Shown piece by piece: positions 1-64,000 of a stretch of 64,000 bases of DNA. Location: positions 1 to 64,000 of IMG/VR virus record IMGVR_UViG_3300046458_000091, one strand, 5' to 3'. Made by a program: the position numbers and the translations under genes. Below the pieces are notes generated by a model. It saw nothing but the letters and a program-made list of their open reading frames with translations. It searched no databases and had not been told where the DNA came from. The number at the start of each line of letters is the position of its first letter. Positions within the stretch are counted from its first letter, which is position 1. The stretch is from a virus.

Positions 1-42
1 AAAGCGCAGAAAATTAGCTAGTGGCGCTGCTTTTTTGACAAC

Positions 43-339
43 TTACGGTAGTTCTTGGTCCCGCTCTGCGAACAGATTTATCACACGGGCCTTTAATTTA
101 TCGGCCATACAGGGATTCAGCGCGTTTTCGCGCTCCAGCCAGCGGCGCCGCGAGTGGATATCGCCCAGGGTCATCATGAACCGCGCGTAATACTCGACCT
201 TCAGGCCTAGACCCACATCGCAGTACCGCTTGCAGGGCGCCCAGCACTGGCGACAATTAATCAGATGGCTAACGTATACGCCGTGGGCGCTGGCCACCTC
301 TTCGGGGAGTGTGCCGGTCAAAACTCTTCGCGCCTCCAC
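43..339 (-). CDS. hypothetical Cys-rich phage protein
   Basis: HxxxCxxC...C motif; overlaps the end of the upstream co-oriented gene. Confidence 0.6.
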   Translation of the reverse strand: MEARRVLTGTLPEEVASAHGVYVSHLINCRQCWAPCKRYCDVGLGLKVEYYARFMMTLGDIHSRRRWLERENALNPCMADKLKARVINLFAERDQELP

Positions 340-833
340 TCATAGCCGTCACCAGCCTTTGGCCCCTTCTGCACCGCAATGAACTTGAAGATCGGGTACA
401 GCTCGGCCGCTACCTTGATCTTGACGCGGGCGTCATCCTCCCACCGGCCTTTCACCTCATGCGCCTCAAGCTCACAGCTGGCGGACATTACGAAGAAATC
501 TACGGTGTAGAAGGTCTTGTCAGCCAACCTCAGCTTGATGCCTTCGAACTTGAACCACAGCACGTCCCCGGCACGCTTGAGCTGCTCCAGGTGCGCCGCA
601 TAGGCCTCTTCGGTCTTGTTCATCACACCGGCAGGCAGGCGCCCCAGGGCCTGCATTTTCTGCTTTGCCGTGGGAGCGGGCTTTGCCGGTGTAGGCGCCA
701 CAACGGGCGGCAGGGCAAAGGCTGCTTGCGTGCCCGCCCCTTTCTTTGGCGCAGCGGCACCCGCCAGCGCCCTGCTGGTCATAGCCGGGGGAAGGCTGCG
801 CAACTGCTCTTCGGACATCCAACGTTTAGTCAT
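318..833 (-). CDS. DUF1064-family PD-(D/E)XK endonuclease
   Basis: MNKTEEAYAAHL...FEGIKLRL..TFYTVDFFV...HEVKG signature; start trimmed to MTKRW. Confidence 0.8.
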   Translation of the reverse strand: MTKRWMSEEQLRSLPPAMTSRALAGAAAPKKGAGTQAAFALPPVVAPTPAKPAPTAKQKMQALGRLPAGVMNKTEEAYAAHLEQLKRAGDVLWFKFEGIKLRLADKTFYTVDFFVMSASCELEAHEVKGRWEDDARVKIKVAAELYPIFKFIAVQKGPKAGDGYEWRREEF

Positions 834-849
834 GCCCGTATTTTCCCCA

Positions 850-874
850 CAAAAAAGGCGCCTCACTGGGCGCC
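850..874 (-). terminator. rho-independent terminator
   Basis: GGCGCC-CAGTGA-GGCGCC hairpin followed by a T-run on the minus strand. Confidence 0.7.
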
Positions 875-896
875 CTTTGCATGCGTTGCGGGGGTT

Positions 897-1388
897 CTAT
901 TCGGCCGGTGGCTTCTGATCCACGGGCGCCCACGTCAATTTCTCTTCAGTGAGCAGTGCCGCAGCCTGTCGCGCGCCGCGCTCAGTGCGGTAAATGCGGG
1001 GCAGCCCGTCAAAACGCTTGAACCCGCTCCGATCAGATTCGCAGTCCAGCATGAATATTGAAAACCTCGGATCGGTGTCCTTGTCTATCCAAAGCCCAAA
1101 GCCCTTGACCGTCTTGGCTTCCAGGATGGCCACCATGGTACTGGCCTGGACAGTGCTCACTGGGGCTGGCAGCTGGGCCATGGCACGCTGGACCGCAGAC
1201 CGGCGATAGATCGTCTGATTCGCTTTCCCGGCCTTGTCGAGGATTGAGCGGATACCGTCCCGCGCAAGCCTTAGCTCAGGTAAATCAGCACTGGCACGCT
1301 CCAGGGCTGTGTACAGATGATCATCAGCGTGGCCCAGGGCTTCCAGATCGGCCTGGCTCAGGTATACAGATACGCCTTTCTGGCTCAT
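897..1388 (-). CDS. hypothetical protein
   Basis: ATG with RBS-like AGAAAGGAA; co-oriented gene run. Confidence 0.75.
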   Translation of the reverse strand: MSQKGVSVYLSQADLEALGHADDHLYTALERASADLPELRLARDGIRSILDKAGKANQTIYRRSAVQRAMAQLPAPVSTVQASTMVAILEAKTVKGFGLWIDKDTDPRFSIFMLDCESDRSGFKRFDGLPRIYRTERGARQAAALLTEEKLTWAPVDQKPPAE

Positions 1389-1406
1389 GACTGCCGGGTT
1401 CCTTTC

Positions 1407-1946
1407 TTATTCGTCTGAATCTGCGGGCTTAGGTATGTGCTTCGCGTGCTTAGGCGGAATACCCAATAGGATGCGCTGGGCTTTGACGGCATGAGGCTTC
1501 TTGTCGATCACCCTGGCGACCTGTGTGTCTGACATCAGACCTAACAGTACTTCCTGCCAAGGAAGCCATGCCGATGAACGCTTGATGCTCATATAGGGCG
1601 CTATGCCTAGATGCTCGCGAGCCCTACGAACAGTCTGCGCGGCTGCTCCTACCATCCTTGCGAACTTGGCGTCGGGGATCTTCCCCAGTAGCGCCAACTG
1701 ATCAGCATCCCAATCACCCGGCACAATCGGCGCCTGGAATGGCGGTATGCCATGAAACTCACGCTTTCTACTCACTGTCCCGACGCTACAGCCCGCGATT
1801 TTCGCAACCTCAGCATCTGGCAACTTGCCAAGCGCCGCCATTGCTTCCTTGCTCCAGTAGAGCCTGCTCTGTCCCGGGGGAGTAAGGTTTATCAATCGCT
1901 CACGTTTGTGCACAGAGACGCCTTTGGCTTTGTTGATCGTGGTCAT
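1407..1946 (-). CDS. protein with three tandem HTH-like repeats
   Basis: W..E..ALG(K/L).(P/S)D...A......V...R...GI.P occurs three times. Confidence 0.75.
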   Translation of the reverse strand: MTTINKAKGVSVHKRERLINLTPPGQSRLYWSKEAMAALGKLPDAEVAKIAGCSVGTVSRKREFHGIPPFQAPIVPGDWDADQLALLGKIPDAKFARMVGAAAQTVRRAREHLGIAPYMSIKRSSAWLPWQEVLLGLMSDTQVARVIDKKPHAVKAQRILLGIPPKHAKHIPKPADSDE

Positions 1947-1948
1947 AG

Positions 1949-2161
1949 TTACCGGCCGCCGCCGCTTATGCGCCCGATGAAATTGCTAGAGCTGAACGCT
2001 TCGTCGGGGCGGCGCTCCACATCCTCAGGCCAGTCATACAGCGCCAGGCAACCATCTTCAGCGAAAAGCGTAACGTCTGGGTGATCCACTTCTAACTCAT
2101 CCAGCAAGGCCGCCATGTCCTTGCACAGCTTGTTGAAGCGTTTCGATTGCGCGGGCGTCAT
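1949..2161 (-). CDS. hypothetical protein (MTPAQSKRF...)
   Basis: ATG overlaps the upstream stop, with an AAGGA RBS. Confidence 0.65.
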   Translation of the reverse strand: MTPAQSKRFNKLCKDMAALLDELEVDHPDVTLFAEDGCLALYDWPEDVERRPDEAFSSSNFIGRISGGGR

Positions 2162-2421
2162 TGCGGGGTTTCCTTGTCGTCTTGGGCGGCCTGGGCACGT
2201 TGCGCCATCTTTTGCAGCATGTAGCCAATGGCCTTTTCCAGCGCCACCAGCGCCCAGTCCGGGCACGGGTTGGAACTGGGACGGGCCGGGTCATTGATCC
2301 AGGAGCGCACTGTGCGCTCCGAACACGGGCGCTCGGTCCAGGCGCTGATCAGCACCGCGCTCTCACGCTGCTTGATGTTGTGGACTTTCAGCAGGTGCCG
2401 AAAGCGCTCGCGATTGTCCAT
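2158..2421 (-). CDS. small XRE-like HTH regulator
   Basis: IKQRESAVLI...SERTVRSW helix-turn-helix pattern; palindromic operators directly upstream. Confidence 0.7.
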   Translation of the reverse strand: MDNRERFRHLLKVHNIKQRESAVLISAWTERPCSERTVRSWINDPARPSSNPCPDWALVALEKAIGYMLQKMAQRAQAAQDDKETPQ

Positions 2422-2441
2422 CTTGATGGGTCCGTTCAAGT

Positions 2442-2488
2442 AATAGGCATAAGTGCCTATGCAAGAGAATAGGCAGTTATGCCTATTA
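2442..2488. promoter_or_regulatory. tandem palindromic operators ATAGGCA-N4-TGCCTAT (x2)
   Basis: Two adjacent perfect inverted repeats in an AT-rich gap upstream of the HTH gene. Confidence 0.75.
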
Positions 2489-2497
2489 CCTCAAGCG

Positions 2498-2902
2498 CTA
2501 TCGGGCGATATCGCTCTCTACCTGATTAAGCTGCCCGCTCAGGACCTCCAGCCAGTCTATCGCCGCGTCGTAGTGGCGTTGCAGGTCGCCAGGTGGCTGC
2601 GCAGCCCTCCACGCCCGCAGCGTGTCTGTGACCTGATCCAGATAGCGCGGATCAGGCGTGACCAGCGCAGGACCCGCCTCGACCGGCAAGATACTGCGCA
2701 TTGCTCCAGGGCGATGCGTTATCAGCCCCTTGCGCAGCAATGCCTTGAGCCGGTCGGCTACGGCGTTCGGTCGCACGCCTGCCATGCTGGCCAGCTCGGC
2801 TACTGAGGGGCTGTAACCGTTCTGGCTGACGAACTGCCGGATATGGGCCAGGGTGATGCTCTGGGTGGGCGTTGCGCCCCTGCTGCCACTCATACGCGGC
2901 AC
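2498..2902 (-). CDS. LexA-type winged-helix DNA-binding protein (no peptidase domain)
   Basis: TPTQ..LAHIRQFVSQNGYSPSVAELA..GV..NAV..LKAL.RKG.I....MRSI. Confidence 0.85.
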   Translation of the reverse strand: MPRMSGSRGATPTQSITLAHIRQFVSQNGYSPSVAELASMAGVRPNAVADRLKALLRKGLITHRPGAMRSILPVEAGPALVTPDPRYLDQVTDTLRAWRAAQPPGDLQRHYDAAIDWLEVLSGQLNQVESDIAR

Positions 2903-3381
2903 CCTGATGCATTCTTGACCTTAACCAGCTCCAGGGCATGCCGGATCATGTCGGCGCCGGTAGGCCTGCCGAAACGCTTGCGTACGGTCAATTTGGGCCT
3001 TTCACCCTGCGGCGCGGCCTCCCCATCACCACAGGAGTAGTTGGCGAACATCCAGTATGAATCTGCTTTCATCCAGTCCATTGTCTCTGGCGCCGTCCAA
3101 TACATCATGTCCCTGTACGCCTGATAGACGGTGAAATGGTCCTCACCCTCCCCAAAGTAGTCCAGGCCACCGCCGATGCTTGGGACGTGGTTTACACGCA
3201 CCTTAGCTTCGTAGTATCGCCGGACCTCGCCAGCGGTTGGTGGCGGCTTGTCGTCACCCCGCCACAAGCTGACGTACCGTTCGAATTCGTTGTCGATCCA
3301 GATACGGCCGATAACACGCGGCTGACCGACCAGGATGGCGGCCAGGCGCTTGCTCAGCTTCTTTTCAATCCGTGGCTTCAC
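2890..3381 (-). CDS. hypothetical protein
   Basis: Coupled ORF in an operon. Confidence 0.7.
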   Translation of the reverse strand: MKPRIEKKLSKRLAAILVGQPRVIGRIWIDNEFERYVSLWRGDDKPPPTAGEVRRYYEAKVRVNHVPSIGGGLDYFGEGEDHFTVYQAYRDMMYWTAPETMDWMKADSYWMFANYSCGDGEAAPQGERPKLTVRKRFGRPTGADMIRHALELVKVKNASGCRV

Positions 3382-3770
3382 TCCGGCGCAACCTGCCCGA
3401 GTGCCGCCAGCTGCGCAACCAACTGAGCCTTGAGGGCCGCCACGGCATCCAGCTGGAGCGCCAATTCGTCGTTATCGTCCAGGTACTTGCGCAGCGCCTG
3501 GATGATCACGCCGTTCATGCTGCGGTCATCCTCGCCGCCACGGCGCGCCACCTCAGCACGCATGCCATCAGGAAGCCGGACAACGAACTTATCCGCGTCC
3601 CGGGAACCCCTCATGTACATAGGCTGGCGCCCCTCTTTGACCGGCATGGCCACCACAGGCGGCGCGGACGTCTCGAAAGTTACCGGCTCCACCTCTTGGC
3701 TGAGGGGTGGCAGGCTGATCATGCGGCGCTCTGCGGCGCGGGTAAGGGCTTCGGCGGCTACTTGGTTCAT
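3378..3770 (-). CDS. Arc/AmrZ-family ribbon-helix-helix protein
   Basis: SRDADKFVVRLPDGMR...RSMN..II.AL, close to Pseudomonas AmrZ; start trimmed to MNQVA. Confidence 0.9.
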   Translation of the reverse strand: MNQVAAEALTRAAERRMISLPPLSQEVEPVTFETSAPPVVAMPVKEGRQPMYMRGSRDADKFVVRLPDGMRAEVARRGGEDDRSMNGVIIQALRKYLDDNDELALQLDAVAALKAQLVAQLAALGQVAPE

Positions 3771-4051
3771 GGCTTTACTACCTTGAGGCTTGGTTTCTGT
3801 GGATTGGTAGGGGATACGGGCAGGTCTTTGGCTATGTCGGTGCAAGCGTGGGCCACGGTCAACAGCACCGCATTCGTCAGGGATGGCCCTACATCGCCAA
3901 TCATTGCGCCAGCTGCTGAAGTGATGAATCCCGCCCACAGCTGGCCCTTGGCGTCGTTGTCGAATATGAAATTGTCTGCGGCGACCTGCTGGAACGTCTG
4001 GGCGAGCAGCGCCCACATGTCTTGTCCAAGTTGAACGTTGGGGTTGTTCAT
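3767..4051 (-). CDS. hypothetical protein (MNNPNVQLG...)
   Basis: Stop overlaps the next ATG; start trimmed. Confidence 0.6.
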   Translation of the reverse strand: MNNPNVQLGQDMWALLAQTFQQVAADNFIFDNDAKGQLWAGFITSAAGAMIGDVGPSLTNAVLLTVAHACTDIAKDLPVSPTNPQKPSLKVVKP

Positions 4052-4103
4052 GCCTTGAAATATCCTTCTCGGGGATCTGCGGCCTTCGGAGCACTCATGC
4101 TGT

Positions 4104-5036
4104 TCATTCGCATAGTCCGTAGATCGATGTGCACATGGGGGAATCTTGCTGCCGCAGAAAGTCGAACTGGTGGCCACCACGGGCGGTCTGGCTCCACTCC
4201 ACCAGTTCGTCGATACCGTGGCCACGCTCATCGCTGGTGAAGAACGTCCCGCTGGCCCGCTTGCTGGCCTTGCTGACGATGGCTTCCCATTGGCGGATCT
4301 TGTCTATCTGGTCTGGGAAGCGCTGGGCAATTTCCAGCAGCTCATCTTTTCGGCAGTTTATGCACGGCATACACCCCACCCGGCCCATGCCCTGGGCATA
4401 AAGCGGGTTGGGCCTGATCCCGTGCTTGCGGTGCATCGCGAATACCTGCTCCACATCCCATTGGAGGATCGGGCGGTAGTTCCAAAGCTCTGCGCCGCTG
4501 GGGTTAGTGCTTTTGTGCTCGCGCATGGTCAATAGCGCGCGACGTGACGATTCATCGGCCCGCACGCCCTGCCAGCTCACAACATCCGCGCCGGTATCAA
4601 GCAATGGGTCTTGGACTTGCGCGGTGATGGGGAGACGCTTCAGTTCTTCAGAGCAGAATGCAGCCTGTGAACTGGGGAATCGGCCTTTCCATACGCACAA
4701 ATCCAAAAATGGGTTGCCGGTCGGCTGTAGCACCTCAAGAGCGTCAGCAATGATCGACTCAGAGACGCCTGCTGCACGCCACTTCTGATTGACGAATGCG
4801 CGCTTGCCTGCAATCCGGCCGGTGAAGTCGGCCTTTACCCGGCGTATCGAAACGCCAAGGGCCTGCTCCAGGTAGTCCAGGTATTCATAGGTCTGCGGGT
4901 GCTCGTTGCCGGTGTCGGCGAAAACGGCCTGCATATTCTCTGCATGCAGCTCAAGCGCCAGCAACAGAAGCGCCGTCGAGTCCTTCCCGCCGCTGACGCT
5001 GATAATGTTGTGCTCAATCACTTCTGGCGCCCCCAA
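4104..5036 (-). CDS. phosphoadenosine-phosphosulfate-reductase-family (PP-loop) protein
   Basis: SVSGGKDS, FADTGNEH, CSEELK, GVRADES, PI..W, RVGCMPC. Confidence 0.9.
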   Translation of the reverse strand: MGAPEVIEHNIISVSGGKDSTALLLLALELHAENMQAVFADTGNEHPQTYEYLDYLEQALGVSIRRVKADFTGRIAGKRAFVNQKWRAAGVSESIIADALEVLQPTGNPFLDLCVWKGRFPSSQAAFCSEELKRLPITAQVQDPLLDTGADVVSWQGVRADESSRRALLTMREHKSTNPSGAELWNYRPILQWDVEQVFAMHRKHGIRPNPLYAQGMGRVGCMPCINCRKDELLEIAQRFPDQIDKIRQWEAIVSKASKRASGTFFTSDERGHGIDELVEWSQTARGGHQFDFLRQQDSPMCTSIYGLCE

Positions 5037-5440
5037 CGGTCGGCCAGGCGATTGCCGTGGTGTTTCCCCTTGCCAAGGCGTTGCCGGGCGTCATCCTCCA
5101 CAAGCTCAAGGACAGGCAGGGGCTCAGCCATCTGCTTGTAATTGGTGCGCCCGGTGATCTGAAGGAAGCCGCGCGCAGCCATGAATTCCCCCAGTCGGCG
5201 GCGAATCTCAAAGCCACGTTGTTCAGCATCGATCATGGCCATGAACTGTAATAAGCCTTCGCTATCGAAACTCTCCACCGTGAATGTGGCAGTTATCTCG
5301 CCGATACAACCGGCGCAATCGACTGTTTCAACATCGGCAAGCAGGCAGCCGGTGGAGGCTGCTGGCCATGGGAACTGATCGATCTGCATTGTCACGTCGC
5401 CGATGGTCAAGGTGGCGTTGGTGGCAGTTAATCTGGTCAC
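5018..5440 (-). CDS. hypothetical protein
   Basis: Overlapping operon gene. Confidence 0.6.
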   Translation of the reverse strand: MTRLTATNATLTIGDVTMQIDQFPWPAASTGCLLADVETVDCAGCIGEITATFTVESFDSEGLLQFMAMIDAEQRGFEIRRRLGEFMAARGFLQITGRTNYKQMAEPLPVLELVEDDARQRLGKGKHHGNRLADRWGRQK

Positions 5441-6135
5441 TGCGCCACCGCCTGGGCCTGGGCCTTCTGTTCCATGATCATGCGGGCGGCGTGCCGAACG
5501 CGGTAAAGACGGCGCCAGACACTATCGGTAGGCTTGCGCAGGCTCCATTCCCAGGTATCGCCGATGTCCAGCAGTTCCTCATGATCAGTTAGCCATTCAT
5601 GGGCTCTGCTGGGGTCGCTTTCGTCTTCGAACTCCCAAGCCTCATGCAGCGCCACCGCCAGGGCGGACAGCTCCGGGTCCTCAGACTGGGCGATCTGGTC
5701 CAGCAGCCAGCTGTTCAGGTCGGCGCCACGCCCACGGATCTGCGGATAGTTGCCCCGCATCCACTCCGGTGCAGATGCGTGCTTGCTGGCCACCAGTTCG
5801 CAAATGGCCTCTTCGACGTGTCCGATGAAGTTGGGCCGGTTGAAATCGGTCTGCTTGCTGGTCGCCTCAAGCTTTGAGTAGATGTAGTCCGGGTCATTAC
5901 CAGCCAAAAACTTGATGCCGTAACTTGCGCCAACGCCGAACGCCAGAGAGCCGATATCGCCGAACACAGCAATACCGAACCGCGTAACGCAGATATCAAA
6001 CGCCAAGTGAATGCTTCCGGGCTCTTGACAGCGCCACACCTCAACGCCGTTGGTATTGACCAATTCGGTATAGGCGTGATTCTTCAGACATTCGGCGGTG
6101 TCGGTGACCAGCTTGCTCTGTTCTTCTCGGTTCAC
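5437..6135 (-). CDS. conserved phage hypothetical protein
   Basis: Long coupled ORF with FGDIG..F and DY..SKL. Confidence 0.75.
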   Translation of the reverse strand: MNREEQSKLVTDTAECLKNHAYTELVNTNGVEVWRCQEPGSIHLAFDICVTRFGIAVFGDIGSLAFGVGASYGIKFLAGNDPDYIYSKLEATSKQTDFNRPNFIGHVEEAICELVASKHASAPEWMRGNYPQIRGRGADLNSWLLDQIAQSEDPELSALAVALHEAWEFEDESDPSRAHEWLTDHEELLDIGDTWEWSLRKPTDSVWRRLYRVRHAARMIMEQKAQAQAVAQ

Positions 6136-6869
6136 TTCGGGGCTTCCTGTTCCGCCTTGGGGCGCTTCTCTTTGATACCAGCACCATCCACAGGGGCCGC
6201 CGTTGTACCGGCGAACTCATGCATGCCACCGCTCATGTACTCGTTGCCCGTTTCGAAGGGCTCCACCAGGTGCCACGTCCAGCGGCCTTTTAGGTCACAG
6301 GTCAGCCAGACCGCCCAGGCCGGGGCGTTCTGCCATACCGGGCGGGGCTTGACCTTGGATCTTGGCTTTGGCGGGATGTCTGAAGTCTTGCGCGGCGGCT
6401 TACGCGGCAACAGCTTCTGTACCACCGGCAGCCCCTTTGACAGGGCGTCGGCGCGCTCGCGCTCACGTAGGCCTTCCTCAAACTTGCGGGACACCCTGGC
6501 GCTGCCAAGGTTGTCCTCTGGGTAAATGCCTCGCTGGCAGTGCGGGCATGACGGCACGTCTCTGCGGCTGCGCCATACCTGTTCAACACGCTTGGCGGCC
6601 ACAAGGTGCAGAACCGTGTCGCGTTCTTCATTCACCGCCGCCAGCTTCCGGTTAAACGCCTTAGCGTGGTTTTCCCAGAAGTCTCTGAGCATGTTCAAGG
6701 CCCAGTAAGCGGACACCTGAACCTTGCAGTCACAGCAAATTACCGTCTCGCCTACCGTGTCGATTTCAAGGTTGCGGTGCTGGCAGCCTTCACGGGTTCT
6801 CTTGTAATCATTCTTGATGCGCGCAAGCCGCAGCTCACCTATCTCTACGACGTTATCTGTGTCCGTCAT
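6132..6869 (-). CDS. Cys-motif hypothetical protein
   Basis: CQH...CCDC and PSCPHC motifs; C-terminal W.NAP.WA.WL module. Confidence 0.75.
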   Translation of the reverse strand: MTDTDNVVEIGELRLARIKNDYKRTREGCQHRNLEIDTVGETVICCDCKVQVSAYWALNMLRDFWENHAKAFNRKLAAVNEERDTVLHLVAAKRVEQVWRSRRDVPSCPHCQRGIYPEDNLGSARVSRKFEEGLRERERADALSKGLPVVQKLLPRKPPRKTSDIPPKPRSKVKPRPVWQNAPAWAVWLTCDLKGRWTWHLVEPFETGNEYMSGGMHEFAGTTAAPVDGAGIKEKRPKAEQEAPK

Positions 6870-6964
6870 TCACACGTACCTGGATGCGTTTCTAGCTGGG
6901 GCCGACTCTACCACCCCCACACTTGCTGCAACATCGTTTTAATATATATGCGCCGATCATAAGG

Positions 6965-6990
6965 CAAAAAAAACCCGCCGTATAGGCGGG
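6965..6990 (-). terminator. rho-independent terminator
   Basis: CCCGCC-N4-GGCGGG hairpin with T8 on the minus strand. Confidence 0.75.
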
Positions 6991-6992
6991 AT

Positions 6993-7038
6993 TAGAGTTT
7001 TAACTCTTTAACTCCAAAACTCTTTAACTCTTTAGAGT
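6993..7038. repeat. AACTCtww octamer array (site 1 of 9)
   Basis: aactcttt aactccaa aactcttt aactcttt flanked by inverted GAGT units. Confidence 0.85.
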
Positions 7039-7374
7039 CATCCCCTTGATGGGCTCCGCGTCCCGTGTACGCGGGCGCCCCACCATGCAGGGGACACTCT
7101 CGCAGTCCACCTGATCGCACGGGGCGTCACTGCCGCAGCAGCTGGGGCAGGACGGCACCGCCACCTGTTTAGGTTTGGCCACCAGCTCCTGAAACAGATT
7201 GTCGGGGTTCTTCTGGCAGTCACACTGCGCGACCGGGGCCCGGTGCAGCTGGCCACAGCCGACGCACTCATACAGCGTGATCGCCGTCCGGCCTAAAACG
7301 GCGTCAGGGAAAGCGCCGTGACTCCAGTACCAGGCCCGCCGATCTGCCTCGCTCAAGTCGTGGACTAGGGTCAT
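7024..7374 (-). CDS. Cys-rich hypothetical protein
   Basis: Several CxxC/CxC motifs; ATG overlaps the upstream stop. Confidence 0.65.
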   Translation of the reverse strand: MTLVHDLSEADRRAWYWSHGAFPDAVLGRTAITLYECVGCGQLHRAPVAQCDCQKNPDNLFQELVAKPKQVAVPSCPSCCGSDAPCDQVDCESVPCMVGRPRTRDAEPIKGMTLKS

Positions 7375-7583
7375 TGCATACCTCTTAGCTTCATGATCAA
7401 CAGAAACACCGCCAGCGCCACCATGGGCAGCCCCATACAAAGGACGGCAGCCAGGTTGAAGCTATCCCGCTCTTTTTCCCTTTGCGGCATTTCCTCAAAG
7501 TACTGCGTGAGCCACGCGCGGCGCTCTTCGGGCGTGAGGTCATCCCGTGGAGTCCTCAGCGGTTCGCGCTTGAAATCAGTCAT
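7371..7583 (-). CDS. small membrane protein
   Basis: C-terminal hydrophobic helix. Confidence 0.65.
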   Translation of the reverse strand: MTDFKREPLRTPRDDLTPEERRAWLTQYFEEMPQREKERDSFNLAAVLCMGLPMVALAVFLLIMKLRGMQ

Positions 7584-7974
7584 GCTCCCGCCCTAGAAGC
7601 TCGACACCATCGCCGCCTTTGGGGACGCCATAGCCATCGACCAACGCCCGCTGTAACCGGGAAACCAAACCCTCTACGTCTGCCCGCTCCCACACAGCAA
7701 ACAGTTGACCCGGCTCGCGCATTCCGTCACGGCACTCAGTGTTGAAATGCAGGTTGATAGAGACGCCTTTTTCTTGGGCAGCCTCCAGCAGCGCATATGT
7801 CTCGCAGGAACCACTTGAATCAACCTCATCGGTAAGGCTGGCATAGTAGAAGTCGCGGGAGTGCTCGGATGACTCATGCTTGACCATCAGCACATCGAAA
7901 AACTGCGGCTGGTACTTCGCAAACACAGTTCCGGGCGGCATGGCCAGGAACGTGTCAAGGTCCACGATTCTCAC
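7576..7974 (-). CDS. conserved phage hypothetical protein
   Basis: MRIVDLDTFLAMPPGTVFAKY N-terminus; coupled ORF. Confidence 0.75.
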   Translation of the reverse strand: MRIVDLDTFLAMPPGTVFAKYQPQFFDVLMVKHESSEHSRDFYYASLTDEVDSSGSCETYALLEAAQEKGVSINLHFNTECRDGMREPGQLFAVWERADVEGLVSRLQRALVDGYGVPKGGDGVELLGREHD

Positions 7975-8183
7975 TCAGCGCCACCGGCCAGCTGCTTTTG
8001 GGCGGCTTCCAGTTCGGCAGTCAGGCGTGTGATTTCGGCCGCCGACTGCTCATGCAGGGTGATGTCGGTAGCCAATGGGCCGCCTACAACGCTGTCGTAC
8101 TTCTTGATGCGTGCCTGGAGCCGATCCAGCAATGGGCGGTCGTCCAAGGCATTGTTCTTGAGCTGTCTGATTGTATTAGGCAT
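7971..8183 (-). CDS. hypothetical protein
   Basis: GGAG RBS; AAEITRL coiled-coil tail. Confidence 0.65.
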   Translation of the reverse strand: MPNTIRQLKNNALDDRPLLDRLQARIKKYDSVVGGPLATDITLHEQSAAEITRLTAELEAAQKQLAGGAE

Positions 8184-8233
8184 TGCGGGGTCTCCCTGCC
8201 CGCAGTTATGCGGGCATGTTCAAAGTGTTCGTG

Positions 8234-9259
8234 TTATTGACCAGCGACAGGAGGCGGCGCGCCAGCGGGGTTGTACAGGTGCTCTTCACCGGCAGCCAGG
8301 CTGCGCATATCGCTCGCATATTCGTCGTGGTCGGTGGCGTTCTTCCTCGCGGTGCTCAACCGGTCAAGCTCCGCCTTTCCTGGCTGATCGATGCCATAGA
8401 CGGCCTTTTCCGCTTCCTCAGCCTCGGCCCTACAACGCTTTGCAATGGCGTCATGGTAGGCCGCAGCCCTGTGCAGCCCAGGAATCGCCGCAACGGCCTC
8501 AGGCTCGCGTCCGTACAGAGCGCAGGTGCGGGATGTGTTGTATCCATCGATCCAGGCCGGGCGTTGCTCAGGCGCGATACAGTCCGGCGCCTCAGTACAG
8601 AGCGGCGGGACGTATACCGGATCGATCTTGTCCAGGGCCTGGCGGAACTGCTCCACGTAATCCGCAGTAGACGCAGCGCCCCAGCTGTTCAGCAGGCATT
8701 GTGGCTCAGGCTCACAGCCTTCATCCTCGGGCTCATCGCTTGGATCACCCGGCACCATGAAGAATTCGTGCTCAATCGCCGTGAGGTAGTCAAAGAATCG
8801 TTGCATCGTCTTGATGTTGCCCAGGACCGTGCCAGGCGTGCGGGCAAGCTGACCAATACCCATGGCTGCATAGATGCGTTCAAGCGTCACGTACGCATCG
8901 CTGGGGGCTCCCAGGTACACCGGAACAGCTCGATACGCCCCGTCGTCCCGCAGGCCTTCATTCAGCGCCTTCACTTCAGCTGCAAGTGCCTCGGCAGACT
9001 CTGCAACACACTGTTCGCCAAGGTACGGTTTGTTGTCCTGGCCAACGATGGCAAACATGAGCGGCTCAGCGGGCGCCTGGGCAATCGCTGACTCGGCAAT
9101 CAGCCTGACTGAGTACACATATGTGCCATTGTCTGGGTTGACGCCAGCCGGGCCATACGGGCCTTCAGAGCTTGGTGCGTAGGTCGATGACACCAGCTTG
9201 CCGTTTTGGTCGGTCAAGTAATGCATCCAGTGTTCTGTGCGCATATCGAAGTTATTCAT
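8234..9259 (-). CDS. mosaic (Ead/Ea22-like) phage hypothetical protein
   Basis: 341-aa modular ORF in the early region. Confidence 0.7.
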   Translation of the reverse strand: MNNFDMRTEHWMHYLTDQNGKLVSSTYAPSSEGPYGPAGVNPDNGTYVYSVRLIAESAIAQAPAEPLMFAIVGQDNKPYLGEQCVAESAEALAAEVKALNEGLRDDGAYRAVPVYLGAPSDAYVTLERIYAAMGIGQLARTPGTVLGNIKTMQRFFDYLTAIEHEFFMVPGDPSDEPEDEGCEPEPQCLLNSWGAASTADYVEQFRQALDKIDPVYVPPLCTEAPDCIAPEQRPAWIDGYNTSRTCALYGREPEAVAAIPGLHRAAAYHDAIAKRCRAEAEEAEKAVYGIDQPGKAELDRLSTARKNATDHDEYASDMRSLAAGEEHLYNPAGAPPPVAGQ

Positions 9260-9959
9260 GGGAGTCAGCCTTTGTGATTGGGGTTGTCTGGGCTAACTCC
9301 ATGCCCTGGGGGTGTTCCTGTGATTCATATTTCCAGAGGGTTGTAAGTTCGCTGCCGTCGCCGTCAACCTCGACAAGGATGGCGCCCGGGACGCTGTAGT
9401 CATACCCGACCACCGTGCCATGGCCTTTCGAAACAATGACCCGGGCATTCAGCTGCGGCAGGTGGGCGGCGCGCTGGTCTGGCTCGCCGGACTTCGCGAC
9501 CGGTGCAGGCGGATGCGCTGGCGCAGCGAGGGCGGCGTGGGCCATCCATCCAGACAGCCGGAGATTCAGGTCGATAGAGTCGGTTTTCTCAATGGAGCGC
9601 CCATTCATTGATAGGTACTCCTTGCGGTCGCTTGAGTAGAAGACGCCCTCCTGAACGATGAAGGCGCGCTCAAATCTTGCCCGCTCCGTACCGTCGTCTA
9701 CCAACGGGGCGGCAGACTCGCAAGGAGCTTCACCCGTGTAAGCAATGCAGCCATGCTTATCGCTGCCATGGAATGCACATTCTGCCGACTGGTCGGCAGT
9801 GGCTGCTAGCAGGTTGCGCAACTGTTCCAGGCCGTTGCTGATCATTTCCTTGCCCAGGTCGGACATTGGTGCGTATCCCCGGCTGGGCGGAGGGATTCGC
9901 CAGGACGCCTCAATAGTCTCCAGCAGCTCACGCGGCACCGGCACAAGGTTGTTATTCAT
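9252..9959 (-). CDS. mosaic phage hypothetical protein
   Basis: LVPVPRELL start and ERARFE...W.A.AAL modules typical of Pseudomonas phage early genes. Confidence 0.7.
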   Translation of the reverse strand: MNNNLVPVPRELLETIEASWRIPPPSRGYAPMSDLGKEMISNGLEQLRNLLAATADQSAECAFHGSDKHGCIAYTGEAPCESAAPLVDDGTERARFERAFIVQEGVFYSSDRKEYLSMNGRSIEKTDSIDLNLRLSGWMAHAALAAPAHPPAPVAKSGEPDQRAAHLPQLNARVIVSKGHGTVVGYDYSVPGAILVEVDGDGSELTTLWKYESQEHPQGMELAQTTPITKADSHE

Positions 9960-10179
9960 CGCTCAAGTCCTCGGTCAACAGGGCGCGCTCATGAGCAACC
10001 AGATCAGCCACCACACCTTCCACCTGAAGCAAAATTTCTTCAGGGTTTGCTGCGCGACGAATCTCAACCCTTAGCAACTGGATGGCCGCAGCGAGGCGTG
10101 TGTCGTATACATGAGCCTCAAACCCGCCGCACTTGGCTTCTTGCACCATGATCATGCCGATTACATTCATTCCGCTCAT
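9952..10179 (-). CDS. hypothetical protein
   Basis: Overlapping start and stop. Confidence 0.6.
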   Translation of the reverse strand: MSGMNVIGMIMVQEAKCGGFEAHVYDTRLAAAIQLLRVEIRRAANPEEILLQVEGVVADLVAHERALLTEDLSDE

Positions 10180-10601
10180 TGCGCACCATCCTTGGCGGTT
10201 GGTGCGGCCTGTAGGGCGGACTTCAACGCCGCCTCTGAATCTGCCCAGAACTTTGCGTGGTGTTCCAGCTCATCACACCGCGCCTTGAGCGCGTCGGCTT
10301 CCACCTTCCGGTCATGCGCCAGGCGCTGATAGTCGGTGACCTGCTGGCTCAATGTGCCCAGCACTACCTTGTCTTCAGCGGCGGACGCCTTGAGCGTGTC
10401 GCGCTCGCCGGTCAGCACTGCAATCTGGGCTTTCAGTGCCTCGGCGGTAGCCAGGTCGATCAACTCCACGTCGTCGATTACGAGCGCGGCCCCCTTGGCG
10501 GTCAAGGTCACGCCGCTATCCAAGCTTTTGTCGATACGCGCCAGCACTGTCAGGCCGTGCGCTGGCTGTGCCTGCGGGGTGCCTACTGCTTTGTCTTCCA
10601 T
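10176..10601 (-). CDS. coiled-coil hypothetical protein
   Basis: Heptad-rich ORF with an AGGT RBS. Confidence 0.7.
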   Translation of the reverse strand: MEDKAVGTPQAQPAHGLTVLARIDKSLDSGVTLTAKGAALVIDDVELIDLATAEALKAQIAVLTGERDTLKASAAEDKVVLGTLSQQVTDYQRLAHDRKVEADALKARCDELEHHAKFWADSEAALKSALQAAPTAKDGAQ

Positions 10602-10613
10602 TTCGCTACCTGC

Positions 10614-10661
10614 TTAGAGTTAAAGAGTTTTAGAGCAAAGGAGTTTTAGAGTTAAAACTCC
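10614..10661. repeat. AACTCtww octamer array (site 2)
   Basis: Five wwaGAGTT-type units followed by an inverted aactcc. Confidence 0.85.
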
Positions 10662-11659
10662 GGGACGCTTGTGTCCCATTTCGCGTTATCAGGCTCGACT
10701 GCATACACCTTGCCACCACCCTTGAGGTACTCAATGGCCAGCGCTACAGGAAACACGGGGGAGACGCCCGCATTCACGCTTTCGCACAGATAGAACGCTT
10801 GCTGTCCAACCTCCAGGACGCACCAGCCCTTCCCATACAGGAAGGCATAGAACGTGATGTCTCCAAAATCATTGACGCGAAAATGCGTAACCCGGCTATC
10901 TGTACCTATAGCCTGCTCCAGATGCTCAAGGTGCATCGTCACCAGGTCGCCGGGCAGGCCGCGCTGCTTGTAATGCAGCGGCGGCCGCATCTTCAGCCGG
11001 TTGCAATCGTTGACCAGCCACTGAAATGACTTGATCGGCCCGGCCATATCATTCTCTTTATGCGCCATGGCAATTTCCGCCCGACGATTGGGCGTACGAG
11101 CCGGAGCCGGACGTGCTGGCGCTGGGGCGGCCTTGGCTCCTGGCACAAGCTTGGGGTTCTGCTGGCGAAGGGCATCGAATGCACGGCGCTTCGCTTCGCC
11201 CTCCAGCGGCGGCGATGGCGGCGTCTCTTCTGCGGCCATCTCTACGGGCTCAGGCTCCGGGGCGGGCTCTGGGGTTTGAGCTACCACCGGCTCAGGCTCA
11301 GGCTCAAGCGCGGGCTGGGGTTCCGGTTCCGGGGCAGGTTGCGGCGCTGCTACTGGGGTAGCAGCTGGCGCAGGCGCAACTGTGAGCACCGGCTTAGGCT
11401 GGGGCCTTAACAGCTCCGGGCGCTCTTGCAGCTCGTATATGACCGGCTCTTCGCCCTCTTCAGCGTATTTAACGCTTGCGATGGTGCGCCCCTGGGCTGC
11501 CTGCTCTTCGACCCACTCCACCAGCGCCAGGCCTCGGGCCATCAGCAGCGGGAGATTGTTGTGGTGGCACTGGCGTAGCAGATCCTGGGCCCGGGCCATG
11601 CTCGCATCACCCATGCTGAACGACACATCGTGACGGTTTGTGCGTGTCGGGGCGCTCAT
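10652..11659 (-). CDS. two-domain hypothetical protein with Pro/Glu linker
   Basis: PEPEP-rich central linker. Confidence 0.75.
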   Translation of the reverse strand: MSAPTRTNRHDVSFSMGDASMARAQDLLRQCHHNNLPLLMARGLALVEWVEEQAAQGRTIASVKYAEEGEEPVIYELQERPELLRPQPKPVLTVAPAPAATPVAAPQPAPEPEPQPALEPEPEPVVAQTPEPAPEPEPVEMAAEETPPSPPLEGEAKRRAFDALRQQNPKLVPGAKAAPAPARPAPARTPNRRAEIAMAHKENDMAGPIKSFQWLVNDCNRLKMRPPLHYKQRGLPGDLVTMHLEHLEQAIGTDSRVTHFRVNDFGDITFYAFLYGKGWCVLEVGQQAFYLCESVNAGVSPVFPVALAIEYLKGGGKVYAVEPDNAKWDTSVPEF

Positions 11660-12003
11660 CTGTAGAGACTCTGCAAAGGCTCAGCGAGGAACTGCTCTAC
11701 GGCGTAGGTCACTGACGTTGTAGTGATGTAGCGCACGCCCTCATTCATCAGGGGCAGGCACCGATGCATCAGATCGCGCGCCCTCACCAGATCAGCGGCT
11801 TGCTTTGCCTCACGCTCACTGGCGGGCTCACGCTCTACCAGGTCGCGGGCATGCTCGCTTGGCTCACCGGCAGCGATGATGCGCAACATGTTCAGGCGCG
11901 CCCCGGCCGGGCTCCGCAAGTCGGTGGCCTCGCCCGTCAGGGCTACGACGTCACCGTAGATCCCCGCCAGCAGCTCGCGGGTAACCAGCATGTACTCAGC
12001 CAT
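11656..12003 (-). CDS. hypothetical protein
   Basis: First gene after an AT-rich promoter region. Confidence 0.7.
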   Translation of the reverse strand: MAEYMLVTRELLAGIYGDVVALTGEATDLRSPAGARLNMLRIIAAGEPSEHARDLVEREPASEREAKQAADLVRARDLMHRCLPLMNEGVRYITTTSVTYAVEQFLAEPLQSLYR

Positions 12004-12112
12004 GTTTCCACCCCCGGCCCGGGGCCCATTCGTTGATCGTGTTCATCAGGTGCATCCTTATCTCTGGCGTTGACTGCGGGGGAATAATTACATCAAAACG
12101 ATAATGTGTCAT

Positions 12113-12145
12113 TAACTCTTTTAACTCTAAAACTCTTTAACTCCA
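12113..12145. repeat. AACTCtww octamer array (site 3)
   Basis: aactcttt t aactctaa aactcttt aactccac. Confidence 0.85.
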
Positions 12146-12179
12146 CACCGCCTGACCTCCCGCACAGGCCTCGCACAAA

Positions 12180-12214
12180 CAAAAAACGGCAAGGCCGTGA
12201 CTGGCCTTGCCGTT
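12180..12214 (-). terminator. rho-independent terminator
   Basis: AACGGCAAGGCC...GGCCTTGCCGTT hairpin with a T-run. Confidence 0.8.
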
Positions 12215-12216
12215 CG

Positions 12217-12248
12217 TAGAGTTAAAACTCTTTAGAGTTTTAGAGTTA
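12217..12248. repeat. AACTCtww octamer array (site 4)
   Basis: tagagtt aaaactctt tagagtt ttagagtt. Confidence 0.8.
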
Positions 12249-12869
12249 GGGGGCGTTTGCACCTCCACACCTTGGGCAGTCCCCGAAGCGTTGCCGCTCA
12301 GAGATGAACACCCCGCAGGGTTCGCACCGGTAGCGCCCCTTCTTTGGTCGCTGGGGCTTGGCCAACTTGATGCCGGTTCCCTTCAGTGCCGCCTTGATGT
12401 CCACGCGGCCGCTGGCCACCACCTTGCGCGCCAGGGCGTCTGCCATGGCCTTGGGGATCGCCCTTACACCCTGGCGGGCATAGGAGCCGACCGACACACC
12501 GACGCTACCCGGATACACCTCAGCCTCTGCCAGGTTGTCGCTGTGTCGGCCGTCGAAGGTCAGCCAGATCAGGTCGTTACCGTTCCAGGCGCCAGCAACA
12601 AACAGACAGGTGTGCTCTGCGGTGGCCAGCTCTGCCGCGACCTCATCCGGTTTGACGTACTGGTGATCAACCGCCAGCGTGTGGCGCTCCATCAGGTACG
12701 GCACCGGCCAGGGCAGATCGGTTTCCCGGCACTCATTCTGTTTGGTGGCTTCCTCCAGGGTGAAGCGCTGGGCCGCGTCCAGGTTGGACGTGTAGCTACC
12801 GGCCTGGGCCCAGAACATCAAACGGTCGCCTGTGAGCGCCCTGGAGTCTTGCAGCAGGAATTCACTCAT
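12246..12869 (-). CDS. conserved phage protein with C-terminal Zn ribbon
   Basis: LQDSR..GD...FW..G.YT.NLD.A; C-terminal CEPC...CPRC. Confidence 0.8.
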   Translation of the reverse strand: MSEFLLQDSRALTGDRLMFWAQAGSYTSNLDAAQRFTLEEATKQNECRETDLPWPVPYLMERHTLAVDHQYVKPDEVAAELATAEHTCLFVAGAWNGNDLIWLTFDGRHSDNLAEAEVYPGSVGVSVGSYARQGVRAIPKAMADALARKVVASGRVDIKAALKGTGIKLAKPQRPKKGRYRCEPCGVFISERQRFGDCPRCGGANAP

Positions 12870-13144
12870 TAATGCGCCCTCAGTATGGCGAGGCGCTTTT
12901 CCGCTTCCTCAATGGCGTCAGGGATTGTCTGAGACGACACAAAAGCCCCGTTAGGCCCCTGGGCATCGTAGCCCACCTTGAACTCAACAACGCTGGGCCA
13001 GGTTTTCGGGGCGTTGTGCATGTCCCACTCATAAAGACGCGGTTCAATACTCCATTCCCGCTGTGCATGCTTGAACCCGAGAGGGCCTAGCACCAGATAG
13101 CCGCCCCCTGGCAACTCAAAGTAATTCGGCTCACGACTGGCCAT
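12869..13144 (-). CDS. hypothetical protein
   Basis: Coupled ORF. Confidence 0.65.
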   Translation of the reverse strand: MASREPNYFELPGGGYLVLGPLGFKHAQREWSIEPRLYEWDMHNAPKTWPSVVEFKVGYDAQGPNGAFVSSQTIPDAIEEAEKRLAILRAH

Positions 13145-13934
13145 GACTGAAACCTATAGACACTTGCTCTTGCCCAGCCGCGCCCACTCCTGGGCTTAAC
13201 TGAGCGTTGCGACCGGCCTTGATACCATTCACCAGGTCACTGATATTCTTTGCTCGGGGCTTGCGTCTACGTTGGGTGTGTACCCCTTCGCCACCCGTCG
13301 CCTTGTCGAGGTAAGCCTCGATAAGCGTACTTTCTTGGCTCTGCACAGCTATCAGGGCCTTTTCATCGCCAGCGGCCTCCTGGACGTCTTCCTGGGGCAC
13401 TAATGCTTGCAGCTTCTTCTCAATCTGCGAGACCCACGCTTCAGCAAAGTCATTACCGCGCGTGGTCGGCGAATAGGCGCCGATACCCACAACGCCGCGC
13501 TTGATGTCGGCCACGTAGTTTTTACGCGCCAGCTCGACCTGCACGTAGATGGCGTCATAAGCATATTTTGCAATCTCCGGCGCCGGAGAAACGCCAATAA
13601 ATACGGCGTGCTCTTCCCTTCCGGTTTGGCGCTTGCCCTGTTGGTTCCATACCGCGTACGTCAAGGTTTTGCAGTTGAAGACCCGCGCCACCATGCCCGC
13701 CAGATGCTTGTCCCAGGCCGGACGCTTGGAACAGACCTTGCTGCCGTCCGCCTGCTTGACGTCAGACAGGTGAATGTCGGTCTCTGTGACGCGGTATTTG
13801 TGCATCAGCTTTTGGGCTTGCCGGAGCGCGGCCGCCGCTTCGTGCTCGTTGGAGCTGGTGGCCAGCGCAAGGCAATGCTTGATCTTGCGGATGACGCGCG
13901 CCAGTTCGGTTTGATCAATCTCTGGCTCAGACAT
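13131..13934 (-). CDS. DUF2786-domain protein
   Basis: IRKIKHCLALATSSNEHEAAAALRQAQKLMHKY; start trimmed to MSEPE. Confidence 0.88.
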   Translation of the reverse strand: MSEPEIDQTELARVIRKIKHCLALATSSNEHEAAAALRQAQKLMHKYRVTETDIHLSDVKQADGSKVCSKRPAWDKHLAGMVARVFNCKTLTYAVWNQQGKRQTGREEHAVFIGVSPAPEIAKYAYDAIYVQVELARKNYVADIKRGVVGIGAYSPTTRGNDFAEAWVSQIEKKLQALVPQEDVQEAAGDEKALIAVQSQESTLIEAYLDKATGGEGVHTQRRRKPRAKNISDLVNGIKAGRNAQLSPGVGAAGQEQVSIGFSHGQS

Positions 13935-14349
13935 GGGCGTGCCCCACAGAGCCAGCGAGCAGCTCATCCGGGACCGCAAAGAACTGGAGCCGCCCCTTGT
14001 ACGGAATGAACGGCCACGACTGCGGGCTGCGCAGTACAAACCCTATTTGCCCCATGTACCACGGGGAGGCGCTGGATTCGACGCAATCCACCAGTTCCAC
14101 AGAGCCAATGAGGCCGCCGCACCACTTCTGTTTCATTTCCTGAAAGGACGGTAAGTCGCGCAGCAGCTGGATATCGGCAATTCGCATGGCGAACTCCAGG
14201 CCGTCGCAATACTCTTCATTGGTCATGCCGCTGGCGGCGTGCACCAGAAAGCGCCCGCGTAGCTTGGTTGGCCAACTGCGATTCTCGATGTCCTTACCGG
14301 CGTTCAGGATCAGCCACGCCCAGGGCTGTCGAATGGACAGGGCCTTCAT
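13927..14349 (-). CDS. ASCH-domain protein
   Basis: MKALSIRQPWAWLI...KDIENRSW.T..RG...HA. Confidence 0.92.
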   Translation of the reverse strand: MKALSIRQPWAWLILNAGKDIENRSWPTKLRGRFLVHAASGMTNEEYCDGLEFAMRIADIQLLRDLPSFQEMKQKWCGGLIGSVELVDCVESSASPWYMGQIGFVLRSPQSWPFIPYKGRLQFFAVPDELLAGSVGHAHV

Positions 14350-14816
14350 AGCTTGCCGCTCAGCTTGTCCTGCATGTACTGGAAGCCATCGCGCACATCA
14401 CGCATAGCCAGCGTGCCGGTGATGTCCACGTTGCGCAGCGCCACGGTTAGAAACTCCAGCATCTGCCGGTCATTCCATTCTGTGGGGGTCATGGCCAACG
14501 GCAAACCGTTGCGATAGAGGGGGCCTTGCTCTTCCAGCCAGCCCTGCACCTCTCCACCAGACCACATTTTTCGCATTGCGGTGGGGAAGCGAACACGCTG
14601 TGGGCTCGCCCCGGGCACCTTATTCGGCTCTCCCATGAGCGTAACCCCGTCGTGTTTGGCCTTGCGGATCTGGCCAATGATGTCGATGAGCATGGCTTGA
14701 GGGGCAGCGCCCGCCTCGCCATTGAGCAGCACGTCAAGTTCACGTACCAGTACATCAACCTCATCGGCTGGATAGAAGTGGCCATGAGCCATTTCGTCGG
14801 ATCTTACAGTCTGCAT
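14346..14816 (-). CDS. hypothetical protein
   Basis: FPT.MRKMWSGGEVQ.W phage motif; start trimmed to MQTV. Confidence 0.7.
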   Translation of the reverse strand: MQTVRSDEMAHGHFYPADEVDVLVRELDVLLNGEAGAAPQAMLIDIIGQIRKAKHDGVTLMGEPNKVPGASPQRVRFPTAMRKMWSGGEVQGWLEEQGPLYRNGLPLAMTPTEWNDRQMLEFLTVALRNVDITGTLAMRDVRDGFQYMQDKLSGKL

Positions 14817-14851
14817 AGTCTTTTCTCTGGCGATTTTTGGACTTTGAAGGA

Positions 14852-15235
14852 TCAGCAAGCACCAAAAACGTGCTTGAGCGGTGTATCAAGATGGTGGCGG
14901 CATAGCCAAACGATGGGTTCAAGCTTGTGAAAGGGCAGCTGGAAGCCCGTACCGGCAGACAGCGCGGATTCATCGCACAGGCCCCGGTATCGGTGCGTGA
15001 CCTGTGGCCAGGACGCCAGCAGGGTTTGACAGAGCGTGTCGAAGTAGCCGTCCGGCACAACCGGGTTGTCCAGCAGGTAATAGCGAATGCTGTGTTCCAG
15101 GTACTCCCCAAACAGAGCGTTCAGCTCCAGGTTGACTGGGGTTCGTACCGGCGCTGCGGCCGGGGGCGCGACAGGCTCCGGCGCGGCGAACAGATCCAGC
15201 TGCGGCAACGGCGCCTTACTCACAGCGCGCCTCAC
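14852..15235 (-). CDS. stand-alone NAD-dependent DNA ligase domain-Ia-like protein
   Basis: HSIRYYLLDNPVVPDGYFDTL matches the H...YY..D.P.I.D.EYD.L motif of LigA domain Ia. Confidence 0.75.
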   Translation of the reverse strand: MRRAVSKAPLPQLDLFAAPEPVAPPAAAPVRTPVNLELNALFGEYLEHSIRYYLLDNPVVPDGYFDTLCQTLLASWPQVTHRYRGLCDESALSAGTGFQLPFHKLEPIVWLCRHHLDTPLKHVFGAC

Positions 15236-15464
15236 TTGGAGTTAAGGAGTTAAAACTCTTTAACTCTTTAACTCCTTGGCCGGTGCTGGGGCACGCGGCC
15301 TTGGTTTTCAGTGCTGCAAGCGCCCAGGCCATCAGGCCGCCCGGCTGGGGCCGGACGTCTGCGGCATTCTGGGAAAGCCAGGTCTGAAGCTCGGCGGCCT
15401 CAACGCTGTCTTGCCGGAGCGCCGTCGATATCGGCGCCTGGCTGGCCACCTTGACCCGGGTCAC
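15216..15464 (-). CDS. hypothetical protein
   Basis: Coupled ORF; the C-terminus is encoded by an octamer array. Confidence 0.55.
   Translation of the reverse strand: MTRVKVASQAPISTALRQDSVEAAELQTWLSQNAADVRPQPGGLMAWALAALKTKAACPSTGQGVKELKSFNSLTPSEARCE
15237..15276. repeat. AACTCtww octamer array (site 5)
   Basis: ggagtt aaggagtt aa aactcttt aactcttt aactcctt. Confidence 0.85.
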
Positions 15465-16141
15465 GCCGCGCGCTCTTCAGCGAGTGGTTCAGCATTGATA
15501 ATCGGCAGCTGGGCAGCGGCCTCACGGCAAAGGCGGATCTGATCAGCTGAGTAGCCCCAGAAGTTGCCGCCACCTATGCGCCGGTCGATGCCGATGTAGG
15601 CCAGGTCAATACGCTCACCGCGCATGACGTAGTTGCGCAGCTCCAGGATGAGGTCACGCAGCGTGCTGTCGTGGCTGAAGCCCTTCCACTTGTTCTGTGA
15701 ATGGACCTCAATCGCGGCGCCGGTCTGGTCGTGCAGGTACACCCGGCCGCTGTAGCTCAGCTGGGCTACGCGGTCGTTGGTGCGCGAGTAGAAGAACCCC
15801 CGCCCGTAGCTCGAAATGATCTGAATCAGCCGGTTGGCGTACTCACAGCGCAGCAGGCGGGCAAACAGCGTGATGCCGTGCTCAACAATCCCCGCCGCGA
15901 GCATGTCCATGGCCAGCTTCTCGCACAGCTCCGACCGGGAGGCGTCGATATCGGCATTGCCCACGCCACACACCTCCAGTTCAGCCGTGGTCAAGCTGGC
16001 CAGGTGGGTCGCAATCAGACGCATTTTGCCGCTGTTGACGCCATGTACCCGCGCGCTGAACTTGAAACGCTGGTTTCCCACCATGGCAGCGACCCAATCA
16101 GGTTTCGCCACTGGGAATTCTTGAAGCTGGTCCATTATCAC
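15461..16141 (-). CDS. conserved phage hypothetical protein
   Basis: ANRLIQII..GR.FFY...WKGFSH...WGY module. Confidence 0.75.
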   Translation of the reverse strand: MIMDQLQEFPVAKPDWVAAMVGNQRFKFSARVHGVNSGKMRLIATHLASLTTAELEVCGVGNADIDASRSELCEKLAMDMLAAGIVEHGITLFARLLRCEYANRLIQIISSYGRGFFYSRTNDRVAQLSYSGRVYLHDQTGAAIEVHSQNKWKGFSHDSTLRDLILELRNYVMRGERIDLAYIGIDRRIGGGNFWGYSADQIRLCREAAAQLPIINAEPLAEERAA

Positions 16142-16494
16142 AGCACCTCAGGGCGCACCGGGCGCCCGATATAGGGTTCAAGTCGGCTGGCGGCAACGTT
16201 GGCAATCTCGATCATGCCCGCACGCCGGTTTTGGGGGGTCTTGCCAATGACGCTATTGCCTTCCAGGGACTCCACCAGCAGCACGATATGCATCGGTTCG
16301 GCCGTAATAGCCTTGCCTGCCGCGAGGTTCTGCGCGATGTCGCGGGCAGCATCTGCCCAGCGTTCGGCGTCAAAGTGTGGGGGCGGGTTGATTTCGAACA
16401 CATCGGCCAGAATTTCGGGACAGGCCAGAGAGCGCATGCGATGCGCTATCAGGTCCGCCGACATTCGGCCAAACAGGATAGGTAGGGCTGACAT
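16138..16494 (-). CDS. hypothetical protein
   Basis: Start trimmed to MSALP, after the CGCCAGAGATA motif. Confidence 0.65.
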   Translation of the reverse strand: MSALPILFGRMSADLIAHRMRSLACPEILADVFEINPPPHFDAERWADAARDIAQNLAAGKAITAEPMHIVLLVESLEGNSVIGKTPQNRRAGMIEIANVAASRLEPYIGRPVRPEVL

Positions 16495-16624
16495 TGGGGT
16501 ATCTCTGGCGATTTGAAGAGACATCAGCTTATCACCATATCCTGAATAATATATAGCAGTTTGTGTACTGAAACTTATTACTTGTGGCGGGGGACACTGC
16601 TATCCCCCGACACAAAATGACCGA

Positions 16625-16846
16625 TTAAGTTGCGGTGGTAAAGCTCAGGCCCACCGCCTGGCGCAGGCGCCCAGCTCGATGCGAACGGTGCAGCGGCTCC
16701 TGTCCCTCATCCAGCGGCCAGTACATGAGCTTTTTGCAGTCCGCACAGCGCTTGCGCTGGAGTGACGTCATTTCGATTAGCGCGTGACTGCCGCAGGTGC
16801 ACTGCTTGCAGGAACGCTTGACCTCCACCACCGGCTCACTGCTCAT
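16625..16846 (-). CDS. small Zn-ribbon protein
   Basis: CKQCTCGS...CADC; ATG overlaps the ref stop. Confidence 0.65.
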   Translation of the reverse strand: MSSEPVVEVKRSCKQCTCGSHALIEMTSLQRKRCADCKKLMYWPLDEGQEPLHRSHRAGRLRQAVGLSFTTAT

Positions 16847-17262
16847 GCTGCGGCCTCCTTGGTTGCACTGGAGTACTGCTCGCTTTCGTACCACTTGGCC
16901 AGCAACGCATGGACGCCATCGGGAACCACGCGCCCGGACGTCGCGACAAGCCGCGCGCAGGCCTCCACCAGTTCGATTTCCCGGCCGTACTCCGCAATCC
17001 ACCTGGCTTTGTGGCCATGGACCGCGAGCATGTTCGGATTGGGCCCGGTGCCTTGCTGGTGATGACCGGCGCACAGCGGCAGCACGTAGTAATGGGCATG
17101 AGCCTTTGTGCGCCCGTCACAGTGGTGGATTGATACGTGGGCTTGCTCGCTGTGGTCCCTGGGGTGACCGTCGAGCAGGCAGCAGATGCAACCACAGATG
17201 TCGGCAACGTCATGGAACCATTGCCCCTCGGTTTTGTTGGGGTTTTTCCCGGAATGCTGCAT
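16843..17262 (-). CDS. ref: Ref-family recombination-enhancement HNH nuclease
   Basis: GCICC...IHH.DGRTK..AH..VLPLC..HHQ.G. Confidence 0.85.
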   Translation of the reverse strand: MQHSGKNPNKTEGQWFHDVADICGCICCLLDGHPRDHSEQAHVSIHHCDGRTKAHAHYYVLPLCAGHHQQGTGPNPNMLAVHGHKARWIAEYGREIELVEACARLVATSGRVVPDGVHALLAKWYESEQYSSATKEAAA

Positions 17263-18331
17263 GGGGGTTTATCTCTGGCGATTGAGGTATGGGTGATGCG
17301 ATTGGGCGGCCCTGAGGGGCCTGGGTTTGCTGTTTCAGCGCACGACTGGCTGCGATGCTCGCCGGGGTGCGCTTTGGTGCTGGTGTTGCTCCCTGGCGCC
17401 CTGGGGGTGGCGCAGAGTTCAAGGCTTCAGCCGCTTTTACGACCTCCGCTACCTTGTTCGCTCGCTTTTTCGCTTCTGCGACTTGCTGAGCTTTCACGGC
17501 GTAGCCTTCGCAGGACTTCAGGAGGGCGCCCACGGGGTGGCGAGCATCGACCAGACTGGGGGCGTCCTCTTTTTCAACGAAGTAGGTGGCCGCAGCTGGG
17601 GCAGCGGCCTGGATTCTTGCAACGACTTTGCCCATCAGTCCGGCCACGGTGACGTTGTGCACCGGCCAGACCTTGTATCGGGCCTTGAACGCGATGGCAT
17701 AGGCACGCCAGGCGGCGTACGTGGCGCTGGTGGGATTGCTCGGGTACTCGGCGGGGTAGCCAGCCGGGACCGTCAGGTCCTCGGGCAGATCGCCTGGCCC
17801 TTCCGCTGCCTGGGGGGAGACAGAAGGTTTTCTAACTGCTTTTTCAGTCTTAAATGATCTTTCAGTCTTATCTAATGTTTCGGGCTTTGCCGTAACCGGT
17901 GGCACCGTTTCCGGCAAATCCGTAAGCGGTTTAACTGGCGATTTCACCGCTTCCGTCTTTTCCGTAAACGGATACTTGCCCTTGGCCCGCAGGTCCCGCT
18001 CATACTCGGCGGCGGCCTCTAGATCAGGGGTTTCAGATACTTCGTACTCAACGCCAACGAACTCGCCGCCCGCGCGGTTGAACCAGCGGTACACGTAGCC
18101 CGCGAGGCGCAGCTCGTTGATGATCAGGTACACCTTGTCGCGTTTCGCGGCCTTCCCGATGGCGCTCGCGGTGCAACTGAGTAGGTCGGTCATCTGGACT
18201 TGCCAGTGGTCCGGCTTGCTCAGCAGATAGACCAGCATGCCCCGGGCTTCCCAGGACAGCCGATCATCACCAATGACGGACATTGGCAGCACATAAAACT
18301 GGGTTCGACGTTCGGCGCGTTTGATGCTCAC
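17210..18331 (-). CDS. phage (lytic) replication initiator with N-terminal winged-HTH
   Basis: D.RLSWEARGMLVYLLSKPD.W; internal iteron-encoded repeats; GTG start inferred. Confidence 0.8.
   Translation of the reverse strand: MSIKRAERRTQFYVLPMSVIGDDRLSWEARGMLVYLLSKPDHWQVQMTDLLSCTASAIGKAAKRDKVYLIINELRLAGYVYRWFNRAGGEFVGVEYEVSETPDLEAAAEYERDLRAKGKYPFTEKTEAVKSPVKPLTDLPETVPPVTAKPETLDKTERSFKTEKAVRKPSVSPQAAEGPGDLPEDLTVPAGYPAEYPSNPTSATYAAWRAYAIAFKARYKVWPVHNVTVAGLMGKVVARIQAAAPAAATYFVEKEDAPSLVDARHPVGALLKSCEGYAVKAQQVAEAKKRANKVAEVVKAAEALNSAPPPGRQGATPAPKRTPASIAASRALKQQTQAPQGRPIASPIPQSPEINPHAAFREKPQQNRGAMVP
17825..17972. promoter_or_regulatory. candidate lytic origin inside the initiator gene
   Basis: CCGTAANCGG at 17890, 17920 and 17962 within ~27-bp repeats, next to an AT-rich tract with TTCAGTCTTA twice. 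Confidence 0.7.
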
Positions 18332-18793
18332 AGAGCACCCCCTTGTTGCGGAATGCTTGTTGCTGGGAATTCTTCGGGCACACACGGGCGCTGAGGGGCG
18401 CAATCAGGGTCAGATTGGCTCAGCGAAACGCCGTAAAATGCGGGGGGAACAGGGCTCAGAAGTTTGCAGAACCGGAGCCTGTGGTATACTCGGGCTAGCA
18501 GCAAAGCAGGCCTCCTTGCTGTTCTGGAGGTCTGTTGTGTCTGTCGAAAAGCAGGCCCCCTGGGAAGCCGTGGTAGAAAACGCTCAGGCGTAGTCGTCCA
18601 CTACTCTCCACAGGCAAGCATGGATTGCTTACGGGTAGATGGTGTTTTTCCATATGCGTCTAAAAAGAACTCTAAACCTTGGCGGGGGCGGGTTCTTTTT
18701 TTTCGTCTCCATTTTGAGCGTTGGAGCCGTTTCAGCTCAGCGCGGCGTGCTATATACCATATCCCAAACGCAGCCGTCTAAAGCTTTTTGTCC

Positions 18794-19327
18794 CTATACA
18801 TTTTCCTCAGTTGTCACTTTGCCACCATCAGAATCGCCCGCAACGGCTTGATTTACGGGCTTTTTCGCACGTAAAGCCGCGACCGCTTGCAGGTAAAGAT
18901 TCTTGGAAACCCCACGTTCACCCGACGGAGCGGCGGTGATCTGCGCAAGCTTGGTCTTGCTGCTCTTCACCCACGCCCGATCAAGCTCATACGTCTTGAA
19001 TTTGCGCAGCAGACGTATGGCCCGAACCTTGGATGCGCGCAGCTCCCGTTCCGGCAAGGGGTGGTCAAAGAACCCGAACGGCAAGCGCATGTGCATCTCC
19101 AGCTTGCGCGCCAGCTTCTCGGTGATCGCATACCGGTCGTTGCATGCCACGCTGATCTGATTCGAAAGCGACAGGGCTTCCTTGTCCGTCATGTCGTGGA
19201 ACACATTGAGCCGGACGCCCTCCCCCTTCAGATCCACATACACGTTGAACCGTCGCTGTCGCTCCTGTTGGGCCGCTTTCACGGCGTCCTCATAGGTCTC
19301 AGCGCCTTCAAACACTTCTAAATTCAT
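18794..19327 (-). CDS. putative repressor / HTH transcriptional regulator
   Basis: ITEKLARKLE..MRLPFGFFD resembles the helix after the HTH of CI/Cro-like repressors; divergent from ssb. Confidence 0.6.
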   Translation of the reverse strand: MNLEVFEGAETYEDAVKAAQQERQRRFNVYVDLKGEGVRLNVFHDMTDKEALSLSNQISVACNDRYAITEKLARKLEMHMRLPFGFFDHPLPERELRASKVRAIRLLRKFKTYELDRAWVKSSKTKLAQITAAPSGERGVSKNLYLQAVAALRAKKPVNQAVAGDSDGGKVTTEENV

Positions 19328-19374
19328 CGTACCAACCGCAAAAACAATGATTACAGGCTGATACTACCCCATCC

Positions 19375-19395
19375 ATACATCAAAGCGATGTTTTG
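19375..19395. promoter_or_regulatory. operator-like site ATACATCAAAGCGATGTTTTG
   Basis: 19/21 identical inverted copy at 52410-52430; CATC-N5-GATG core. Confidence 0.7.
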
Positions 19396-19479
19396 CGCTC
19401 TGGAATGCCTTATCGTATGTCCGGCCAGGGTTTCGTGCGGCATATTTTTGTATAGGGATACTTTAGGAGACGGTCATTT

Positions 19480-19998
19480 ATGGCTCGCGGTGTTAACAAA
19501 GTCATCCTGGTTGGAACGGTCGGCCAGGACCCGGAAACGCGGTATTTGCCCAATGGGAACGCGGTCACGAACCTCAGCCTGGCTACCAGCGAGCAGTGGA
19601 CCGACAAGCAAACCGGCCAGAAGGTAGAGAAAACCGAATGGCACCGCGTTTCCCTCTTCGGCAAGGTTGCGGAAATCGCCGGGCAGTACTTGAACAAGGG
19701 TTCGCAGGTCTACATCGAAGGCAAGCTTCAAACCCGCGAGTGGGAAAAAGACGGCATCAAGCGCTACACCACTGAAATCGTCGTAGACATGCAAGGCACC
19801 ATGCAGCTGCTCGGCGGCCGCCCCCAGGGCCAGGACCAGCAGACACGGCAGCAATCTCACCCGCAGGACCAGCAGGCGCGCCAGGCGCCACGCCAGCAGC
19901 AACGACCGGCGCAACAGCACCAGCAGAGCCAGCAAGGCGCTCTGCCAGAAGATGACGACATACCTTTCGCGCCGCTGCACCACTTGCAGGGCGCGTAA
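19480..19998 (+). CDS. ssb: single-stranded DNA-binding protein
   Basis: [19 protein letters not shown]...TEWHRV...DDDIPF. Confidence 0.98.
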
Positions 19999-20023
19999 CC
20001 CCCAACCCCAGTAAGGGACGTTC

Positions 20024-20944
20024 ATGTTTTTCAAGAATCTACAGGTTTACCGCTTTACCCAGCAGCTGCCCCTGGACGCCGAAGCGTTGCAGGCGGCGCT
20101 GGCCACTAAACCAGCCCGGGAGCCTGCTACCCAGGAATTCAACACCTACGGCTTTGTCGCCCCCTTCGCCCAGGGCGAGGACGCGCCGCTGGTGCACTTC
20201 AGCCACGGCTACATGCTGATCGCCGCCAGCAAGGCCAGCCGCCAGCTGCCCGGATCGGTCGTCACCCAGCAGGTGAAAAAGAAGATCGATGTCATCGAAA
20301 GGGAGCAGATGCGCAAGGTCTACAAGAAGGAACGCGACCAGCTGAAGGATGAAGTCATTCAGGCGCTGTTGCCCCATGCCTTCGTACGCTACTCCCGCAC
20401 GTTTGCCGCGCTCGACCTGGCGGCCGGTCTGATCCTGGTCAACACCGCCAGCGCCGCCGCTGCTGAGGATCTGCTCTCTACGCTGCGTGAAGTCATCGGC
20501 ACGCTGCCGGTACGCCCTGTCACGCTGAAAATATCCCCGGCAGCGTCCATGACTGCCTGGGTCAAGGACCAAAAGCCCCCGGCTGACTTCTTTGCACTCA
20601 ACGACGCCATTCTGCGGGACATCCACGAAGACGGCGGCTTTGTGAACTGCAAGGGCCAGGACCTGACCAGTGATGAAATCCAGCTGCATTTGAGCACCGG
20701 CAAGCAAGTCACTCAGCTGGCGCTGGCCTGGCAGGACAAACTGTCGTTCGTGCTCGATGACACGGGCGGGATCAAGCGCGTGCGCTTTGAGGACATTCTC
20801 ACCGATCAGGCCGAACAGGATGGCGGCGACGACGCGCTGGGCCAGCTGGACGCCAGCTTTGTGCTCATGATGCTCACGCTCAAGGCGTTCTTGGCATCGC
20901 TGTATGACGCCCTCGGCGGCGAGGATGTCCCCCAGGGCATTTGA
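20024..20944 (+). CDS. rdgC: recombination-associated protein RdgC (P1 HrdC equivalent)
   Basis: [11 protein letters not shown]...[14 protein letters not shown]...LLP.AF...[18 protein letters not shown]. Confidence 0.96.
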
Positions 20945-20958
20945 TCAAACTCCAGACG

Positions 20959-20995
20959 AAAAAAAGCCGCGTAGCCCCCCAGGGCTTCGCGGCCT
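20959..20995. terminator. terminator-like hairpin after rdgC
   Basis: A-run followed by the GCCGCG...CGCGGC inverted repeat. Confidence 0.55.
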
Positions 20996-21079
20996 CTTCC
21001 CACTTAAATCGCCAGAGATAAGTGGCCGGGATGATACCCGAATCATCACGCAGGCCATAGTTTTGCAGGGATTAACCAG

Positions 21080-21337
21080 ATGAAAGCAGTCTTCAACGGC
21101 AGCAGTACCAGTACCTCCGGCAAACAGCCCAAGAAACCGACCACCTGGTGGGGAACAGTCACCGCCATTGGCAGCAATGGGGACGCCTCAGAGGTTAAAT
21201 GGCGTTCCGACAGGCCGCTCTCTTACCGGGAGGCCATGGAATCGGTAGGACTGGCCATGGATGAGGCAGAAGGAAGTTATGCCGAAACCTACCAGCGGAC
21301 ACCAGACCGCGTGACCTTCAGCATCGAATGCCGGTAG
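21080..21337 (+). CDS. hypothetical protein
   Basis: ATG preceded by an AGGGA RBS. Confidence 0.65.
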   Translation: MKAVFNGSSTSTSGKQPKKPTTWWGTVTAIGSNGDASEVKWRSDRPLSYREAMESVGLAMDEAEGSYAETYQRTPDRVTFSIECR

Positions 21338-21418
21338 GGGGATCTATGGCCAGACAAATGACAGAAGCCGATTTCCGCCTGCCTAACGTCGCAGGCTGGC
21401 GTCACGCAGCCGCCCTCA

Positions 21419-21925
21419 ATGAGTGAGGCAGCATATTACCGCCCAGTCAGCCTGGAGCCGCTGGATTTCGCGCTGAAGAAGATGATCTTCTCGCCGGACA
21501 TCTGCACGAAGGTGCAAGGCGGCGCCGCCTCCATGGTGATCGTCCCCTTTGACCCTCAGCCGATCCTGGATCATGTGGAGCTGGCCAGCGCCGGGCTACA
21601 CCTGGACGACTCCCCGGGCCTGATGCGTGTCGTGCGCCAGGCGTTCCGCACCGGCCTCATCAGCCGCACCATTGCCCCGATCCAGCTTGGCCACGCCTTT
21701 GAGCTGCTGGAAGAGCTGCCCGCCCAGAAGCTGGCCCGCTTCGGTACTGGACTTGTCCGGCGCCTTGAAATTGCCCGCTTTGATGACCTCAATGAAACCC
21801 AGTGGCAGGCCTGCGGCTACCGAACTAAAGCCGATTTCCACAAGTATTGGACCATATCACTGCCTGCAACTCCGGCTGAAATAAATCCGTGGTGCTGGTT
21901 AATTCAATTTGATTACAAGGTGTAA
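21419..21925 (+). CDS. hypothetical protein, possibly ASCH/PUA-like
   Basis: M.F......V..G; C-terminal G......F..YW....NPW.W.I.F. Confidence 0.6.
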   Translation: MSEAAYYRPVSLEPLDFALKKMIFSPDICTKVQGGAASMVIVPFDPQPILDHVELASAGLHLDDSPGLMRVVRQAFRTGLISRTIAPIQLGHAFELLEELPAQKLARFGTGLVRRLEIARFDDLNETQWQACGYRTKADFHKYWTISLPATPAEINPWCWLIQFDYKV

Positions 21926-21931
21926 ATAAAC

Positions 21932-22321
21932 ATGTACTCAATTTCATTAATTACGTTGGCCGTTGGCTTAACGTTCTTTTATCGGGCGATGCATCCGACT
22001 GTATTAATGGCCCGAATCGGGGTCAATTTCGCCAATCCCGGGGACGGCACCACAATCAGAAGCCTGGCCAGGCGCGCAAGACTGGCGCTCGGTCTCGCCA
22101 TTATGGTATTGGCGTGCACTGTCGGTAAGATACTGCCAAATGAGCTGGCTAATGGGCTGGATGTTACCGCGCTGAGACAAATTGACCTGCAAAAAATCAG
22201 AACCGATAATCGTTTGACGTCAGAAAAACGACACGCGGCGGAAATGATCGAAATTTTCGGCAGCGCGGATGCGTACCTCGCTTACCTAAAAGCCCAATCC
22301 GCGACGAAAATCGGCTTATAA
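21932..22321 (+). CDS. two-TM membrane protein (lower GC)
   Basis: Two hydrophobic segments. Confidence 0.7.
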   Translation: MYSISLITLAVGLTFFYRAMHPTVLMARIGVNFANPGDGTTIRSLARRARLALGLAIMVLACTVGKILPNELANGLDVTALRQIDLQKIRTDNRLTSEKRHAAEMIEIFGSADAYLAYLKAQSATKIGL

Positions 22322-22633
22322 TCCTACCGCTCGTCCGAAACCGACGTATTTACAAGAACATTTCCGCCGCCCAGCAGACAAACCCTCTACGGTTTGTCTG
22401 TGGGGCTGCGTGTGGGTTTGCGGGCCGTTGAAAGGGCTAAACCCCAGTGTCTACGGGGTCCAAACGGCGAGTGATCGGGGATACCATATCCCCAGCACTT
22501 TCAGGCACTATCCGCGTCCTTTTGGTGTTCTACACCCTGAAATTCAAAACTGTCTAATAGCTGTCTAAAGATTCTCCCCGCAATGGATGCCTTACCGCTG
22601 TACCGCAGAAACTCGCACAAAAGGTAAAACCGC

Positions 22634-23854
22634 ATGCCTCTCACGCAGAAGTTTGTACAAACCCACACCGAACCTGGGCGTTATGCTGATAAAAACGGTT
22701 TGATGCTTTGCATCTCTCCACGCGGGTCCAAATCGTGGATCTGCCGCTATCAGCTCAACAAAGTTCGGCGCGATGCAGGCCTGGGTGTCTACCCAGCGGT
22801 CTCGCTCGCTAACGCGAGAGCCAAGTGTCTTGAGCTGAAATTGAAGCTCGCCAACGGCATTGACCCGCTGGAAGAGAAGCGCCGCAACGTCCGGGCGAAC
22901 ATCACGTTCAAAGACGAAGCCATGGCGATGATCGAACGCTATCGCCTGGGCTGGTCCGAAAAGCACACCAGCCAGTGGGAAAACTCCCTGCGGGACCATG
23001 TTTATCCGTTTATTGGCTCGGTGCCGATCGCCGACGTAGACACGGATAAAATCGTTGAGCTGCTCGACCCGATCTGGCGTGAAATGCCGGAGTCAGCCCG
23101 CCGTATCCGCAATCGAATTGAACGTATATTGGACTTTTCGAAAACCTGCGGGCACCGCGAAGGGGAAAACCCGGCGCGCTGGGCTGGCCACCTGCAAAAC
23201 AAGATGACCCGGGACAAGCCCGATTCCACGCCCCTGGAGTCGATGCCTTACTCGCGGCTGCCCAATTTCATGGAAAAGATCGAAGGCGAGATATCCCGGG
23301 CCGCGCGCTGCCTGCAATTCGTCATCCTGACAGCCTGCCGCAGTACTGAAGCCATGGGCGCTGAGTGGGATGAAATCGATTTCGAGACGCGCACCTGGGT
23401 GATTCCGGCTGTCCGCATGAAGGGCCGCGTCGAGCACCACGTACCGCTCAGCGATGCCGCCATGCAGGTCCTCAAGGACGTGCACACCCGTGGCCGCAGC
23501 AAGCTGATTTTCCCAGGCCGTGACCTTGAGAAGATGATGCCCAACAACGCCATGCGCCGGGTACTGATCAAGCACGGGGAAAGCGCTACGCCCCACGGCT
23601 TCCGCTCGACGTTCCGCATGTGGGCTGCTGAGAAAACGAAATTCCCGAATGACCTGTGTGAGATTGCGATTGCTCACGTCGTGGGCACTGCCACATCACG
23701 GGCTTACAACAGGGGGAATATGCTGGAGTTAAGGCGCCCGCTCATGGAACGGTGGGCTAAATATGCCACGTCCCAGAGCATTGCGCCCCGGAGCCTGGAC
23801 GATAGAGTCAGGGCTTCCGCCCCCCGTGAACACGTTATGCACGGACATGCGTAA
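22634..23854 (+). CDS. int: P4-family tyrosine integrase with arm-binding domain
   Basis: PGRYAD..GL.L....GSKSW..RY; catalytic R (TACR), K (RMKG), HGFR, H (IAHV) and Y (RAYNR) all intact. Confidence 0.95.
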   Translation: MPLTQKFVQTHTEPGRYADKNGLMLCISPRGSKSWICRYQLNKVRRDAGLGVYPAVSLANARAKCLELKLKLANGIDPLEEKRRNVRANITFKDEAMAMIERYRLGWSEKHTSQWENSLRDHVYPFIGSVPIADVDTDKIVELLDPIWREMPESARRIRNRIERILDFSKTCGHREGENPARWAGHLQNKMTRDKPDSTPLESMPYSRLPNFMEKIEGEISRAARCLQFVILTACRSTEAMGAEWDEIDFETRTWVIPAVRMKGRVEHHVPLSDAAMQVLKDVHTRGRSKLIFPGRDLEKMMPNNAMRRVLIKHGESATPHGFRSTFRMWAAEKTKFPNDLCEIAIAHVVGTATSRAYNRGNMLELRRPLMERWAKYATSQSIAPRSLDDRVRASAPREHVMHGHA

Positions 23855-23907
23855 CGAGCCCACAAGGATGAGGTAAGCACTGGCGACCATTGAGGTCGCC
23901 GGGGCGC

Positions 23908-24378
23908 TTAACTCGTACACCACCCGGCTTTTTTCTCGCCGTGGTAGCTGACAGCGAGCCCTTTGCTGATCAGCACGTCAGAAACGTTCGTATCGCCGAC
24001 CCACACCTGGGCCAGGATGCGGAAATACTTGTCGCGGCCCATGTCGCGCAGCTCGATGGGTTCGCCGCTGTCCAGCAAGGCGAGCAACGCAGTTCTGGCC
24101 TTATCGGACAAGGCCTCTTCCTTCTCTTTCGCCAGCGGATCGGCGCAGTGGCTATGCCGCTCCGGGGTATCCATGCCTTCAATGCGCACCCCGATATGCT
24201 TACCGGCAAAGGCTGGCCACTGCGGGACGTCCAGAAAAACCGTGTCGCCGTCGTAAACCTCGGTGATTGTCGCCCGGTCCACGGGAAAATTCCCGTAGCT
24301 GGGGTCATCCGCCAGGGCGGTGTTTGCCTGCATGGTGGCCAGCAGCGCAAGCGCCAGGCCGATCAAGATTTTGTTCAC
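23908..24378 (-). CDS. secreted thermonuclease (SNase family)
   Basis: Signal peptide; VYDGDT, VRIEGMDTPE, RDKYFRILAQV. Confidence 0.92.
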   Translation of the reverse strand: MNKILIGLALALLATMQANTALADDPSYGNFPVDRATITEVYDGDTVFLDVPQWPAFAGKHIGVRIEGMDTPERHSHCADPLAKEKEEALSDKARTALLALLDSGEPIELRDMGRDKYFRILAQVWVGDTNVSDVLISKGLAVSYHGEKKAGWCTS

Positions 24379-24437
24379 TAAAGCGGTCTCCAGGTTGAAC
24401 CCCTCATCGCAAGTAGATAAGGGGTGGTATTAGACCC

Positions 24438-24938
24438 TTAGCCAGCGGCCAGGGTGATGTGGGGGATGTCCGGGATCTTGAACCGTACGCGGTAGTCGGC
24501 AATCTCCTGGTCAGAGAGCAGGGAGACGTCGAAGTCTGCCCAGGTCACGCCAGCGGCCTGGCATTCGTTCCAGCTGTGCCACCCGCCCAGGTCCAGCCCA
24601 GCGTGCAGGGCGGCCTGTTGTGCCTCATTGGCGCCCATGGTGCCGCACATCTCGGCGAAGAGCTGGTCCAGGGTGTGGCGCTGAACGCCGGTCACCTTGC
24701 TCAACAGGTACTGGGCGTCATGCATGGCCCCAGGGACGCGGTGGTCTACGTTGCCGAAGGCCCATTGCGCCAGGTCGGGGATGCTGGCCAGGTCGGTCAG
24801 CATGCCCCGGGGGCCTTCCCATACCTTGCCCTTGCTGTCGGTGTAGCGGAACGTGTCCAGCACCGCATAGAGCTTGTTCGATGCCAGGGTGCGGTACGGC
24901 CGCAGCCGTGGGATGACGTCGAAACCGGGCTTAACCAT
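24438..24938 (-). CDS. DUF1353-domain protein
   Basis: PRGMLTDLASIP...AMHD.QY; start trimmed to MVKPG. Confidence 0.85.
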   Translation of the reverse strand: MVKPGFDVIPRLRPYRTLASNKLYAVLDTFRYTDSKGKVWEGPRGMLTDLASIPDLAQWAFGNVDHRVPGAMHDAQYLLSKVTGVQRHTLDQLFAEMCGTMGANEAQQAALHAGLDLGGWHSWNECQAAGVTWADFDVSLLSDQEIADYRVRFKIPDIPHITLAAG

Positions 24939-25401
24939 AGGTCGGCGCCAGGCGCATTTCACGCAGCGCCGCCTTTACCGTGTCATCCGGTGGCGTCACC
25001 GGCAGCGGGCCTGGCGCGGTGGACGGCGCCGGGGGCAGCGCCTGGATGTCCTCGGCCTGCTGGGTGCTCAATTCGCCGTTGGCCACCGCCGACTTGATTG
25101 CCGCGTCGAGCACCTCGGGCGCCTTCTCCTGGGCAACGCTGGCCAGCACCACCGGCAGCGACTTGTCGGCGTTGACGATGTTGCACAGCCCGGAGTTGTA
25201 GACCTTGCCCGCCACCACCAGCTGCACCACGGCGCGCTGTTCCGGCGTGAGGGCGCAATAGTTGCTTACCGCATCGCTGGCCACGTTGTAGACGGCGCCG
25301 CCGACCGTGGAGACTGCCGTTTTCACGCCGGAGCAGCCCGCCAGCACGACTACAGAGAGGCCTGCGAGGCACAGGCTGGAGACCATCAGGATACGTTTCA
25401 T
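24931..25401 (-). CDS. lipoprotein in lysis cassette (spanin candidate)
   Basis: MKR...VLAG-C lipobox; Pro-rich C-terminus; follows the endolysin. Confidence 0.7.
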   Translation of the reverse strand: MKRILMVSSLCLAGLSVVVLAGCSGVKTAVSTVGGAVYNVASDAVSNYCALTPEQRAVVQLVVAGKVYNSGLCNIVNADKSLPVVLASVAQEKAPEVLDAAIKSAVANGELSTQQAEDIQALPPAPSTAPGPLPVTPPDDTVKAALREMRLAPTYG

Positions 25402-25844
25402 GCCACACCTTTGAAGAAAATGTGATGCCCCAGGCGCAGGGTTTGAGTTGCACCGGCCACCCACGCGGGGGCCTTGGGCATCGTGGTTGCGTAGTAGTGA
25501 GTCGCCCCACTGGTTGGATCGGGGCCAACGTCATTGACGACGGCGGTGGCCACCTGCAAAGCCTTCTTGTACTCACCGGCCGGGATCGGCCGGGCGCCCT
25601 TGAGGTAGGGCGAGTTCGGGTCGTTGGCGTTCCAGCAGCTGAACTGGTACGGCTTCTGGCACACGCCTGCGTAACCCTCGCCCCACCATGAATTACTGCG
25701 GCCGTCGTTGACCCGGTTACGGATCGTCCAGGCCACCGCCTTCATCCCTTCCAGGCTTTCGCCACGGGCCTCGCCCCAGAGCGTGCGGGCCAGCACGTCG
25801 ATATCGGTGGCCGTCGCTTTAGCTTGCTGGGTCGGGGGTGTCAT
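25398..25844 (-). CDS. endolysin, SleB/Hydrolase_2 cell-wall hydrolase
   Basis: LARTLWGEARGE...VA..I.NRV...QFSCWN...DPT.GATHYY...GHHIF. Confidence 0.93.
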   Translation of the reverse strand: MTPPTQQAKATATDIDVLARTLWGEARGESLEGMKAVAWTIRNRVNDGRSNSWWGEGYAGVCQKPYQFSCWNANDPNSPYLKGARPIPAGEYKKALQVATAVVNDVGPDPTSGATHYYATTMPKAPAWVAGATQTLRLGHHIFFKGVA

Positions 25845-26070
25845 CGCCGCTGATCTCCTTGAGAGTCTTGCTGATGTAATGAACTGCCAGGTTGGCGGCC
25901 TTGGCGACCGCTGAAATCATCCCGTACAGCACCGGGTCAAACGGTGGGGTGGCGGCGTAATACGCCATGATCCCCACCAGTGAATCCAGGAACAGACCAA
26001 TGCCAAAGACGATGACGTTGGCCTGTTTGAGCAGCGTCTTACGCCGCGCTTTGGTCTTACTTACGGGCAT
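25819..26070 (-). CDS. putative holin (two TM helices)
   Basis: MPVSKTKARRK basic N-terminus plus two hydrophobic segments, upstream of the endolysin. Confidence 0.65.
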   Translation of the reverse strand: MPVSKTKARRKTLLKQANVIVFGIGLFLDSLVGIMAYYAATPPFDPVLYGMISAVAKAANLAVHYISKTLKEISGDDTPDPAS

Positions 26071-26383
26071 AGGGGCTCCCTTTCTCGTACTGCTCAAGCT
26101 TGATTCGCAGCGTGAGCGTTTCCTGCTTGAGTGCATCCACTTCAGTGCGCAGCAGCGCCAGGGACTGGTCATGCACCCGCACATCGCGCTGAACCAGAGC
26201 CATGTCGCGATTGAAGTTGTTGATGGAGGTAATGATGCTGTCCAGCTTGTTGATGGCGCTGGAGCCCACGGCCAGGATTGCAGCAACTGCAAGGCCCTGG
26301 AGCACGCTCATTACCCATTTAACAATCGGGGAGTCGGTGAAGCGTTGCGCCTTCTCGGCCATATCCGTGCCTAACTTGTTCAT
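26057..26383 (-). CDS. single-TM coiled-coil lysis-associated protein (holin/antiholin candidate)
   Basis: One TM helix then a coiled coil; first gene after a late promoter. Confidence 0.6.
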   Translation of the reverse strand: MNKLGTDMAEKAQRFTDSPIVKWVMSVLQGLAVAAILAVGSSAINKLDSIITSINNFNRDMALVQRDVRVHDQSLALLRTEVDALKQETLTLRIKLEQYEKGSPYARK

Positions 26384-26397
26384 GGTGGCTTTCCGAT

Positions 26398-26438
26398 ATT
26401 TTCAACGGTTTTGCGCTCCCCTCTCGGGCCAGGTTTGC
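26398..26438 (-). promoter_or_regulatory. late promoter (lysis): GCAAAC-N29-GAAAAT
   Basis: Shared motif with fixed 29-nt spacing at 7 late operon starts. Confidence 0.75.
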
Positions 26439-26442
26439 GCGG

Positions 26443-26733
26443 TTATGTGCCCTTCTTGGCGATGATTTGCGCCACGATCCCGACAGACCGAATGATTGCG
26501 TCAAGGCGGTTCAGCTCGGCCTGGACGACCTTGTTTTCGTTCTCGCGATTTTTCTTCCAGTTCGCGAAGGGTTTGCTTTCGAATAACTTCCTGATCGTGC
26601 TTTCGGTCAGTTTTCCGCAGCGGGTCAGGTCCTGGCCGAAGTACAGCGCCAGCTCTGCCCGAACGTCGTTATACGAATCCCATAATTTGACGCGCCCGCT
26701 CGCTGATGCAGGAATGGGCAGGAAATCGGGCGG
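26443..26733 (-). CDS. start-less ORF, candidate frameshift extension of the tail assembly chaperone
   Basis: 96 sense codons in the +1 frame (..KLWDSYNDVRAELALYFGQ...KKGT) filling the gap; no ATG. Confidence 0.55.
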   Translation of the reverse strand, partial: PPDFLPIPASASGRVKLWDSYNDVRAELALYFGQDLTRCGKLTESTIRKLFESKPFANWKKNRENENKVVQAELNRLDAIIRSVGIVAQIIAKKGT

Positions 26734-27451
26734 TTACGACCTCTGGCACCTCCTCGCCGGGCGTCTCAGACACCTTGGCGGCCACCAGCCCGTACTGGCT
26801 GGTGACGACGTGCATCAGGTGCGCGGCGGTCATGGTCGCGTCCATGTAGGCGTCAAAGAACGCGCAGAATTTGCGGTCCTTCATCCTGCGAATGGGGGTG
26901 ATGCGCTCCACCAGCGCGGCGGCATACGACGCATCGTCGATGTAAACCAGCGGCTCATCGTCAACGCCGCGCACGCACGCCGCCATGGACGCGCACCACC
27001 AGCTGTAATCGGTGGCCTGGTACACGCCATCGTCTATGAGCGTCTCGATGGCCTCAGCCTGGTAACCCAGCATCGGGCTGAAAATCAGCGATTCCCCCCC
27101 GAACTGGAACGGGATATCGGCGACGTAATCGGTCTGTTCCAGGATGTAATCGGCATAGAACGTCTGCCGGGTGTCGCCCTTTTCATGCAGCGGGAAGTTC
27201 GGACCATCGTCGCGGGTGCCGCTCATGTAGCTGGCCACCACATGCATGCGCTCATTGACCGACCAATGCCGGGGGTCGGCCACGGCGCCTGGCCGGTCAA
27301 TCGGCTTGCAGATGAAGCTCAGCAGCTTGGAGATGGTTCGCTGCTCATGTACCGCTGGGATTTCACACAGCGCCTGAATTTGATCCATCTCCAGCTCTTC
27401 CATGTTCACGGAGATGCGACGGGTGTTAACCGGGTTGATGTACTTATTCAT
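26669..27451 (-). CDS. PmgB-like tail morphogenesis/chaperone protein
   Basis: Follows tub as in P1; DPR.WS..ER motif. Confidence 0.65.
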   Translation of the reverse strand: MNKYINPVNTRRISVNMEELEMDQIQALCEIPAVHEQRTISKLLSFICKPIDRPGAVADPRHWSVNERMHVVASYMSGTRDDGPNFPLHEKGDTRQTFYADYILEQTDYVADIPFQFGGESLIFSPMLGYQAEAIETLIDDGVYQATDYSWWCASMAACVRGVDDEPLVYIDDASYAAALVERITPIRRMKDRKFCAFFDAYMDATMTAAHLMHVVTSQYGLVAAKVSETPGEEVPEVVTARFPAHSCISERARQIMGFV

Positions 27452-28167
27452 AGGGCGCCAAATGAGTCGTGTTGCGTGAAAGTGAGGTTGAGCGCGGTGA
27501 ATTCGTCAGTGCTTCGCGAGAGGTTGACCTCACACGACACAGGGACCATGACCCAGCTCTTGGAGTAGCCCCGGCTTTCCTCAACGGCGCCGTGGGTGAT
27601 CTTGATGGTGTTTACGTAATCGCTCGGGACAGCAAAGGAGCCGTCCTTTGGCGTGGCGACGGCTTGCAGCTCGTCAAACCAGCTCTTGATTTCGCCATCG
27701 GCGTCGTAACAGACGATGCGCAGCTCTACCGGGTCGTTACCGGTAGGCGCCAGCGTGAAACCCGACCCGATCTTGATCGGCTCCCACCCCAGCTGGACGC
27801 TGTTGTAGGTGACCTCGGTGGACAGCAAGTTGACTCGCGGCGCGCTGATCTTGCCCACCGGGTCGATACCGATGTGCCAGAGGTTCGTGCGCTCGCGATT
27901 GACCGCTGCCGCCTCTTCGTACATCTGAAGAACCGTGCTCCAGGACTGGCCAGCCAAAACGATGTTGCCGCCGCTGCCGCCGTTGAAGGCATTCGTGCGG
28001 CCAAAGATGTTGTCCGCGATCTTGTTTGCAGCGCCGTTCAGGTTGCCGCCCAGCAGATCCCGGGCAGCACTGGTGTACTTGAGTACGCTGCTGTCGATTT
28101 TGCTGGTGATCTTGTTCGTGACCGCATCAGTTGCTTGATAGGCCAGGCGTTCGAAGATGTTGCCCAT
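27448..28167 (-). CDS. tub: P1 Tub-like tail-tube/baseplate protein
   Basis: EPIKIGSG....PT...P......D..G....WF......DG....PS.Y resembles P1 Tub. Confidence 0.78.
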   Translation of the reverse strand: MGNIFERLAYQATDAVTNKITSKIDSSVLKYTSAARDLLGGNLNGAANKIADNIFGRTNAFNGGSGGNIVLAGQSWSTVLQMYEEAAAVNRERTNLWHIGIDPVGKISAPRVNLLSTEVTYNSVQLGWEPIKIGSGFTLAPTGNDPVELRIVCYDADGEIKSWFDELQAVATPKDGSFAVPSDYVNTIKITHGAVEESRGYSKSWVMVPVSCEVNLSRSTDEFTALNLTFTQHDSFGAL

Positions 28168-28571
28168 CAGATCGACCTCACCTCAAAGCTGAACGTCAGC
28201 GAGGGGAGGCGCAACTCATAGTCGGAGATGGCCACCGCCACCTCAGCGACAGCGCGGCCCCACGGATCTGCGCCTTGACTGCGCGAGACCTCGTAAGCGG
28301 TGCTGTTTTCCTTCTCCATGTACATCACCCACAGGGGCTCAATAATGGCCAGTTCGCTGGGGCTCAAGTCGAAGTCTTGCGCCCCCAAGGCGGTCGGAGT
28401 CGCGTCGATATCGGTATGCACGCCATCGGTTGACTGGGCGCTGGCCAGCTGGGCATACCCGCAGTACTTGCGCACTGCGGCCCGCAGGCTGCGGGTTATC
28501 TGCTCTTCTTCCAGCGCGCAGCCAATCGGCAGCACAGCGATGAACTGTTCTACTAATTGGCTGATTTTCAT
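28167..28571 (-). CDS. virion morphogenesis protein (head-tail adaptor candidate)
   Basis: MKISQLV start inside the structural operon. Confidence 0.65.
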   Translation of the reverse strand: MKISQLVEQFIAVLPIGCALEEEQITRSLRAAVRKYCGYAQLASAQSTDGVHTDIDATPTALGAQDFDLSPSELAIIEPLWVMYMEKENSTAYEVSRSQGADPWGRAVAEVAVAISDYELRLPSLTFSFEVRSI

Positions 28572-28573
28572 GG

Positions 28574-29047
28574 TTACTGATTCGCAAACCAGTGGTAGTG
28601 CAGCGTGCCGGCCAGAAGGAGAACCTGGCTGTCGTTTTCCCAGTCGCGGTCGGGCTGATCCATGACCAGAAAGGCGTCGATGATGCTTTCTTTCTGGGTG
28701 TAATCGTCCGGGCGACCGGCGTAGATGGTCGCGTTGAACGTGCCACCGTTCGCCAAGATTGCCTTGAGCATTTCGTGGGCATGACTGCGGACGGTCTCGT
28801 AGATACCGCACGGGCCTTCTTGCTTGGTCTTGACCTGCTTGGGCTGGCCCATTTCCTGACCCAGAGGGCCGAAATACGGGATGTTGTCGCCCACGGTCGG
28901 AATCGGCCACGGGAACTGTTTGATCAGCAGCGTCATGTCTTCGAATCCTTCGATGACAATCTGCGCGTCAGCCTGGACGGCCTTACGGCCCATGTCCTGC
29001 GTGTTTTGGTACGTGCGACTCAAAATCGCCATTTTGGAAACGGTCAT
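28574..29047 (-). CDS. bplB: tail tube protein (P1 BplB-like)
   Basis: G.E....L.....P.......YFGP.G....Q......G......ET...Y.W resembles P1 BplB. Confidence 0.78.
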   Translation of the reverse strand: MTVSKMAILSRTYQNTQDMGRKAVQADAQIVIEGFEDMTLLIKQFPWPIPTVGDNIPYFGPLGQEMGQPKQVKTKQEGPCGIYETVRSHAHEMLKAILANGGTFNATIYAGRPDDYTQKESIIDAFLVMDQPDRDWENDSQVLLLAGTLHYHWFANQ

Positions 29048-29081
29048 ACATCACCCTTTGGGAATCTCAACAAACAGGGCA

Positions 29082-29122
29082 ATCGTCACACGTAAAAAAA
29101 CCCGCTTTTGGGCGGGCTTTGC
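29082..29122 (-). promoter_or_regulatory. late promoter (tail tube): GCAAAG-N29-GACGAT; spacer also forms a terminator hairpin
   Basis: Motif with fixed spacing; CCCGC..GCGGG-T7 inside the spacer. Confidence 0.75.
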
Positions 29123-29138
29123 AGGGTTTTTAGGCGCG

Positions 29139-30332
29139 TTACCGGGCGAAAAATCGCTTGATATCGGGCCGATCCAGAGCCGTGAGCGTGGCCATGGAAA
29201 TCTGCACCGGCAAGTCGATGTAATAACCCTTGTTGTCCTTGGGCGCGTCGAGCGGGAAGCTGACGTTTTCAATCACCATCGGCGCCCAGGTGCGGCCCGC
29301 GTAGGTGAAGCCCAACAGGCGCGGCGCCTTGGACGGAAACAGGGCCTTGATAAAGCTGTCGATGTCCTTGGTGGTTTGCAGCACCTCAGACAAGATGCCG
29401 TCCTCTGCCAGCTCCTGGGGGAATACCCACTCCAGCAGGCGCGTCAGCGGCTGTTCCACTTCCTTGAGCGCATCGTGCCAAGCCTTGAAATGCAGGGTGA
29501 AGTTCAGCTTTAACGGCGGCATGCCCGAAAACACCTGGCGCGAATTGAGCTTGGTGATACCGGTGCGGCCTTCAAGGTCGCGCATAACGCTCTTGAGCTT
29601 GTCAGAGCCCGCATTGAGCGTATCGGCTATCGCGCCATCCTTGAACGGGGAAATCGCCTGTAGCGCGTTCAGGACCGGCACCAGCGAGCCCGATTGCAAC
29701 ATCCCCGCCAGCGCGGGGGCCTTGGTCTCAGGCCCGGTGTTCTCGAAAGGCGACTGCCAGTTCTGCTGGATTTCCAGCGAACCCTCTTTGAGGGCGCCAT
29801 AGACCCCCTCAAACTCTTGAATATCGGCCACGCCCTTCGCGTCACACACGAAAATGCGCGCCAGGAACAGCGGCGACAGCGACCCCCAGTCGCCGCCCAG
29901 GTCAGAACTGAGCGACTTGGCGCCGGGAATGTACTCGCCGACCAGACCGGCGCCACCGTCGAAAATGTTCGATACGACCTGTTCCGGGTCGGCGTTCTTC
30001 ACGTCATCGACCAAACCGCTAACCTTGTCCGCTACGCCATCGTAGACGTCACTGATCGTGGTCTTGCCGTTCCACAGGTCGGATACCGTATCGCTGACGG
30101 TGCCTAACGCCCCTTCAATGGCCTTGCGGTTGGCGGTGCCGCCTACAAGACTGTCCAGGCGGCCTACACCGGCCTTGATGATGCCGGAGGCGGCGCCAGC
30201 GGCACCGTCCCCTATGAACTTGGTGGCTGACCCCAGCAGTTTGTTAGACGTCGCCCCGGCAGCGGTTCCGGTCACGTCTTTTACGGTGCCGGAGACCGAT
30301 TGCCCGAGGCTGTCTAAACTGAAGTCAGCCAT
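29139..30332 (-). CDS. pmgG: PmgG-like tail/baseplate protein with Gly/Ala-rich N-terminal extension
   Basis: QNWQSPF...NS..VF.G.PP...I.NVSF.LDAP.D..GY. Confidence 0.75.
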   Translation of the reverse strand: MADFSLDSLGQSVSGTVKDVTGTAAGATSNKLLGSATKFIGDGAAGAASGIIKAGVGRLDSLVGGTANRKAIEGALGTVSDTVSDLWNGKTTISDVYDGVADKVSGLVDDVKNADPEQVVSNIFDGGAGLVGEYIPGAKSLSSDLGGDWGSLSPLFLARIFVCDAKGVADIQEFEGVYGALKEGSLEIQQNWQSPFENTGPETKAPALAGMLQSGSLVPVLNALQAISPFKDGAIADTLNAGSDKLKSVMRDLEGRTGITKLNSRQVFSGMPPLKLNFTLHFKAWHDALKEVEQPLTRLLEWVFPQELAEDGILSEVLQTTKDIDSFIKALFPSKAPRLLGFTYAGRTWAPMVIENVSFPLDAPKDNKGYYIDLPVQISMATLTALDRPDIKRFFAR

Positions 30333-30335
30333 TTC

Positions 30336-31079
30336 TTACTTGCCCAGCATGCGGCGGCGTAGACGCATCGACTTCGCGCGCCGCATCTTCGCTGCACCGG
30401 AGAAGGCCTTTTTCTGCATTTTACGCACGGCGCTTTTCTGGGCAGCGGTCAGGCGAACGTGGCCGCTGACTCGCTTTTTGATGCGCACTTTCTTGCCCTG
30501 GCGCACGGCCATGACCTTCTTGTAGACCGCATCCATCATGTTGTCATCGTCGCCACTGACGAACTTGTCCGCGTCGTCGAGCATGGCATCGTCGCCCTGC
30601 GGCAGCTTATCCAGAAGTGCGTCATGCACGCGGGCAGCTACTTCGTTGTCGAAGCTCATTTCTTCGCCCAGCAAGGCGTCAATGTCTTCAGGGGCAATAC
30701 CTTTATCTTCCATGTAGTCGCCGATCAGATCGGACAGATTCGCGGCATAGTCGGATTCGGCGTCGGTGATTTCTTCGTCGCCATCCGTGGCCACGCCGAC
30801 AATCAGCGCATACAGGCGGTCGCCGTAGCCTTCGCCCTTTTCAAGCTCCGACTCAGACCACTCCTGGACGATCATCACCGCGTCTTGGCGCATTTCGGCG
30901 GTGATGAGGGTGTCAGGCGCGTTTTCCTCGGTGATGTCGTCGAGCATGGCGCCCGGCTGATTCAGCGGCTTTTCTTGTTGCTGCTGTTGTTGCTGTTGCT
31001 GTTGTTGGTCAACAGCCGGTGCGGCGTAGGCCTGGGTGATGGCCGCGCCAGCGGCCAGTACGGTTTTCAGGTAGTTCAT
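30336..31079 (-). CDS. P1 gp21-like protein (acidic body, basic C-terminal tail)
   Basis: Lies between sheath and pmgG; RLTAAQKSA.RK...A..GAAK.RR.KSM.LRRR.LG. Confidence 0.72.
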   Translation of the reverse strand: MNYLKTVLAAGAAITQAYAAPAVDQQQQQQQQQQQEKPLNQPGAMLDDITEENAPDTLITAEMRQDAVMIVQEWSESELEKGEGYGDRLYALIVGVATDGDEEITDAESDYAANLSDLIGDYMEDKGIAPEDIDALLGEEMSFDNEVAARVHDALLDKLPQGDDAMLDDADKFVSGDDDNMMDAVYKKVMAVRQGKKVRIKKRVSGHVRLTAAQKSAVRKMQKKAFSGAAKMRRAKSMRLRRRMLGK

Positions 31080-31091
31080 GGGGTCACCTCC

Positions 31092-32738
31092 TTACGGGCG
31101 CACGATGTTTTGCTGGTTGCTGATAACCCGGGCGGTGCCGACGTAAGACATGAATGTCTCGATGGCCATCCGTTCCATGGGTTGGTTTTCGCTCGGCTGG
31201 ATAGTGGCGTTGTAGGCGCCGCCGTCGAGTTCAGCGCTCGGTTGAAGCCAGCCCGCCGACTTCAGCGCTGGGAAAAACTTCGCTACAAAGTCTTCGGTTG
31301 TCTTGACTGCCTGATCCATTGGCTTTTGCAGGGCTTGCTGAGCCACGGCTGCAATCGTGTCGTCCACGTAAGTCGCCATTTCCACAACGGCGATGAGCTT
31401 GGTGGCGCCCTCGGTTTTCGCGCCGGTCAGGGAGTCCCACCAGACGAAATTGCCGCCGCTCACGTAGTCCACATAGAACACAGGGTTGATACGGCTGGCC
31501 GCCAGGGTTTCCAGGTCGTCCGATTCCAGCTCTACGGTCTGGATCATGCCGGTACGGGTAACCGCGAAATCACTGCCCGCGATCACGACATTGCGTTTTG
31601 CGATGCCCTTGGCGTTGACCACTGCGTTACGCGCGCAGCGCAGGCCGATGTTCAAGCCGGACGTGCCGATGAAAGCCTGGCCACCCGCTGCCGGATTGGT
31701 AGCCGTGAACGGGGCCCAATAGCACTGGCTGTAGATGATGTCGGTATCGCCGCCTACGGAGTCGTAGAAGTTAACGGCAGCCTCAACGCTGAAGCGGCCC
31801 GGGATGTCCCACGGCACCTGGCGGTTGATGTCCTTGCCCAGCTGGAGCAGGCGAGAAAGCAGCGCAACGCTTTCGGTGCCGCCAGAGCCAATGTAGGTGA
31901 ACGAAGGCTTGGCACGGCGCAGGCGCGCTACAGCAGCGTCCAGGTCGGCATTGGTGTACAGCGTCGGGCCTTCAGTGAAGTACTGGAGCGGCGAGCCAGA
32001 GAAAATATCCTTGTTGCCGGTCTTGCCGTAGAACACGCAGGTCGGCGGGATAACCGCGTCCAGCGCCACATCAGTCACCAGCAGCAGGTCGGTGTACTGG
32101 GTCACGATGTCGGTAATGAAGTAGCTCTTACCGAATTCGTCCAGAGCAGCCGGATCAAGCGAGCCAGTGTAAGGACCCAGCACGATTTCGTTGGTATTCA
32201 CGTCACGCAGTTGCAGGGTGACGATTTTGGAGGCCTGGGCCACGCCCGCGTCATTTTCAACCGCGACAGCATGGATTTCGGGCTGCACGCCCTCGCTGAA
32301 GCATTCCAGGTGCTTGATGGCCAGCAGATCACCTGCCGACAAGCCCACCTCTTCATCGACCAGTTTCCATACCGGCGTTGCAGTAGCGCCCTGGGCCGGG
32401 GGCAAGGAAGCGGTGGCCACCATCAGCTGGTTCTTAGCGCTGGCACTAACCAGACGCGAGACAACGGCCTGTACGGTGCCCGCCTTGAGGGCTTCATAGA
32501 TATGAACGTAGGGCTGCGCCAGGGCGCTGGCCGACATCGACTGAGCAGCGCCCAGCCAGCGGGTTTGCTTGCCCTTGGAAACCGCAAAGGCCTTGTCAAT
32601 GCGCCCACGGCTAAAGCGGCCAGTGATGGCCATGTTGTGCGCCACAGTGTTGGTGCTGGGCTGTTCGGACATGTCGTTGATCGGGTACAGCAGTACGCCG
32701 GAACGCTTGTCGATGGTGCGCGAGAAAGGAATGGTCAT
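31092..32738 (-). CDS. tail sheath protein (P1 gp22-like)
   Basis: 548 aa; GRF.RGRIDK.F.V, LA..RINPV, DSLT; position next to the capsid gene. Confidence 0.85.
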   Translation of the reverse strand: MTIPFSRTIDKRSGVLLYPINDMSEQPSTNTVAHNMAITGRFSRGRIDKAFAVSKGKQTRWLGAAQSMSASALAQPYVHIYEALKAGTVQAVVSRLVSASAKNQLMVATASLPPAQGATATPVWKLVDEEVGLSAGDLLAIKHLECFSEGVQPEIHAVAVENDAGVAQASKIVTLQLRDVNTNEIVLGPYTGSLDPAALDEFGKSYFITDIVTQYTDLLLVTDVALDAVIPPTCVFYGKTGNKDIFSGSPLQYFTEGPTLYTNADLDAAVARLRRAKPSFTYIGSGGTESVALLSRLLQLGKDINRQVPWDIPGRFSVEAAVNFYDSVGGDTDIIYSQCYWAPFTATNPAAGGQAFIGTSGLNIGLRCARNAVVNAKGIAKRNVVIAGSDFAVTRTGMIQTVELESDDLETLAASRINPVFYVDYVSGGNFVWWDSLTGAKTEGATKLIAVVEMATYVDDTIAAVAQQALQKPMDQAVKTTEDFVAKFFPALKSAGWLQPSAELDGGAYNATIQPSENQPMERMAIETFMSYVGTARVISNQQNIVRP

Positions 32739-33169
32739 TGCTGAGCCTCCACAGGGGCAGCGGCTGGAGCTGCGGCCTCAGTTTTGCCAGGCTTGGTGAC
32801 CTTGGCGGTGCTCTTGCCCGCTGTCGAATCGGCAGGCGTATCACCTACCGGGTCAAGAGGCGCCTCAGGGACCGGCGCCACCACTTGGGGAGCGGTCAGC
32901 TCTGCGAAGTCCTCAGCATCACTGCCAGCACGGCTGGCCAGCTGGGACAGATCGGTAACCAGCAGCCAGGCCTGGTCAATGCTGCGTACGCGCACCTTCA
33001 CGGCCTCGCCCGGGGCGATAGGGGTGTTGATGCCCGAGGACGGGACTACCAACGCCTTGATGTGCTTGTGCTTCAGCTCCAGCACGAAGGGGAAGGTCTG
33101 ACCATCCACCAGTTTCTCAACGAGAGCCTGCGGGGCGTCACCTGCCTTGCTATCAATCTTTACTGTCAT
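32735..33169 (-). CDS. virion-associated hypothetical protein
   Basis: In the capsid operon; FP..L.L domain shared with the upstream gene. Confidence 0.7.
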   Translation of the reverse strand: MTVKIDSKAGDAPQALVEKLVDGQTFPFVLELKHKHIKALVVPSSGINTPIAPGEAVKVRVRSIDQAWLLVTDLSQLASRAGSDAEDFAELTAPQVVAPVPEAPLDPVGDTPADSTAGKSTAKVTKPGKTEAAAPAAAPVEAQQ

Positions 33170-33836
33170 ACATCACCTGCAAACCCAAAAGGTTGTTCCA
33201 CTTGTGCGCCCGTGCACTGCTGGTCAGCGCCTTGCTGAGCTTCGCCCACTGCACCTGGTCAACCTCGACCGCGACAGTCCCGTAGGCGGGAATGGCAACG
33301 TTCGGCCCGGCCACTGCAAAGCGGTCTCGGGTGTTGTTGGTAAGGGTCACAGTGGCGGGGAAGTCAGCGATTTCAGGCAGCACCCACCCTGTAAAAGGTA
33401 CGGCACCGGAATCGGTGTTTTTGGCAGGGGTTTGCGCCCGTTGCGCGTCTTCAGCAATGGCCAGATCCCAGGCTTTCGCGTCGTTGCGCTCGCCGTCTTC
33501 ATGGATGGCGTCATCCCAAGCGGCCAGGCCTTCCGTGCGCAGGGCGTCATAAGCACGGGCCTCATCCTCTGCAAGAGCCATCGCAGCGGCGTCAGCGGCT
33601 GCCGCGTCGGTCAGGCGTTTCAGTTCGGCAGCCGGATCGGCATCACCACCACCCGAGCCATCGCCACCCTCGGGCCCGGACCCACCTGGTGGAGCGCCCG
33701 CACCTGGAGCAGGTGCGGCAGCGCCAGGCGTTGCGCCTGGCTCTTTAACTTCATCCTTCGCGCCAGCGGCGCCCGCCTTGGGCGCCTTGGCGGCAACGGC
33801 CTTATCCGTTGCCTTTTTAGTCGTAGTGCCAGCCAT
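33153..33836 (-). CDS. virion-associated hypothetical protein (decoration candidate)
   Basis: Directly downstream of the capsid gene; low-complexity N-terminus plus an FPATVTL domain. Confidence 0.7.
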   Translation of the reverse strand: MAGTTTKKATDKAVAAKAPKAGAAGAKDEVKEPGATPGAAAPAPGAGAPPGGSGPEGGDGSGGGDADPAAELKRLTDAAAADAAAMALAEDEARAYDALRTEGLAAWDDAIHEDGERNDAKAWDLAIAEDAQRAQTPAKNTDSGAVPFTGWVLPEIADFPATVTLTNNTRDRFAVAGPNVAIPAYGTVAVEVDQVQWAKLSKALTSSARAHKWNNLLGLQVMYDSKD

Positions 33837-33849
33837 GACGGCCCCCTGA

Positions 33850-35532
33850 TCAGGTCAGTGCAAACACGTTCTTGATGGTGATCAGCGCGCAACCCAGGGC
33901 CGAAGCCTTGTGCGGGTTGGCTTCAGTCAGTTGACGACTGAACAGCGCAGCACCGGTTTTCAGGTCGGAATTGACCGCCAGCGGGATCAGGGTCGGCGAG
34001 ACCGCATCAGAGAAGACAATCGGGTTACGCGCCACTTGCGGGGAGCGGCCGATGCACAGCATCTCGATGTCGGTCTCGGTTTCTTCGACGACATACGGGT
34101 CATAGATGACGTCGTATTTGCCCTTGTAGCGGCCCACGCGCCAGAAGCCAGGCTTCGCGTCAACGCCGGACGATACGAAGTCGTTGCTGTCCATCGACAG
34201 GAACTGAGCCATACCGATAGCGCCCACGTAGATGAACGCCAGGCCGTATTCCATGGTGGTGTTGGCCACCGCCTGGTCAACAGCCGCGACGAACGAACCG
34301 AAGTCGCGCCAGCCCTGCGCACGGGTCTTCTGGAGCAGCATTTCAGCCGCGTTGAAGTCGTAAGTGCGGTGGGTGTTCTTCGCCAGCTTTTTGACCTTGC
34401 GCAGAGCCGCGATATAGCGCTCGTTGGCCAGCTGAGTACGCGCTGCCTGGACCGCGATGGTCAGGCGGTCGGCGCCCAGTTCCGACTGGGACTGGCTACG
34501 CGAATCAGGGGTGGCCTGCATGATCACGCGCGAGGGCGCGCAGTACAGGGAGAAGCTGGTAGCGATGGTGCCAATGTTCGGCGCCAGGGCTGGGTTTTGC
34601 TCGAAATCGATAAACGCCTGTGCGTCTACATCGACGTCCGCAGGCAGCGCCGTAGCGAACGCCAGAGAGCCCACGCCGGTTTTTACGTTGATTACACCGG
34701 TAATGGAGTAATCGGTGCCGCCCGCCGAAAAGGAGCCGACCAGATTGGAGTTGTCAGTGCCGGAGTTGTTGGACTGCTCGAAAGCAACCGAAAAACCGTT
34801 AACTGCGATGGTGGTGCGGTTACGCAGCACAGGTACGGTGCCGCCAGCGCCACCGCTTTGGGTGGTAATGGCAAAGGTGCCGCTCTTGCGGTCGCCCGCG
34901 ATGGTCACCGGCACAACACGTTCAGAACGGGTGTACTCCTGGCCACCGGCCACGCCGTCGATGATGTCACCCGCTTTGTAGGCGCCGAAGGTGGAGCCTG
35001 CAATGGAGGTAATGATTGCCAACTTCGACTCGTTAGAGCTGAGGTCGGACGGCAGGTAAGCGCCGAACGGAATCGCCTCGCTCAGACCGCCAGTGATGGC
35101 CACCGCGATGCGGTTCGGCTGGTGCGACAGGGACGCCGACGTGTTGTTGGTACTGATGCTGTCGAGGGTGACGCCATCGGGCAGGACGTTGGTGGCCTTG
35201 CCGTCAGAGATGTTTTCGGCCTGGGACAGAACGGCGTCCAGCAGGTCGGCGGACGGGGTGAAACCGTGTTGGCGTTCGAAGGCGTTGATGCCGTCGAGCA
35301 TGGAGGTTACGGCCAGGGCCTTGTTCTGGTCGCCGTCGATACGGTCCAGCAGGCGGCGCATGCGTTCAGGGGCCAGGCGTGCAGCGTCGGAGACAACGTT
35401 TTTCACAACGTCTTGGGATGCCGGGCTCAGGCTGTCGAGCATTGCGCCGTTATTACGGGCTGCCGCGACCATCGAACCAACTCGTTCCTCGACTTCGTAC
35501 AAGCCGGAGTCGGGCGCGTAAAGATTGGGCAT
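33850..35532 (-). CDS. major capsid protein (P1 gp23-like)
   Basis: 560 aa with a propeptide carrying MLDS sites; AGSTFGAY..GD, FIDFEQNP.L.P. Confidence 0.88.
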   Translation of the reverse strand: MPNLYAPDSGLYEVEERVGSMVAAARNNGAMLDSLSPASQDVVKNVVSDAARLAPERMRRLLDRIDGDQNKALAVTSMLDGINAFERQHGFTPSADLLDAVLSQAENISDGKATNVLPDGVTLDSISTNNTSASLSHQPNRIAVAITGGLSEAIPFGAYLPSDLSSNESKLAIITSIAGSTFGAYKAGDIIDGVAGGQEYTRSERVVPVTIAGDRKSGTFAITTQSGGAGGTVPVLRNRTTIAVNGFSVAFEQSNNSGTDNSNLVGSFSAGGTDYSITGVINVKTGVGSLAFATALPADVDVDAQAFIDFEQNPALAPNIGTIATSFSLYCAPSRVIMQATPDSRSQSQSELGADRLTIAVQAARTQLANERYIAALRKVKKLAKNTHRTYDFNAAEMLLQKTRAQGWRDFGSFVAAVDQAVANTTMEYGLAFIYVGAIGMAQFLSMDSNDFVSSGVDAKPGFWRVGRYKGKYDVIYDPYVVEETETDIEMLCIGRSPQVARNPIVFSDAVSPTLIPLAVNSDLKTGAALFSRQLTEANPHKASALGCALITIKNVFALT

Positions 35533-35585
35533 TACGTGTTACCTCATTACTGATGATGGGCTGCGCCCGATACGTTTCAGAAATG

Positions 35586-35626
35586 ATGGTAAGGGTCCAA
35601 AACCCCCGTTTTTGGCGGGGGTTTGC
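35586..35626 (-). promoter_or_regulatory. late promoter (capsid): GCAAAC-N29-TACCAT
   Basis: Motif with fixed spacing. Confidence 0.8.
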
Positions 35627-35648
35627 ACGGTTTTCACGCGGCGCGCTG

Positions 35649-38600
35649 CTACTTTTCGAGCACGATCAAACGCCCCCCGGCGTCGGTTTGCGCCAGCAGG
35701 TTTTTATCCTTGAAGGTGCCGCCTTCCAGGGGTTCGACCGTGGCGTCATGGGACTCAAGCCAGGCCCTGAAGGACGTCGCCGCCGCATCTCGACCGAAGA
35801 AAACCCCTTCCCCTGCGATGGCTACCAGCGTTCCGCCAGGCGCCAACATGCCGAAGGCGCGCATGATGTGAGCGGCGTCCCGGCGATTGCTAAAGGGTGG
35901 GTTCATGATGATGGCCGGGTACGGCTGTTCCGGCGTGAAGGTGTCGAAGTCGTTGCCAACCACGTTGTAGCCCTTGGCCGTGAGGATCTCGCGCAGCTGG
36001 TCGGACAGCTCGATGACATCCACTTCCCCGCCAGCAGCCTTTGCAGCGTCCGCCAGGTTGCCATTGCCCGCGCTGGGCTCCAGTACCCGCATGCCTTTCT
36101 TGATACCCGCCAGGGTGGCCATACGCTGCGCCAGGTGCGCAGGGGTAGGGAAGAAATCCAGGCCCACTTTCTGGCCGATGATGGCCCGTTCAGCTTTCTT
36201 GATGGGGTCCTCTTCGACCTTTGCAACCATCATCGGAATCAGCTCGCGCACGGCGGCCTGCATGGTGGCCACGTCGGTGATGCCCATGCGCGCCAGCCGA
36301 TCTGTCTTGGCGATGGCCTCCATGGGGGCCTCCAGAATCCATGAGCCGGTGCCGGTGCCTTTTAGCGCGTCGTTGGCCTTACGGGTAATGGCCATGTCCT
36401 CGCTGTTCATGGTGAAGCGCTCAGACCGCTGGCCCATCTTGGCCAGGGCTGCAATCAGTCGGCTGTTACCTTTGGGGTTCTGCTTGGCGATGGCTTCCGA
36501 CGCCTTACGGAAACGTTCAGACCATGTGATCAGGCTCGGCATAGTGACGTGCTTGAGGTCGTTATCATCGACCGGGCGGCCTTTGCGGCTCAGCTGCTCG
36601 CTGTAGCTCAGATGCTTATCAGCTTCGTATTGCGCAAGGTGCAGCGCCTTTTGCAGCTCTTCCAACTGGGCCCGGCTCGACAGCTTGGCCAGCAAACCGG
36701 CTGTACCGTTTTCGATGGCGTCGGCGATGTTGTTCAACGTCTGGCCAGCGGCTTTGTCGTAGGAAGCGCGAGCGACGGAACTGGCGGCCATACCAGCACG
36801 CCGGGCGGTGTTGGTGTTGCGCTCCTGGTTCATGCCCGCGTGACCGGTCTCTACGGCTTTATTCGCCACAGCACGCAGCTTTTCCACCTGGTTGGACAGC
36901 GCCTTTTGCGCGCGCTCTGCGGCCTGGCGTTCTGCGGTGGCGAGCTGCTCGGCCTGCTGTTCTGGAGACAGCACGACCGGCGCCTGGGCGGCCGGGATGT
37001 GGGCGGTCTCGCCGGACAAGTACTTCTCGCGGATGAAGTACCCGCCGTTCATGCGCCAGGTGTACGGGTCGATTTCCTTGGCTTGCGCCTGGGTCAGGTC
37101 GGTGCGGATGATGCCGCGCAGCACCTTGTCGCGCTTGGTGGTGTATTCAATGATCTGGTGGGCCACGTCGGACGCTGGCGGCGGCTCAGGCGCCTCAGCT
37201 GGCTCCGGCTCCGACAGTTCGCCCTCAATGAACATATTCAGGACCAGCCCGCCCATATCATCCAGCATGACATCGGCGTTTTCGTGTTCTACACTTGCCC
37301 CTGACGGATGCCCTGAATAGTTATCAGGGGAACATCTGCCCCCTAAAGCGGTGCTTGTTGAATCAAGCATCGCTTTTTCTTTGGGCGGGTCAATCATCAG
37401 GTCGTAATACAGATGACCCATGTTGTCTTTCTCGACGACCACCCGTACCGCTATCGACTCTCCCGCCAACGCCACGACGCTGCTCAGGTTGTAATAGCCC
37501 ACGACCTGGGGCTTTTTGTCGAGCTTGAAATTCTGCACAAACTCGGCCGCCGTGGCGCTCGCCAGGATCTGCGGCACCGCATGCAGCAATTTGATTTTCT
37601 TGGGGTTGCCGCTGAACGCCAACGTCTCCTTGATGCCGCGCTGTCGAATTTCGACCTGGGCCCCAAGCACCGGGCAATTCACCATCTGCCCGCGCATAGC
37701 CTTCAAATACGCTTCAGCAGCGCCCCGCAAGGCCTTCTTGCCCTCAGGGGTGTCCGGGAACTCTCCGAACTCAGTGCCGGTTAACTCAATCGGCGGCTTC
37801 GGTACGTCCGGCTCTTCAGCTGTCTGGTCTTGCTGGGCGGCCTGCTCAAGCGGTATGACAATTCCGCCTTTCTCCACAAAGCTCGCCAGCGTTACGCCGG
37901 GAGCCAGGGAAAATGGCTTAGATTGGGCACGTAGGTTATTGAGCACTACGCCATCTTGCCGCAACTGAGCCAATGCGCTGGGACCTTCGGCGTTCGCCCC
38001 CTGGAGTTGCAGGCTGCCCAGCGTATTGCGGTCGGAGCGGCCGGTTTTCTCAAGGCACTCAACGATTTTGTATTTAGCCCGTGCGACCTGGAATTCACGA
38101 AGAGGCAACTTATCGATACGGCTGGCCGCGTACAGGCTGAATGTATCGAAGCCCACCGCCTTCGCTGCATACTGGTCGGCCGCGTCTGAATCGTCGCCTT
38201 TGGCCTCTTGCTCGGACGGCGCCGCAGGCTGCTCGATTTCCGGCATGACGGCCAGCTTGCGGGCCGCCTCCACCAGCGCGTCAAAGTCCTTGCCGACGAT
38301 ACGAATACCGTTACCGCCACCCGGGAGGCGGTAGCTCAACGTCAAGCCAAGTTCCTGCTTTTCCACGCGCGCCCAGGAGCCGACCGGCGTGCTACTGATC
38401 TTGCGGCTCACTACGCCCTGGTTATGGCGCTGATCGTACGGCAGGGTGTCGAGCCAGGAGACGAACGCGGTGGCCAGCACCTTCTGCTGGGCAATCATGC
38501 TGTCATAGCCAGCCTCAGCCGGTGGCATATCCGGCCGGGCGAATACGGGGTTTGCGCCGCCTTCAAAGCCTGCCCGGGTCAGGAACATGTTATTGGCGTT

Positions 38601-39257
38601 TTCCAGCACCCATACGGTGCCCAGCTTGCCCGCCCGGTAGTTGCGCAGGACGTAGCCGTTGGCCTTGGCCGCCTTGATGCCCTCCAGCGTGGCCCTGGCC
38701 GCTTCTGCGCCTCGATCTGCCTCACCATTGATGGTGACTGTCGCCGTGAACGAAAGGTGCTGTACGTTGCCCTGGTAGAACCAGACAGACGTATCTGCCC
38801 GGCTGTTGATGGCGTCGGCCTTCAGAGAGCCCGCAGGCGTGAGCACGTCGGCGGCCTTGACCATGTGCGGCTTGTTGTTAGCCGTAGCGATGTCGCGGGC
38901 TTTCCCGGCCTCCCAGGCGGCGGCCTCATCCCGGTCAGAGATGGCCTTTATGGCAGCGCTAAGGCGGTCAATTGCCGCGCCAGCGGCCGGGCTGACGTGC
39001 CCTGTGTTCAGCAGCTTTTCGTACTGGTCCAGGTCAGCCCGGGCCGCTTCACGTTCCGCAATGAGCGGGTCAGTCTCCGGCGCTGGCCGGGCGGCGCCCA
39101 GGATGGCGCGCAGCTCCAGGCCCCGGGCACTGGCCCGCACCTTCTCGATGGCGCTCAGCGTCCCGGCCTCCAGGCTGTCGCGGATCTGCAACAACTCAGC
39201 GCTGAAACGCATTAACTCTAAAGAGTTATAACTCTTTAACTCTATTGTCTCAGTCAT
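35649..39257 (-). CDS. Dar-like polyvalent virion protein: LPD3-like domain plus C-terminal N6-adenine methyltransferase
   Basis: DFFPTP, VLEPSAGNG, MNPPF at the C-terminus; IELTG.EFG...LYYD central domain. Confidence 0.85.
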   Translation of the reverse strand: MTETIELKSYNSLELMRFSAELLQIRDSLEAGTLSAIEKVRASARGLELRAILGAARPAPETDPLIAEREAARADLDQYEKLLNTGHVSPAAGAAIDRLSAAIKAISDRDEAAAWEAGKARDIATANNKPHMVKAADVLTPAGSLKADAINSRADTSVWFYQGNVQHLSFTATVTINGEADRGAEAARATLEGIKAAKANGYVLRNYRAGKLGTVWVLENANNMFLTRAGFEGGANPVFARPDMPPAEAGYDSMIAQQKVLATAFVSWLDTLPYDQRHNQGVVSRKISSTPVGSWARVEKQELGLTLSYRLPGGGNGIRIVGKDFDALVEAARKLAVMPEIEQPAAPSEQEAKGDDSDAADQYAAKAVGFDTFSLYAASRIDKLPLREFQVARAKYKIVECLEKTGRSDRNTLGSLQLQGANAEGPSALAQLRQDGVVLNNLRAQSKPFSLAPGVTLASFVEKGGIVIPLEQAAQQDQTAEEPDVPKPPIELTGTEFGEFPDTPEGKKALRGAAEAYLKAMRGQMVNCPVLGAQVEIRQRGIKETLAFSGNPKKIKLLHAVPQILASATAAEFVQNFKLDKKPQVVGYYNLSSVVALAGESIAVRVVVEKDNMGHLYYDLMIDPPKEKAMLDSTSTALGGRCSPDNYSGHPSGASVEHENADVMLDDMGGLVLNMFIEGELSEPEPAEAPEPPPASDVAHQIIEYTTKRDKVLRGIIRTDLTQAQAKEIDPYTWRMNGGYFIREKYLSGETAHIPAAQAPVVLSPEQQAEQLATAERQAAERAQKALSNQVEKLRAVANKAVETGHAGMNQERNTNTARRAGMAASSVARASYDKAAGQTLNNIADAIENGTAGLLAKLSSRAQLEELQKALHLAQYEADKHLSYSEQLSRKGRPVDDNDLKHVTMPSLITWSERFRKASEAIAKQNPKGNSRLIAALAKMGQRSERFTMNSEDMAITRKANDALKGTGTGSWILEAPMEAIAKTDRLARMGITDVATMQAAVRELIPMMVAKVEEDPIKKAERAIIGQKVGLDFFPTPAHLAQRMATLAGIKKGMRVLEPSAGNGNLADAAKAAGGEVDVIELSDQLREILTAKGYNVVGNDFDTFTPEQPYPAIIMNPPFSNRRDAAHIMRAFGMLAPGGTLVAIAGEGVFFGRDAAATSFRAWLESHDATVEPLEGGTFKDKNLLAQTDAGGRLIVLEK
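39213..39245. repeat. AACTCtww octamer array (site 6), inside the first codons of the MTase gene
   Basis: aactcta aagagtt at aactcttt aactctat. Confidence 0.75.
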
Positions 39258-41565
39258 GCATTACCCCAAAAATCGAATCCAGCAGCGCTGTCTGTGTCAT
39301 TGCTTTTTCAAAGGCCTTTTCATCGCGCAGGGCGGCGAACACCTGGTCAAACGCGGCATTGATGCGCGCGCGCTCTTCCCCTTCCGGGTATGGCTTGAAG
39401 GGCATCCCCAGGGCGGGCAGGTAGTGGTACTTGTTGTCAGCCAGGCAGCTGAGGTAATCGTTTTTGCGGTCCATGGCGGTCAACTTGTCTTCCAGGTAGG
39501 CCTGGAACGCGCGGGCGGCCATTTCGTGGGTCTCAGACCACTTACGTCCGGCTACACCGTCGTCGAGCGCTTGAGCCTCGACGTAGAAGCGCGACACGCT
39601 GGCGCCGGTCTTGGCGGTTGCCTCGGTGGCACCGACCGGCGAGTAGTACGCGGCGGCCAGCTGGCGCCACAGCTTTTTCTGCTTGAGCATGCCCGGGCTG
39701 GTTTCGCCCTCATATCGCTTATCTACCGCCAGCACCGCAGGCTCCAGGGCGCCCGCCTGCTTGATGGCCAGCGCCACATAGCCTGAACTGTTCTCGATAT
39801 TGACGATGGCTGTGGCCCGGCTCTTGGGCGTCAGCTTGATGGTCTCCACCAGTCGCTCAGAGCCGCTGGTTAGGGCGGCCTTGAGCTGGACGAAGGCGGC
39901 GCGGATCGGCCCGGCAGGCATCAGCTCAGGGCGTTCCGTCGCAAACTCTTCCTTGGCGCCCTCTTCTCCGCGCAGCAGGGACGGCATGATGTTGTCCAGG
40001 GCCTTGAACGCTTCGTGTCCCTGGCTACCGGCGCCGTTGAGCTTGGTAATGTTGATGACGCGCTCTACCGGTTCGTAGTGGGCCTTCGCCGCGCCCTTCC
40101 CGCCCGCACCACGCGCCCCGAACGCCATGCCCAGGCGCCCGCCGAACCCAAGCTTGTCCTCTTCGATCTGGAGGACGTCGCTCATGTCCATCCAGGCCCC
40201 GGCGCTCTGCTCTACGTGCCACTTGGCGGCGGCGAAGTCCTCTTGTACCCAGGTGCCGGACTGCACCGCCCGAAAGCCGCACAGCTTTTCAAGGTCGGCC
40301 GTGGACGTCACTGTCACCGGCCGCCCGCCGCTGCGTTCGAACTTCTCGACCACCTTCAGGGTGAAGGTGATGCGCTTTTTAGGCGCCTGGCGCTCTGGAT
40401 CTGGCTTTTCCTTTTCGGCCCAGTCCCAGTTATCGGGCTCCCCTTCCTCAGCCTTGGCCACCTGCCCGGCAAAGGTGCCGGTGCGCAGGCGCTGGAACAT
40501 GACCGCGTTGATAAAGCGGCTGCCCATGGACGTCCAGGCCTGGGCCTCTGGTGTGCGCAGGTGGCGGGCCTTGGCGGCGTCCTCCAGGGCGGTTTTCTGC
40601 GCCTCGACATCGGCAATCTGTGCCCGCAGCGCTGCAAACTCTTCCTTAGTGGCCGCCACCTCGCTGCCGTACGCGGCGATATCGGCAGCAGCTGCGGCCG
40701 TGGTCGTTTCTACCGCCTCTTCGTGCATGGGCGCGACCTTCCAGCCGCGTTTGACTCGGTTTTCAAGCTCGGCCTTGGCCTGGTCCCGCGCCGCCGTGGT
40801 CCGGCTCATCGCGTTGTACAGGGTGTTACGGCCGACCATGATTGCTTTCTGCCGGTCGCCCAGTTCTGCCCGCTGCTGAGTCAGCGCGTTGAACTGCTCC
40901 ACCTCATCACTGTTGAGGCTCGCGCCGGTCAGCTCTTCCCCGATCTCAGCCGCAGCCGCCACCACTTCCTCAGTGGTCGTGAGCCGCTCCATCCGCGTGC
41001 GCAGCGTCTCAATGCCGATGGCATAGGATCTGCGCGACTTGGGGCTGTCCTCGGCTGGCATGGGGGCAATGGCGGCGTACAGGCGATTGACCAGATAGCC
41101 CGCCTGGGGCGTCATGCCGCTTTCACGCTGGGCCGCCCAGTCAACACTACCGAACAGGTTGGCCTTTTTGATCAGTTCGCGCGCCTGGCGCGGATTCTCT
41201 TCAATGGCCTTGAAGTCGATGTCAGAGACCCGGAGCATCTGCCCGGCTTCACGCGCCAGCTTGATCGACTGGGCGGCCAGCTCTTTACGGCTGCCGGAGA
41301 TGTACCCGGTGTCCTTGTAGCGGTAGTTTTCGGCGTTCGGGTCATCGCTCAAGCCGTCGTCGGCGGCGAACTCTGCGGCCTGCTCAGCATCGACCGGCAC
41401 GGGACCGGTGGCAGTCTCGCCGCCCAGGGCGGCATAGAGCGCCAGCGCCTCGGTGGTGGCGCGGATCTGCTCCATGGCGTTCAAGCTGCCGGACTGAAGT
41501 TGCTCACGCAGTTGCAGCAGCCTGGCGGCGCTGCGGGCCTGCTCGATGGAAGAAAGGGAATTCAT
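39250..41565 (-). CDS. ddrB: DdrB-like polyvalent protein (zincin-like fold plus LPD1)
   Basis: NYRYKDTGYI.GSRKE; GMAFGARG..AHYEP; HEM.ARAFQAY.EDK...YP.GEER..IN.AFD. Confidence 0.8.
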   Translation of the reverse strand: MNSLSSIEQARSAARLLQLREQLQSGSLNAMEQIRATTEALALYAALGGETATGPVPVDAEQAAEFAADDGLSDDPNAENYRYKDTGYISGSRKELAAQSIKLAREAGQMLRVSDIDFKAIEENPRQARELIKKANLFGSVDWAAQRESGMTPQAGYLVNRLYAAIAPMPAEDSPKSRRSYAIGIETLRTRMERLTTTEEVVAAAAEIGEELTGASLNSDEVEQFNALTQQRAELGDRQKAIMVGRNTLYNAMSRTTAARDQAKAELENRVKRGWKVAPMHEEAVETTTAAAAADIAAYGSEVAATKEEFAALRAQIADVEAQKTALEDAAKARHLRTPEAQAWTSMGSRFINAVMFQRLRTGTFAGQVAKAEEGEPDNWDWAEKEKPDPERQAPKKRITFTLKVVEKFERSGGRPVTVTSTADLEKLCGFRAVQSGTWVQEDFAAAKWHVEQSAGAWMDMSDVLQIEEDKLGFGGRLGMAFGARGAGGKGAAKAHYEPVERVINITKLNGAGSQGHEAFKALDNIMPSLLRGEEGAKEEFATERPELMPAGPIRAAFVQLKAALTSGSERLVETIKLTPKSRATAIVNIENSSGYVALAIKQAGALEPAVLAVDKRYEGETSPGMLKQKKLWRQLAAAYYSPVGATEATAKTGASVSRFYVEAQALDDGVAGRKWSETHEMAARAFQAYLEDKLTAMDRKNDYLSCLADNKYHYLPALGMPFKPYPEGEERARINAAFDQVFAALRDEKAFEKAMTQTALLDSIFGVMHD

Positions 41566-41595
41566 GAAACGGGCTCACATGATATGCAAGCCCGT

Positions 41596-41636
41596 ATTTT
41601 GAAGCCTTGAATCAGGCCGCTACGGCGGGGGTTTGC
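41596..41636 (-). promoter_or_regulatory. late promoter (ddrB): GCAAAC-N29-CAAAAT
   Basis: Motif with fixed spacing. Confidence 0.75.
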
Positions 41637-42325
41637 TCGACAACTGGGCGTTCCACGAACACGAAACGCTCCATGAAATGCTCAAGCGTGTGCAGCTCGG
41701 TGGCCGTCGTGTTGGGGCTGCGGATTTCCACGTCCATACCTTTCAGATTCGCCAGGTCGGAGATGTCCAGGGAATCCAATATCCAGCGGCGCTGCTTATG
41801 CGGCAAGGTGAAGCGCGGGTGCTCGGTGAAGATGTCGCCGATCTTCCAGTTAACCGGCTTGCGCATGTCCGGCTGACGCGGCTTTTCGGCCTGCTCCTGG
41901 ACTGGCACAGGCTCGGCCGCAGCTGCTGGACCCGGGGGCGGTGGAGGCGGCAACAGTTCCGGCTCCACGTCGCACGGCAGATAGACGCCGAACGGAATCG
42001 CCAGGCTCTGCCCACCTGGTGGCGCATGCACCTTCAGCGTGGGCGTCACGTCCGGCACCAGTTCCGGCAGCGCGGGCGGCTCTTCCAACGCCAGCACAGG
42101 GCACGCCAGCAGATCAGCGAACGTCTTGTACAGGCCCGTTGCGGGCTCGATGGGCACGCATACATGGCCTAGGCCTGCGAGGGTCACATTCAGTTCCGCC
42201 AGCAGCCTGGGAAACGATCCAGCGCCGACAATCAGGACCTGCCGGGCCTTCTCTACGTCCTCCTTGGTCTGCACCAGCTCGCGCAACACCTGGTCACAGC
42301 CCCGCGATACCTTCTCTTCGCTCAT
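41612..42325 (-). CDS. Pro-rich hypothetical protein
   Basis: Start trimmed to MSEEK. Confidence 0.7.
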   Translation of the reverse strand: MSEEKVSRGCDQVLRELVQTKEDVEKARQVLIVGAGSFPRLLAELNVTLAGLGHVCVPIEPATGLYKTFADLLACPVLALEEPPALPELVPDVTPTLKVHAPPGGQSLAIPFGVYLPCDVEPELLPPPPPPGPAAAAEPVPVQEQAEKPRQPDMRKPVNWKIGDIFTEHPRFTLPHKQRRWILDSLDISDLANLKGMDVEIRSPNTTATELHTLEHFMERFVFVERPVVEQTPAVAA

Positions 42326-42369
42326 ACCCTTCACCTTATGTCTGCATTGGCCACCGTGGCCGGTGTGCA

Positions 42370-42433
42370 AACTCTAAACCTCTAAAACTCTTTAACTCTT
42401 TGGCATGTTTGCAGCCAAAAACTCTAAAACTCC
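42370..42433. repeat. AACTCtww octamer array (site 7)
   Basis: aactctaa acctctaa aactcttt aactcttt ... aactctaa aactcc. Confidence 0.85.
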
Positions 42434-42440
42434 GGGCAAT

Positions 42441-42464
42441 AAAAAGCCCGCACGCGGCGGGCTT
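42441..42464 (-). terminator. rho-independent terminator (identical copy at 48733-48757)
   Basis: AAAAAGCCCGCACGCGGCGGGCTT. Confidence 0.8.
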
Positions 42465-42482
42465 GGGGGTCTGCTGGTCAAA

Positions 42483-42929
42483 TCACTTACCGGCCGCCTC
42501 GACGGCAGCGGCTCTGAATTCTCTTTGAGTCTCGACAGTGCGCCGCAACGCCTCAAGCATCAGCAGGCATTCATAGGCTGGCCGATTGGTTTCAGGGTTA
42601 CTGTAGGCATCCATGAAGCTATTGATCAGGCTGCGCAGCAACCCGCCTGTGTCGTCGTTCTGCGTGATCGACATCACCACGAATTGTTCCAGACGGATAG
42701 GCTCCGACTTCTTGAAGAAATCAAGGCCGACGCGGGTGGCCACCTCAGTCAGGCACCGGCCCACCATCTCGCGCGATTCAGCGGGCGTTAGCCGCGTCCG
42801 TGTCCCGGCTTTTATCATGCCGCCCATTTCAAGGCGGCGGCCAGTGGTAGGGCCGTACGGGACCTTTTCAATCTCGCGCAGCTTGGCCTCCACGGCCTCA
42901 GCAACCTCTACAGTCTTATCCATGCTCAT
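42483..42929 (-). CDS. hypothetical protein
   Basis: Coupled ORF. Confidence 0.7.
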   Translation of the reverse strand: MSMDKTVEVAEAVEAKLREIEKVPYGPTTGRRLEMGGMIKAGTRTRLTPAESREMVGRCLTEVATRVGLDFFKKSEPIRLEQFVVMSITQNDDTGGLLRSLINSFMDAYSNPETNRPAYECLLMLEALRRTVETQREFRAAAVEAAGK

Positions 42930-43396
42930 GCCGCCTTTGTCGTTGGTTTGAGGCGCTTGGCAGCCACTACGCCGGTTTTGGTCAGTCCGGCCTGGTAGGC
43001 CTCGACGTCGGCGCGGATCACTTCCAGCTCTTGTACGGTGTACACCATCTGGATCGGCTTACCGACCGCATGATAGACGGCGATATCGTCACCGGTTTTC
43101 TTGCGCACGCCGTGAACACGCACGCGGGAGCCGCTGAGCAGCTCGACGCGATTAACGGCGCTGGTGATCTTCAGGTTGCCAATGATGAATTCGATCACGT
43201 CGCCCACCTGGACGTCTTGAATCGGCTTTACCAGCAGCCTGCGCATGTACTCACGCGCCGCACGGCCGCGCCTGGTCAACACGGCGCCGCTGCCCTCACA
43301 GGGAACGCAGGCAAAGCCTTTTCGTTGCCCTGCGCCATTACAGCGCGTGCACGGGTTACTTTCAAACTTGGGTCCTGCAAGTGTTTGGGTCTTCAT
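42926..43396 (-). CDS. DnaJ-type Zn-finger (CxxCxGxG x2) phage protein
   Basis: CTRCNGAG...CVPCEGSG. Confidence 0.75.
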   Translation of the reverse strand: MKTQTLAGPKFESNPCTRCNGAGQRKGFACVPCEGSGAVLTRRGRAAREYMRRLLVKPIQDVQVGDVIEFIIGNLKITSAVNRVELLSGSRVRVHGVRKKTGDDIAVYHAVGKPIQMVYTVQELEVIRADVEAYQAGLTKTGVVAAKRLKPTTKAA

Positions 43397-43426
43397 AACG
43401 TTTATCTCTGGCGGTTTTTTAAAACG

Positions 43427-43657
43427 TTACCGGTCGGCCAGCCTTTCCAGGGCGTACTGAACCGGGTATGGGGCTGTTGAGGTTTTCGGGTCACTACTGA
43501 GGTACAAACGCAATACACGCGGGTCAATGCCGATAGTCTGCGCCGCAGCGACTTGGGTAAGGCCGCTGGCGGCGATCAGCTCGCGCAGGTACAACGGGTC
43601 AGGATTATGCAGCCTGGCGTCGGGCTTGACTGTGGCGCCTGCTTTTTTAACCGGCAC
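43427..43657 (-). CDS. small XRE-like HTH regulator
   Basis: HNPDP.YLRELI..SGLTQ..AA..IGI..R.LR.YL...APYPVQYALE; GTG start inferred. Confidence 0.8.
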   Translation of the reverse strand: MPVKKAGATVKPDARLHNPDPLYLRELIAASGLTQVAAAQTIGIDPRVLRLYLSSDPKTSTAPYPVQYALERLADR

Positions 43658-44147
43658 TGCTGGGCTCCAGATCGGCTGTAGGCTGGATGATGGTATTGAA
43701 GAGGTCCGCGATTGCTTCAGCACGGACCACCGCCAGCGTTTCAGAACATTCGTCGCAGCCCAGCACGAAAAGACAAGTAACTTCGTTGGTGCGCAAGCGC
43801 CCCTCAGGAACGCCGGAGCCATTCTTGTAATGCGTATCCCAGGTCAAGGCCGTGCTGTGGCATTCGCGGCATTCGCGGATTTTGCCGGTGATTGCATCCA
43901 GCAAACCGCCCCGCGCCTTGAGCACGTCACGTTCTTTGCCAAGTTCAGCATTCTCATGACGCTGCGCGGACATTTGAAGGCGGTGATCAGCAAGCAAAAT
44001 CAGTGGATCTGCCACGGCATAGTGTTCTGGCTTGCTGGTTAGGAGTACTTCAATATCTGGCGCCATCTCACCGGTCACGCGATAACCGATTATCTCTGGC
44101 TCTTCCTCGGCGCCCGACTGCTTAAACTTCTGCTCTGGCGTGTTCAT
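43647..44147 (-). CDS. hypothetical protein with Zn-ribbon
   Basis: CREC...LGCDECSETL. Confidence 0.75.
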   Translation of the reverse strand: MNTPEQKFKQSGAEEEPEIIGYRVTGEMAPDIEVLLTSKPEHYAVADPLILLADHRLQMSAQRHENAELGKERDVLKARGGLLDAITGKIRECRECHSTALTWDTHYKNGSGVPEGRLRTNEVTCLFVLGCDECSETLAVVRAEAIADLFNTIIQPTADLEPSSAG

Positions 44148-44218
44148 GGTTCCCTCTCTTGGCGCATGTCTAGTACTGACAAACCCCCAATAAAGGGGGT
44201 TTAGGGCGGCAGGCCTGC

Positions 44219-44407
44219 TTAGGCGTAGATTTCGCAGCAGTCGCTGTCATAGCCGTGAGTCATGCGCTCCATCTTGACCTCTTCACACTTGCCGCCTGCC
44301 GCAATGTACTTCTCAGTGGCGCTGGCTTCGCTCTGTGCGGTGATGAACGCTACTACAGCGTTGTCTGCGTTGCGGGCTTTGTACAGGTTGCGGAATGCGT
44401 TCATCAT
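44219..44407 (-). CDS. small hypothetical protein, first gene of accessory operon B
   Basis: AGGAG RBS directly after a consensus-like promoter. Confidence 0.7.
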   Translation of the reverse strand: MMNAFRNLYKARNADNAVVAFITAQSEASATEKYIAAGGKCEEVKMERMTHGYDSDCCEIYA

Positions 44408-44440
44408 TTTTGCTGCTCCTGGGTGCGTTTCGGTGAAGCC

Positions 44441-44482
44441 AATATAGGTAATATTTACCTAATGTACAAGCTTTTATTCAGG
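44441..44482 (-). promoter_or_regulatory. sigma70 promoter TTGTAC-N17-TATATT with palindromic operator TAGGTAA-ATA-TTACCTA
   Basis: 41/42 identical copy at 48687-48728. Confidence 0.85.
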
Positions 44483-44488
44483 ATAAAG

Positions 44489-44511
44489 AAAAGCCCGGAA
44501 TAACCGGGCTC
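44489..44511 (-). terminator. rho-independent terminator
   Basis: AGCCCGG..CCGGGCT hairpin with a T-run. Confidence 0.65.
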
Positions 44512-44542
44512 CTGGTGCAACACTTTCGCGAGCTGGCAGCGC

Positions 44543-44815
44543 CTACTCTTCCCCGCCCTGTGGCCGACTGGCCGCTCTCGCCTCCCACTCAGCTTTCACA
44601 GCGTCCAGGGGTTTAACCCGGCCCGCTTCGACATCGGCGAGACCTTCTTGCACGGCCTGTACGTGCCACAGGTTGGCTTTAACGTATTCATTGATGGCGC
44701 GCTCAACGTGATAACTGCGTTCACGCTCTGTTGCCTTGCACAGCGCGTCAAGCTGACCGGCCAGTTCTGCCGATATACGTGCAGAGACAACCGCCGTCTG
44801 TTTCTTGGTGGACAT
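44543..44815 (-). CDS. CopG/RHH antitoxin-like protein (ParD/RelB type), no toxin partner
   Basis: VSARI...LDAL....R.RS.....AI.EY....W....QEGLAD..AGR. Confidence 0.8.
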   Translation of the reverse strand: MSTKKQTAVVSARISAELAGQLDALCKATERERSYHVERAINEYVKANLWHVQAVQEGLADVEAGRVKPLDAVKAEWEARAASRPQGGEE

Positions 44816-44899
44816 CGAAAAGCCTCATCGTTTCACGAACTTGAAAATAGCACTCTTGCAGCGGCTTGCCCGCCCAGGTACTGCCGGGCGGGCAAGTGC

Positions 44900-45298
44900 T
44901 TAGTTTCTCTGTTCCTCGGTACTGGTCGCCCGCAGCTTCGCTATGACTTCCTGGAAGCTTGAGTGCAGCACCGGCCACCCCTTCCCCGGCGCCAGGGCCG
45001 ACGCATCCAGGCGGCGTATAGAGACGGCAAGGCGTACCCGAGGGTGCACATGTCCGACCGTCGCCAGCCAGCCCGCGCAAGCGACCTCGCCGCCTTCTTT
45101 GGACTGGTGACAGGCGAACAGGCTGTCAGTGTAGGACGGCCCGAACCCTTCGGCGCAGGGGCTGGTTTTAGCCAGGCCCTCAGCCTTGGCCAGGGAGAAC
45201 GCCGGGATATCGGTGGCGTCCTTGTCTGTCCGCCACGGGCAGCCTAGGCACGGTTTGGCGATCCTAGGAAACTCGGCTTGATCAAACATACGCTTCAA
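44900..45298 (-). CDS. DUF6283-like Cys/His protein
   Basis: PC..CPWR...FACH.S......CAGWL. Confidence 0.75.
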   Translation of the reverse strand: MKRMFDQAEFPRIAKPCLGCPWRTDKDATDIPAFSLAKAEGLAKTSPCAEGFGPSYTDSLFACHQSKEGGEVACAGWLATVGHVHPRVRLAVSIRRLDASALAPGKGWPVLHSSFQEVIAKLRATSTEEQRN

Positions 45299-45542
45299 CT
45301 AGGCATTCGCCGCGATGCTTGTATTCCGCGATCCCAGAGCCTACGCGCACGCCGACAGCGGGCTGCATGTACCCATTCGACTGGTCCCAGTCCTCAATGG
45401 CCTGATCAATCTGGGCATTGGTGACGTTGAACCGCTTTGCCGCCTCGCGAAACGTCGGGTAGCTCGCCCCCTTGCCGTCCGCCTCAGCTTTGGCGGCGTA
45501 CTCGCAGGCGTAGTCAAAAAGGGCTTTCGGTGTGATGGCCAT
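45282..45542 (-). CDS. hypothetical protein (possible HTH)
   Basis: YPTFREAAKRF. Confidence 0.65.
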   Translation of the reverse strand: MAITPKALFDYACEYAAKAEADGKGASYPTFREAAKRFNVTNAQIDQAIEDWDQSNGYMQPAVGVRVGSGIAEYKHRGECLVEAYV

Positions 45543-45554
45543 GATCTTCCCCTA

Positions 45555-46829
45555 TTACTCTTCAGGCAGGCCCAGGCTGGCAGCCGTGACGCCCAGCAGT
45601 CCCGCCCATTTTTGCCCCATCGTCACGACATACGCAGACTCAGACGGCGAAAGGGTCTCAACGGCTTTTATCGCATAGTCGAGCACGCGATGTCCGGCGT
45701 TGGGGGCAATGATACTCATCTTGCTGCCCGGCTCCAGCAGCTGGCCCTCGACGATCTGCGTGCCGACCCATGTGCGCCCCTGGAACGGCTGGCAGTCAAT
45801 GACGATGCCGTCACGGACATACCACTCTGTGAAGTCCTGGCCACGGTCCTCCAGGGAAATGTGCTGCACCAGCACAGGCGCTGCCGGTGTCATGTCGGCG
45901 CTCGCTGCCACATAGGCCGCGTGCTCAAGGAAAACCATGGCCAGCGGGTCCCACTGATCCAACAGCACAAGGTCTTCCTCAGCCATTTCAGCGCGCGGCG
46001 TCAACAAATACCGGCCCAATTCGTCAAAGTGACACGGCAACGGCGTCTTAGTGGCGAACCGATCATAGGAGGCTGGATTCAGGGTTACCCGCCGATCCTT
46101 CACCGCCTCGACCGCGTGAACGTTGCACTGCGCGCGTAGGTTCAGGAACCGCTTACGGTAGTCGCTTGAATTAGGGCGCTCGCCCAAACGGCTGCGTACC
46201 AGAAGCTTGAGGCCCAGCCGTTCAAGAATCTTGATGAACTGAGCGCCAAGGCCGGACACATCGACCAGCACAGTGCAGTTTTTGTACTCGTTTGCTGTCG
46301 CGGCTACTACGGCGGCCATCTGCAACAGATCATCAGAAAACGAATCCAAAACGCCCGCTACTTCCTCGACACAGCGGGGCTCTTTGGCCATCCGGTCGCC
46401 ATTGCCAAAGACGCGAAACAATGTCGCCACCGTCCGTTCACGCATCACGCCTGCGCCCACAACAACCGAAATCAGGTAGCCGGATGACTCGCCAGGCCTG
46501 ATAACGCTGCCGGGCTCATGTGACAGGCAAGGCTGCAACTCTTCAGGCCTCAACAGGCTGTTGGCGGCTACTGGCTCCTTGGCCTCCACTGCGGCCTCAT
46601 CATCCGCGACCGGCGTGCAGTGATCCAGGCTGACGCAACCGGATTTGCCCTCTAACCAAATCACAGCGGTGCGGCCGCTCAGTACCTGGGCTTCGCTCTT
46701 GGTCCGGCCGCGAAAGGTTTCGCCCTCGCCCACAATTTCCTCATAGGAAACCATGGCGCCCTCTTTGTATTTCGCGTTCCAGGCATCGCAAATGGCTTGC
46801 AGCTCTGGGTTTGCTTTCACTGTTGCCAT
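45555..46829 (-). CDS. three-module accessory protein containing a degenerate terminase (PacB-like) nuclease domain
   Basis: Central LVDVSGLG...R.G......KRF.NLRAQ....A.EAVK..R...LP..FDE.GRY...M......D.WD..AM.FL. Confidence 0.7.
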   Translation of the reverse strand: MATVKANPELQAICDAWNAKYKEGAMVSYEEIVGEGETFRGRTKSEAQVLSGRTAVIWLEGKSGCVSLDHCTPVADDEAAVEAKEPVAANSLLRPEELQPCLSHEPGSVIRPGESSGYLISVVVGAGVMRERTVATLFRVFGNGDRMAKEPRCVEEVAGVLDSFSDDLLQMAAVVAATANEYKNCTVLVDVSGLGAQFIKILERLGLKLLVRSRLGERPNSSDYRKRFLNLRAQCNVHAVEAVKDRRVTLNPASYDRFATKTPLPCHFDELGRYLLTPRAEMAEEDLVLLDQWDPLAMVFLEHAAYVAASADMTPAAPVLVQHISLEDRGQDFTEWYVRDGIVIDCQPFQGRTWVGTQIVEGQLLEPGSKMSIIAPNAGHRVLDYAIKAVETLSPSESAYVVTMGQKWAGLLGVTAASLGLPEE

Positions 46830-46887
46830 GGGGCTTTTCCTTTCAATCTCTGGGGTGATTGAACGCCGTTGACCGGCGCCTGGGGCA

Positions 46888-47652
46888 TTACTTTTTCGCC
46901 GGAGCGGCCAGCAAAGGCAGAGCCCCGTTTGTAATGGCGAGCTGAAGCTTGGCAGGATCAGAAAAGAACGAATCCATGGTCCGGGCCATCGTACAAATTG
47001 CCGTCAACGATTCAGCAAAGAACCGAGCCGCTTCCTCGGTGTATGGCATCGAATCCAGGGAGGCGTAGTTTTTCTTCGTCGTGCACTTGATGAAGTGATT
47101 GAGACGAAACGCCCACTCCATTCCCTTGAGCGGGCCATGGTTTCCGGTATCTGCGTATTCAAACTCTGTTTTAGTACTGTTGGCGCGCTTATGAGTCACA
47201 CGATCAACGACTTCAGCGAATAGACCAATCCCAAACGGGCCGTGAGTATCTTGACTGAATGACAGGCGATTACCGACCTTCGACCACTGACCATCCTTTG
47301 CATTGCTGCCGTTTGGATGGATGGACCCGTCTAAGCACTCCCAGTACGAAACCCGCAGATCGATGTCATAAACAATGACCCGCTCCCGCGTTGTTTCAAC
47401 GCTAAGGTGTTCCTGCATCAGTTTTTGAACGTGACGCTTTGCTGTATCCAGGTCGCGGTGCTCGACGCGCCAGTTCTTCCGTGGCTTGGTGATGGCGATG
47501 TTCGCCGTTCGGGTGAGTACCACATCTGCCAGTTCGTCCGGGATGACGATGGCAAACACTCCTTGTCCATCTACTGAACATTCGGCCACGAACTCCATGA
47601 CCTCCCCTGTTGCATTCTCATGCCTGAAGGGGATTTTCGGCATACTCGCCAT
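46888..47652 (-). CDS. hypothetical protein (lower GC)
   Basis: 254-aa ORF; MPYTEEAA.FF motif. Confidence 0.75.
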   Translation of the reverse strand: MASMPKIPFRHENATGEVMEFVAECSVDGQGVFAIVIPDELADVVLTRTANIAITKPRKNWRVEHRDLDTAKRHVQKLMQEHLSVETTRERVIVYDIDLRVSYWECLDGSIHPNGSNAKDGQWSKVGNRLSFSQDTHGPFGIGLFAEVVDRVTHKRANSTKTEFEYADTGNHGPLKGMEWAFRLNHFIKCTTKKNYASLDSMPYTEEAARFFAESLTAICTMARTMDSFFSDPAKLQLAITNGALPLLAAPAKK

Positions 47653-47727
47653 AATTGGTACTCTCGCAGGTAGTTGTTACTGGAAAAGCCCCAATTAAGG
47701 GGCTTTACAGGGTATATCGGCTGGCGC

Positions 47728-48141
47728 TCAGCGCTTGAAGGCCTCAGCGGCGTGCAGCTCGGCCAGATCCTTGCGTACGGCAGCGATATAGCGAGGATTG
47801 TCAGGATGGGTTGCAATCAGCCGTTCATATTCGGCGCGTTCGTGAGCCATGTGGGCCTTGGCGAATTCCAGCGCCATCGCGTGGGCCTCTTCGTCGGCCA
47901 GATCGGGCAAGGTGATGGCGGTGCGCTGGCGCGTAATTTCTGCTCCAGCCCAAACTTGTGTCCAAGTGACGTCAGCACCTGGATGGAAGTGGCGACCCAT
48001 CATCACGCCGGTATCTGCATTCACCAGCGTCATCTGCTTAACGCCACACGACATAACCACTGCGCGGGTATAGCTCCAGGTGCCTTTGCTGTCCCAGTCG
48101 CTGAAGTGGATAACAATCTGTCCTTTCTTGAACGCTTTCAT
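47728..48141 (-). CDS. hypothetical protein (MKAFKKGQ...)
   Basis: GGGGA RBS; start trimmed. Confidence 0.7.
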   Translation of the reverse strand: MKAFKKGQIVIHFSDWDSKGTWSYTRAVVMSCGVKQMTLVNADTGVMMGRHFHPGADVTWTQVWAGAEITRQRTAITLPDLADEEAHAMALEFAKAHMAHERAEYERLIATHPDNPRYIAAVRKDLAELHAAEAFKR

Positions 48142-48232
48142 GCTTGCTTCCCCGCTGATGGTGTCCGGCAGCCCTGCTGAGCCCTGTACTGGCAAAGCCC
48201 CAGTTAAGGGGCTGACGCATCTGACCTGTCGG

Positions 48233-48649
48233 TTACCGAAGGCCAACCAGCTTTGCCAGGCTGACCTGCTGTTCTTTGATCCATTCGTCACGCTTGCCGC
48301 CGTTGACTTCCTCCACCACCACCTGCCAATCGGTTGATGCTCTCCACTTGCGGGCCACGGCATCAGCGCCAACCGCACTGCTCGACCAGCCGACATAACC
48401 CCATTCCGACTCAGTAGGCTTTTTGAACAGGACGATATGGGTGTAAGCGTTTTTGCTGTTACGGGTTACGAGCTGGCCGCCTGGCAGCATGTGGGTGAAC
48501 AAGGTGGGCTTGACCTTTGGGGCTTCTACCTTTGTGTAATGAACGTCGTAGTAGCCAGTGCCTGCGTACTCAATGCGGGTTTCGCCAACGCACTTATCAG
48601 CGAATTTCTTGGCAGACTTCTGATTTGCGCAGCGTTTGGTGGCGTTCAT
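48233..48649 (-). CDS. hypothetical protein, first gene of accessory operon A
   Basis: GGAG RBS; start trimmed to MNATKR. Confidence 0.7.
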   Translation of the reverse strand: MNATKRCANQKSAKKFADKCVGETRIEYAGTGYYDVHYTKVEAPKVKPTLFTHMLPGGQLVTRNSKNAYTHIVLFKKPTESEWGYVGWSSSAVGADAVARKWRASTDWQVVVEEVNGGKRDEWIKEQQVSLAKLVGLR

Positions 48650-48686
48650 TTCAGCTTGCTCCGGCGTTGTCCGTTTCGATGGGCTC

Positions 48687-48728
48687 AATATAGGTAATAT
48701 TTACCTAAAGTACAAGCTTTTATTCAGG
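48687..48728 (-). promoter_or_regulatory. sigma70 promoter with palindromic operator (copy of 44441-44482)
   Basis: cctgaataaaagc-TTGTAC-tttaggtaaatattacc-TATATT. Confidence 0.85.
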
Positions 48729-48732
48729 TCAA

Positions 48733-48757
48733 CAAAAAGCCCGCACGCGGCGGGCTT
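48733..48757 (-). terminator. rho-independent terminator after darA
   Basis: Same hairpin as 42441-42464. Confidence 0.8.
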
Positions 48758-48778
48758 CGTCATCATCTTGCCGAACAG

Positions 48779-50806
48779 TCAGAAAGTGCCAGCCGTGGCC
48801 TTGAGCGCATAGGTGGCATAGGCGTCTGAGGCCTCGATAAACAGCTCTCGCAGCTCGCCCTCCCCGTAGGCTGCATAGATGCGTTCCATCTCCTTGAGCA
48901 CGTCCGCAGGCGCGCCCAGATCGGTGGAACCTTCAATGATGCTGTCCAGGTACTCTTTTGCCTTCTGCACTTGCTCATCCTCGGTTGGGTCTGGTGGTGG
49001 TTGTACCGCTTCAGGTTGCGGCGGTGGTTGATCGGTCTCCGGCTCCGACGTTGCCGCCTGGCGCACGGCTTCGGCCGCCTCCTGGGGCGTCTTGCCATCG
49101 GCGAACAGCTGGCCGGTCAATGCTTCTTGAGTCATGGCCACGGCCTGGGCGTCACCATCGGACGCCTCCAGCAGTTCGGCCAGGGTCTGGATAAAGGCCT
49201 CATCCCACGCCGGGCGCAGCAACACAGGCGCGGGCTCTGGCACTTCAGGTGCAGTCTGTTGCTGATCGGCCAGGGCTTTGGCGTCCGCTTCTGCCTTCGC
49301 ATCCACAGCGGCCAGCCCAGCGCCATCCGTACCGGCCTTGGCCGCCCGCACCAGCGCCCCGCCCACGTCGGCCATGATTTCGGCCTTGGTGACGGCTGCC
49401 GCGTCCAGCTTGAACCCGGCCTTGGTCAGCAGCTCGCGCAGGTCATCCTGGCTGTCGATGCCCTCAATCACCTTGAGCGCGGCGTCGATATCGCCAGCCT
49501 TCAGGCCGTCCGTGAATTTGGCCAGGTCGTCGCGGGTATCTTCCGGTGGCGGTGGCTCGGGGAATAAGCCCGGCTCACCACCTGGCGGCGTGGCCTTTTT
49601 CTTCTCCAGCTGGGCGGTCAGGTCAACAATCTGAGCGTCCAGGTCGGCCAACTGGGCGGTTTTGCTGTCTACGGCCGCCTTCGCCTCAGCCAGCGCCGCG
49701 TCGTCAGCGGCCTTGTTCTCGTTGGCCTTACCGAACTTCGCGCTGTTCTTCTGCACCAGCGCCATGATGCGCCGGGCAACGATACGCGGGTTCAGATCCT
49801 GGCCGCGCTCGGGCGCCACGGTGGCGGTAATGTCCCGCTTGTTCAGTACCCATTTCCAGCTGATCAGTTCATCACTGGCCATGAGCTTGTTCGGCGTGCT
49901 GTCCGGGTTGTGGAAGAACACCGACACGCTCTGGCCGTCATCCATGGAGAACAGCATGCCCACCTGGGTGGTGCCACGGCTCTTGAATGGCTTGCTGACA
50001 TCGACGCTTTCCGCCTTCACGTCGCCGCCCACGTTCTGCATCACGCGCAGCAGCTGGGAGGCCTTGCGGTCGAACTGCTTGTACTCGATCACCATGGCAT
50101 CCAGCATGCCGTCGTCGCTCAACTCCTGGGCGATGTCATCCATGGTGGCGCTGTCCATCATCAGGCTGTCGGCGTCATTGCGGCGCAGCTCGTACAGCAG
50201 GTCCGCTACGGTGGTGTCTACCGGCAGGTTGTCGGCGCCCCAGCGCGCGAATACGTCAGTCATGCTCAAGGTCTCATCTTTGGGGATATTGGGGAGGTCG
50301 GCGCTCAGTGGCTGGCTGAGGTCGCCATGCTTGAGCCAGTACTTGAACTGGGTGACGGTGCAGGCAGTCATGCTGCCCAGGCCTTGCCACCCGCGTTCAT
50401 AGGAATTCATGTAGGCGTTGCGGGCCTGTTCCTCATCCATGAACCCAAGCATTACCTTGTGCTCATCAAACGAGCCGTCAGCGGCATTCTGGTTGACCAC
50501 GTACACGGCCTGGCTCTCTGGCGCCGGGCCAACGTAGATGTCCACCGCGTCACCGTCCGCGCCCTTGGTGCCGTTCACATACCCGTAATGCGCCATACAG
50601 GTGATTGACCACGCCTTACCGTCGCTCTTGCCACGGCGCGGCTGGTGCATCGGTGTCTCGATGGTGATGCGCATCCCGTGGAGCTGCGTGGAGCCCTTGG
50701 CATAGTTACCGGCCCGGATCTGCTCCGGCGTCGGTTCAGCGGTTGACCCCAAGCCGAACGCGCCCGCGTGTGCGGCACTTTGAAGATTGCTAAAAATGTC
50801 GGTCAT
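48779..50806 (-). CDS. darA: DarA-like antirestriction virion protein with N-terminal inorganic-pyrophosphatase-like domain
   Basis: N-terminal AGNY.KG...HYGY..GT.GADGD.VD...FDEHKVMLGF; DarA core DGQSVS.FFHNPD.TP.K....ELISWKW.LNK.DIT..VAPERG. Confidence 0.88.
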   Translation of the reverse strand: MTDIFSNLQSAAHAGAFGLGSTAEPTPEQIRAGNYAKGSTQLHGMRITIETPMHQPRRGKSDGKAWSITCMAHYGYVNGTKGADGDAVDIYVGPAPESQAVYVVNQNAADGSFDEHKVMLGFMDEEQARNAYMNSYERGWQGLGSMTACTVTQFKYWLKHGDLSQPLSADLPNIPKDETLSMTDVFARWGADNLPVDTTVADLLYELRRNDADSLMMDSATMDDIAQELSDDGMLDAMVIEYKQFDRKASQLLRVMQNVGGDVKAESVDVSKPFKSRGTTQVGMLFSMDDGQSVSVFFHNPDSTPNKLMASDELISWKWVLNKRDITATVAPERGQDLNPRIVARRIMALVQKNSAKFGKANENKAADDAALAEAKAAVDSKTAQLADLDAQIVDLTAQLEKKKATPPGGEPGLFPEPPPPEDTRDDLAKFTDGLKAGDIDAALKVIEGIDSQDDLRELLTKAGFKLDAAAVTKAEIMADVGGALVRAAKAGTDGAGLAAVDAKAEADAKALADQQQTAPEVPEPAPVLLRPAWDEAFIQTLAELLEASDGDAQAVAMTQEALTGQLFADGKTPQEAAEAVRQAATSEPETDQPPPQPEAVQPPPDPTEDEQVQKAKEYLDSIIEGSTDLGAPADVLKEMERIYAAYGEGELRELFIEASDAYATYALKATAGTF

Positions 50807-50832
50807 CGGACCCGCTCCATCCTAAAGCCGCA

Positions 50833-50873
50833 ACGATACCGCTGCATTCCCTGCCCTACCCCCGAGGGTTTGC
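50833..50873 (-). promoter_or_regulatory. late promoter (darA): GCAAAC-N29-TATCGT
   Basis: Motif with fixed spacing. Confidence 0.75.
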
Positions 50874-50889
50874 GCCGAATCACAGGCAC

Positions 50890-50914
50890 AAAAAAGGGCG
50901 CCACGCAGCGCCCT
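50890..50914 (-). terminator. terminator after the par operon
   Basis: AGGGCG..CGCCCT hairpin with a T-run. Confidence 0.65.
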
Positions 50915-50935
50915 GGGGTGCTTCGTCAGCTTGGA

Positions 50936-51232
50936 TCAGATCGACAACGGTGCTTCGTCGATCAGAGCGCCAATGATTTCCGACATCGTGCGGCCACGGT
51001 CAGCCGCCAGGAAGCGCAGTTTCTTTTTCTGCGCCGCACTGATGTACGTCTGGATACGCTCTTTGGCCCCCAGCTCCTTGACGCCTTGGTCTTTAACTTC
51101 CTTCACAGCCGACAAGGCCTTGGTGGCCACGGCGCCCAGAGCAGGCGCGGCGGGCTTTTTCTCGGGCGCGATTGCTGGCGTAGCGGGGGCGGGGGTCGGC
51201 TTGGAACGGTCTCGCAGTTTGATTCCGGTCAT
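50936..51232 (-). CDS. ParG-like ribbon-helix-helix centromere-binding protein (type Ib partition)
   Basis: Flexible N-terminus, then RIQTYIS....KKLRFLAA..GRTMSEII..LI; downstream of parA. Confidence 0.8.
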   Translation of the reverse strand: MTGIKLRDRSKPTPAPATPAIAPEKKPAAPALGAVATKALSAVKEVKDQGVKELGAKERIQTYISAAQKKKLRFLAADRGRTMSEIIGALIDEAPLSI

Positions 51233-51248
51233 GACTCACCTGATAAAT

Positions 51249-51299
51249 TAGAGTTAAGAAGTTAAACACACTTTAACTCATTAACTCTTTTAACTCCAA
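51249..51299. repeat. AACTCtww octamer array (site 8), between parA and the parG-like gene
   Basis: tagagtt aagaagtt ... aactcatt aactcttt t aactccaa. Confidence 0.8.
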
Positions 51300-51300
51300 A

Positions 51301-51939
51301 TCACCGACCCAGCAGGGCCAGCACCTCAGCTTTCAGCTGACGCAGCTCGGATGCCGCAGCACAACGCGGGCGAGTATCCAGGGGCGTGCGGCCAATGGCT
51401 TGGGCCTTGGGGTGTTCCTGGCGAAAAGTGAGTGCGGTCTTCAGAACTGGGAGGTTGTAGCCCGCCAACGTTTCGGCAACCGTGTTGCTTAGGGTGGCGC
51501 CCTTAACTGAGCGCGTAATCAGGAAAACCGCCTGTAGCGTCTTGCCTGTGCCTTCCAGTTCCGCCTGCCGGGCTTCGATCATGTCCACCAGATCAGCGCA
51601 CGCCCACACGTCAAAGGGCGCAGGGGACACGGGGATAATCACCAGATCAGCAACCGCCAGCGTCAATTGAGTGAGTTTTGCCGCCTTGGCCAGGCCGTCA
51701 ACAATCACCAGATCGTTGTGCAGCTTGGGGATTTCAGCGACCAGCTGGGACTGCTTGATAGAGAACACGGTCATTGGCTGCTCTTCGTGCGCCTCGCTCC
51801 ACTCACGCAGGCTGCCCTGTACGTCCGAATCGACCAGAACCACGTCCAGGCCATCCAGCGCCATGGCGCGGCCCAGGCCCGTGACTGTGGTGGTTTTGCC
51901 TGCGCCGCCCTTGGGGTTCAACACCGCCATTACCGTCAT
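51301..51939 (-). CDS. parA: short Walker-type partition ATPase (ParA/ParF)
   Basis: LNPKGGAGKTT, VDSDVQGS, VIVDG, ADLVIIPV.P...D. Confidence 0.95.
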   Translation of the reverse strand: MTVMAVLNPKGGAGKTTTVTGLGRAMALDGLDVVLVDSDVQGSLREWSEAHEEQPMTVFSIKQSQLVAEIPKLHNDLVIVDGLAKAAKLTQLTLAVADLVIIPVSPAPFDVWACADLVDMIEARQAELEGTGKTLQAVFLITRSVKGATLSNTVAETLAGYNLPVLKTALTFRQEHPKAQAIGRTPLDTRPRCAAASELRQLKAEVLALLGR

Positions 51940-51977
51940 CTGAAACATCCTTTTGATATATGGGTTCGGCGCAGTGT

Positions 51978-52049
51978 AACTCTAAAACTCTAAAACTCAA
52001 TACCTCTAAAACTCCTTAACTCATAAACTCTAAAACTCTTTAACTCCAG
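51978..52049. repeat. main centromere/operator: nine tandem AACTCtww octamers upstream of parA (site 9)
   Basis: aactctaa aactctaa aactcaat acctctaa aactcctt aactcata aactctaa aactcttt aactccag. Confidence 0.9.
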
Positions 52050-52056
52050 ACAGGCA

Positions 52057-52082
52057 CAAAAAAGCCCCGGAATACGGGGCTT
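52057..52082 (-). terminator. rho-independent terminator
   Basis: AAGCCCCG..CGGGGCTT with a T-run. Confidence 0.75.
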
Positions 52083-52099
52083 CGGGGCACAGCGGATGC

Positions 52100-52363
52100 T
52101 TACCGACTGACGATTCGTCTGTCCAAATCCGGCGCGACTTTCTTCGGGCATGGCTTGGATGGGTCTTTGGGCCAGGACCCATCGGCGACCATCTCACAAT
52201 AAAACTTCTGATCAGAGACCGCCTGATCGTAGTCGCTGCCGCCGACCCAGCCACAGAGGGCCAGGTACAAACCAGCGACCACAAGGGCAGAGATCCCCAC
52301 AACCTTACGATTAATCCTCAGTTCTTCCGTCGTCATGTCTTCACACCTTTGAGTGGTTGTCAT
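52100..52363 (-). CDS. small membrane-anchored periplasmic protein
   Basis: TM helix then DY......YCEMV.DG.WP. Confidence 0.7.
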   Translation of the reverse strand: MTTTQRCEDMTTEELRINRKVVGISALVVAGLYLALCGWVGGSDYDQAVSDQKFYCEMVADGSWPKDPSKPCPKKVAPDLDRRIVSR

Positions 52364-52409
52364 AAGCTGACGGAGCGAACATTATCATTTTGTTTATTTT
52401 ACGCAACTA

Positions 52410-52430
52410 CAAAACATCATTTTGATGTAT
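52410..52430. promoter_or_regulatory. operator-like site (inverted near-copy of 19375-19395)
   Basis: CAAAACATCATTTTGATGTAT in a divergent AT-rich gap. Confidence 0.7.
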
Positions 52431-52448
52431 TTAATCGGAGACAGCACG

Positions 52449-52931
52449 ATGTCAGATACCCCGGCAGGGATGAAAATAATGGTCACGGTAGGCGGTTACG
52501 GTGGCGCAGGTGCTGAGCCGATCACCCTCACAGCCTTTAAAAACAATGCATTAGGGACGACGGTCATCCTGGGCAAGGTTGGGTATAGGGATATACCAGA
52601 CGAAGGCTTTGCCTTTGTCACGAATCTGCGCCTGGCGAACTACGACAGTCTGTTCCGGGACGAAGACATGGGCGCCGCCATCGTGGCGTTCAAAGAGGGC
52701 GAAGGGATGGGCACGATCCTGTTCGACGACGAAGCGATGAAGTACCGCCCCCGGATCGAAATCGACGGCGTGGACACGAAGGGTCAGAAATACCGGCTGG
52801 GCGGGGATATGACGAACGGGGAGATTGCTGTGCTGGCGCTGGCGCATTTCCTCTCGCGCCAGCGCTCCATGAGTGCCGTCTTCAACATGAGCGACGAACT
52901 CATGCGGGTGTATCAGATCAGGTCGATTTAG
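52449..52931 (+). CDS. hypothetical protein
   Basis: GGAG RBS; fills the gap, convergent with hdf. Confidence 0.75.
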   Translation: MSDTPAGMKIMVTVGGYGGAGAEPITLTAFKNNALGTTVILGKVGYRDIPDEGFAFVTNLRLANYDSLFRDEDMGAAIVAFKEGEGMGTILFDDEAMKYRPRIEIDGVDTKGQKYRLGGDMTNGEIAVLALAHFLSRQRSMSAVFNMSDELMRVYQIRSI

Positions 52932-54139
52932 TCCTGGGCAGCGAAAGGGACCCCATACGGGTCGTACCCGGCATCCTCAAGCGCTGACCGGCCAGCATTC
53001 GTGAGCATATACAGACCCTCGGTGGTCTCCACCAGACCCAGCGCCAGCAGCTGAGCCAGCGCAGCCTGATCCTTGATTTCTTCAGCGTCGGCGGCCGAAA
53101 TCACAGCGATGCTGACCAGCTCAGCCAGACCGGCGTCACTCAGACCCGTGTCGGCGCTGTCCAGCATCGCAATGGCGGTCTTGAACGACAGCGCAAGGTT
53201 GCGCTCCAGGGCGGCCTGATCAAGGTTGCCCTCAGATTCGTTGATTGGGGCGTTGTTCTCCACCACGGCCAGGGCCTGGCGCAGCTGCTCGACAGCGCCA
53301 GCGGTGGCCAGGCTATCCAGCATCACCGGATCTGCCGTGACGATATCCCGCGCCGCGACGTAGGCCGCAGCCACCACCAGTTCAGCCGGTTGCTCTGGTA
53401 CGTCCGCGACCTGGCCCCCGTCGATGCTATCCAGGAGCGCCGCCGCAGCCTTACCGGCAGCATTGAGCACGTTCGCCCCTTCGTCGGTGTAGCGGTCAAC
53501 CCAGCCCAACTCAATCAGGTCATCACGCCCCGCCTTGCTGGGAATGTCCCCGTCATCCAACGGCCCCATCTCTGCCAAGGCGCGCAACACGTCCTTGGCC
53601 GCATCGTTCAGTTCTGCCGGTGCCTTCGCCTGCGGCTCCATACTGTCGGTCATGGCGCCCAGCTGCTGCTGGAGATCGGCCACGGTCGCTGCACGGTCGG
53701 CAATCTGGGTGTCCAGCTGCGCCAGGCGCTCCGCGTAGACCTGGGACTGTTTGGGCTTCGTCGTGCGCATGCCCCGGGGCAGCTCAATCTGTTTGCGCGC
53801 CTGGGCCTTCTGGAATGCAGCTTGGTTTCGCTCAGCCAGGGCCGCGATTTCAGCCACGGCCGCCGCGCTGTCGGTCTGGTTCTTCAGTGGCACCGCGTTG
53901 CCGTTCAGCGTGACCTGGAAGATATCGCCGGTAGCATTCACACGCAGCACCACCACCTGGCCGCTCGCCAGCGTCAAGGTGGCCTCGCGGTAGGTCACGC
54001 CCGATACGCGGCGCTTCTTGTCGTTGAACTCATACCCGGCCACGGCCTGGCCTGCTCTGATCATCAGTTGGCTGACTTTCTTGAGGGCCTTGTCTGCGGC
54101 CTGTGCGCTGGAGAAATCAAGCGTATTCGTTGCTGGCAT
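52928..54139 (-). CDS. hdf: Hdf-like virion protein with extended modular C-terminus
   Basis: KKRRVSGV.......LASGQ.V...V..TGDIFQV.LNG...P (DarA-N/Hdf fold). Confidence 0.75.
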   Translation of the reverse strand: MPATNTLDFSSAQAADKALKKVSQLMIRAGQAVAGYEFNDKKRRVSGVTYREATLTLASGQVVVLRVNATGDIFQVTLNGNAVPLKNQTDSAAAVAEIAALAERNQAAFQKAQARKQIELPRGMRTTKPKQSQVYAERLAQLDTQIADRAATVADLQQQLGAMTDSMEPQAKAPAELNDAAKDVLRALAEMGPLDDGDIPSKAGRDDLIELGWVDRYTDEGANVLNAAGKAAAALLDSIDGGQVADVPEQPAELVVAAAYVAARDIVTADPVMLDSLATAGAVEQLRQALAVVENNAPINESEGNLDQAALERNLALSFKTAIAMLDSADTGLSDAGLAELVSIAVISAADAEEIKDQAALAQLLALGLVETTEGLYMLTNAGRSALEDAGYDPYGVPFAAQD

Positions 54140-54172
54140 GGCTGCCCCCGATTATTGAAAACAATGGCGTTC

Positions 54173-54213
54173 ATTGTGACCCATCGGTAGGCACTCCCTG
54201 TTTTTGGCTTTGC
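54173..54213 (-). promoter_or_regulatory. late promoter (hdf): GCAAAG-N29-CACAAT
   Basis: Motif with fixed spacing. Confidence 0.75.
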
Positions 54214-54269
54214 GTCGTCCTGCACGCCGCACAATCACCACCGGCAAGGTGCCACGGGCTACCGGCACG

Positions 54270-55124
54270 CTAAACAGGCTTCAGAACGGCCCCCAGACGT
54301 GTCAGCGCCGCACTGGTTGTCTCTCCCGGCCTGGCCAACCGGCTCAGTTCGTATGCAGACAGCTGGACAGGCTTCTTGGGCTTCTCAGACCGCTTAGGCT
54401 TGGCGTTAGGCTGTTCAAGCACGAAATCTTTCGGCAGACGCTTGGTGTCAATGCTGAATTTCAGATGCGAGATTTTGCGCCCTGTGCGCATGACTTCGTA
54501 ATCAACCTGCAACGGGCTGTGCTCATTCACCTGATTGATGGCGGGCTCAATGACGTAACGACGCAGGTCAGCCATAAGAGTGTATTTGTCGTGCAGCTGA
54601 AGCCACTTGCGCAGATCCTCCAAGGCAATTTCCCTGGCTCCTACCGACGTGTACTGAATCAGCATTTCAAACAACCGAATGCCGTAGATGCTGGTCATCC
54701 GCGCCACATCTGATAAATGGTATCGCGTGAACTGAGCTTTCAACTCGGTGAGATATGGCAGCATGTCTTTGTTAAAGCGCAGGTTAATCGTGCCTTCCTG
54801 CTCGTTGTACACGATTGTCTGCACCCAACTGGCCTCAAGCGTCTTGGACTTAGGCCCGCCGCCATTGGGCTCTAGGTCTATGCTGACGTCACGTCGGCGC
54901 AGCTTACGGGATGCTTCAAACAGCTCCTTGTACATCGACTTGCTGTCCGAACCGGTCGCCAAGGCAATGTCCGAAACCGGTACGCTGTACATCACTTCGT
55001 CGGTGATCGGCGAACCGCGATCAACCTGCGCAATGCAAGCTAAGATAATGCGCTGCTCTGCTACGGACAGCGTGTATGACGCCTCAATCAGGGCGTTGGA
55101 TTTATAGATATTGTGGTCTGCCAT
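54270..55124 (-). CDS. repA: plasmid replication initiator, Rep_3 (RepA/RepB) family
   Basis: YKSNALIEASY.LS..EQRI...PYL.ELK..FT.Y...S.Y.IRLFE.L.Q; start trimmed to MADHN. Confidence 0.95.
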   Translation of the reverse strand: MADHNIYKSNALIEASYTLSVAEQRIILACIAQVDRGSPITDEVMYSVPVSDIALATGSDSKSMYKELFEASRKLRRRDVSIDLEPNGGGPKSKTLEASWVQTIVYNEQEGTINLRFNKDMLPYLTELKAQFTRYHLSDVARMTSIYGIRLFEMLIQYTSVGAREIALEDLRKWLQLHDKYTLMADLRRYVIEPAINQVNEHSPLQVDYEVMRTGRKISHLKFSIDTKRLPKDFVLEQPNAKPKRSEKPKKPVQLSAYELSRLARPGETTSAALTRLGAVLKPV

Positions 55125-55163
55125 GGTCTTAATGTGGAAATCCTTTAGCGATCTTCCATGCTG

Positions 55164-55270
55164 ACCCTGAATCACTCCACATTGCAACCCTGAATCACTC
55201 CACATCCCACCCTGAATCACTCCACAATTGACCCTGAATCCCTCATAGTTAACCCTGAATAGCACCACAT
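55164..55270. repeat. five origin iterons ACCCTGAATCACTCCACA (21-23 bp period)
   Basis: Copies start at 55164, 55187, 55209, 55231 and 55252; AT-rich tract at about 55313-55366. Confidence 0.92.
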
Positions 55271-55416
55271 TTAAACGCTACAGGCCCCGTAATACGCGGC
55301 CTGTAGCGGTGCGAAAAGAAGAAAAGATTTAAAAGAAAAAGAAATAAAAAGCGAATTTAAGTTTTTGGGGGCGTAGGAGCGAGATTTGTGGCTAACCAGC
55401 AAAACGAGGGCTTTTG

Positions 55417-55633
55417 ACCCTGAATCACTCCACATTTAGAGCGGGGCCTCTCGGCGCAGGCTTATCAGGGCGATAACTAAATGCCTGGAAAGCCTGTAAA
55501 CAAGGCGTCTGCGGGGTTACAGAAGGACGCGAAACAGGGCTGTGAGCCTTTAAGACAGCAGTACAGGGATTAAATCCACGATCAGCGGGTTTATTCCGCC
55601 ACTACACATCAAATGACCCTGAATCCCTCCACA
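55417..55633. repeat. two isolated auxiliary iterons
   Basis: Copies at 55417 and 55616. Confidence 0.85.
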
Positions 55634-55663
55634 TTGAGCTAGTCGCCTGATACCGCCAAACCC

Positions 55664-55927
55664 CTAACCAGCCAGCACATTGGCAGATCCCGACGCAGTG
55701 TCACCGCAGTTCGCCGCATCCCCCGCCCGGCACACGCCAATCCCCTCAGCAAACACCGTCCCGCTGGCCCCGACCATAACCGGCCCGGCATGCAGCCCTG
55801 ACCCGTGTCCGGTGACGTCGGCGCCCTTGACGGCCACAGGGGCGCCGTTGACCAGCACAGAGGGTGCAAGTACTCCCTTGATGATTCCGCCCGCTGCATC
55901 GACTCCCACGCGCGCTACGCCCGGCAT
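55664..55927 (-). CDS. PAAR spike-tip protein
   Basis: VARVGVD...V.VNG.PVA..G..V..H...V.RAGD...CG. Confidence 0.9.
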   Translation of the reverse strand: MPGVARVGVDAAGGIIKGVLAPSVLVNGAPVAVKGADVTGHGSGLHAGPVMVGASGTVFAEGIGVCRAGDAANCGDTASGSANVLAG

Positions 55928-55938
55928 AAAGCCCCCTA

Positions 55939-56382
55939 TCAGTTGAGTTTGATCTTGCTGGCCACCGCAACGATATCGGCGCTGGTCAGCGTGATGCTTG
56001 TGCCCCCCACCACCAGGGTGATTTTCGATCCCGCCTTTAACGTGATGGTCTGGGCGTTCACCGTGTAGTCCACGTCGGCGTTGATTTCGAAATTGTCATG
56101 GTTCCAGCGCCGTGTGCCGACCTCATTGCCGGTGTTCGGGTTGCGAGAGCCGGTGATGATCGGGCGGCGGTGATCACCGGCAATGAACTGCACCCATACC
56201 GGTTTCCCGACCACCATGCGGATTTCGGTATCTGTCGAGTCATCCCCAATTGGGTATTCGATTTCTGCCAGGGGGAATACCCCGGCCCCATCAGTGAATG
56301 GTGGGATAGAGACACGAACCTCACGGGCCTCACGCCCCACCGTCACCTCTTCAATGACTGCGGGCCACTTGTTACCGGGCAT
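55939..56382 (-). CDS. baseplate central spike (gpV / P1 gp5-like)
   Basis: OB fold VWVQF.AGD..RPII.G then beta-helix repeats; start trimmed to MPGNK. Confidence 0.85.
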   Translation of the reverse strand: MPGNKWPAVIEEVTVGREAREVRVSIPPFTDGAGVFPLAEIEYPIGDDSTDTEIRMVVGKPVWVQFIAGDHRRPIITGSRNPNTGNEVGTRRWNHDNFEINADVDYTVNAQTITLKAGSKITLVVGGTSITLTSADIVAVASKIKLN

Positions 56383-57271
56383 TGACCAGACTCCCAAGCC
56401 ATAGGCAGCTGCGGCTCTCTTGAGTGCCTTCCAGCGACTCAAAGGCGTGTGCTGCGGTAATTACTGGATAATTCACCCCGGCGACCCGTAGGACGTCACC
56501 GCCGTTGATCTGCTGGCAGATCGTGCTGTTCACCGTGTGGTTGCGTACCAGCACACAGCTGAGGTTGCGTAGCTGGCGGTCATCTGCAAGCGCGGTGAAG
56601 GAAATGCGCCGGGAGTCGCCCATTTGCCCGGTCACAATCGAAGCGTCTCGGCCCACGGTGTAGTACGACGGCACGTCCATCATCTGGAGGAAGTCGCTGT
56701 CCACCTTGGCGCTGCTGTCGATCTGGCTGATATCGGCGACGGGTGACTGCTTGGCCATGTCTGTGATGCGCATGGCGCTGATCTTGCCATCACGCAGCAC
56801 CAGGACTGCCCCTTCCTCTTGCAGCACCTGGGCGATGGCATAGCTCGGTTCCTTGCCCTTGAAGCAAGTGAACCGGGGGACGGCAAAGTCATTGCCTATC
56901 GATACCTGGGCGCCGCACGCGCGGTAGATGGCGCCCAGGGTCGTGTTCTCCAGGATCACCGCCCCGGGCAGGGGCTCAGCGATAGCGGCGCAGGACTTCA
57001 GCAGCGCGGTAACCTGCATGGCCTGCTGTTGCTCCTTGCCCTGGACCTGGCCAACCGGCTGAGCCTTGTCGGTCTTCACGATCTTGTACGCTAGGTTTTC
57101 CCGGCCCGCCCAGACCGTTACGCCCTTCTTGAGCTTGTCCTGCATGCCGCTGATCAACTTCACGTTGAATTCCAGCGTGCGCGGCACGGGCGCCAGGTCA
57201 GAACGGCCGGTCCACTTAATCAGGACGTCCGTGGGGATCTGGTCGCCCTTCTCGCTCAGGTAGACATTCAC
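56372..57271 (-). CDS. baseplate hub protein (P1 gp6-like)
   Basis: RSDLAPVP.TLEF; lies upstream of the spike as in the P1 5-6-24 block. Confidence 0.7.
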   Translation of the reverse strand: MNVYLSEKGDQIPTDVLIKWTGRSDLAPVPRTLEFNVKLISGMQDKLKKGVTVWAGRENLAYKIVKTDKAQPVGQVQGKEQQQAMQVTALLKSCAAIAEPLPGAVILENTTLGAIYRACGAQVSIGNDFAVPRFTCFKGKEPSYAIAQVLQEEGAVLVLRDGKISAMRITDMAKQSPVADISQIDSSAKVDSDFLQMMDVPSYYTVGRDASIVTGQMGDSRRISFTALADDRQLRNLSCVLVRNHTVNSTICQQINGGDVLRVAGVNYPVITAAHAFESLEGTQESRSCLWLGSLVNAR

Positions 57272-58050
57272 TCAGGCGTACCCCAGGTGATACCGGAATT
57301 TGTAGTCGTTGAACCCGTTCCAGATGAGTTGTCCAGGTGCGACACAGATTGCGTGGCCGGGAAGCCTGGCGGGTTGCGCCCGCTGCCGTCGTTCTCTTCC
57401 CCTGGGCGCGGGGCGTCAAACCACGGGATCGTGCACTTGAGCGTCATATCAGCAAACAGCACCTTGATGTTCTTGCCCTCCACCTTGAACTCCATGAAGT
57501 CCAGGCGGTTGCTCTCCAGCTCGACCGGCGACGGTACGATGTACTCGCCGAACGTGTAATGGGCGTCAAAGCACCGATTCTTGGGCTCAAACACGAATCC
57601 GGCCAGCTGGGCCGCCAGGCTCTGTGCAGAACCGCCCTCGCTGGCCACAATGACCACCTGGGCCCGGCGCTCCACCATGCTGTGCCGGTAGCCGTACCAG
57701 GACCCGCCCTCTTCGATCTGCAACAGCCGCCGCCCGATCTGCTGGCCACCCCAGTCCACGCCCACTTGGGGCAGGTTGTCGTCGATGGCCAGCAGCACCA
57801 CCGGAAACAGCGTCGTGTTGCCCTGGGGGCCGTTCTGGTTCTTCCGGTAGGCGGCGATCATGTCCACCACTTCATCGATCATGCGGCTTGGCACCCACTG
57901 CACAGCCTCAGCGAAGGGCTTGTCCAGGAAGGCCTGCACCGCCTTGGTGTCGATGTAGTCGGCATAGATCCCATCGCGCCAGCGGGCGAGGTACTGCGCA
58001 AGCCCGATCTTGATCTGATCGAAACTGCCATTGAGGGTACGCGGGGGCAT
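57268..58050 (-). CDS. tail completion/terminator protein (P1 gp24-like)
   Basis: Size and position in the 24-6-5 block; start trimmed to MPPRT. Confidence 0.6.
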   Translation of the reverse strand: MPPRTLNGSFDQIKIGLAQYLARWRDGIYADYIDTKAVQAFLDKPFAEAVQWVPSRMIDEVVDMIAAYRKNQNGPQGNTTLFPVVLLAIDDNLPQVGVDWGGQQIGRRLLQIEEGGSWYGYRHSMVERRAQVVIVASEGGSAQSLAAQLAGFVFEPKNRCFDAHYTFGEYIVPSPVELESNRLDFMEFKVEGKNIKVLFADMTLKCTIPWFDAPRPGEENDGSGRNPPGFPATQSVSHLDNSSGTGSTTTNSGITWGTPE

Positions 58051-58080
58051 AGGGCACTCAGCTGCTTGAGGAATCGCAGA

Positions 58081-58121
58081 ATGATGCCCATAAAAAACCG
58101 CCACATTGCGCGGCGGTTTGC
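58081..58121 (-). promoter_or_regulatory. late promoter: GCAAAC-N29-CATCAT; spacer is also a terminator
   Basis: Motif with fixed spacing; ACCGCC..GGCGGT-T5. Confidence 0.75.
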
Positions 58122-58143
58122 AGGGTCTGGCGAGGCGTAGGCG

Positions 58144-58530
58144 TTAGATCGGCTTGCCGGTCAGAATCGCCGCCATGCGGTCCTCTGTCAGCACTTCCAG
58201 CTCCACCAGGTTAGCCAGCGCCCCCTGAACAGACGGCAAGCTCAGGTCAACTGTTCTCAGGCTTGAACTATCGAACAGGCGGGACCACCAGACGGCAAGG
58301 TCAGTATCTGGGTTGTCGGTGGCGAGCTTCTTGGCCGCGCGCTCTTCGGCAGGCGTGAACAGGTTGCGGAACTCATCAGGTGTACGGGTCAGTGGCGAGC
58401 CGTCGTCAACGGTGAAGTCCGCCAGCTTGGCGATAATGAACGTGCTCCCGTCCAGGCAGATGGAGTCATCGTGCGCCACCAGGGTCGTGTATTCAGTGCG
58501 GTTGCCCGCGCTATCAGTGATAGATGGCAT
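58144..58530 (-). CDS. tail-fibre assembly-type protein
   Basis: F..LFT.AE...VDL......L...L...R...IL motif; downstream of the fibre genes. Confidence 0.65.
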   Translation of the reverse strand: MPSITDSAGNRTEYTTLVAHDDSICLDGSTFIIAKLADFTVDDGSPLTRTPDEFRNLFTPAEERAAKKLATDNPDTDLAVWWSRLFDSSSLRTVDLSLPSVQGALANLVELEVLTEDRMAAILTGKPI

Positions 58531-58531
58531 G

Positions 58532-60577
58532 TCAGCTAAACCCCTTCAAGTTGATAAATCCACTGCTCATGAAGCCCGAGTTACCAGCCGGGACGTTGGC
58601 GCTTGCGTCAAATGTCTGGAATACCGCTTTCCAGGGCGAAGAAACAGGGAAAACGCCCTTGGTATTTACGACTAGTGCACCACCCTCAGCCGCCGCATTC
58701 GCTGCGACCCCAAGCAAGATAGTTGTTTTTGGCTTGAGGTATACCGCCAGTGTACCCAGCGATGAGGCATCGTTATAACCACTCGCCCCGCTCAGCAACA
58801 AACCTTGCGCAAATACGCGAATGTTTGACGAGTTGTAAAACGCCTGCGTTACCGTGTTGAAATTCGTATAAGACAGGAAATTAAGATTCAAGTCATAGGT
58901 GATAACAACCAAATATGAGGAACTAACCGTCGTACAAACAAAATACAGGTATTTTCCTGTTTCATCGACAAACGAGCGAATCGGATAGCTTACGTCGATT
59001 GTCCCACGGCCCGTAATAGCGTTCATAGCGTCACCGCTAAGAACTGTCACCCCGGTATTGGAAATAGTGAATGTTAGCAAGTCAACCGGACTCGACGTGA
59101 GCCCAACGCTAGCAGCACCGTACACCATGTCGTTGAAAACGGTAACGCTGAACCCTAGCCCTGTGCCGCCGCCAGAATATCCAAAGTTCAACAGAAGCTC
59201 TAGTTTAACAACCACCCCGGCATTATTTACAAATGCATAGTAAGCCCACGACGTATTGGTCGAGCATGGCAAAAGATAAACCGTACCAGTCGTAAGCTTT
59301 GCCACTACAGGGGCGTTATATGGCCCGACGTTACTGCCAAGACTCACAAGCGGTGATGCTGCGGAAACATCGACACCAGCAGGCGTCATATATCGCAAGT
59401 ACCATTTGTAGTCCGACAGATTGCAGCTAACAATCAGAAAGTTACCGCCAGCATCGGACGATAGGCGAATGCCAATCGTAGTGTTGGCGTTTGTCAGCGC
59501 GCTAGACGCCTTAACCACAACTCCGGCATCACTCACCACACCATAATAACCACTAATGTAGTTTGACCACATGATGTTATTGGTTGTTGGGGAGACGGCA
59601 ATGCACAATTGTTGATAAACAGCTGCAATCAGCGTTACAACAGCGCCGCGCAGGCTTCCATCAGCCTCGATTACTGCATAGTAACAACCGCCACTTCCCG
59701 ACGAGGATGTGAACACATAGCCAAAAGCACCAGCAGTACCGCTTTTAACTGGCACAGGCTTTGCGTAGGTGTCATATGGGGCATTCGCATCTTTAAGATG
59801 GTTATGCCACGCAAGCGCCGAAAGCAGGCTTGTGACGGGCCTGCTCGTAACGCCGGTTGCAGAAACATAGTCAATACCGTTACCGGTAAACAGAATCGCG
59901 CCGCCGTTGCTGGTTGGCTGGATATGAAAAACGCCAATACCTACACCAACGCCAGACGCGCCCGCAATTGTGCCGCTATAGATTGCACGCAAAGACGGAT
60001 TGAGAATGGAAAACGAAATTGTCGATACGTTCTGGCCGGTCAGCCAGGTGACCAGAATATTGCCGTTGCTCAGCAGCGAGAACGAACAGCTGTTGACCAG
60101 AATCGCAACGCTGTTGTCGTTGGAAACGTTAAACACCTGTCCTTTAGCCTGCACCACCCCCCTGGAGTTGTATTTGTACAGGGTGATCGACCGGCGATAT
60201 GGCCCGGAGCCGCTGTAGCCGCTCGCCAGCAGGTACATCGAACCGTCCGGGCCGATTTGTGTAAGCGACCCTACAGAGTTCGCGGTAGCGCCTGGGAAGT
60301 CGTCATAGAAGAATGCCTGCAAGGTTGGTCCGGTAGCCAGCGCTGCCTTGGGCGGCATGTTGGACTGATTAACAATCGCGCCTGTCTTCCAGTCAACGAA
60401 CACCAAGTCGTTGAGTTCGAACGGTGCGTTCGCCGTCACCGCCAGCTGCGTCTGAGCGCCGCCTACGCTGGTAATGCTTACGTTGCTGCTGGAACCCGAC
60501 GTCGTGCCGGTACTGCTGCCTGCTGTGACGCCTAAGGCCGAACGAGACGGAAAGCCTTTGCTTGCGGTGTTGGCCAT
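58532..60577 (-). CDS. receptor-binding / tail fibre protein with low-GC beta-rich core
   Basis: 681 aa, S/T/G/Y/N-rich beta strands, in the fibre operon. Confidence 0.75.
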   Translation of the reverse strand: MANTASKGFPSRSALGVTAGSSTGTTSGSSSNVSITSVGGAQTQLAVTANAPFELNDLVFVDWKTGAIVNQSNMPPKAALATGPTLQAFFYDDFPGATANSVGSLTQIGPDGSMYLLASGYSGSGPYRRSITLYKYNSRGVVQAKGQVFNVSNDNSVAILVNSCSFSLLSNGNILVTWLTGQNVSTISFSILNPSLRAIYSGTIAGASGVGVGIGVFHIQPTSNGGAILFTGNGIDYVSATGVTSRPVTSLLSALAWHNHLKDANAPYDTYAKPVPVKSGTAGAFGYVFTSSSGSGGCYYAVIEADGSLRGAVVTLIAAVYQQLCIAVSPTTNNIMWSNYISGYYGVVSDAGVVVKASSALTNANTTIGIRLSSDAGGNFLIVSCNLSDYKWYLRYMTPAGVDVSAASPLVSLGSNVGPYNAPVVAKLTTGTVYLLPCSTNTSWAYYAFVNNAGVVVKLELLLNFGYSGGGTGLGFSVTVFNDMVYGAASVGLTSSPVDLLTFTISNTGVTVLSGDAMNAITGRGTIDVSYPIRSFVDETGKYLYFVCTTVSSSYLVVITYDLNLNFLSYTNFNTVTQAFYNSSNIRVFAQGLLLSGASGYNDASSLGTLAVYLKPKTTILLGVAANAAAEGGALVVNTKGVFPVSSPWKAVFQTFDASANVPAGNSGFMSSGFINLKGFS

Positions 60578-60963
60578 TAGAAGTCACCCCCGTACAGAGT
60601 CACGTTGATGGCTTCGCCCTTTTCGGTCGAGGCCTTGAACGAAAAGCCTTTTGGCACAATCAGGCCGTCAGGAAACGACACGATGGTCTCAAACGATTTA
60701 TTCGTGGGAGTGGGAGTCACCGCGTCAACGATGATTTCAGTCTGGAGCACGACCTTGGCGCCATTCACCAGGAACAGGCGAACCATGCCCGCCGTCGTAG
60801 CGCCTGCGGCCTTGATGATGGCCTGATCGACTCGCGACCCATTGTCAGCGGCATCAAACGAGACGTCACCGAATACGCCAGTACCGTCCCGGTTTGGGTT
60901 GGCCGTGGTCAGCTTCATGGCCACGACATGCGGCACAGACGTAAATTGTGGAAAGTTGGACAT
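60577..60963 (-). CDS. tail-fibre-associated small beta protein
   Basis: TANPNRDGTG...A.GATTAG.VRLF; start trimmed to MSNFP. Confidence 0.7.
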   Translation of the reverse strand: MSNFPQFTSVPHVVAMKLTTANPNRDGTGVFGDVSFDAADNGSRVDQAIIKAAGATTAGMVRLFLVNGAKVVLQTEIIVDAVTPTPTNKSFETIVSFPDGLIVPKGFSFKASTEKGEAINVTLYGGDF

Positions 60964-60964
60964 C

Positions 60965-61999
60965 TCAGATATACCCCTGATTGAAGAGTGCGAGGGCCAT
61001 ATACCTGGATTGGTCCCCCATGCTGTTCGTGGCCGCCGAAAGGGCCTGTTTGGTTGCGTACTGCGTGTGCGGGTCCGGGTCATCCAGGTGGTCAGCCATA
61101 GCGTCGGAGAGGTCGGTTTTCTTGGCGTAGGTTTCGTCTACGTATTCCTTGTAATCCGTAAGCGCCCCGCTCAGCTCGCTGGTACTCATAGAGCCCATCA
61201 GCTGGAAGCCGTTACCCTGATACACCAGGTCGTACACGCCACCCACGCGGATGTCGCTCGGGTCCAGCGGGTCGCCACCGGTCTTGAAGATAGGGACGGC
61301 TGGCTGGCCGTTGACCGAAACCGTCACGACGCCCGTGTTCGCACTGACGGCCTTGAAACGGACGTTCTGCCAGTTCTGGTAACCATCGGCAAGATCAATG
61401 CCGGTGCCCAGCGTCAGCTGGATGGCGTTGGCGGTGCCCGCGACTGTCTTGGCTGCCAAGTACGACATAGCGTCCGGGAAGCGCGACCACAGCACGTACT
61501 GTGGGTGGGCGTCGGCACTACCTTCGTGCGCGGCCAGGGCGGCCAGCGCTGGCGCTGTGGATGTGTCCACGATGATGTTGACTACGCCGGTCGGCAGACC
61601 AACCAGCGACAGGTCAGAGTGCATCACGAACGGCACGCCATCGGTCTTGTAGACGACTGCCTTACCGTCTGCGGTGGAGTAGACGAACACCAGGACGTCA
61701 CCGGCCCACCAACCAACCTCGGTGACCTTCGTGCCGCCCGTGTCTTCACTCCACACGGAAATCATGCGGATCTGGCCCACCGTGGGCCTGCTGGCGCCCA
61801 CCAGAGGCACATGACCGCTAACCTCGGACGTGAGCGCAACCTCAGCCCCTGTCGGGGCGTAGGTGCCGATACCGTAGGTCATGTGGGTCAGATCAAGGCT
61901 GAGCCCGGTGTTTTTTGCGTTGAATGCCGCGTCCCGACCCGCATTAGTGAGGGTCGGCTGGATTAGCAGCGTGTTGGATGTACTGAGCGAGTCGGCCAT
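60965..61999 (-). CDS. baseplate-proximal tail fibre protein
   Basis: LT.AG..A, DAHPQY and DPHTQY fibre motifs, NTG.VT..VNG. Confidence 0.85.
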   Translation of the reverse strand: MADSLSTSNTLLIQPTLTNAGRDAAFNAKNTGLSLDLTHMTYGIGTYAPTGAEVALTSEVSGHVPLVGASRPTVGQIRMISVWSEDTGGTKVTEVGWWAGDVLVFVYSTADGKAVVYKTDGVPFVMHSDLSLVGLPTGVVNIIVDTSTAPALAALAAHEGSADAHPQYVLWSRFPDAMSYLAAKTVAGTANAIQLTLGTGIDLADGYQNWQNVRFKAVSANTGVVTVSVNGQPAVPIFKTGGDPLDPSDIRVGGVYDLVYQGNGFQLMGSMSTSELSGALTDYKEYVDETYAKKTDLSDAMADHLDDPDPHTQYATKQALSAATNSMGDQSRYMALALFNQGYI

Positions 62000-62047
62000 A
62001 GAGCCCCCTGTGTTCCGATGCCGATAAGCTACAGGGGGAAAAAAGGC

Positions 62048-62764
62048 CTACTGGAGGTGACTTTGCATGTTTCGCCGGGGTGGCTGGCTGTAGAACACGG
62101 TCGCACCACCAGACGCGGCCGGTAGTGCTTGCTCAGTGGAGCTGGCCACCGGCAGGTCAGTTGTGATGATCGTGCCCTTGATGCGCACGACTTGGGCGCC
62201 ACCGGCCACCATGGCCATGCCCATCTGCCAGGTGGTGCGGCGCAATACACGGATCAGCAGCACGAAACGCGCAGCCACGGCGCTACGGGCCGCCGCCAGC
62301 ACCTGCTGAGGGATCAGATCGGTGTCAACGTCCACGCGAAAGCGGCTTGTCAGGAAGTAGTCTTCCAGATCCCCGCCCGCGCGTAGGAGTTCATCCTTGC
62401 TCAGCATGTCGGCCGGGTAGTTGCCGTCTACCGGGCAATACATCTGGTCAATGACGTTGACGCCGCCGAACAGGGACCGCAGGTAGGTATCCAGAAACAT
62501 GGTGCCGCGCTGGGGGTTGTTGTAGCGCCAGGCGTGCAGCAGGTAGCGGATGGATTCATTGGTGCCACCCCGGACCAGGGCCAGGCCGTCGCGCCCCAAC
62601 AGCATGCTGATGAACTCATCAGACGCCAGGTGCGGCGTCGGGTAGAGCGCTATTTCATGCACCTTGTCGGCTAGAAACTTCTTGTACAAGCTCAGGAACA
62701 GAGCCTTGAACTCAGATTCAATGGCGTCGTACTCGGCACTACGCTGGAGCGGGATCAGATCCAT
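62048..62764 (-). CDS. baseplate protein (P1 gp16-like)
   Basis: RGT.FL..YL..LF; YFLTSR.RV; follows bplA. Confidence 0.7.
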   Translation of the reverse strand: MDLIPLQRSAEYDAIESEFKALFLSLYKKFLADKVHEIALYPTPHLASDEFISMLLGRDGLALVRGGTNESIRYLLHAWRYNNPQRGTMFLDTYLRSLFGGVNVIDQMYCPVDGNYPADMLSKDELLRAGGDLEDYFLTSRFRVDVDTDLIPQQVLAAARSAVAARFVLLIRVLRRTTWQMGMAMVAGGAQVVRIKGTIITTDLPVASSTEQALPAASGGATVFYSQPPRRNMQSHLQ

Positions 62765-64000
62765 TTAGAAATTCTCGCTCGTTGGCACAACCTGGAGGCT
62801 CGCCTCGGTGACATAGCGAAAATGCTCCGGGAGTACTTCAACCGCTTCGCCGGTATCGACGGTCATGTCTGCCAGGCGCTGAGTGAGCGCCGGGATGTTG
62901 TCTTTGATCAGCGCGTACAGATCCTTTCTGAGAATCTTCGCCTCGCCACGGCGCGCCCAGGCCGAATTTCGGCCGTATTCCGACAGGATCAGCGCCCGCA
63001 CCGATTGCAGCACCGCCGCGCTGTCGAACGTGGACGGGATTGTCAGGCCCAGGATCAGCGGCAGTTCAATGGCTACGGGGTCCACGAAGCCGAACCGGTA
63101 GCTATCGTCGGCGGCCAGGACCACGGCTTTGACTTCCTCTTGCAGGGTGGTGGGCTCTGTACCGTCGCGCAGGACCGAAAAGAACAGTTTGTTGATGTTC
63201 TTTACGTTGTAGCCCCGAATCTGCTCTTCGCGGGTTTCGTTCCACACTGACAGGAACGTGAGCGACTGGACGTTTTCACGTACCAGAAAGTCGAAGTTTG
63301 CGAGCATCACCGCGTTACGGCTGAAGATCCCCGGGAAGCTGCACACCTCGCGCAGGGTCTCAAGGCTCATAGGGGCGGCCCCAGCCTGTTTGACCTCGGC
63401 CAGCTTCATCGTGGCGAACTGATCACCCGCGTTGATGTACTCAAACGCGAAGGTTCCGCCCACGGACTGGGCGATATCGCCCTCTGTGTCATAGATCGTG
63501 ATCGTGAGTACTTCACCGGTCGCGGGCTGCTTACCGGCCAGGCCGTCGATGCCAAACATCACACTCATAATCTGATTTTCGTCAGATTTGATGTGGTACA
63601 CCGGGTCACCGGACTGCACGTTGCAGAACTCGGCGGTATAGGTGTACCCGTCCACCGCGACCTCAGCGATATAGCCCACGTCGGGTTGGGCCAGCTCCAC
63701 GGTATAGAACGGGGTGTTCTTGGTGACGGTGTGGGTGATGGTGCGCATGGTGACCTGCCGGGCCACCACGGTCGCCGGGGCGTCCGGTGTCGCGGTGCCG
63801 CCCGTAGTGACGCGCCAGGACCGTCCGGCCTGATCGATCAGGGACCGACCGGCAAGCACCTGGATGGCGCCGAACGTGCTCACCAGGCTCACGCTGTCGA
63901 TGGTGGGCGTGGCGAAGGGCAGCACACCCTTTACCGCCGCGTCAGCCAGGATCGTTGAGTCACGGGACGGCCCGTAGACCTCCCCCGCCGTTACCTCAAT
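62765..64000 (-). CDS. bplA: baseplate wedge protein (P1 BplA-like), 5' end beyond the window
   Basis: Frame is open to the window edge; RDSTILADAA.KG.LP.ATP, VWNE..EE. Confidence 0.72.
   Translation of the reverse strand: MEVTAGEVYGPSRDSTILADAAVKGVLPFATPTIDSVSLVSTFGAIQVLAGRSLIDQAGRSWRVTTGGTATPDAPATVVARQVTMRTITHTVTKNTPFYTVELAQPDVGYIAEVAVDGYTYTAEFCNVQSGDPVYHIKSDENQIMSVMFGIDGLAGKQPATGEVLTITIYDTEGDIAQSVGGTFAFEYINAGDQFATMKLAEVKQAGAAPMSLETLREVCSFPGIFSRNAVMLANFDFLVRENVQSLTFLSVWNETREEQIRGYNVKNINKLFFSVLRDGTEPTTLQEEVKAVVLAADDSYRFGFVDPVAIELPLILGLTIPSTFDSAAVLQSVRALILSEYGRNSAWARRGEAKILRKDLYALIKDNIPALTQRLADMTVDTGEAVEVLPEHFRYVTEASLQVVPTSENF

Follow-up and report, generated by a model that had tools for sequence, protein, structure and literature searches.

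In phage P1 the major capsid protein gp23 is cut between E120 and S121, as mapped by Edman sequencing (Gonzales et al. 2022, PMC9024508), and DarA loses a propeptide; the cryo-EM model of the P1 head lacks DarA residues 1-69, and Hdf is reported not to be processed (PMC12810830). The role of the protease Pro in these cuts is stated in these papers as predicted or by citation. In phage T4 the prohead protease gp21 processes the capsid, the scaffold and the packaged internal proteins (IPI-III, Alt) that are later injected; it cuts after Glu in a hydrophobic-x-Glu context and removes short N-terminal targeting peptides. In giant phages one head protease (phiKZ gp175, SPN3US gp245) recognizes one short motif and processes many head and ejected proteins, with multiple motif copies inside propeptides (PMC10052503). 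Polyvalent proteins of phages and conjugative elements are large virion-associated proteins that have been proposed to be cut into functional units through a metallopeptidase (MPTase) domain within the protein (Iyer et al. 2017, PMC5512222).

A P1-like Pseudomonas phage-plasmid (82.8-kb genome; IMG/VR record IMGVR_UViG_3300046458_000091) marks its capsid protein, its head protease and its packaged anti-defence enzymes with one short signal, Met-Leu-Asp-Ser, which is most likely the place where the head protease cuts, so that multi-enzyme cargo proteins would be cut into pieces inside the capsid. The window is the stretch of 64,000 nucleotides that was analysed, positions 1 to 64,000 of that record. 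A preliminary description of it had proposed that a motif of the form [ML][LMT]D[SDAG] recurs in head-associated proteins between enzyme modules, is much rarer in tail proteins, and marks the sites of an Asp-specific prohead protease that releases enzymes fused to Dar scaffolds inside the head for injection.

The Met-Leu-Asp motif in head-associated proteins

The observation holds: every motif listed in the preliminary description is present in the translated minus-strand genes at the places given there. The features are as follows, all on the minus strand; a slash within a motif marks the mapped or predicted cut, and Pata, Pput, Pflu and Ppsy are labels for orthologues. Xanthomonas phage Rb1 and Acinetobacter phage ABMM1 are cultured D-type relatives.

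33850..35532, minus strand: major capsid protein (P1 gp23-like, 560 aa) with an N-terminal 124-aa delta/scaffold-like region (phrog_1014, E 1e-102; tblastn matches to P1 gp23 and to the Rb1 major capsid protein).
35431..35442, minus strand: capsid site AMLD33/S, kept as xMLD/S in the Pata, Pput and Pflu orthologues.
35290..35301, minus strand: capsid site SMLD80/G, aligned with S[ML]LDG in the Pseudomonas relatives and with ALFDG and AIFDG in the Burkholderia plasmid and Rb1.
35233..35244, minus strand: weaker candidate capsid site DLLD99/A, additional to those of the preliminary description; the relatives have LID/A or MID/S here.
35158..35169, minus strand: capsid maturation site VTLD124/S, the predicted N-terminus of the mature capsid protein, aligned with the mapped P1 site AMLE120/S and with D6 AMFE/S, Pflu ATLD/S and Rb1 IAMD/S.
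30336..31079, minus strand: gp21-like protein (247 aa) with an acidic body and a conserved, very basic 64-aa C-terminal tail (phrog_1053; BLAST to P1 gp21, 36% identity).
30936..30947, minus strand: gp21-like site AMLD47/D, aligned with D6 AMLE/S, Rb1 VTLD/S and ABMM1 AFD/S.
30573..30584, minus strand: gp21-like site AMLD168/D, kept in Pata, Pput and Pflu.
30528..30539, minus strand: gp21-like site NMMD183/A, just before the basic tail, aligned with Rb1 PALD/AAYKK, ABMM1 GFD/SMAKK, D6 AMLE/AVRKK and P1 MLTE/AFKK.
35649..39257, minus strand: polyvalent cargo protein (MTase protein, 1202 aa) with an N-terminal tag, an unknown region, LPD3 (506-618; Pfam E 7e-16), a linker and a C-terminal methyltransferase module (677-1202; Pfam Methyltransf_23 and PHROG DNA methyltransferase families); the conserved C-module starts at 677-702 in the orthologues.
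37359..37370, minus strand: MTase-protein site AMLD632/S, 12 residues after the LPD3 domain.
37257..37268, minus strand: MTase-protein site VMLD666/D, just before the Pro/Glu/Ala linker and the methyltransferase module, followed by a conserved LNLF(I)EGE-like element.
39250..41565, minus strand: LPD1-domain cargo protein (771 aa; Pfam LPD1 676-749).
39274..39285, minus strand: LPD1-protein site ALLD763/S, 8 residues before the C-terminus; ALLDS lies at 761/764 in this phage and the three close Pseudomonas orthologues, and ALLDA775 in Ppsy.
48779..50806, minus strand: InPase-DarA fusion (675 aa; Pfam InPase 28-159, E 2e-50; DarA_N 234-355, E 3e-37).
50150..50161, minus strand: DarA site LMMD218/S, aligned with P1 LMTE/S, D6 LIFE/A and Rb1 LLMD/A.
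50096..50107, minus strand: DarA site GMLD236/A at the start of DarA_N, aligned with P1 DLLE68/A and D6 AMFE/S.
52928..54139, minus strand: Hdf-like protein (403 aa; Pfam DarA_N, phrog_1620 Hdf-like) with a DarA_N domain plus helix (1-165) and then three extra modules; its AF2 model matches chain I of the P1 head cryo-EM entries (E 2e-5, 186 columns).
53642..53653, minus strand: Hdf site AMTD165/S at the end of helix 131-165; the 161-170 block has pLDDT 57.
53426..53437, minus strand: Hdf site ALLD237/S, followed by residues 241-251 with pLDDT below 50.
53312..53323, minus strand: Hdf site VMLD275/S in short helix 271-277, before helix 282-302; the 271-280 block has pLDDT 64.
53156..53167, minus strand: Hdf site AMLD327/S at the end of helix 306-328, before the last module 335-389.

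Enrichment over background, which the preliminary description had set as a test, was examined in a gene call of the whole genome (100 genes, 23,922 aa) with 300 within-protein shuffles. The pattern [ML][LMT]D[SDAG] occurs 23 times against 8.6 +/- 3.0 expected (maximum 18; 0 of 300 shuffles reach 23), M[LMT]D[SDAG] 16 times against 2.2 +/- 1.45 (0 of 300), and [AGSV]M[LM]D[SDAG] 12 times against 0.44 (0 of 300). Control patterns are not enriched: the L-first form L[LM]D[SDAG] occurs 6 times against 4.0 (74 of 300 reach it), the Glu form M[LMT]E[SDAG] 2 against 2.2, and the reversed motif 2 against 2.0. The statistical signal is carried by Met at P3, and L-first sites (ALLDS, DLLDA) stand only on conservation.

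All 16 M-first hits lie in six proteins, namely the capsid N-terminus, the gp21-like protein, the LPD3-MTase protein, InPase-DarA, Hdf, and the P1 Pro homologue just outside the window; in all six-frame ORFs of 60 aa or more (66,245 residues) the 16 hits fall in the same six proteins. A head set chosen a priori by P1 homology or polyvalent domains (portal, Pro, capsid, DarA, Hdf, MTase, LPD1) has 13 hits in 4,439 aa, while the rest has 3 hits in 19,483 aa, all three in the gp21-like protein (Fisher p = 1e-7). There are 0 hits in 3,283 aa of seven tail or tail-adjacent proteins; four of these have tail-type PHROG hits (for the 940-aa one, 64544-67366, endolysin hits score higher), one is the PmgG-like protein, and two are unannotated neighbours. 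Codons at the sites vary synonymously (GAC 11, GAT 9; CTC, CTG, CTT; AGC, TCA, TCG, AGT), so the signal is in the protein and not in the DNA. The protein that the preliminary description called DdrB has no BLAST hit in P1 and is better called an LPD1-domain protein.

Homology to P1 sites and conservation at module borders

The decisive link is to P1, in which the mapped gp23 cut lies in the context NKAMLE/SVAAEM, the same motif with Glu; the preliminary description was made without the context of this site and compared the motif only with T4. At the capsid maturation site, both DarA sites, the first and last gp21 sites and Pro site 1, P1 and D6 have E whereas this phage and seven other relatives have D or a D-variant. 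The two DarA sites align with the two P1 DarA propeptide sites, so the InPase domain sits on the piece that P1 removes; P1 DLLE68/A fits the cryo-EM model that lacks residues 1-69. In P1 itself the Glu motif is only weakly enriched genome-wide (5 observed against 2.1 expected; 22 of 300 shuffles reach it), and P1 Hdf has no motif.

The 306-aa gene at genome positions 67369-68289, outside the window and with the portal gene (phrog_1497) immediately upstream, encodes the P1 Pro homologue (35.9% identity over residues 10-197). Its AF2 catalytic domain (1-148, block pLDDT 71-96) has a predicted T4 gp21-like fold, aligning to T4 gp21 5jbl_B at Z 9.8 with rmsd 2.7 A over 128 residues; herpesvirus proteases follow at Z about 5. 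S122 and H97 are invariant in 24 of 24 homologues, and H55 is nearly invariant (at least 90% of the 24; in the printed alignment blocks only homologue P0024 differs). The Pro tail carries four copies of the motif; 90 of 90 homologues (30-70% identity) keep at least 2 D-type sites in the tail (68 have four), while P4 and the flanks vary. D161 and L238 are invariant and D239 is nearly so. Sites 1 and 3 lie in segments with pLDDT below 50, but sites 2 and 4 lie in confidently predicted helices. Family-wide, 353 clusters match at E <= 0.001; of the best 150 representatives, 131 have the PN[YFW] anchor, and the first tail site is D in 124, E in 5 and absent in 2.

In Hdf, D165, D237, D275 and D327, as well as L236 and L326, are invariant in 32 of 32 aligned homologues while the linkers vary. 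Hdf homologues with 3, 4, 5 and 7 sites average 346, 401, 476 and 518 aa, and one Hdf module is replaced by an unrelated one in 5 of the 32 with the flanking sites kept. The LPD3 cassette carries its sites wherever LPD3 sits in the protein: the strict motif follows LPD3 in 22 of 39 LPD3 homologues (query included), starting 12 residues after the LPD3 end in 21 of them and 13 in homologue P0235, and a second strict-motif site follows within 70 aa of the LPD3 end in 19 of those 22 (VMLD[DA] in 18, HLLDS in P0218). A relaxed site lies within 35 aa in 37 of 39, against a background of 0.07. The MTase-protein sites belong to this cassette and are absent from the two closest plasmid orthologues (Pata, Pput), which lack LPD3; cutting is therefore not needed for the methyltransferase as such.

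A predicted Asp-specific prohead protease and its substrates

The interpretation in the preliminary description is supported in part. An Asp-specific prohead protease is well supported by comparison, and the fusion of enzymes to Dar scaffolds fits the architecture, but the release of active enzymes, their retention in the head and their injection remain inferences; no proteomic or N-terminal data were found for this phage or any D-type relative. In the explanation favoured here, which is held with fairly high confidence, (small)-Met-Leu-Asp/Ser is the cleavage code of the Pro homologue, a putative serine protease of predicted T4 gp21/herpesvirus-assemblin fold that would cut after Asp where P1 Pro cuts after Glu. 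Inside the procapsid it would trim its own C-terminal tail at four sites; remove and fragment the 124-residue scaffold-like N-terminus of the capsid protein, leaving a mature protein that starts at S125; cut the gp21-like protein into an acidic body and a basic 64-residue tail; and cut the packaged cargo proteins at module borders, separating the InPase piece from the DarA core, the Hdf core from three small modules, the N-tag-LPD3 piece from the methyltransferase module, and the last 8 residues from the LPD1 protein. The sequence analysis itself shows the enrichment of the motif, its restriction to these proteins, its conservation, the positional homology to P1 sites and the exchange of Asp and Glu; that the bonds are cut, that Pro cuts them, and that the freed modules stay in the head and enter the host with the DNA are inferred.

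It is possible, though unlikely, that the protease cuts only the P1-homologous sites (capsid N-terminus, DarA propeptide, its own tail, perhaps gp21), and that the extra copies in Hdf, the MTase protein and the LPD1 protein are not cut, or serve to degrade or trim rather than to release working enzymes, in which case there would be no polyprotein delivery system. This reading draws on the unprocessed state reported for P1 Hdf, the missing MTase-protein sites in Pata and Pput, the mere 8 residues removed from the LPD1 protein, and the location of two Pro sites and Hdf site 4 (in a block of pLDDT 84) in confident helices, where accessibility is unproven. However, the invariance of all four Hdf Asp residues amid varying linkers, the scaling of site number with module number, the module swap that keeps its flanking sites and the site after LPD3 in 37 of 39 homologues argue against it; as P1 Hdf has no motif at all, its being uncut says nothing about these sites.

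An uncut docking signal that binds the capsid interior, the scaffold region or the protease and targets proteins to the procapsid would fit the occurrence of the motif only in head-associated proteins and the location of several copies in helices. This is considered very unlikely because the homologous P1 motif is a mapped scissile bond, the P1 DarA site coincides with the first ordered residue in the cryo-EM model, P1' is small (S, A, G or D in the sequence logo) as expected for a protease site, and a separate N-terminal tag shared by the MTase and LPD1 proteins is a better candidate for targeting. Least likely is that the recurrence reflects chance, composition or common descent of duplicated modules, or that another protease (host, or a hidden self-processing domain) makes the cuts. 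Hdf and the Pro tail do contain repeated segments, and self-processing is proposed for polyvalent proteins (PMC5512222), but shuffles never reach the observed count, the reversed and Glu forms are at expectation, the flanks of the sites are unrelated, the exchanges of Asp and Glu are concerted across four unrelated substrates, and no peptidase family was found by Pfam in the ten proteins scanned.

Comparison with described systems

The closest described system is P1 head maturation, which has a homologous protease, capsid, gp21, DarA and Hdf, the same P4-P1' pattern (A-M-L-acid/S) and cut sites at aligned positions. This phage differs in having Asp instead of Glu at P1 and a much more regular and more numerous motif; its DarA carries an InPase domain on the piece that P1 discards, its Hdf has three extra modules with sites, and its other cargo consists of LPD3-MTase and LPD1 proteins with no BLAST match in P1. 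T4 gp21 shares the predicted protease fold and an acidic P1 residue, and its processing of the capsid, the scaffold and packaged proteins that are later injected resembles what is predicted here, but here P1 is Asp, P3-P2 are Met-Leu, and many sites are internal, between folded modules. The giant-phage proteases resemble the predicted system in that one head protease with one short motif processes many head and ejected proteins. In SPN3US, all identified cuts other than the self-cleavage produce N-terminal propeptides (PMC10052503), whereas here the predicted cuts divide multi-domain cargo into several modules; the SPN3US motif ends in Glu. Polyvalent proteins share the LPD1, LPD3, InPase and DarA_N domains, and their cutting into functional units has already been proposed, but by an MPTase domain (PMC5512222); no such domain was found among the proteins scanned here, in which the modules are instead bounded by the putative prohead-protease motif.

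Genomic setting and recurrence of the motif

The sequence is bases 1-64,000 of a single 82,801-bp contig with about 60% G+C. PHROG and Pfam scans and tblastn show a distant P1-like myophage/phage-plasmid, with PmgG-like, gp21-like, sheath and gp23-like capsid genes, two polyvalent proteins (LPD3 + methyltransferase, here the MTase protein; and LPD1), an InPase + DarA_N protein (DarA) and an Hdf-like protein; portal, terminase subunits and a 306-aa gene directly after the portal lie beyond position 64,000. The closest public records are Pseudomonas plasmids (54.9-67.6% capsid identity), one Burkholderia plasmid, one Ideonella plasmid and Xanthomonas phage Rb1, found in plasmid and phage collections; a search of viral contigs with the single capsid protein found no relative. 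P1 itself is at 20-36% identity. Other features are as follows.

51301-51948 and 54270-55268: genes of 215 and 332 aa that look like ParA and RepA, by eye only
32735-33836: two small genes (144 and 227 aa, the second Ala/Gly/Pro-rich) between the capsid and sheath genes, without PHROG or Pfam match; conserved in the Pseudomonas plasmids, whereas in P1 genes 23 and 22 are adjacent with nothing between them
29139-30332: PmgG-like protein with a Gly/Ser-rich N-terminal extension of about 145 residues that P1 PmgG lacks and a weak tape-measure PHROG hit; relatives carry SMLDG or ALLDG at position 107 where this phage has GLVDD, so it may be a further, weaker protease substrate
58532-60577: a 681-aa ORF with a low coding score (0.07 per codon), local G+C of 0.525 and no PHROG family, possibly a recently acquired foreign gene

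The preliminary description reported that a Met/Leu-Leu/Met-Asp motif recurs in head-associated proteins, and this observation is confirmed: each copy it listed is present where it was placed. Genes were called on the whole contig with a codon-usage model trained on the annotated genes, a crude procedure that gave 100 genes and 23,922 aa. The pattern originally proposed, [ML][LMT]D[SDAG], occurs 23 times against 8.6 +/- 3.0 in 300 within-protein shuffles, none of which reaches 23. The signal is carried by Met at P3: M[LMT]D[SDAG] occurs 16 times against 2.2 expected and [AGSV]M[LM]D[SDAG] 12 times against 0.44, whereas the L-first form (6 against 4.0), the Glu form (2 against 2.2) and the reversed motif (2 against 2.0) are at expectation. 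All 16 M-first hits lie in six proteins, even when all six-frame ORFs of 60 aa or more (66,245 residues) are scanned: gp21-like 3, capsid 2, MTase protein 2, DarA 2, Hdf 3, and the 306-aa protein after the portal 4. A head set fixed beforehand holds 13 hits in 4,439 aa, against 3 in 19,483 aa elsewhere, all three of those in gp21-like (Fisher p 1e-7); seven tail or tail-adjacent proteins hold none in 3,283 aa. Codons at the sites differ synonymously, which identifies a protein signal and rules out a DNA-level repeat as the cause.

The P1 Pro homologue and the Asp-for-Glu exchange

The genes and residue considered here are as follows (genome coordinates).

68289-69857: portal (phrog_1497, E 3e-124)
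67369-68289: 306-aa homologue of P1 Pro, next to the portal gene and on the same strand
67915-67917: residue 125 of the Pro homologue, three residues after the invariant Ser122

The 306-aa protein is the homologue of P1 Pro by tblastn (35.9% identity over residues 10-197, E 1e-21, annotated pro/Pro in P1 records). Its AF2 model has a confident domain at 1-148; residues 1-149 align to T4 gp21 (5jbl_B) at Z 9.8, rmsd 2.7 A over 128 residues, well above the next entries, which are herpesvirus proteases at Z about 5 (5.5 or less). The top three Foldseek hits are 5jbl, but only at E 0.012, and a profile of the Pro alignment searched against PDB sequences gave only coiled-coil noise for the tail and nothing for the catalytic domain, such that the predicted fold rests on the structural comparison. 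Among 24 aligned homologues, and without superposition on the gp21 catalytic residues, S122 and H97 are invariant and H55 is nearly so (at least 90%; in the printed alignment blocks only the homologue P0024 differs). The tail (149-306) carries four candidate sites (D161/S, D184/S, D239/S and D262/S; a slash within a sequence marks the mapped or predicted scissile bond), of which sites 1 and 3 lie in segments with pLDDT below 50 and sites 2 and 4 in helices. All 90 homologues found (30-70% identity) keep at least two such sites in the tail and 68 have four; P4 varies over A, S, T, V, D, E, G, P and Q, and the flanks are poorly conserved.

The link to experiment is provided by P1. Edman sequencing places the P1 capsid cut between E120 and S121 (PMC9024508), and in the P1 record that bond lies in NKAMLE/SVAAEM, which is the motif of the preliminary description with Glu for Asp. 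DarA residues 1-69 are not seen in the P1 cryo-EM map, a fragment of about 9 kDa is removed, and Hdf is not processed (PMC12810830); P1 DarA has LMTE42/S and DLLE68/A, and P1 Hdf has no motif. In P1 the loose pattern [ML][LMTI]E[SDAG] occurs 3 times in Pro, 2 in DarA, 3 in gp21 and 2 in gp23, the same orthologous set as here, although genome-wide the P1 enrichment is weak (5 observed against 2.1 expected, reached by 22 of 300 shuffles). P1 DdrB, DarB, Ulx and portal proteins each have one or two matches to a loose hydrophobic-x-Glu-Ser/Ala pattern, but with 38 hits in 25,859 aa this pattern is too loose in P1 to say anything about DdrB processing.

Eight relatives were retrieved whole and their orthologues aligned, with the following result.

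Residues at aligned sites in Glu-type phages (P1, D6) and in Asp-type elements (this phage and relatives)
Capsid maturation site: Glu-type, P1 AMLE/S, D6 AMFE/S; Asp-type, this phage VTLD124/S, the relative Pflu ATLD/S, Burkholderia plasmid LYD/S, Rb1 IAMD/S
DarA sites 1 and 2: Glu-type, P1 LMTE/S and LLE/A, D6 LIFE/A and AMFE/S; Asp-type, this phage LMMD/S and GMLD/A, Rb1 LLMD/A and LALD/A
gp21 last site, before the basic tail: Glu-type, D6 AMLE/AVRKK, P1 MLTE/AFKK; Asp-type, this phage NMMD/AVYKK, Rb1 PALD/AAYKK, Acinetobacter phage ABMM1 GFD/SMAKK
First site of the Pro tail: Glu-type, E in P1 and D6; Asp-type, D in 13 of 13 others

All candidate sites in this phage have Asp, in contrast to the Glu specificity of P1 Pro and T4 gp21; the difference concerns predicted specificity only. 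P3-P2 also drifts by lineage: Met-Leu in the Pseudomonas clade, Val-Phe or Val-Leu in Burkholderia, and x-Phe in Acinetobacter. A concerted change at many unrelated substrate sites is what a change of protease specificity predicts.

Family-wide, a profile search found 353 clusters (50% identity) at E <= 0.001. Of the best 150 representatives, 131 have the PN[YFW] anchor that ends the catalytic domain, and the first site after it has D in 124, E in 5 and is absent in 2; tail motifs total 374 with D against 51 with E. The clear Glu users are four representatives plus P1 and D6, and they form one clade; the representative P0091 belongs to that clade by sequence but uses Asp. The position that tracks the difference best is residue 125, which is Thr in 6 of 7 sequences scored as Glu-type, one of which (P0377) looks misclassified; in 116 Asp-type sequences it is Ile (78), Val (12), Phe (8) or Met (5), and Thr in 0.9%, and it is Val in P0091. 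With Thr in the Glu-type clade (P1, D6 and four representatives), residue 125 is a candidate determinant of the Asp/Glu choice, as a lead from covariation only. Two other candidates were rejected: Arg57, next to the conserved His (GHGRR in P1 and D6), is not kept in the other Glu-type representatives (GHGAR, GHQPR), and GGWSW against GFSS around the putative catalytic Ser is a clade marker, since P0091 has GGWSW and uses Asp.

Cargo proteins and module borders

Segments of the substrates and cargo proteins referred to in this section are as follows.

30336-30527: C-terminal 64 residues of the gp21-like protein
39050-39257 and 41370-41565: N-termini of the MTase and LPD1 proteins
39213-39257: start region of the MTase protein, for which the public gene call (P0212, 1187 aa) begins 15 codons downstream of the longest ORF (1202 aa); residue numbers follow the 1202-aa reading
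37170-37370: conserved tail of the LPD3 module

In DarA, InPase spans 28-159 and DarA_N spans 234-355 (Pfam, E 3e-37 for DarA_N), and the sites are at 218 and 236. They align with the P1 propeptide sites, MLD236/A just before DarA_N with P1 LLE68/A, and the InPase domain therefore sits on the piece that P1 removes.

After its last predicted cut, the gp21-like protein ends in a very basic tail (YKKV..RQGKKVRIKKR...RRAKSMRLRRR) that is conserved from Acinetobacter phage ABMM1 to P1, whereas the body is strongly acidic. It could be the missing scaffold or core protein, or the source of a DNA-binding internal peptide; a text search for gp21 in the P1 virion proteome paper returned only the T4 protein.

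Hdf (DarA_N, E 9e-15) has a model of mean pLDDT 82.6 with a DarA_N domain and a helix to residue 165, a small helix-strand module at 179-240, a helical module at 256-328 and a second small module at 335-389. The preliminary description called modules of Hdf winged-helix-like; the model shows two small helix-strand modules and the PDB matches to MarR-type proteins are weak (E about 0.5), which do not establish that label. The four sites are at helix ends or between modules, next to dips in confidence (57, below 50, 64), except for site 4, which lies in a block of 84. The first 186 alignment columns match a chain of the P1 head cryo-EM entries, and the modules after site 1 are therefore additions relative to P1. 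All four Asp residues are invariant in 32 of 32 aligned homologues, and in 5 of these 32 the module between sites 1 and 2 is replaced by an unrelated one with the sites kept. Among 120 homologues, those with 3, 4, 5 and 7 sites average 346, 401, 476 and 518 aa; five have no site under the pattern used.

In the MTase protein, the sites (632, 666) lie between LPD3 (506-618) and the C-terminal module shared with all orthologues, which starts at 677-702 and is preceded by a Pro/Glu/Ala linker; the two closest plasmid orthologues lack both LPD3 and the sites. A search with the LPD3 region gave 39 proteins with the module. In 22 of these (query included; 21 at 58-100% identity to the region, the homologue P0235 at 48%), xMLD/S or a close form follows LPD3, 12 residues after its end in 21 and 13 in P0235, and in 19 of the 22 a second strict-motif site follows within 70 aa of the LPD3 end; this holds whether LPD3 lies at 70, 79, 348, 387 or 491. 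With a relaxed pattern, 37 of 39 have a site within 35 aa, against 7% of random windows of the same proteins, and in 36 of 39 an LNLF-like element follows. The sites therefore travel with the LPD3 cassette. In most of the homologues P0213-P0250 the module is followed by a conserved tail consisting of a cut-site motif, an SPD(N/H)YSG-like element, a second cut-site motif and (V)LNLFIEGE, which looks like a fixed cassette end of unknown role.

In the LPD1 protein, ALLD/S sits 12 residues after the LPD1 domain and 8 residues from the end; it is kept in this phage and the three close Pseudomonas orthologues, and as ALLDA775 in P. psychrotolerans. No hit was obtained by blastp of the MTase and LPD1 proteins against all P1 ORFs at E 1e-4, such that homologues of DarB and DdrB were not found among these two proteins. 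The two otherwise unrelated cargo proteins share a similar helical N-terminal stretch of about 50-70 residues (blastp: MTase 2-53 to LPD1 12-63 in relatives) that is kept in the Pseudomonas orthologues, and P1 DdrA begins with a similar LS-x-IE...L pattern; this stretch is a candidate capsid-loading tag, analogous to the N-terminal 30 residues of P1 DarB.

Interpretation and comparison with known systems

The preliminary description inferred an Asp-specific prohead protease and enzymes fused to Dar scaffolds that are released in the head for injection, and this interpretation is partly supported: strongly for the Asp-cutting protease, and as inference for release and delivery. Enrichment of the motif, its restriction to head and cargo proteins, its conservation, its positional homology with mapped or inferred P1 ends and the exchange of Asp for Glu rest on the computation; that any of the bonds is cut, that Pro with its predicted specificity cuts them, that the helical sites are accessible, what becomes of the pieces and that they are injected remain inferences. 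The best rival explanation is that only the P1-homologous sites are cut.

A wider reading is possible but tentative. In this view the whole P1 Pro family (353 clusters) would use a hydrophobic-hydrophobic-Asp/Ser code whose P3-P2 preference drifts by lineage (Met-Leu in this Pseudomonas clade, x-Phe in Acinetobacter-type, Val/Thr-Leu elsewhere), and P1 and D6, the only studied members, would be a small derived Glu-cutting branch that correlates with Thr instead of Ile/Val/Phe three residues after the putative catalytic Ser. On this code the phages would have built true polyproteins, in which LPD3, LPD1, InPase and small Hdf modules would be portable cassettes carrying their own cut sites, and any enzyme spliced into a Dar scaffold would be loaded, cut free in the head and injected.

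Head proteases that cut after Glu and process packaged proteins are textbook (T4, phiKZ-like phages, P1). To these the present analysis adds a predicted change of the residue before the scissile bond to Asp, the majority state of the P1 Pro family, so that the model phage would be the exception; a simple, readable code that predicts mature ends of capsid, scaffold-like and cargo proteins in hundreds of uncultured P1-like phage-plasmids; and a concrete mechanism by which polyvalent anti-defence proteins without a peptidase domain of their own could be divided into working units. It also gives a design rule (tag + module + M-L-D-S) for loading foreign proteins into P1-type capsids, building on the DarB-tag work in P1. 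Literature searches on prohead protease cleavage motifs and their Glu or Asp specificity, on polyvalent proteins and on P1-like Pseudomonas phage-plasmids with DarA found, within an incomplete library, no description of an Asp-cutting prohead protease or of this motif, and no Asp-specific site was found in PMC10052503. 

The proteins resemble the polyvalent proteins of Iyer et al. 2017 (PMC5512222) in combining LPD or effector domains in one virion-associated polypeptide (LPD3 + methyltransferase; InPase + DarA_N; LPD1). For such proteins self-processing by a metallopeptidase (MPTase) domain was proposed; a Pfam scan of ten proteins at E <= 0.01 found no peptidase family here, although a divergent domain could be missed. 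In T4-type cargo a short N-terminal targeting peptide is removed at a hydrophobic-x-Glu site, whereas the sites here are internal and end in Asp, and no motif follows the N-terminal tag shared by the two cargo proteins. With the P1 Dar (defence against restriction) system the phage shares DarA and Hdf with a DarA_N domain and a predicted DarA propeptide site. A gp21-fold head protease that matures the capsid and processes packaged proteins at one short acidic motif is known from P1, T4 and phiKZ/SPN3US (PMC10052503); what is new here is Asp before the predicted scissile bond, and internal sites that bound portable modules of Dar and polyvalent proteins.
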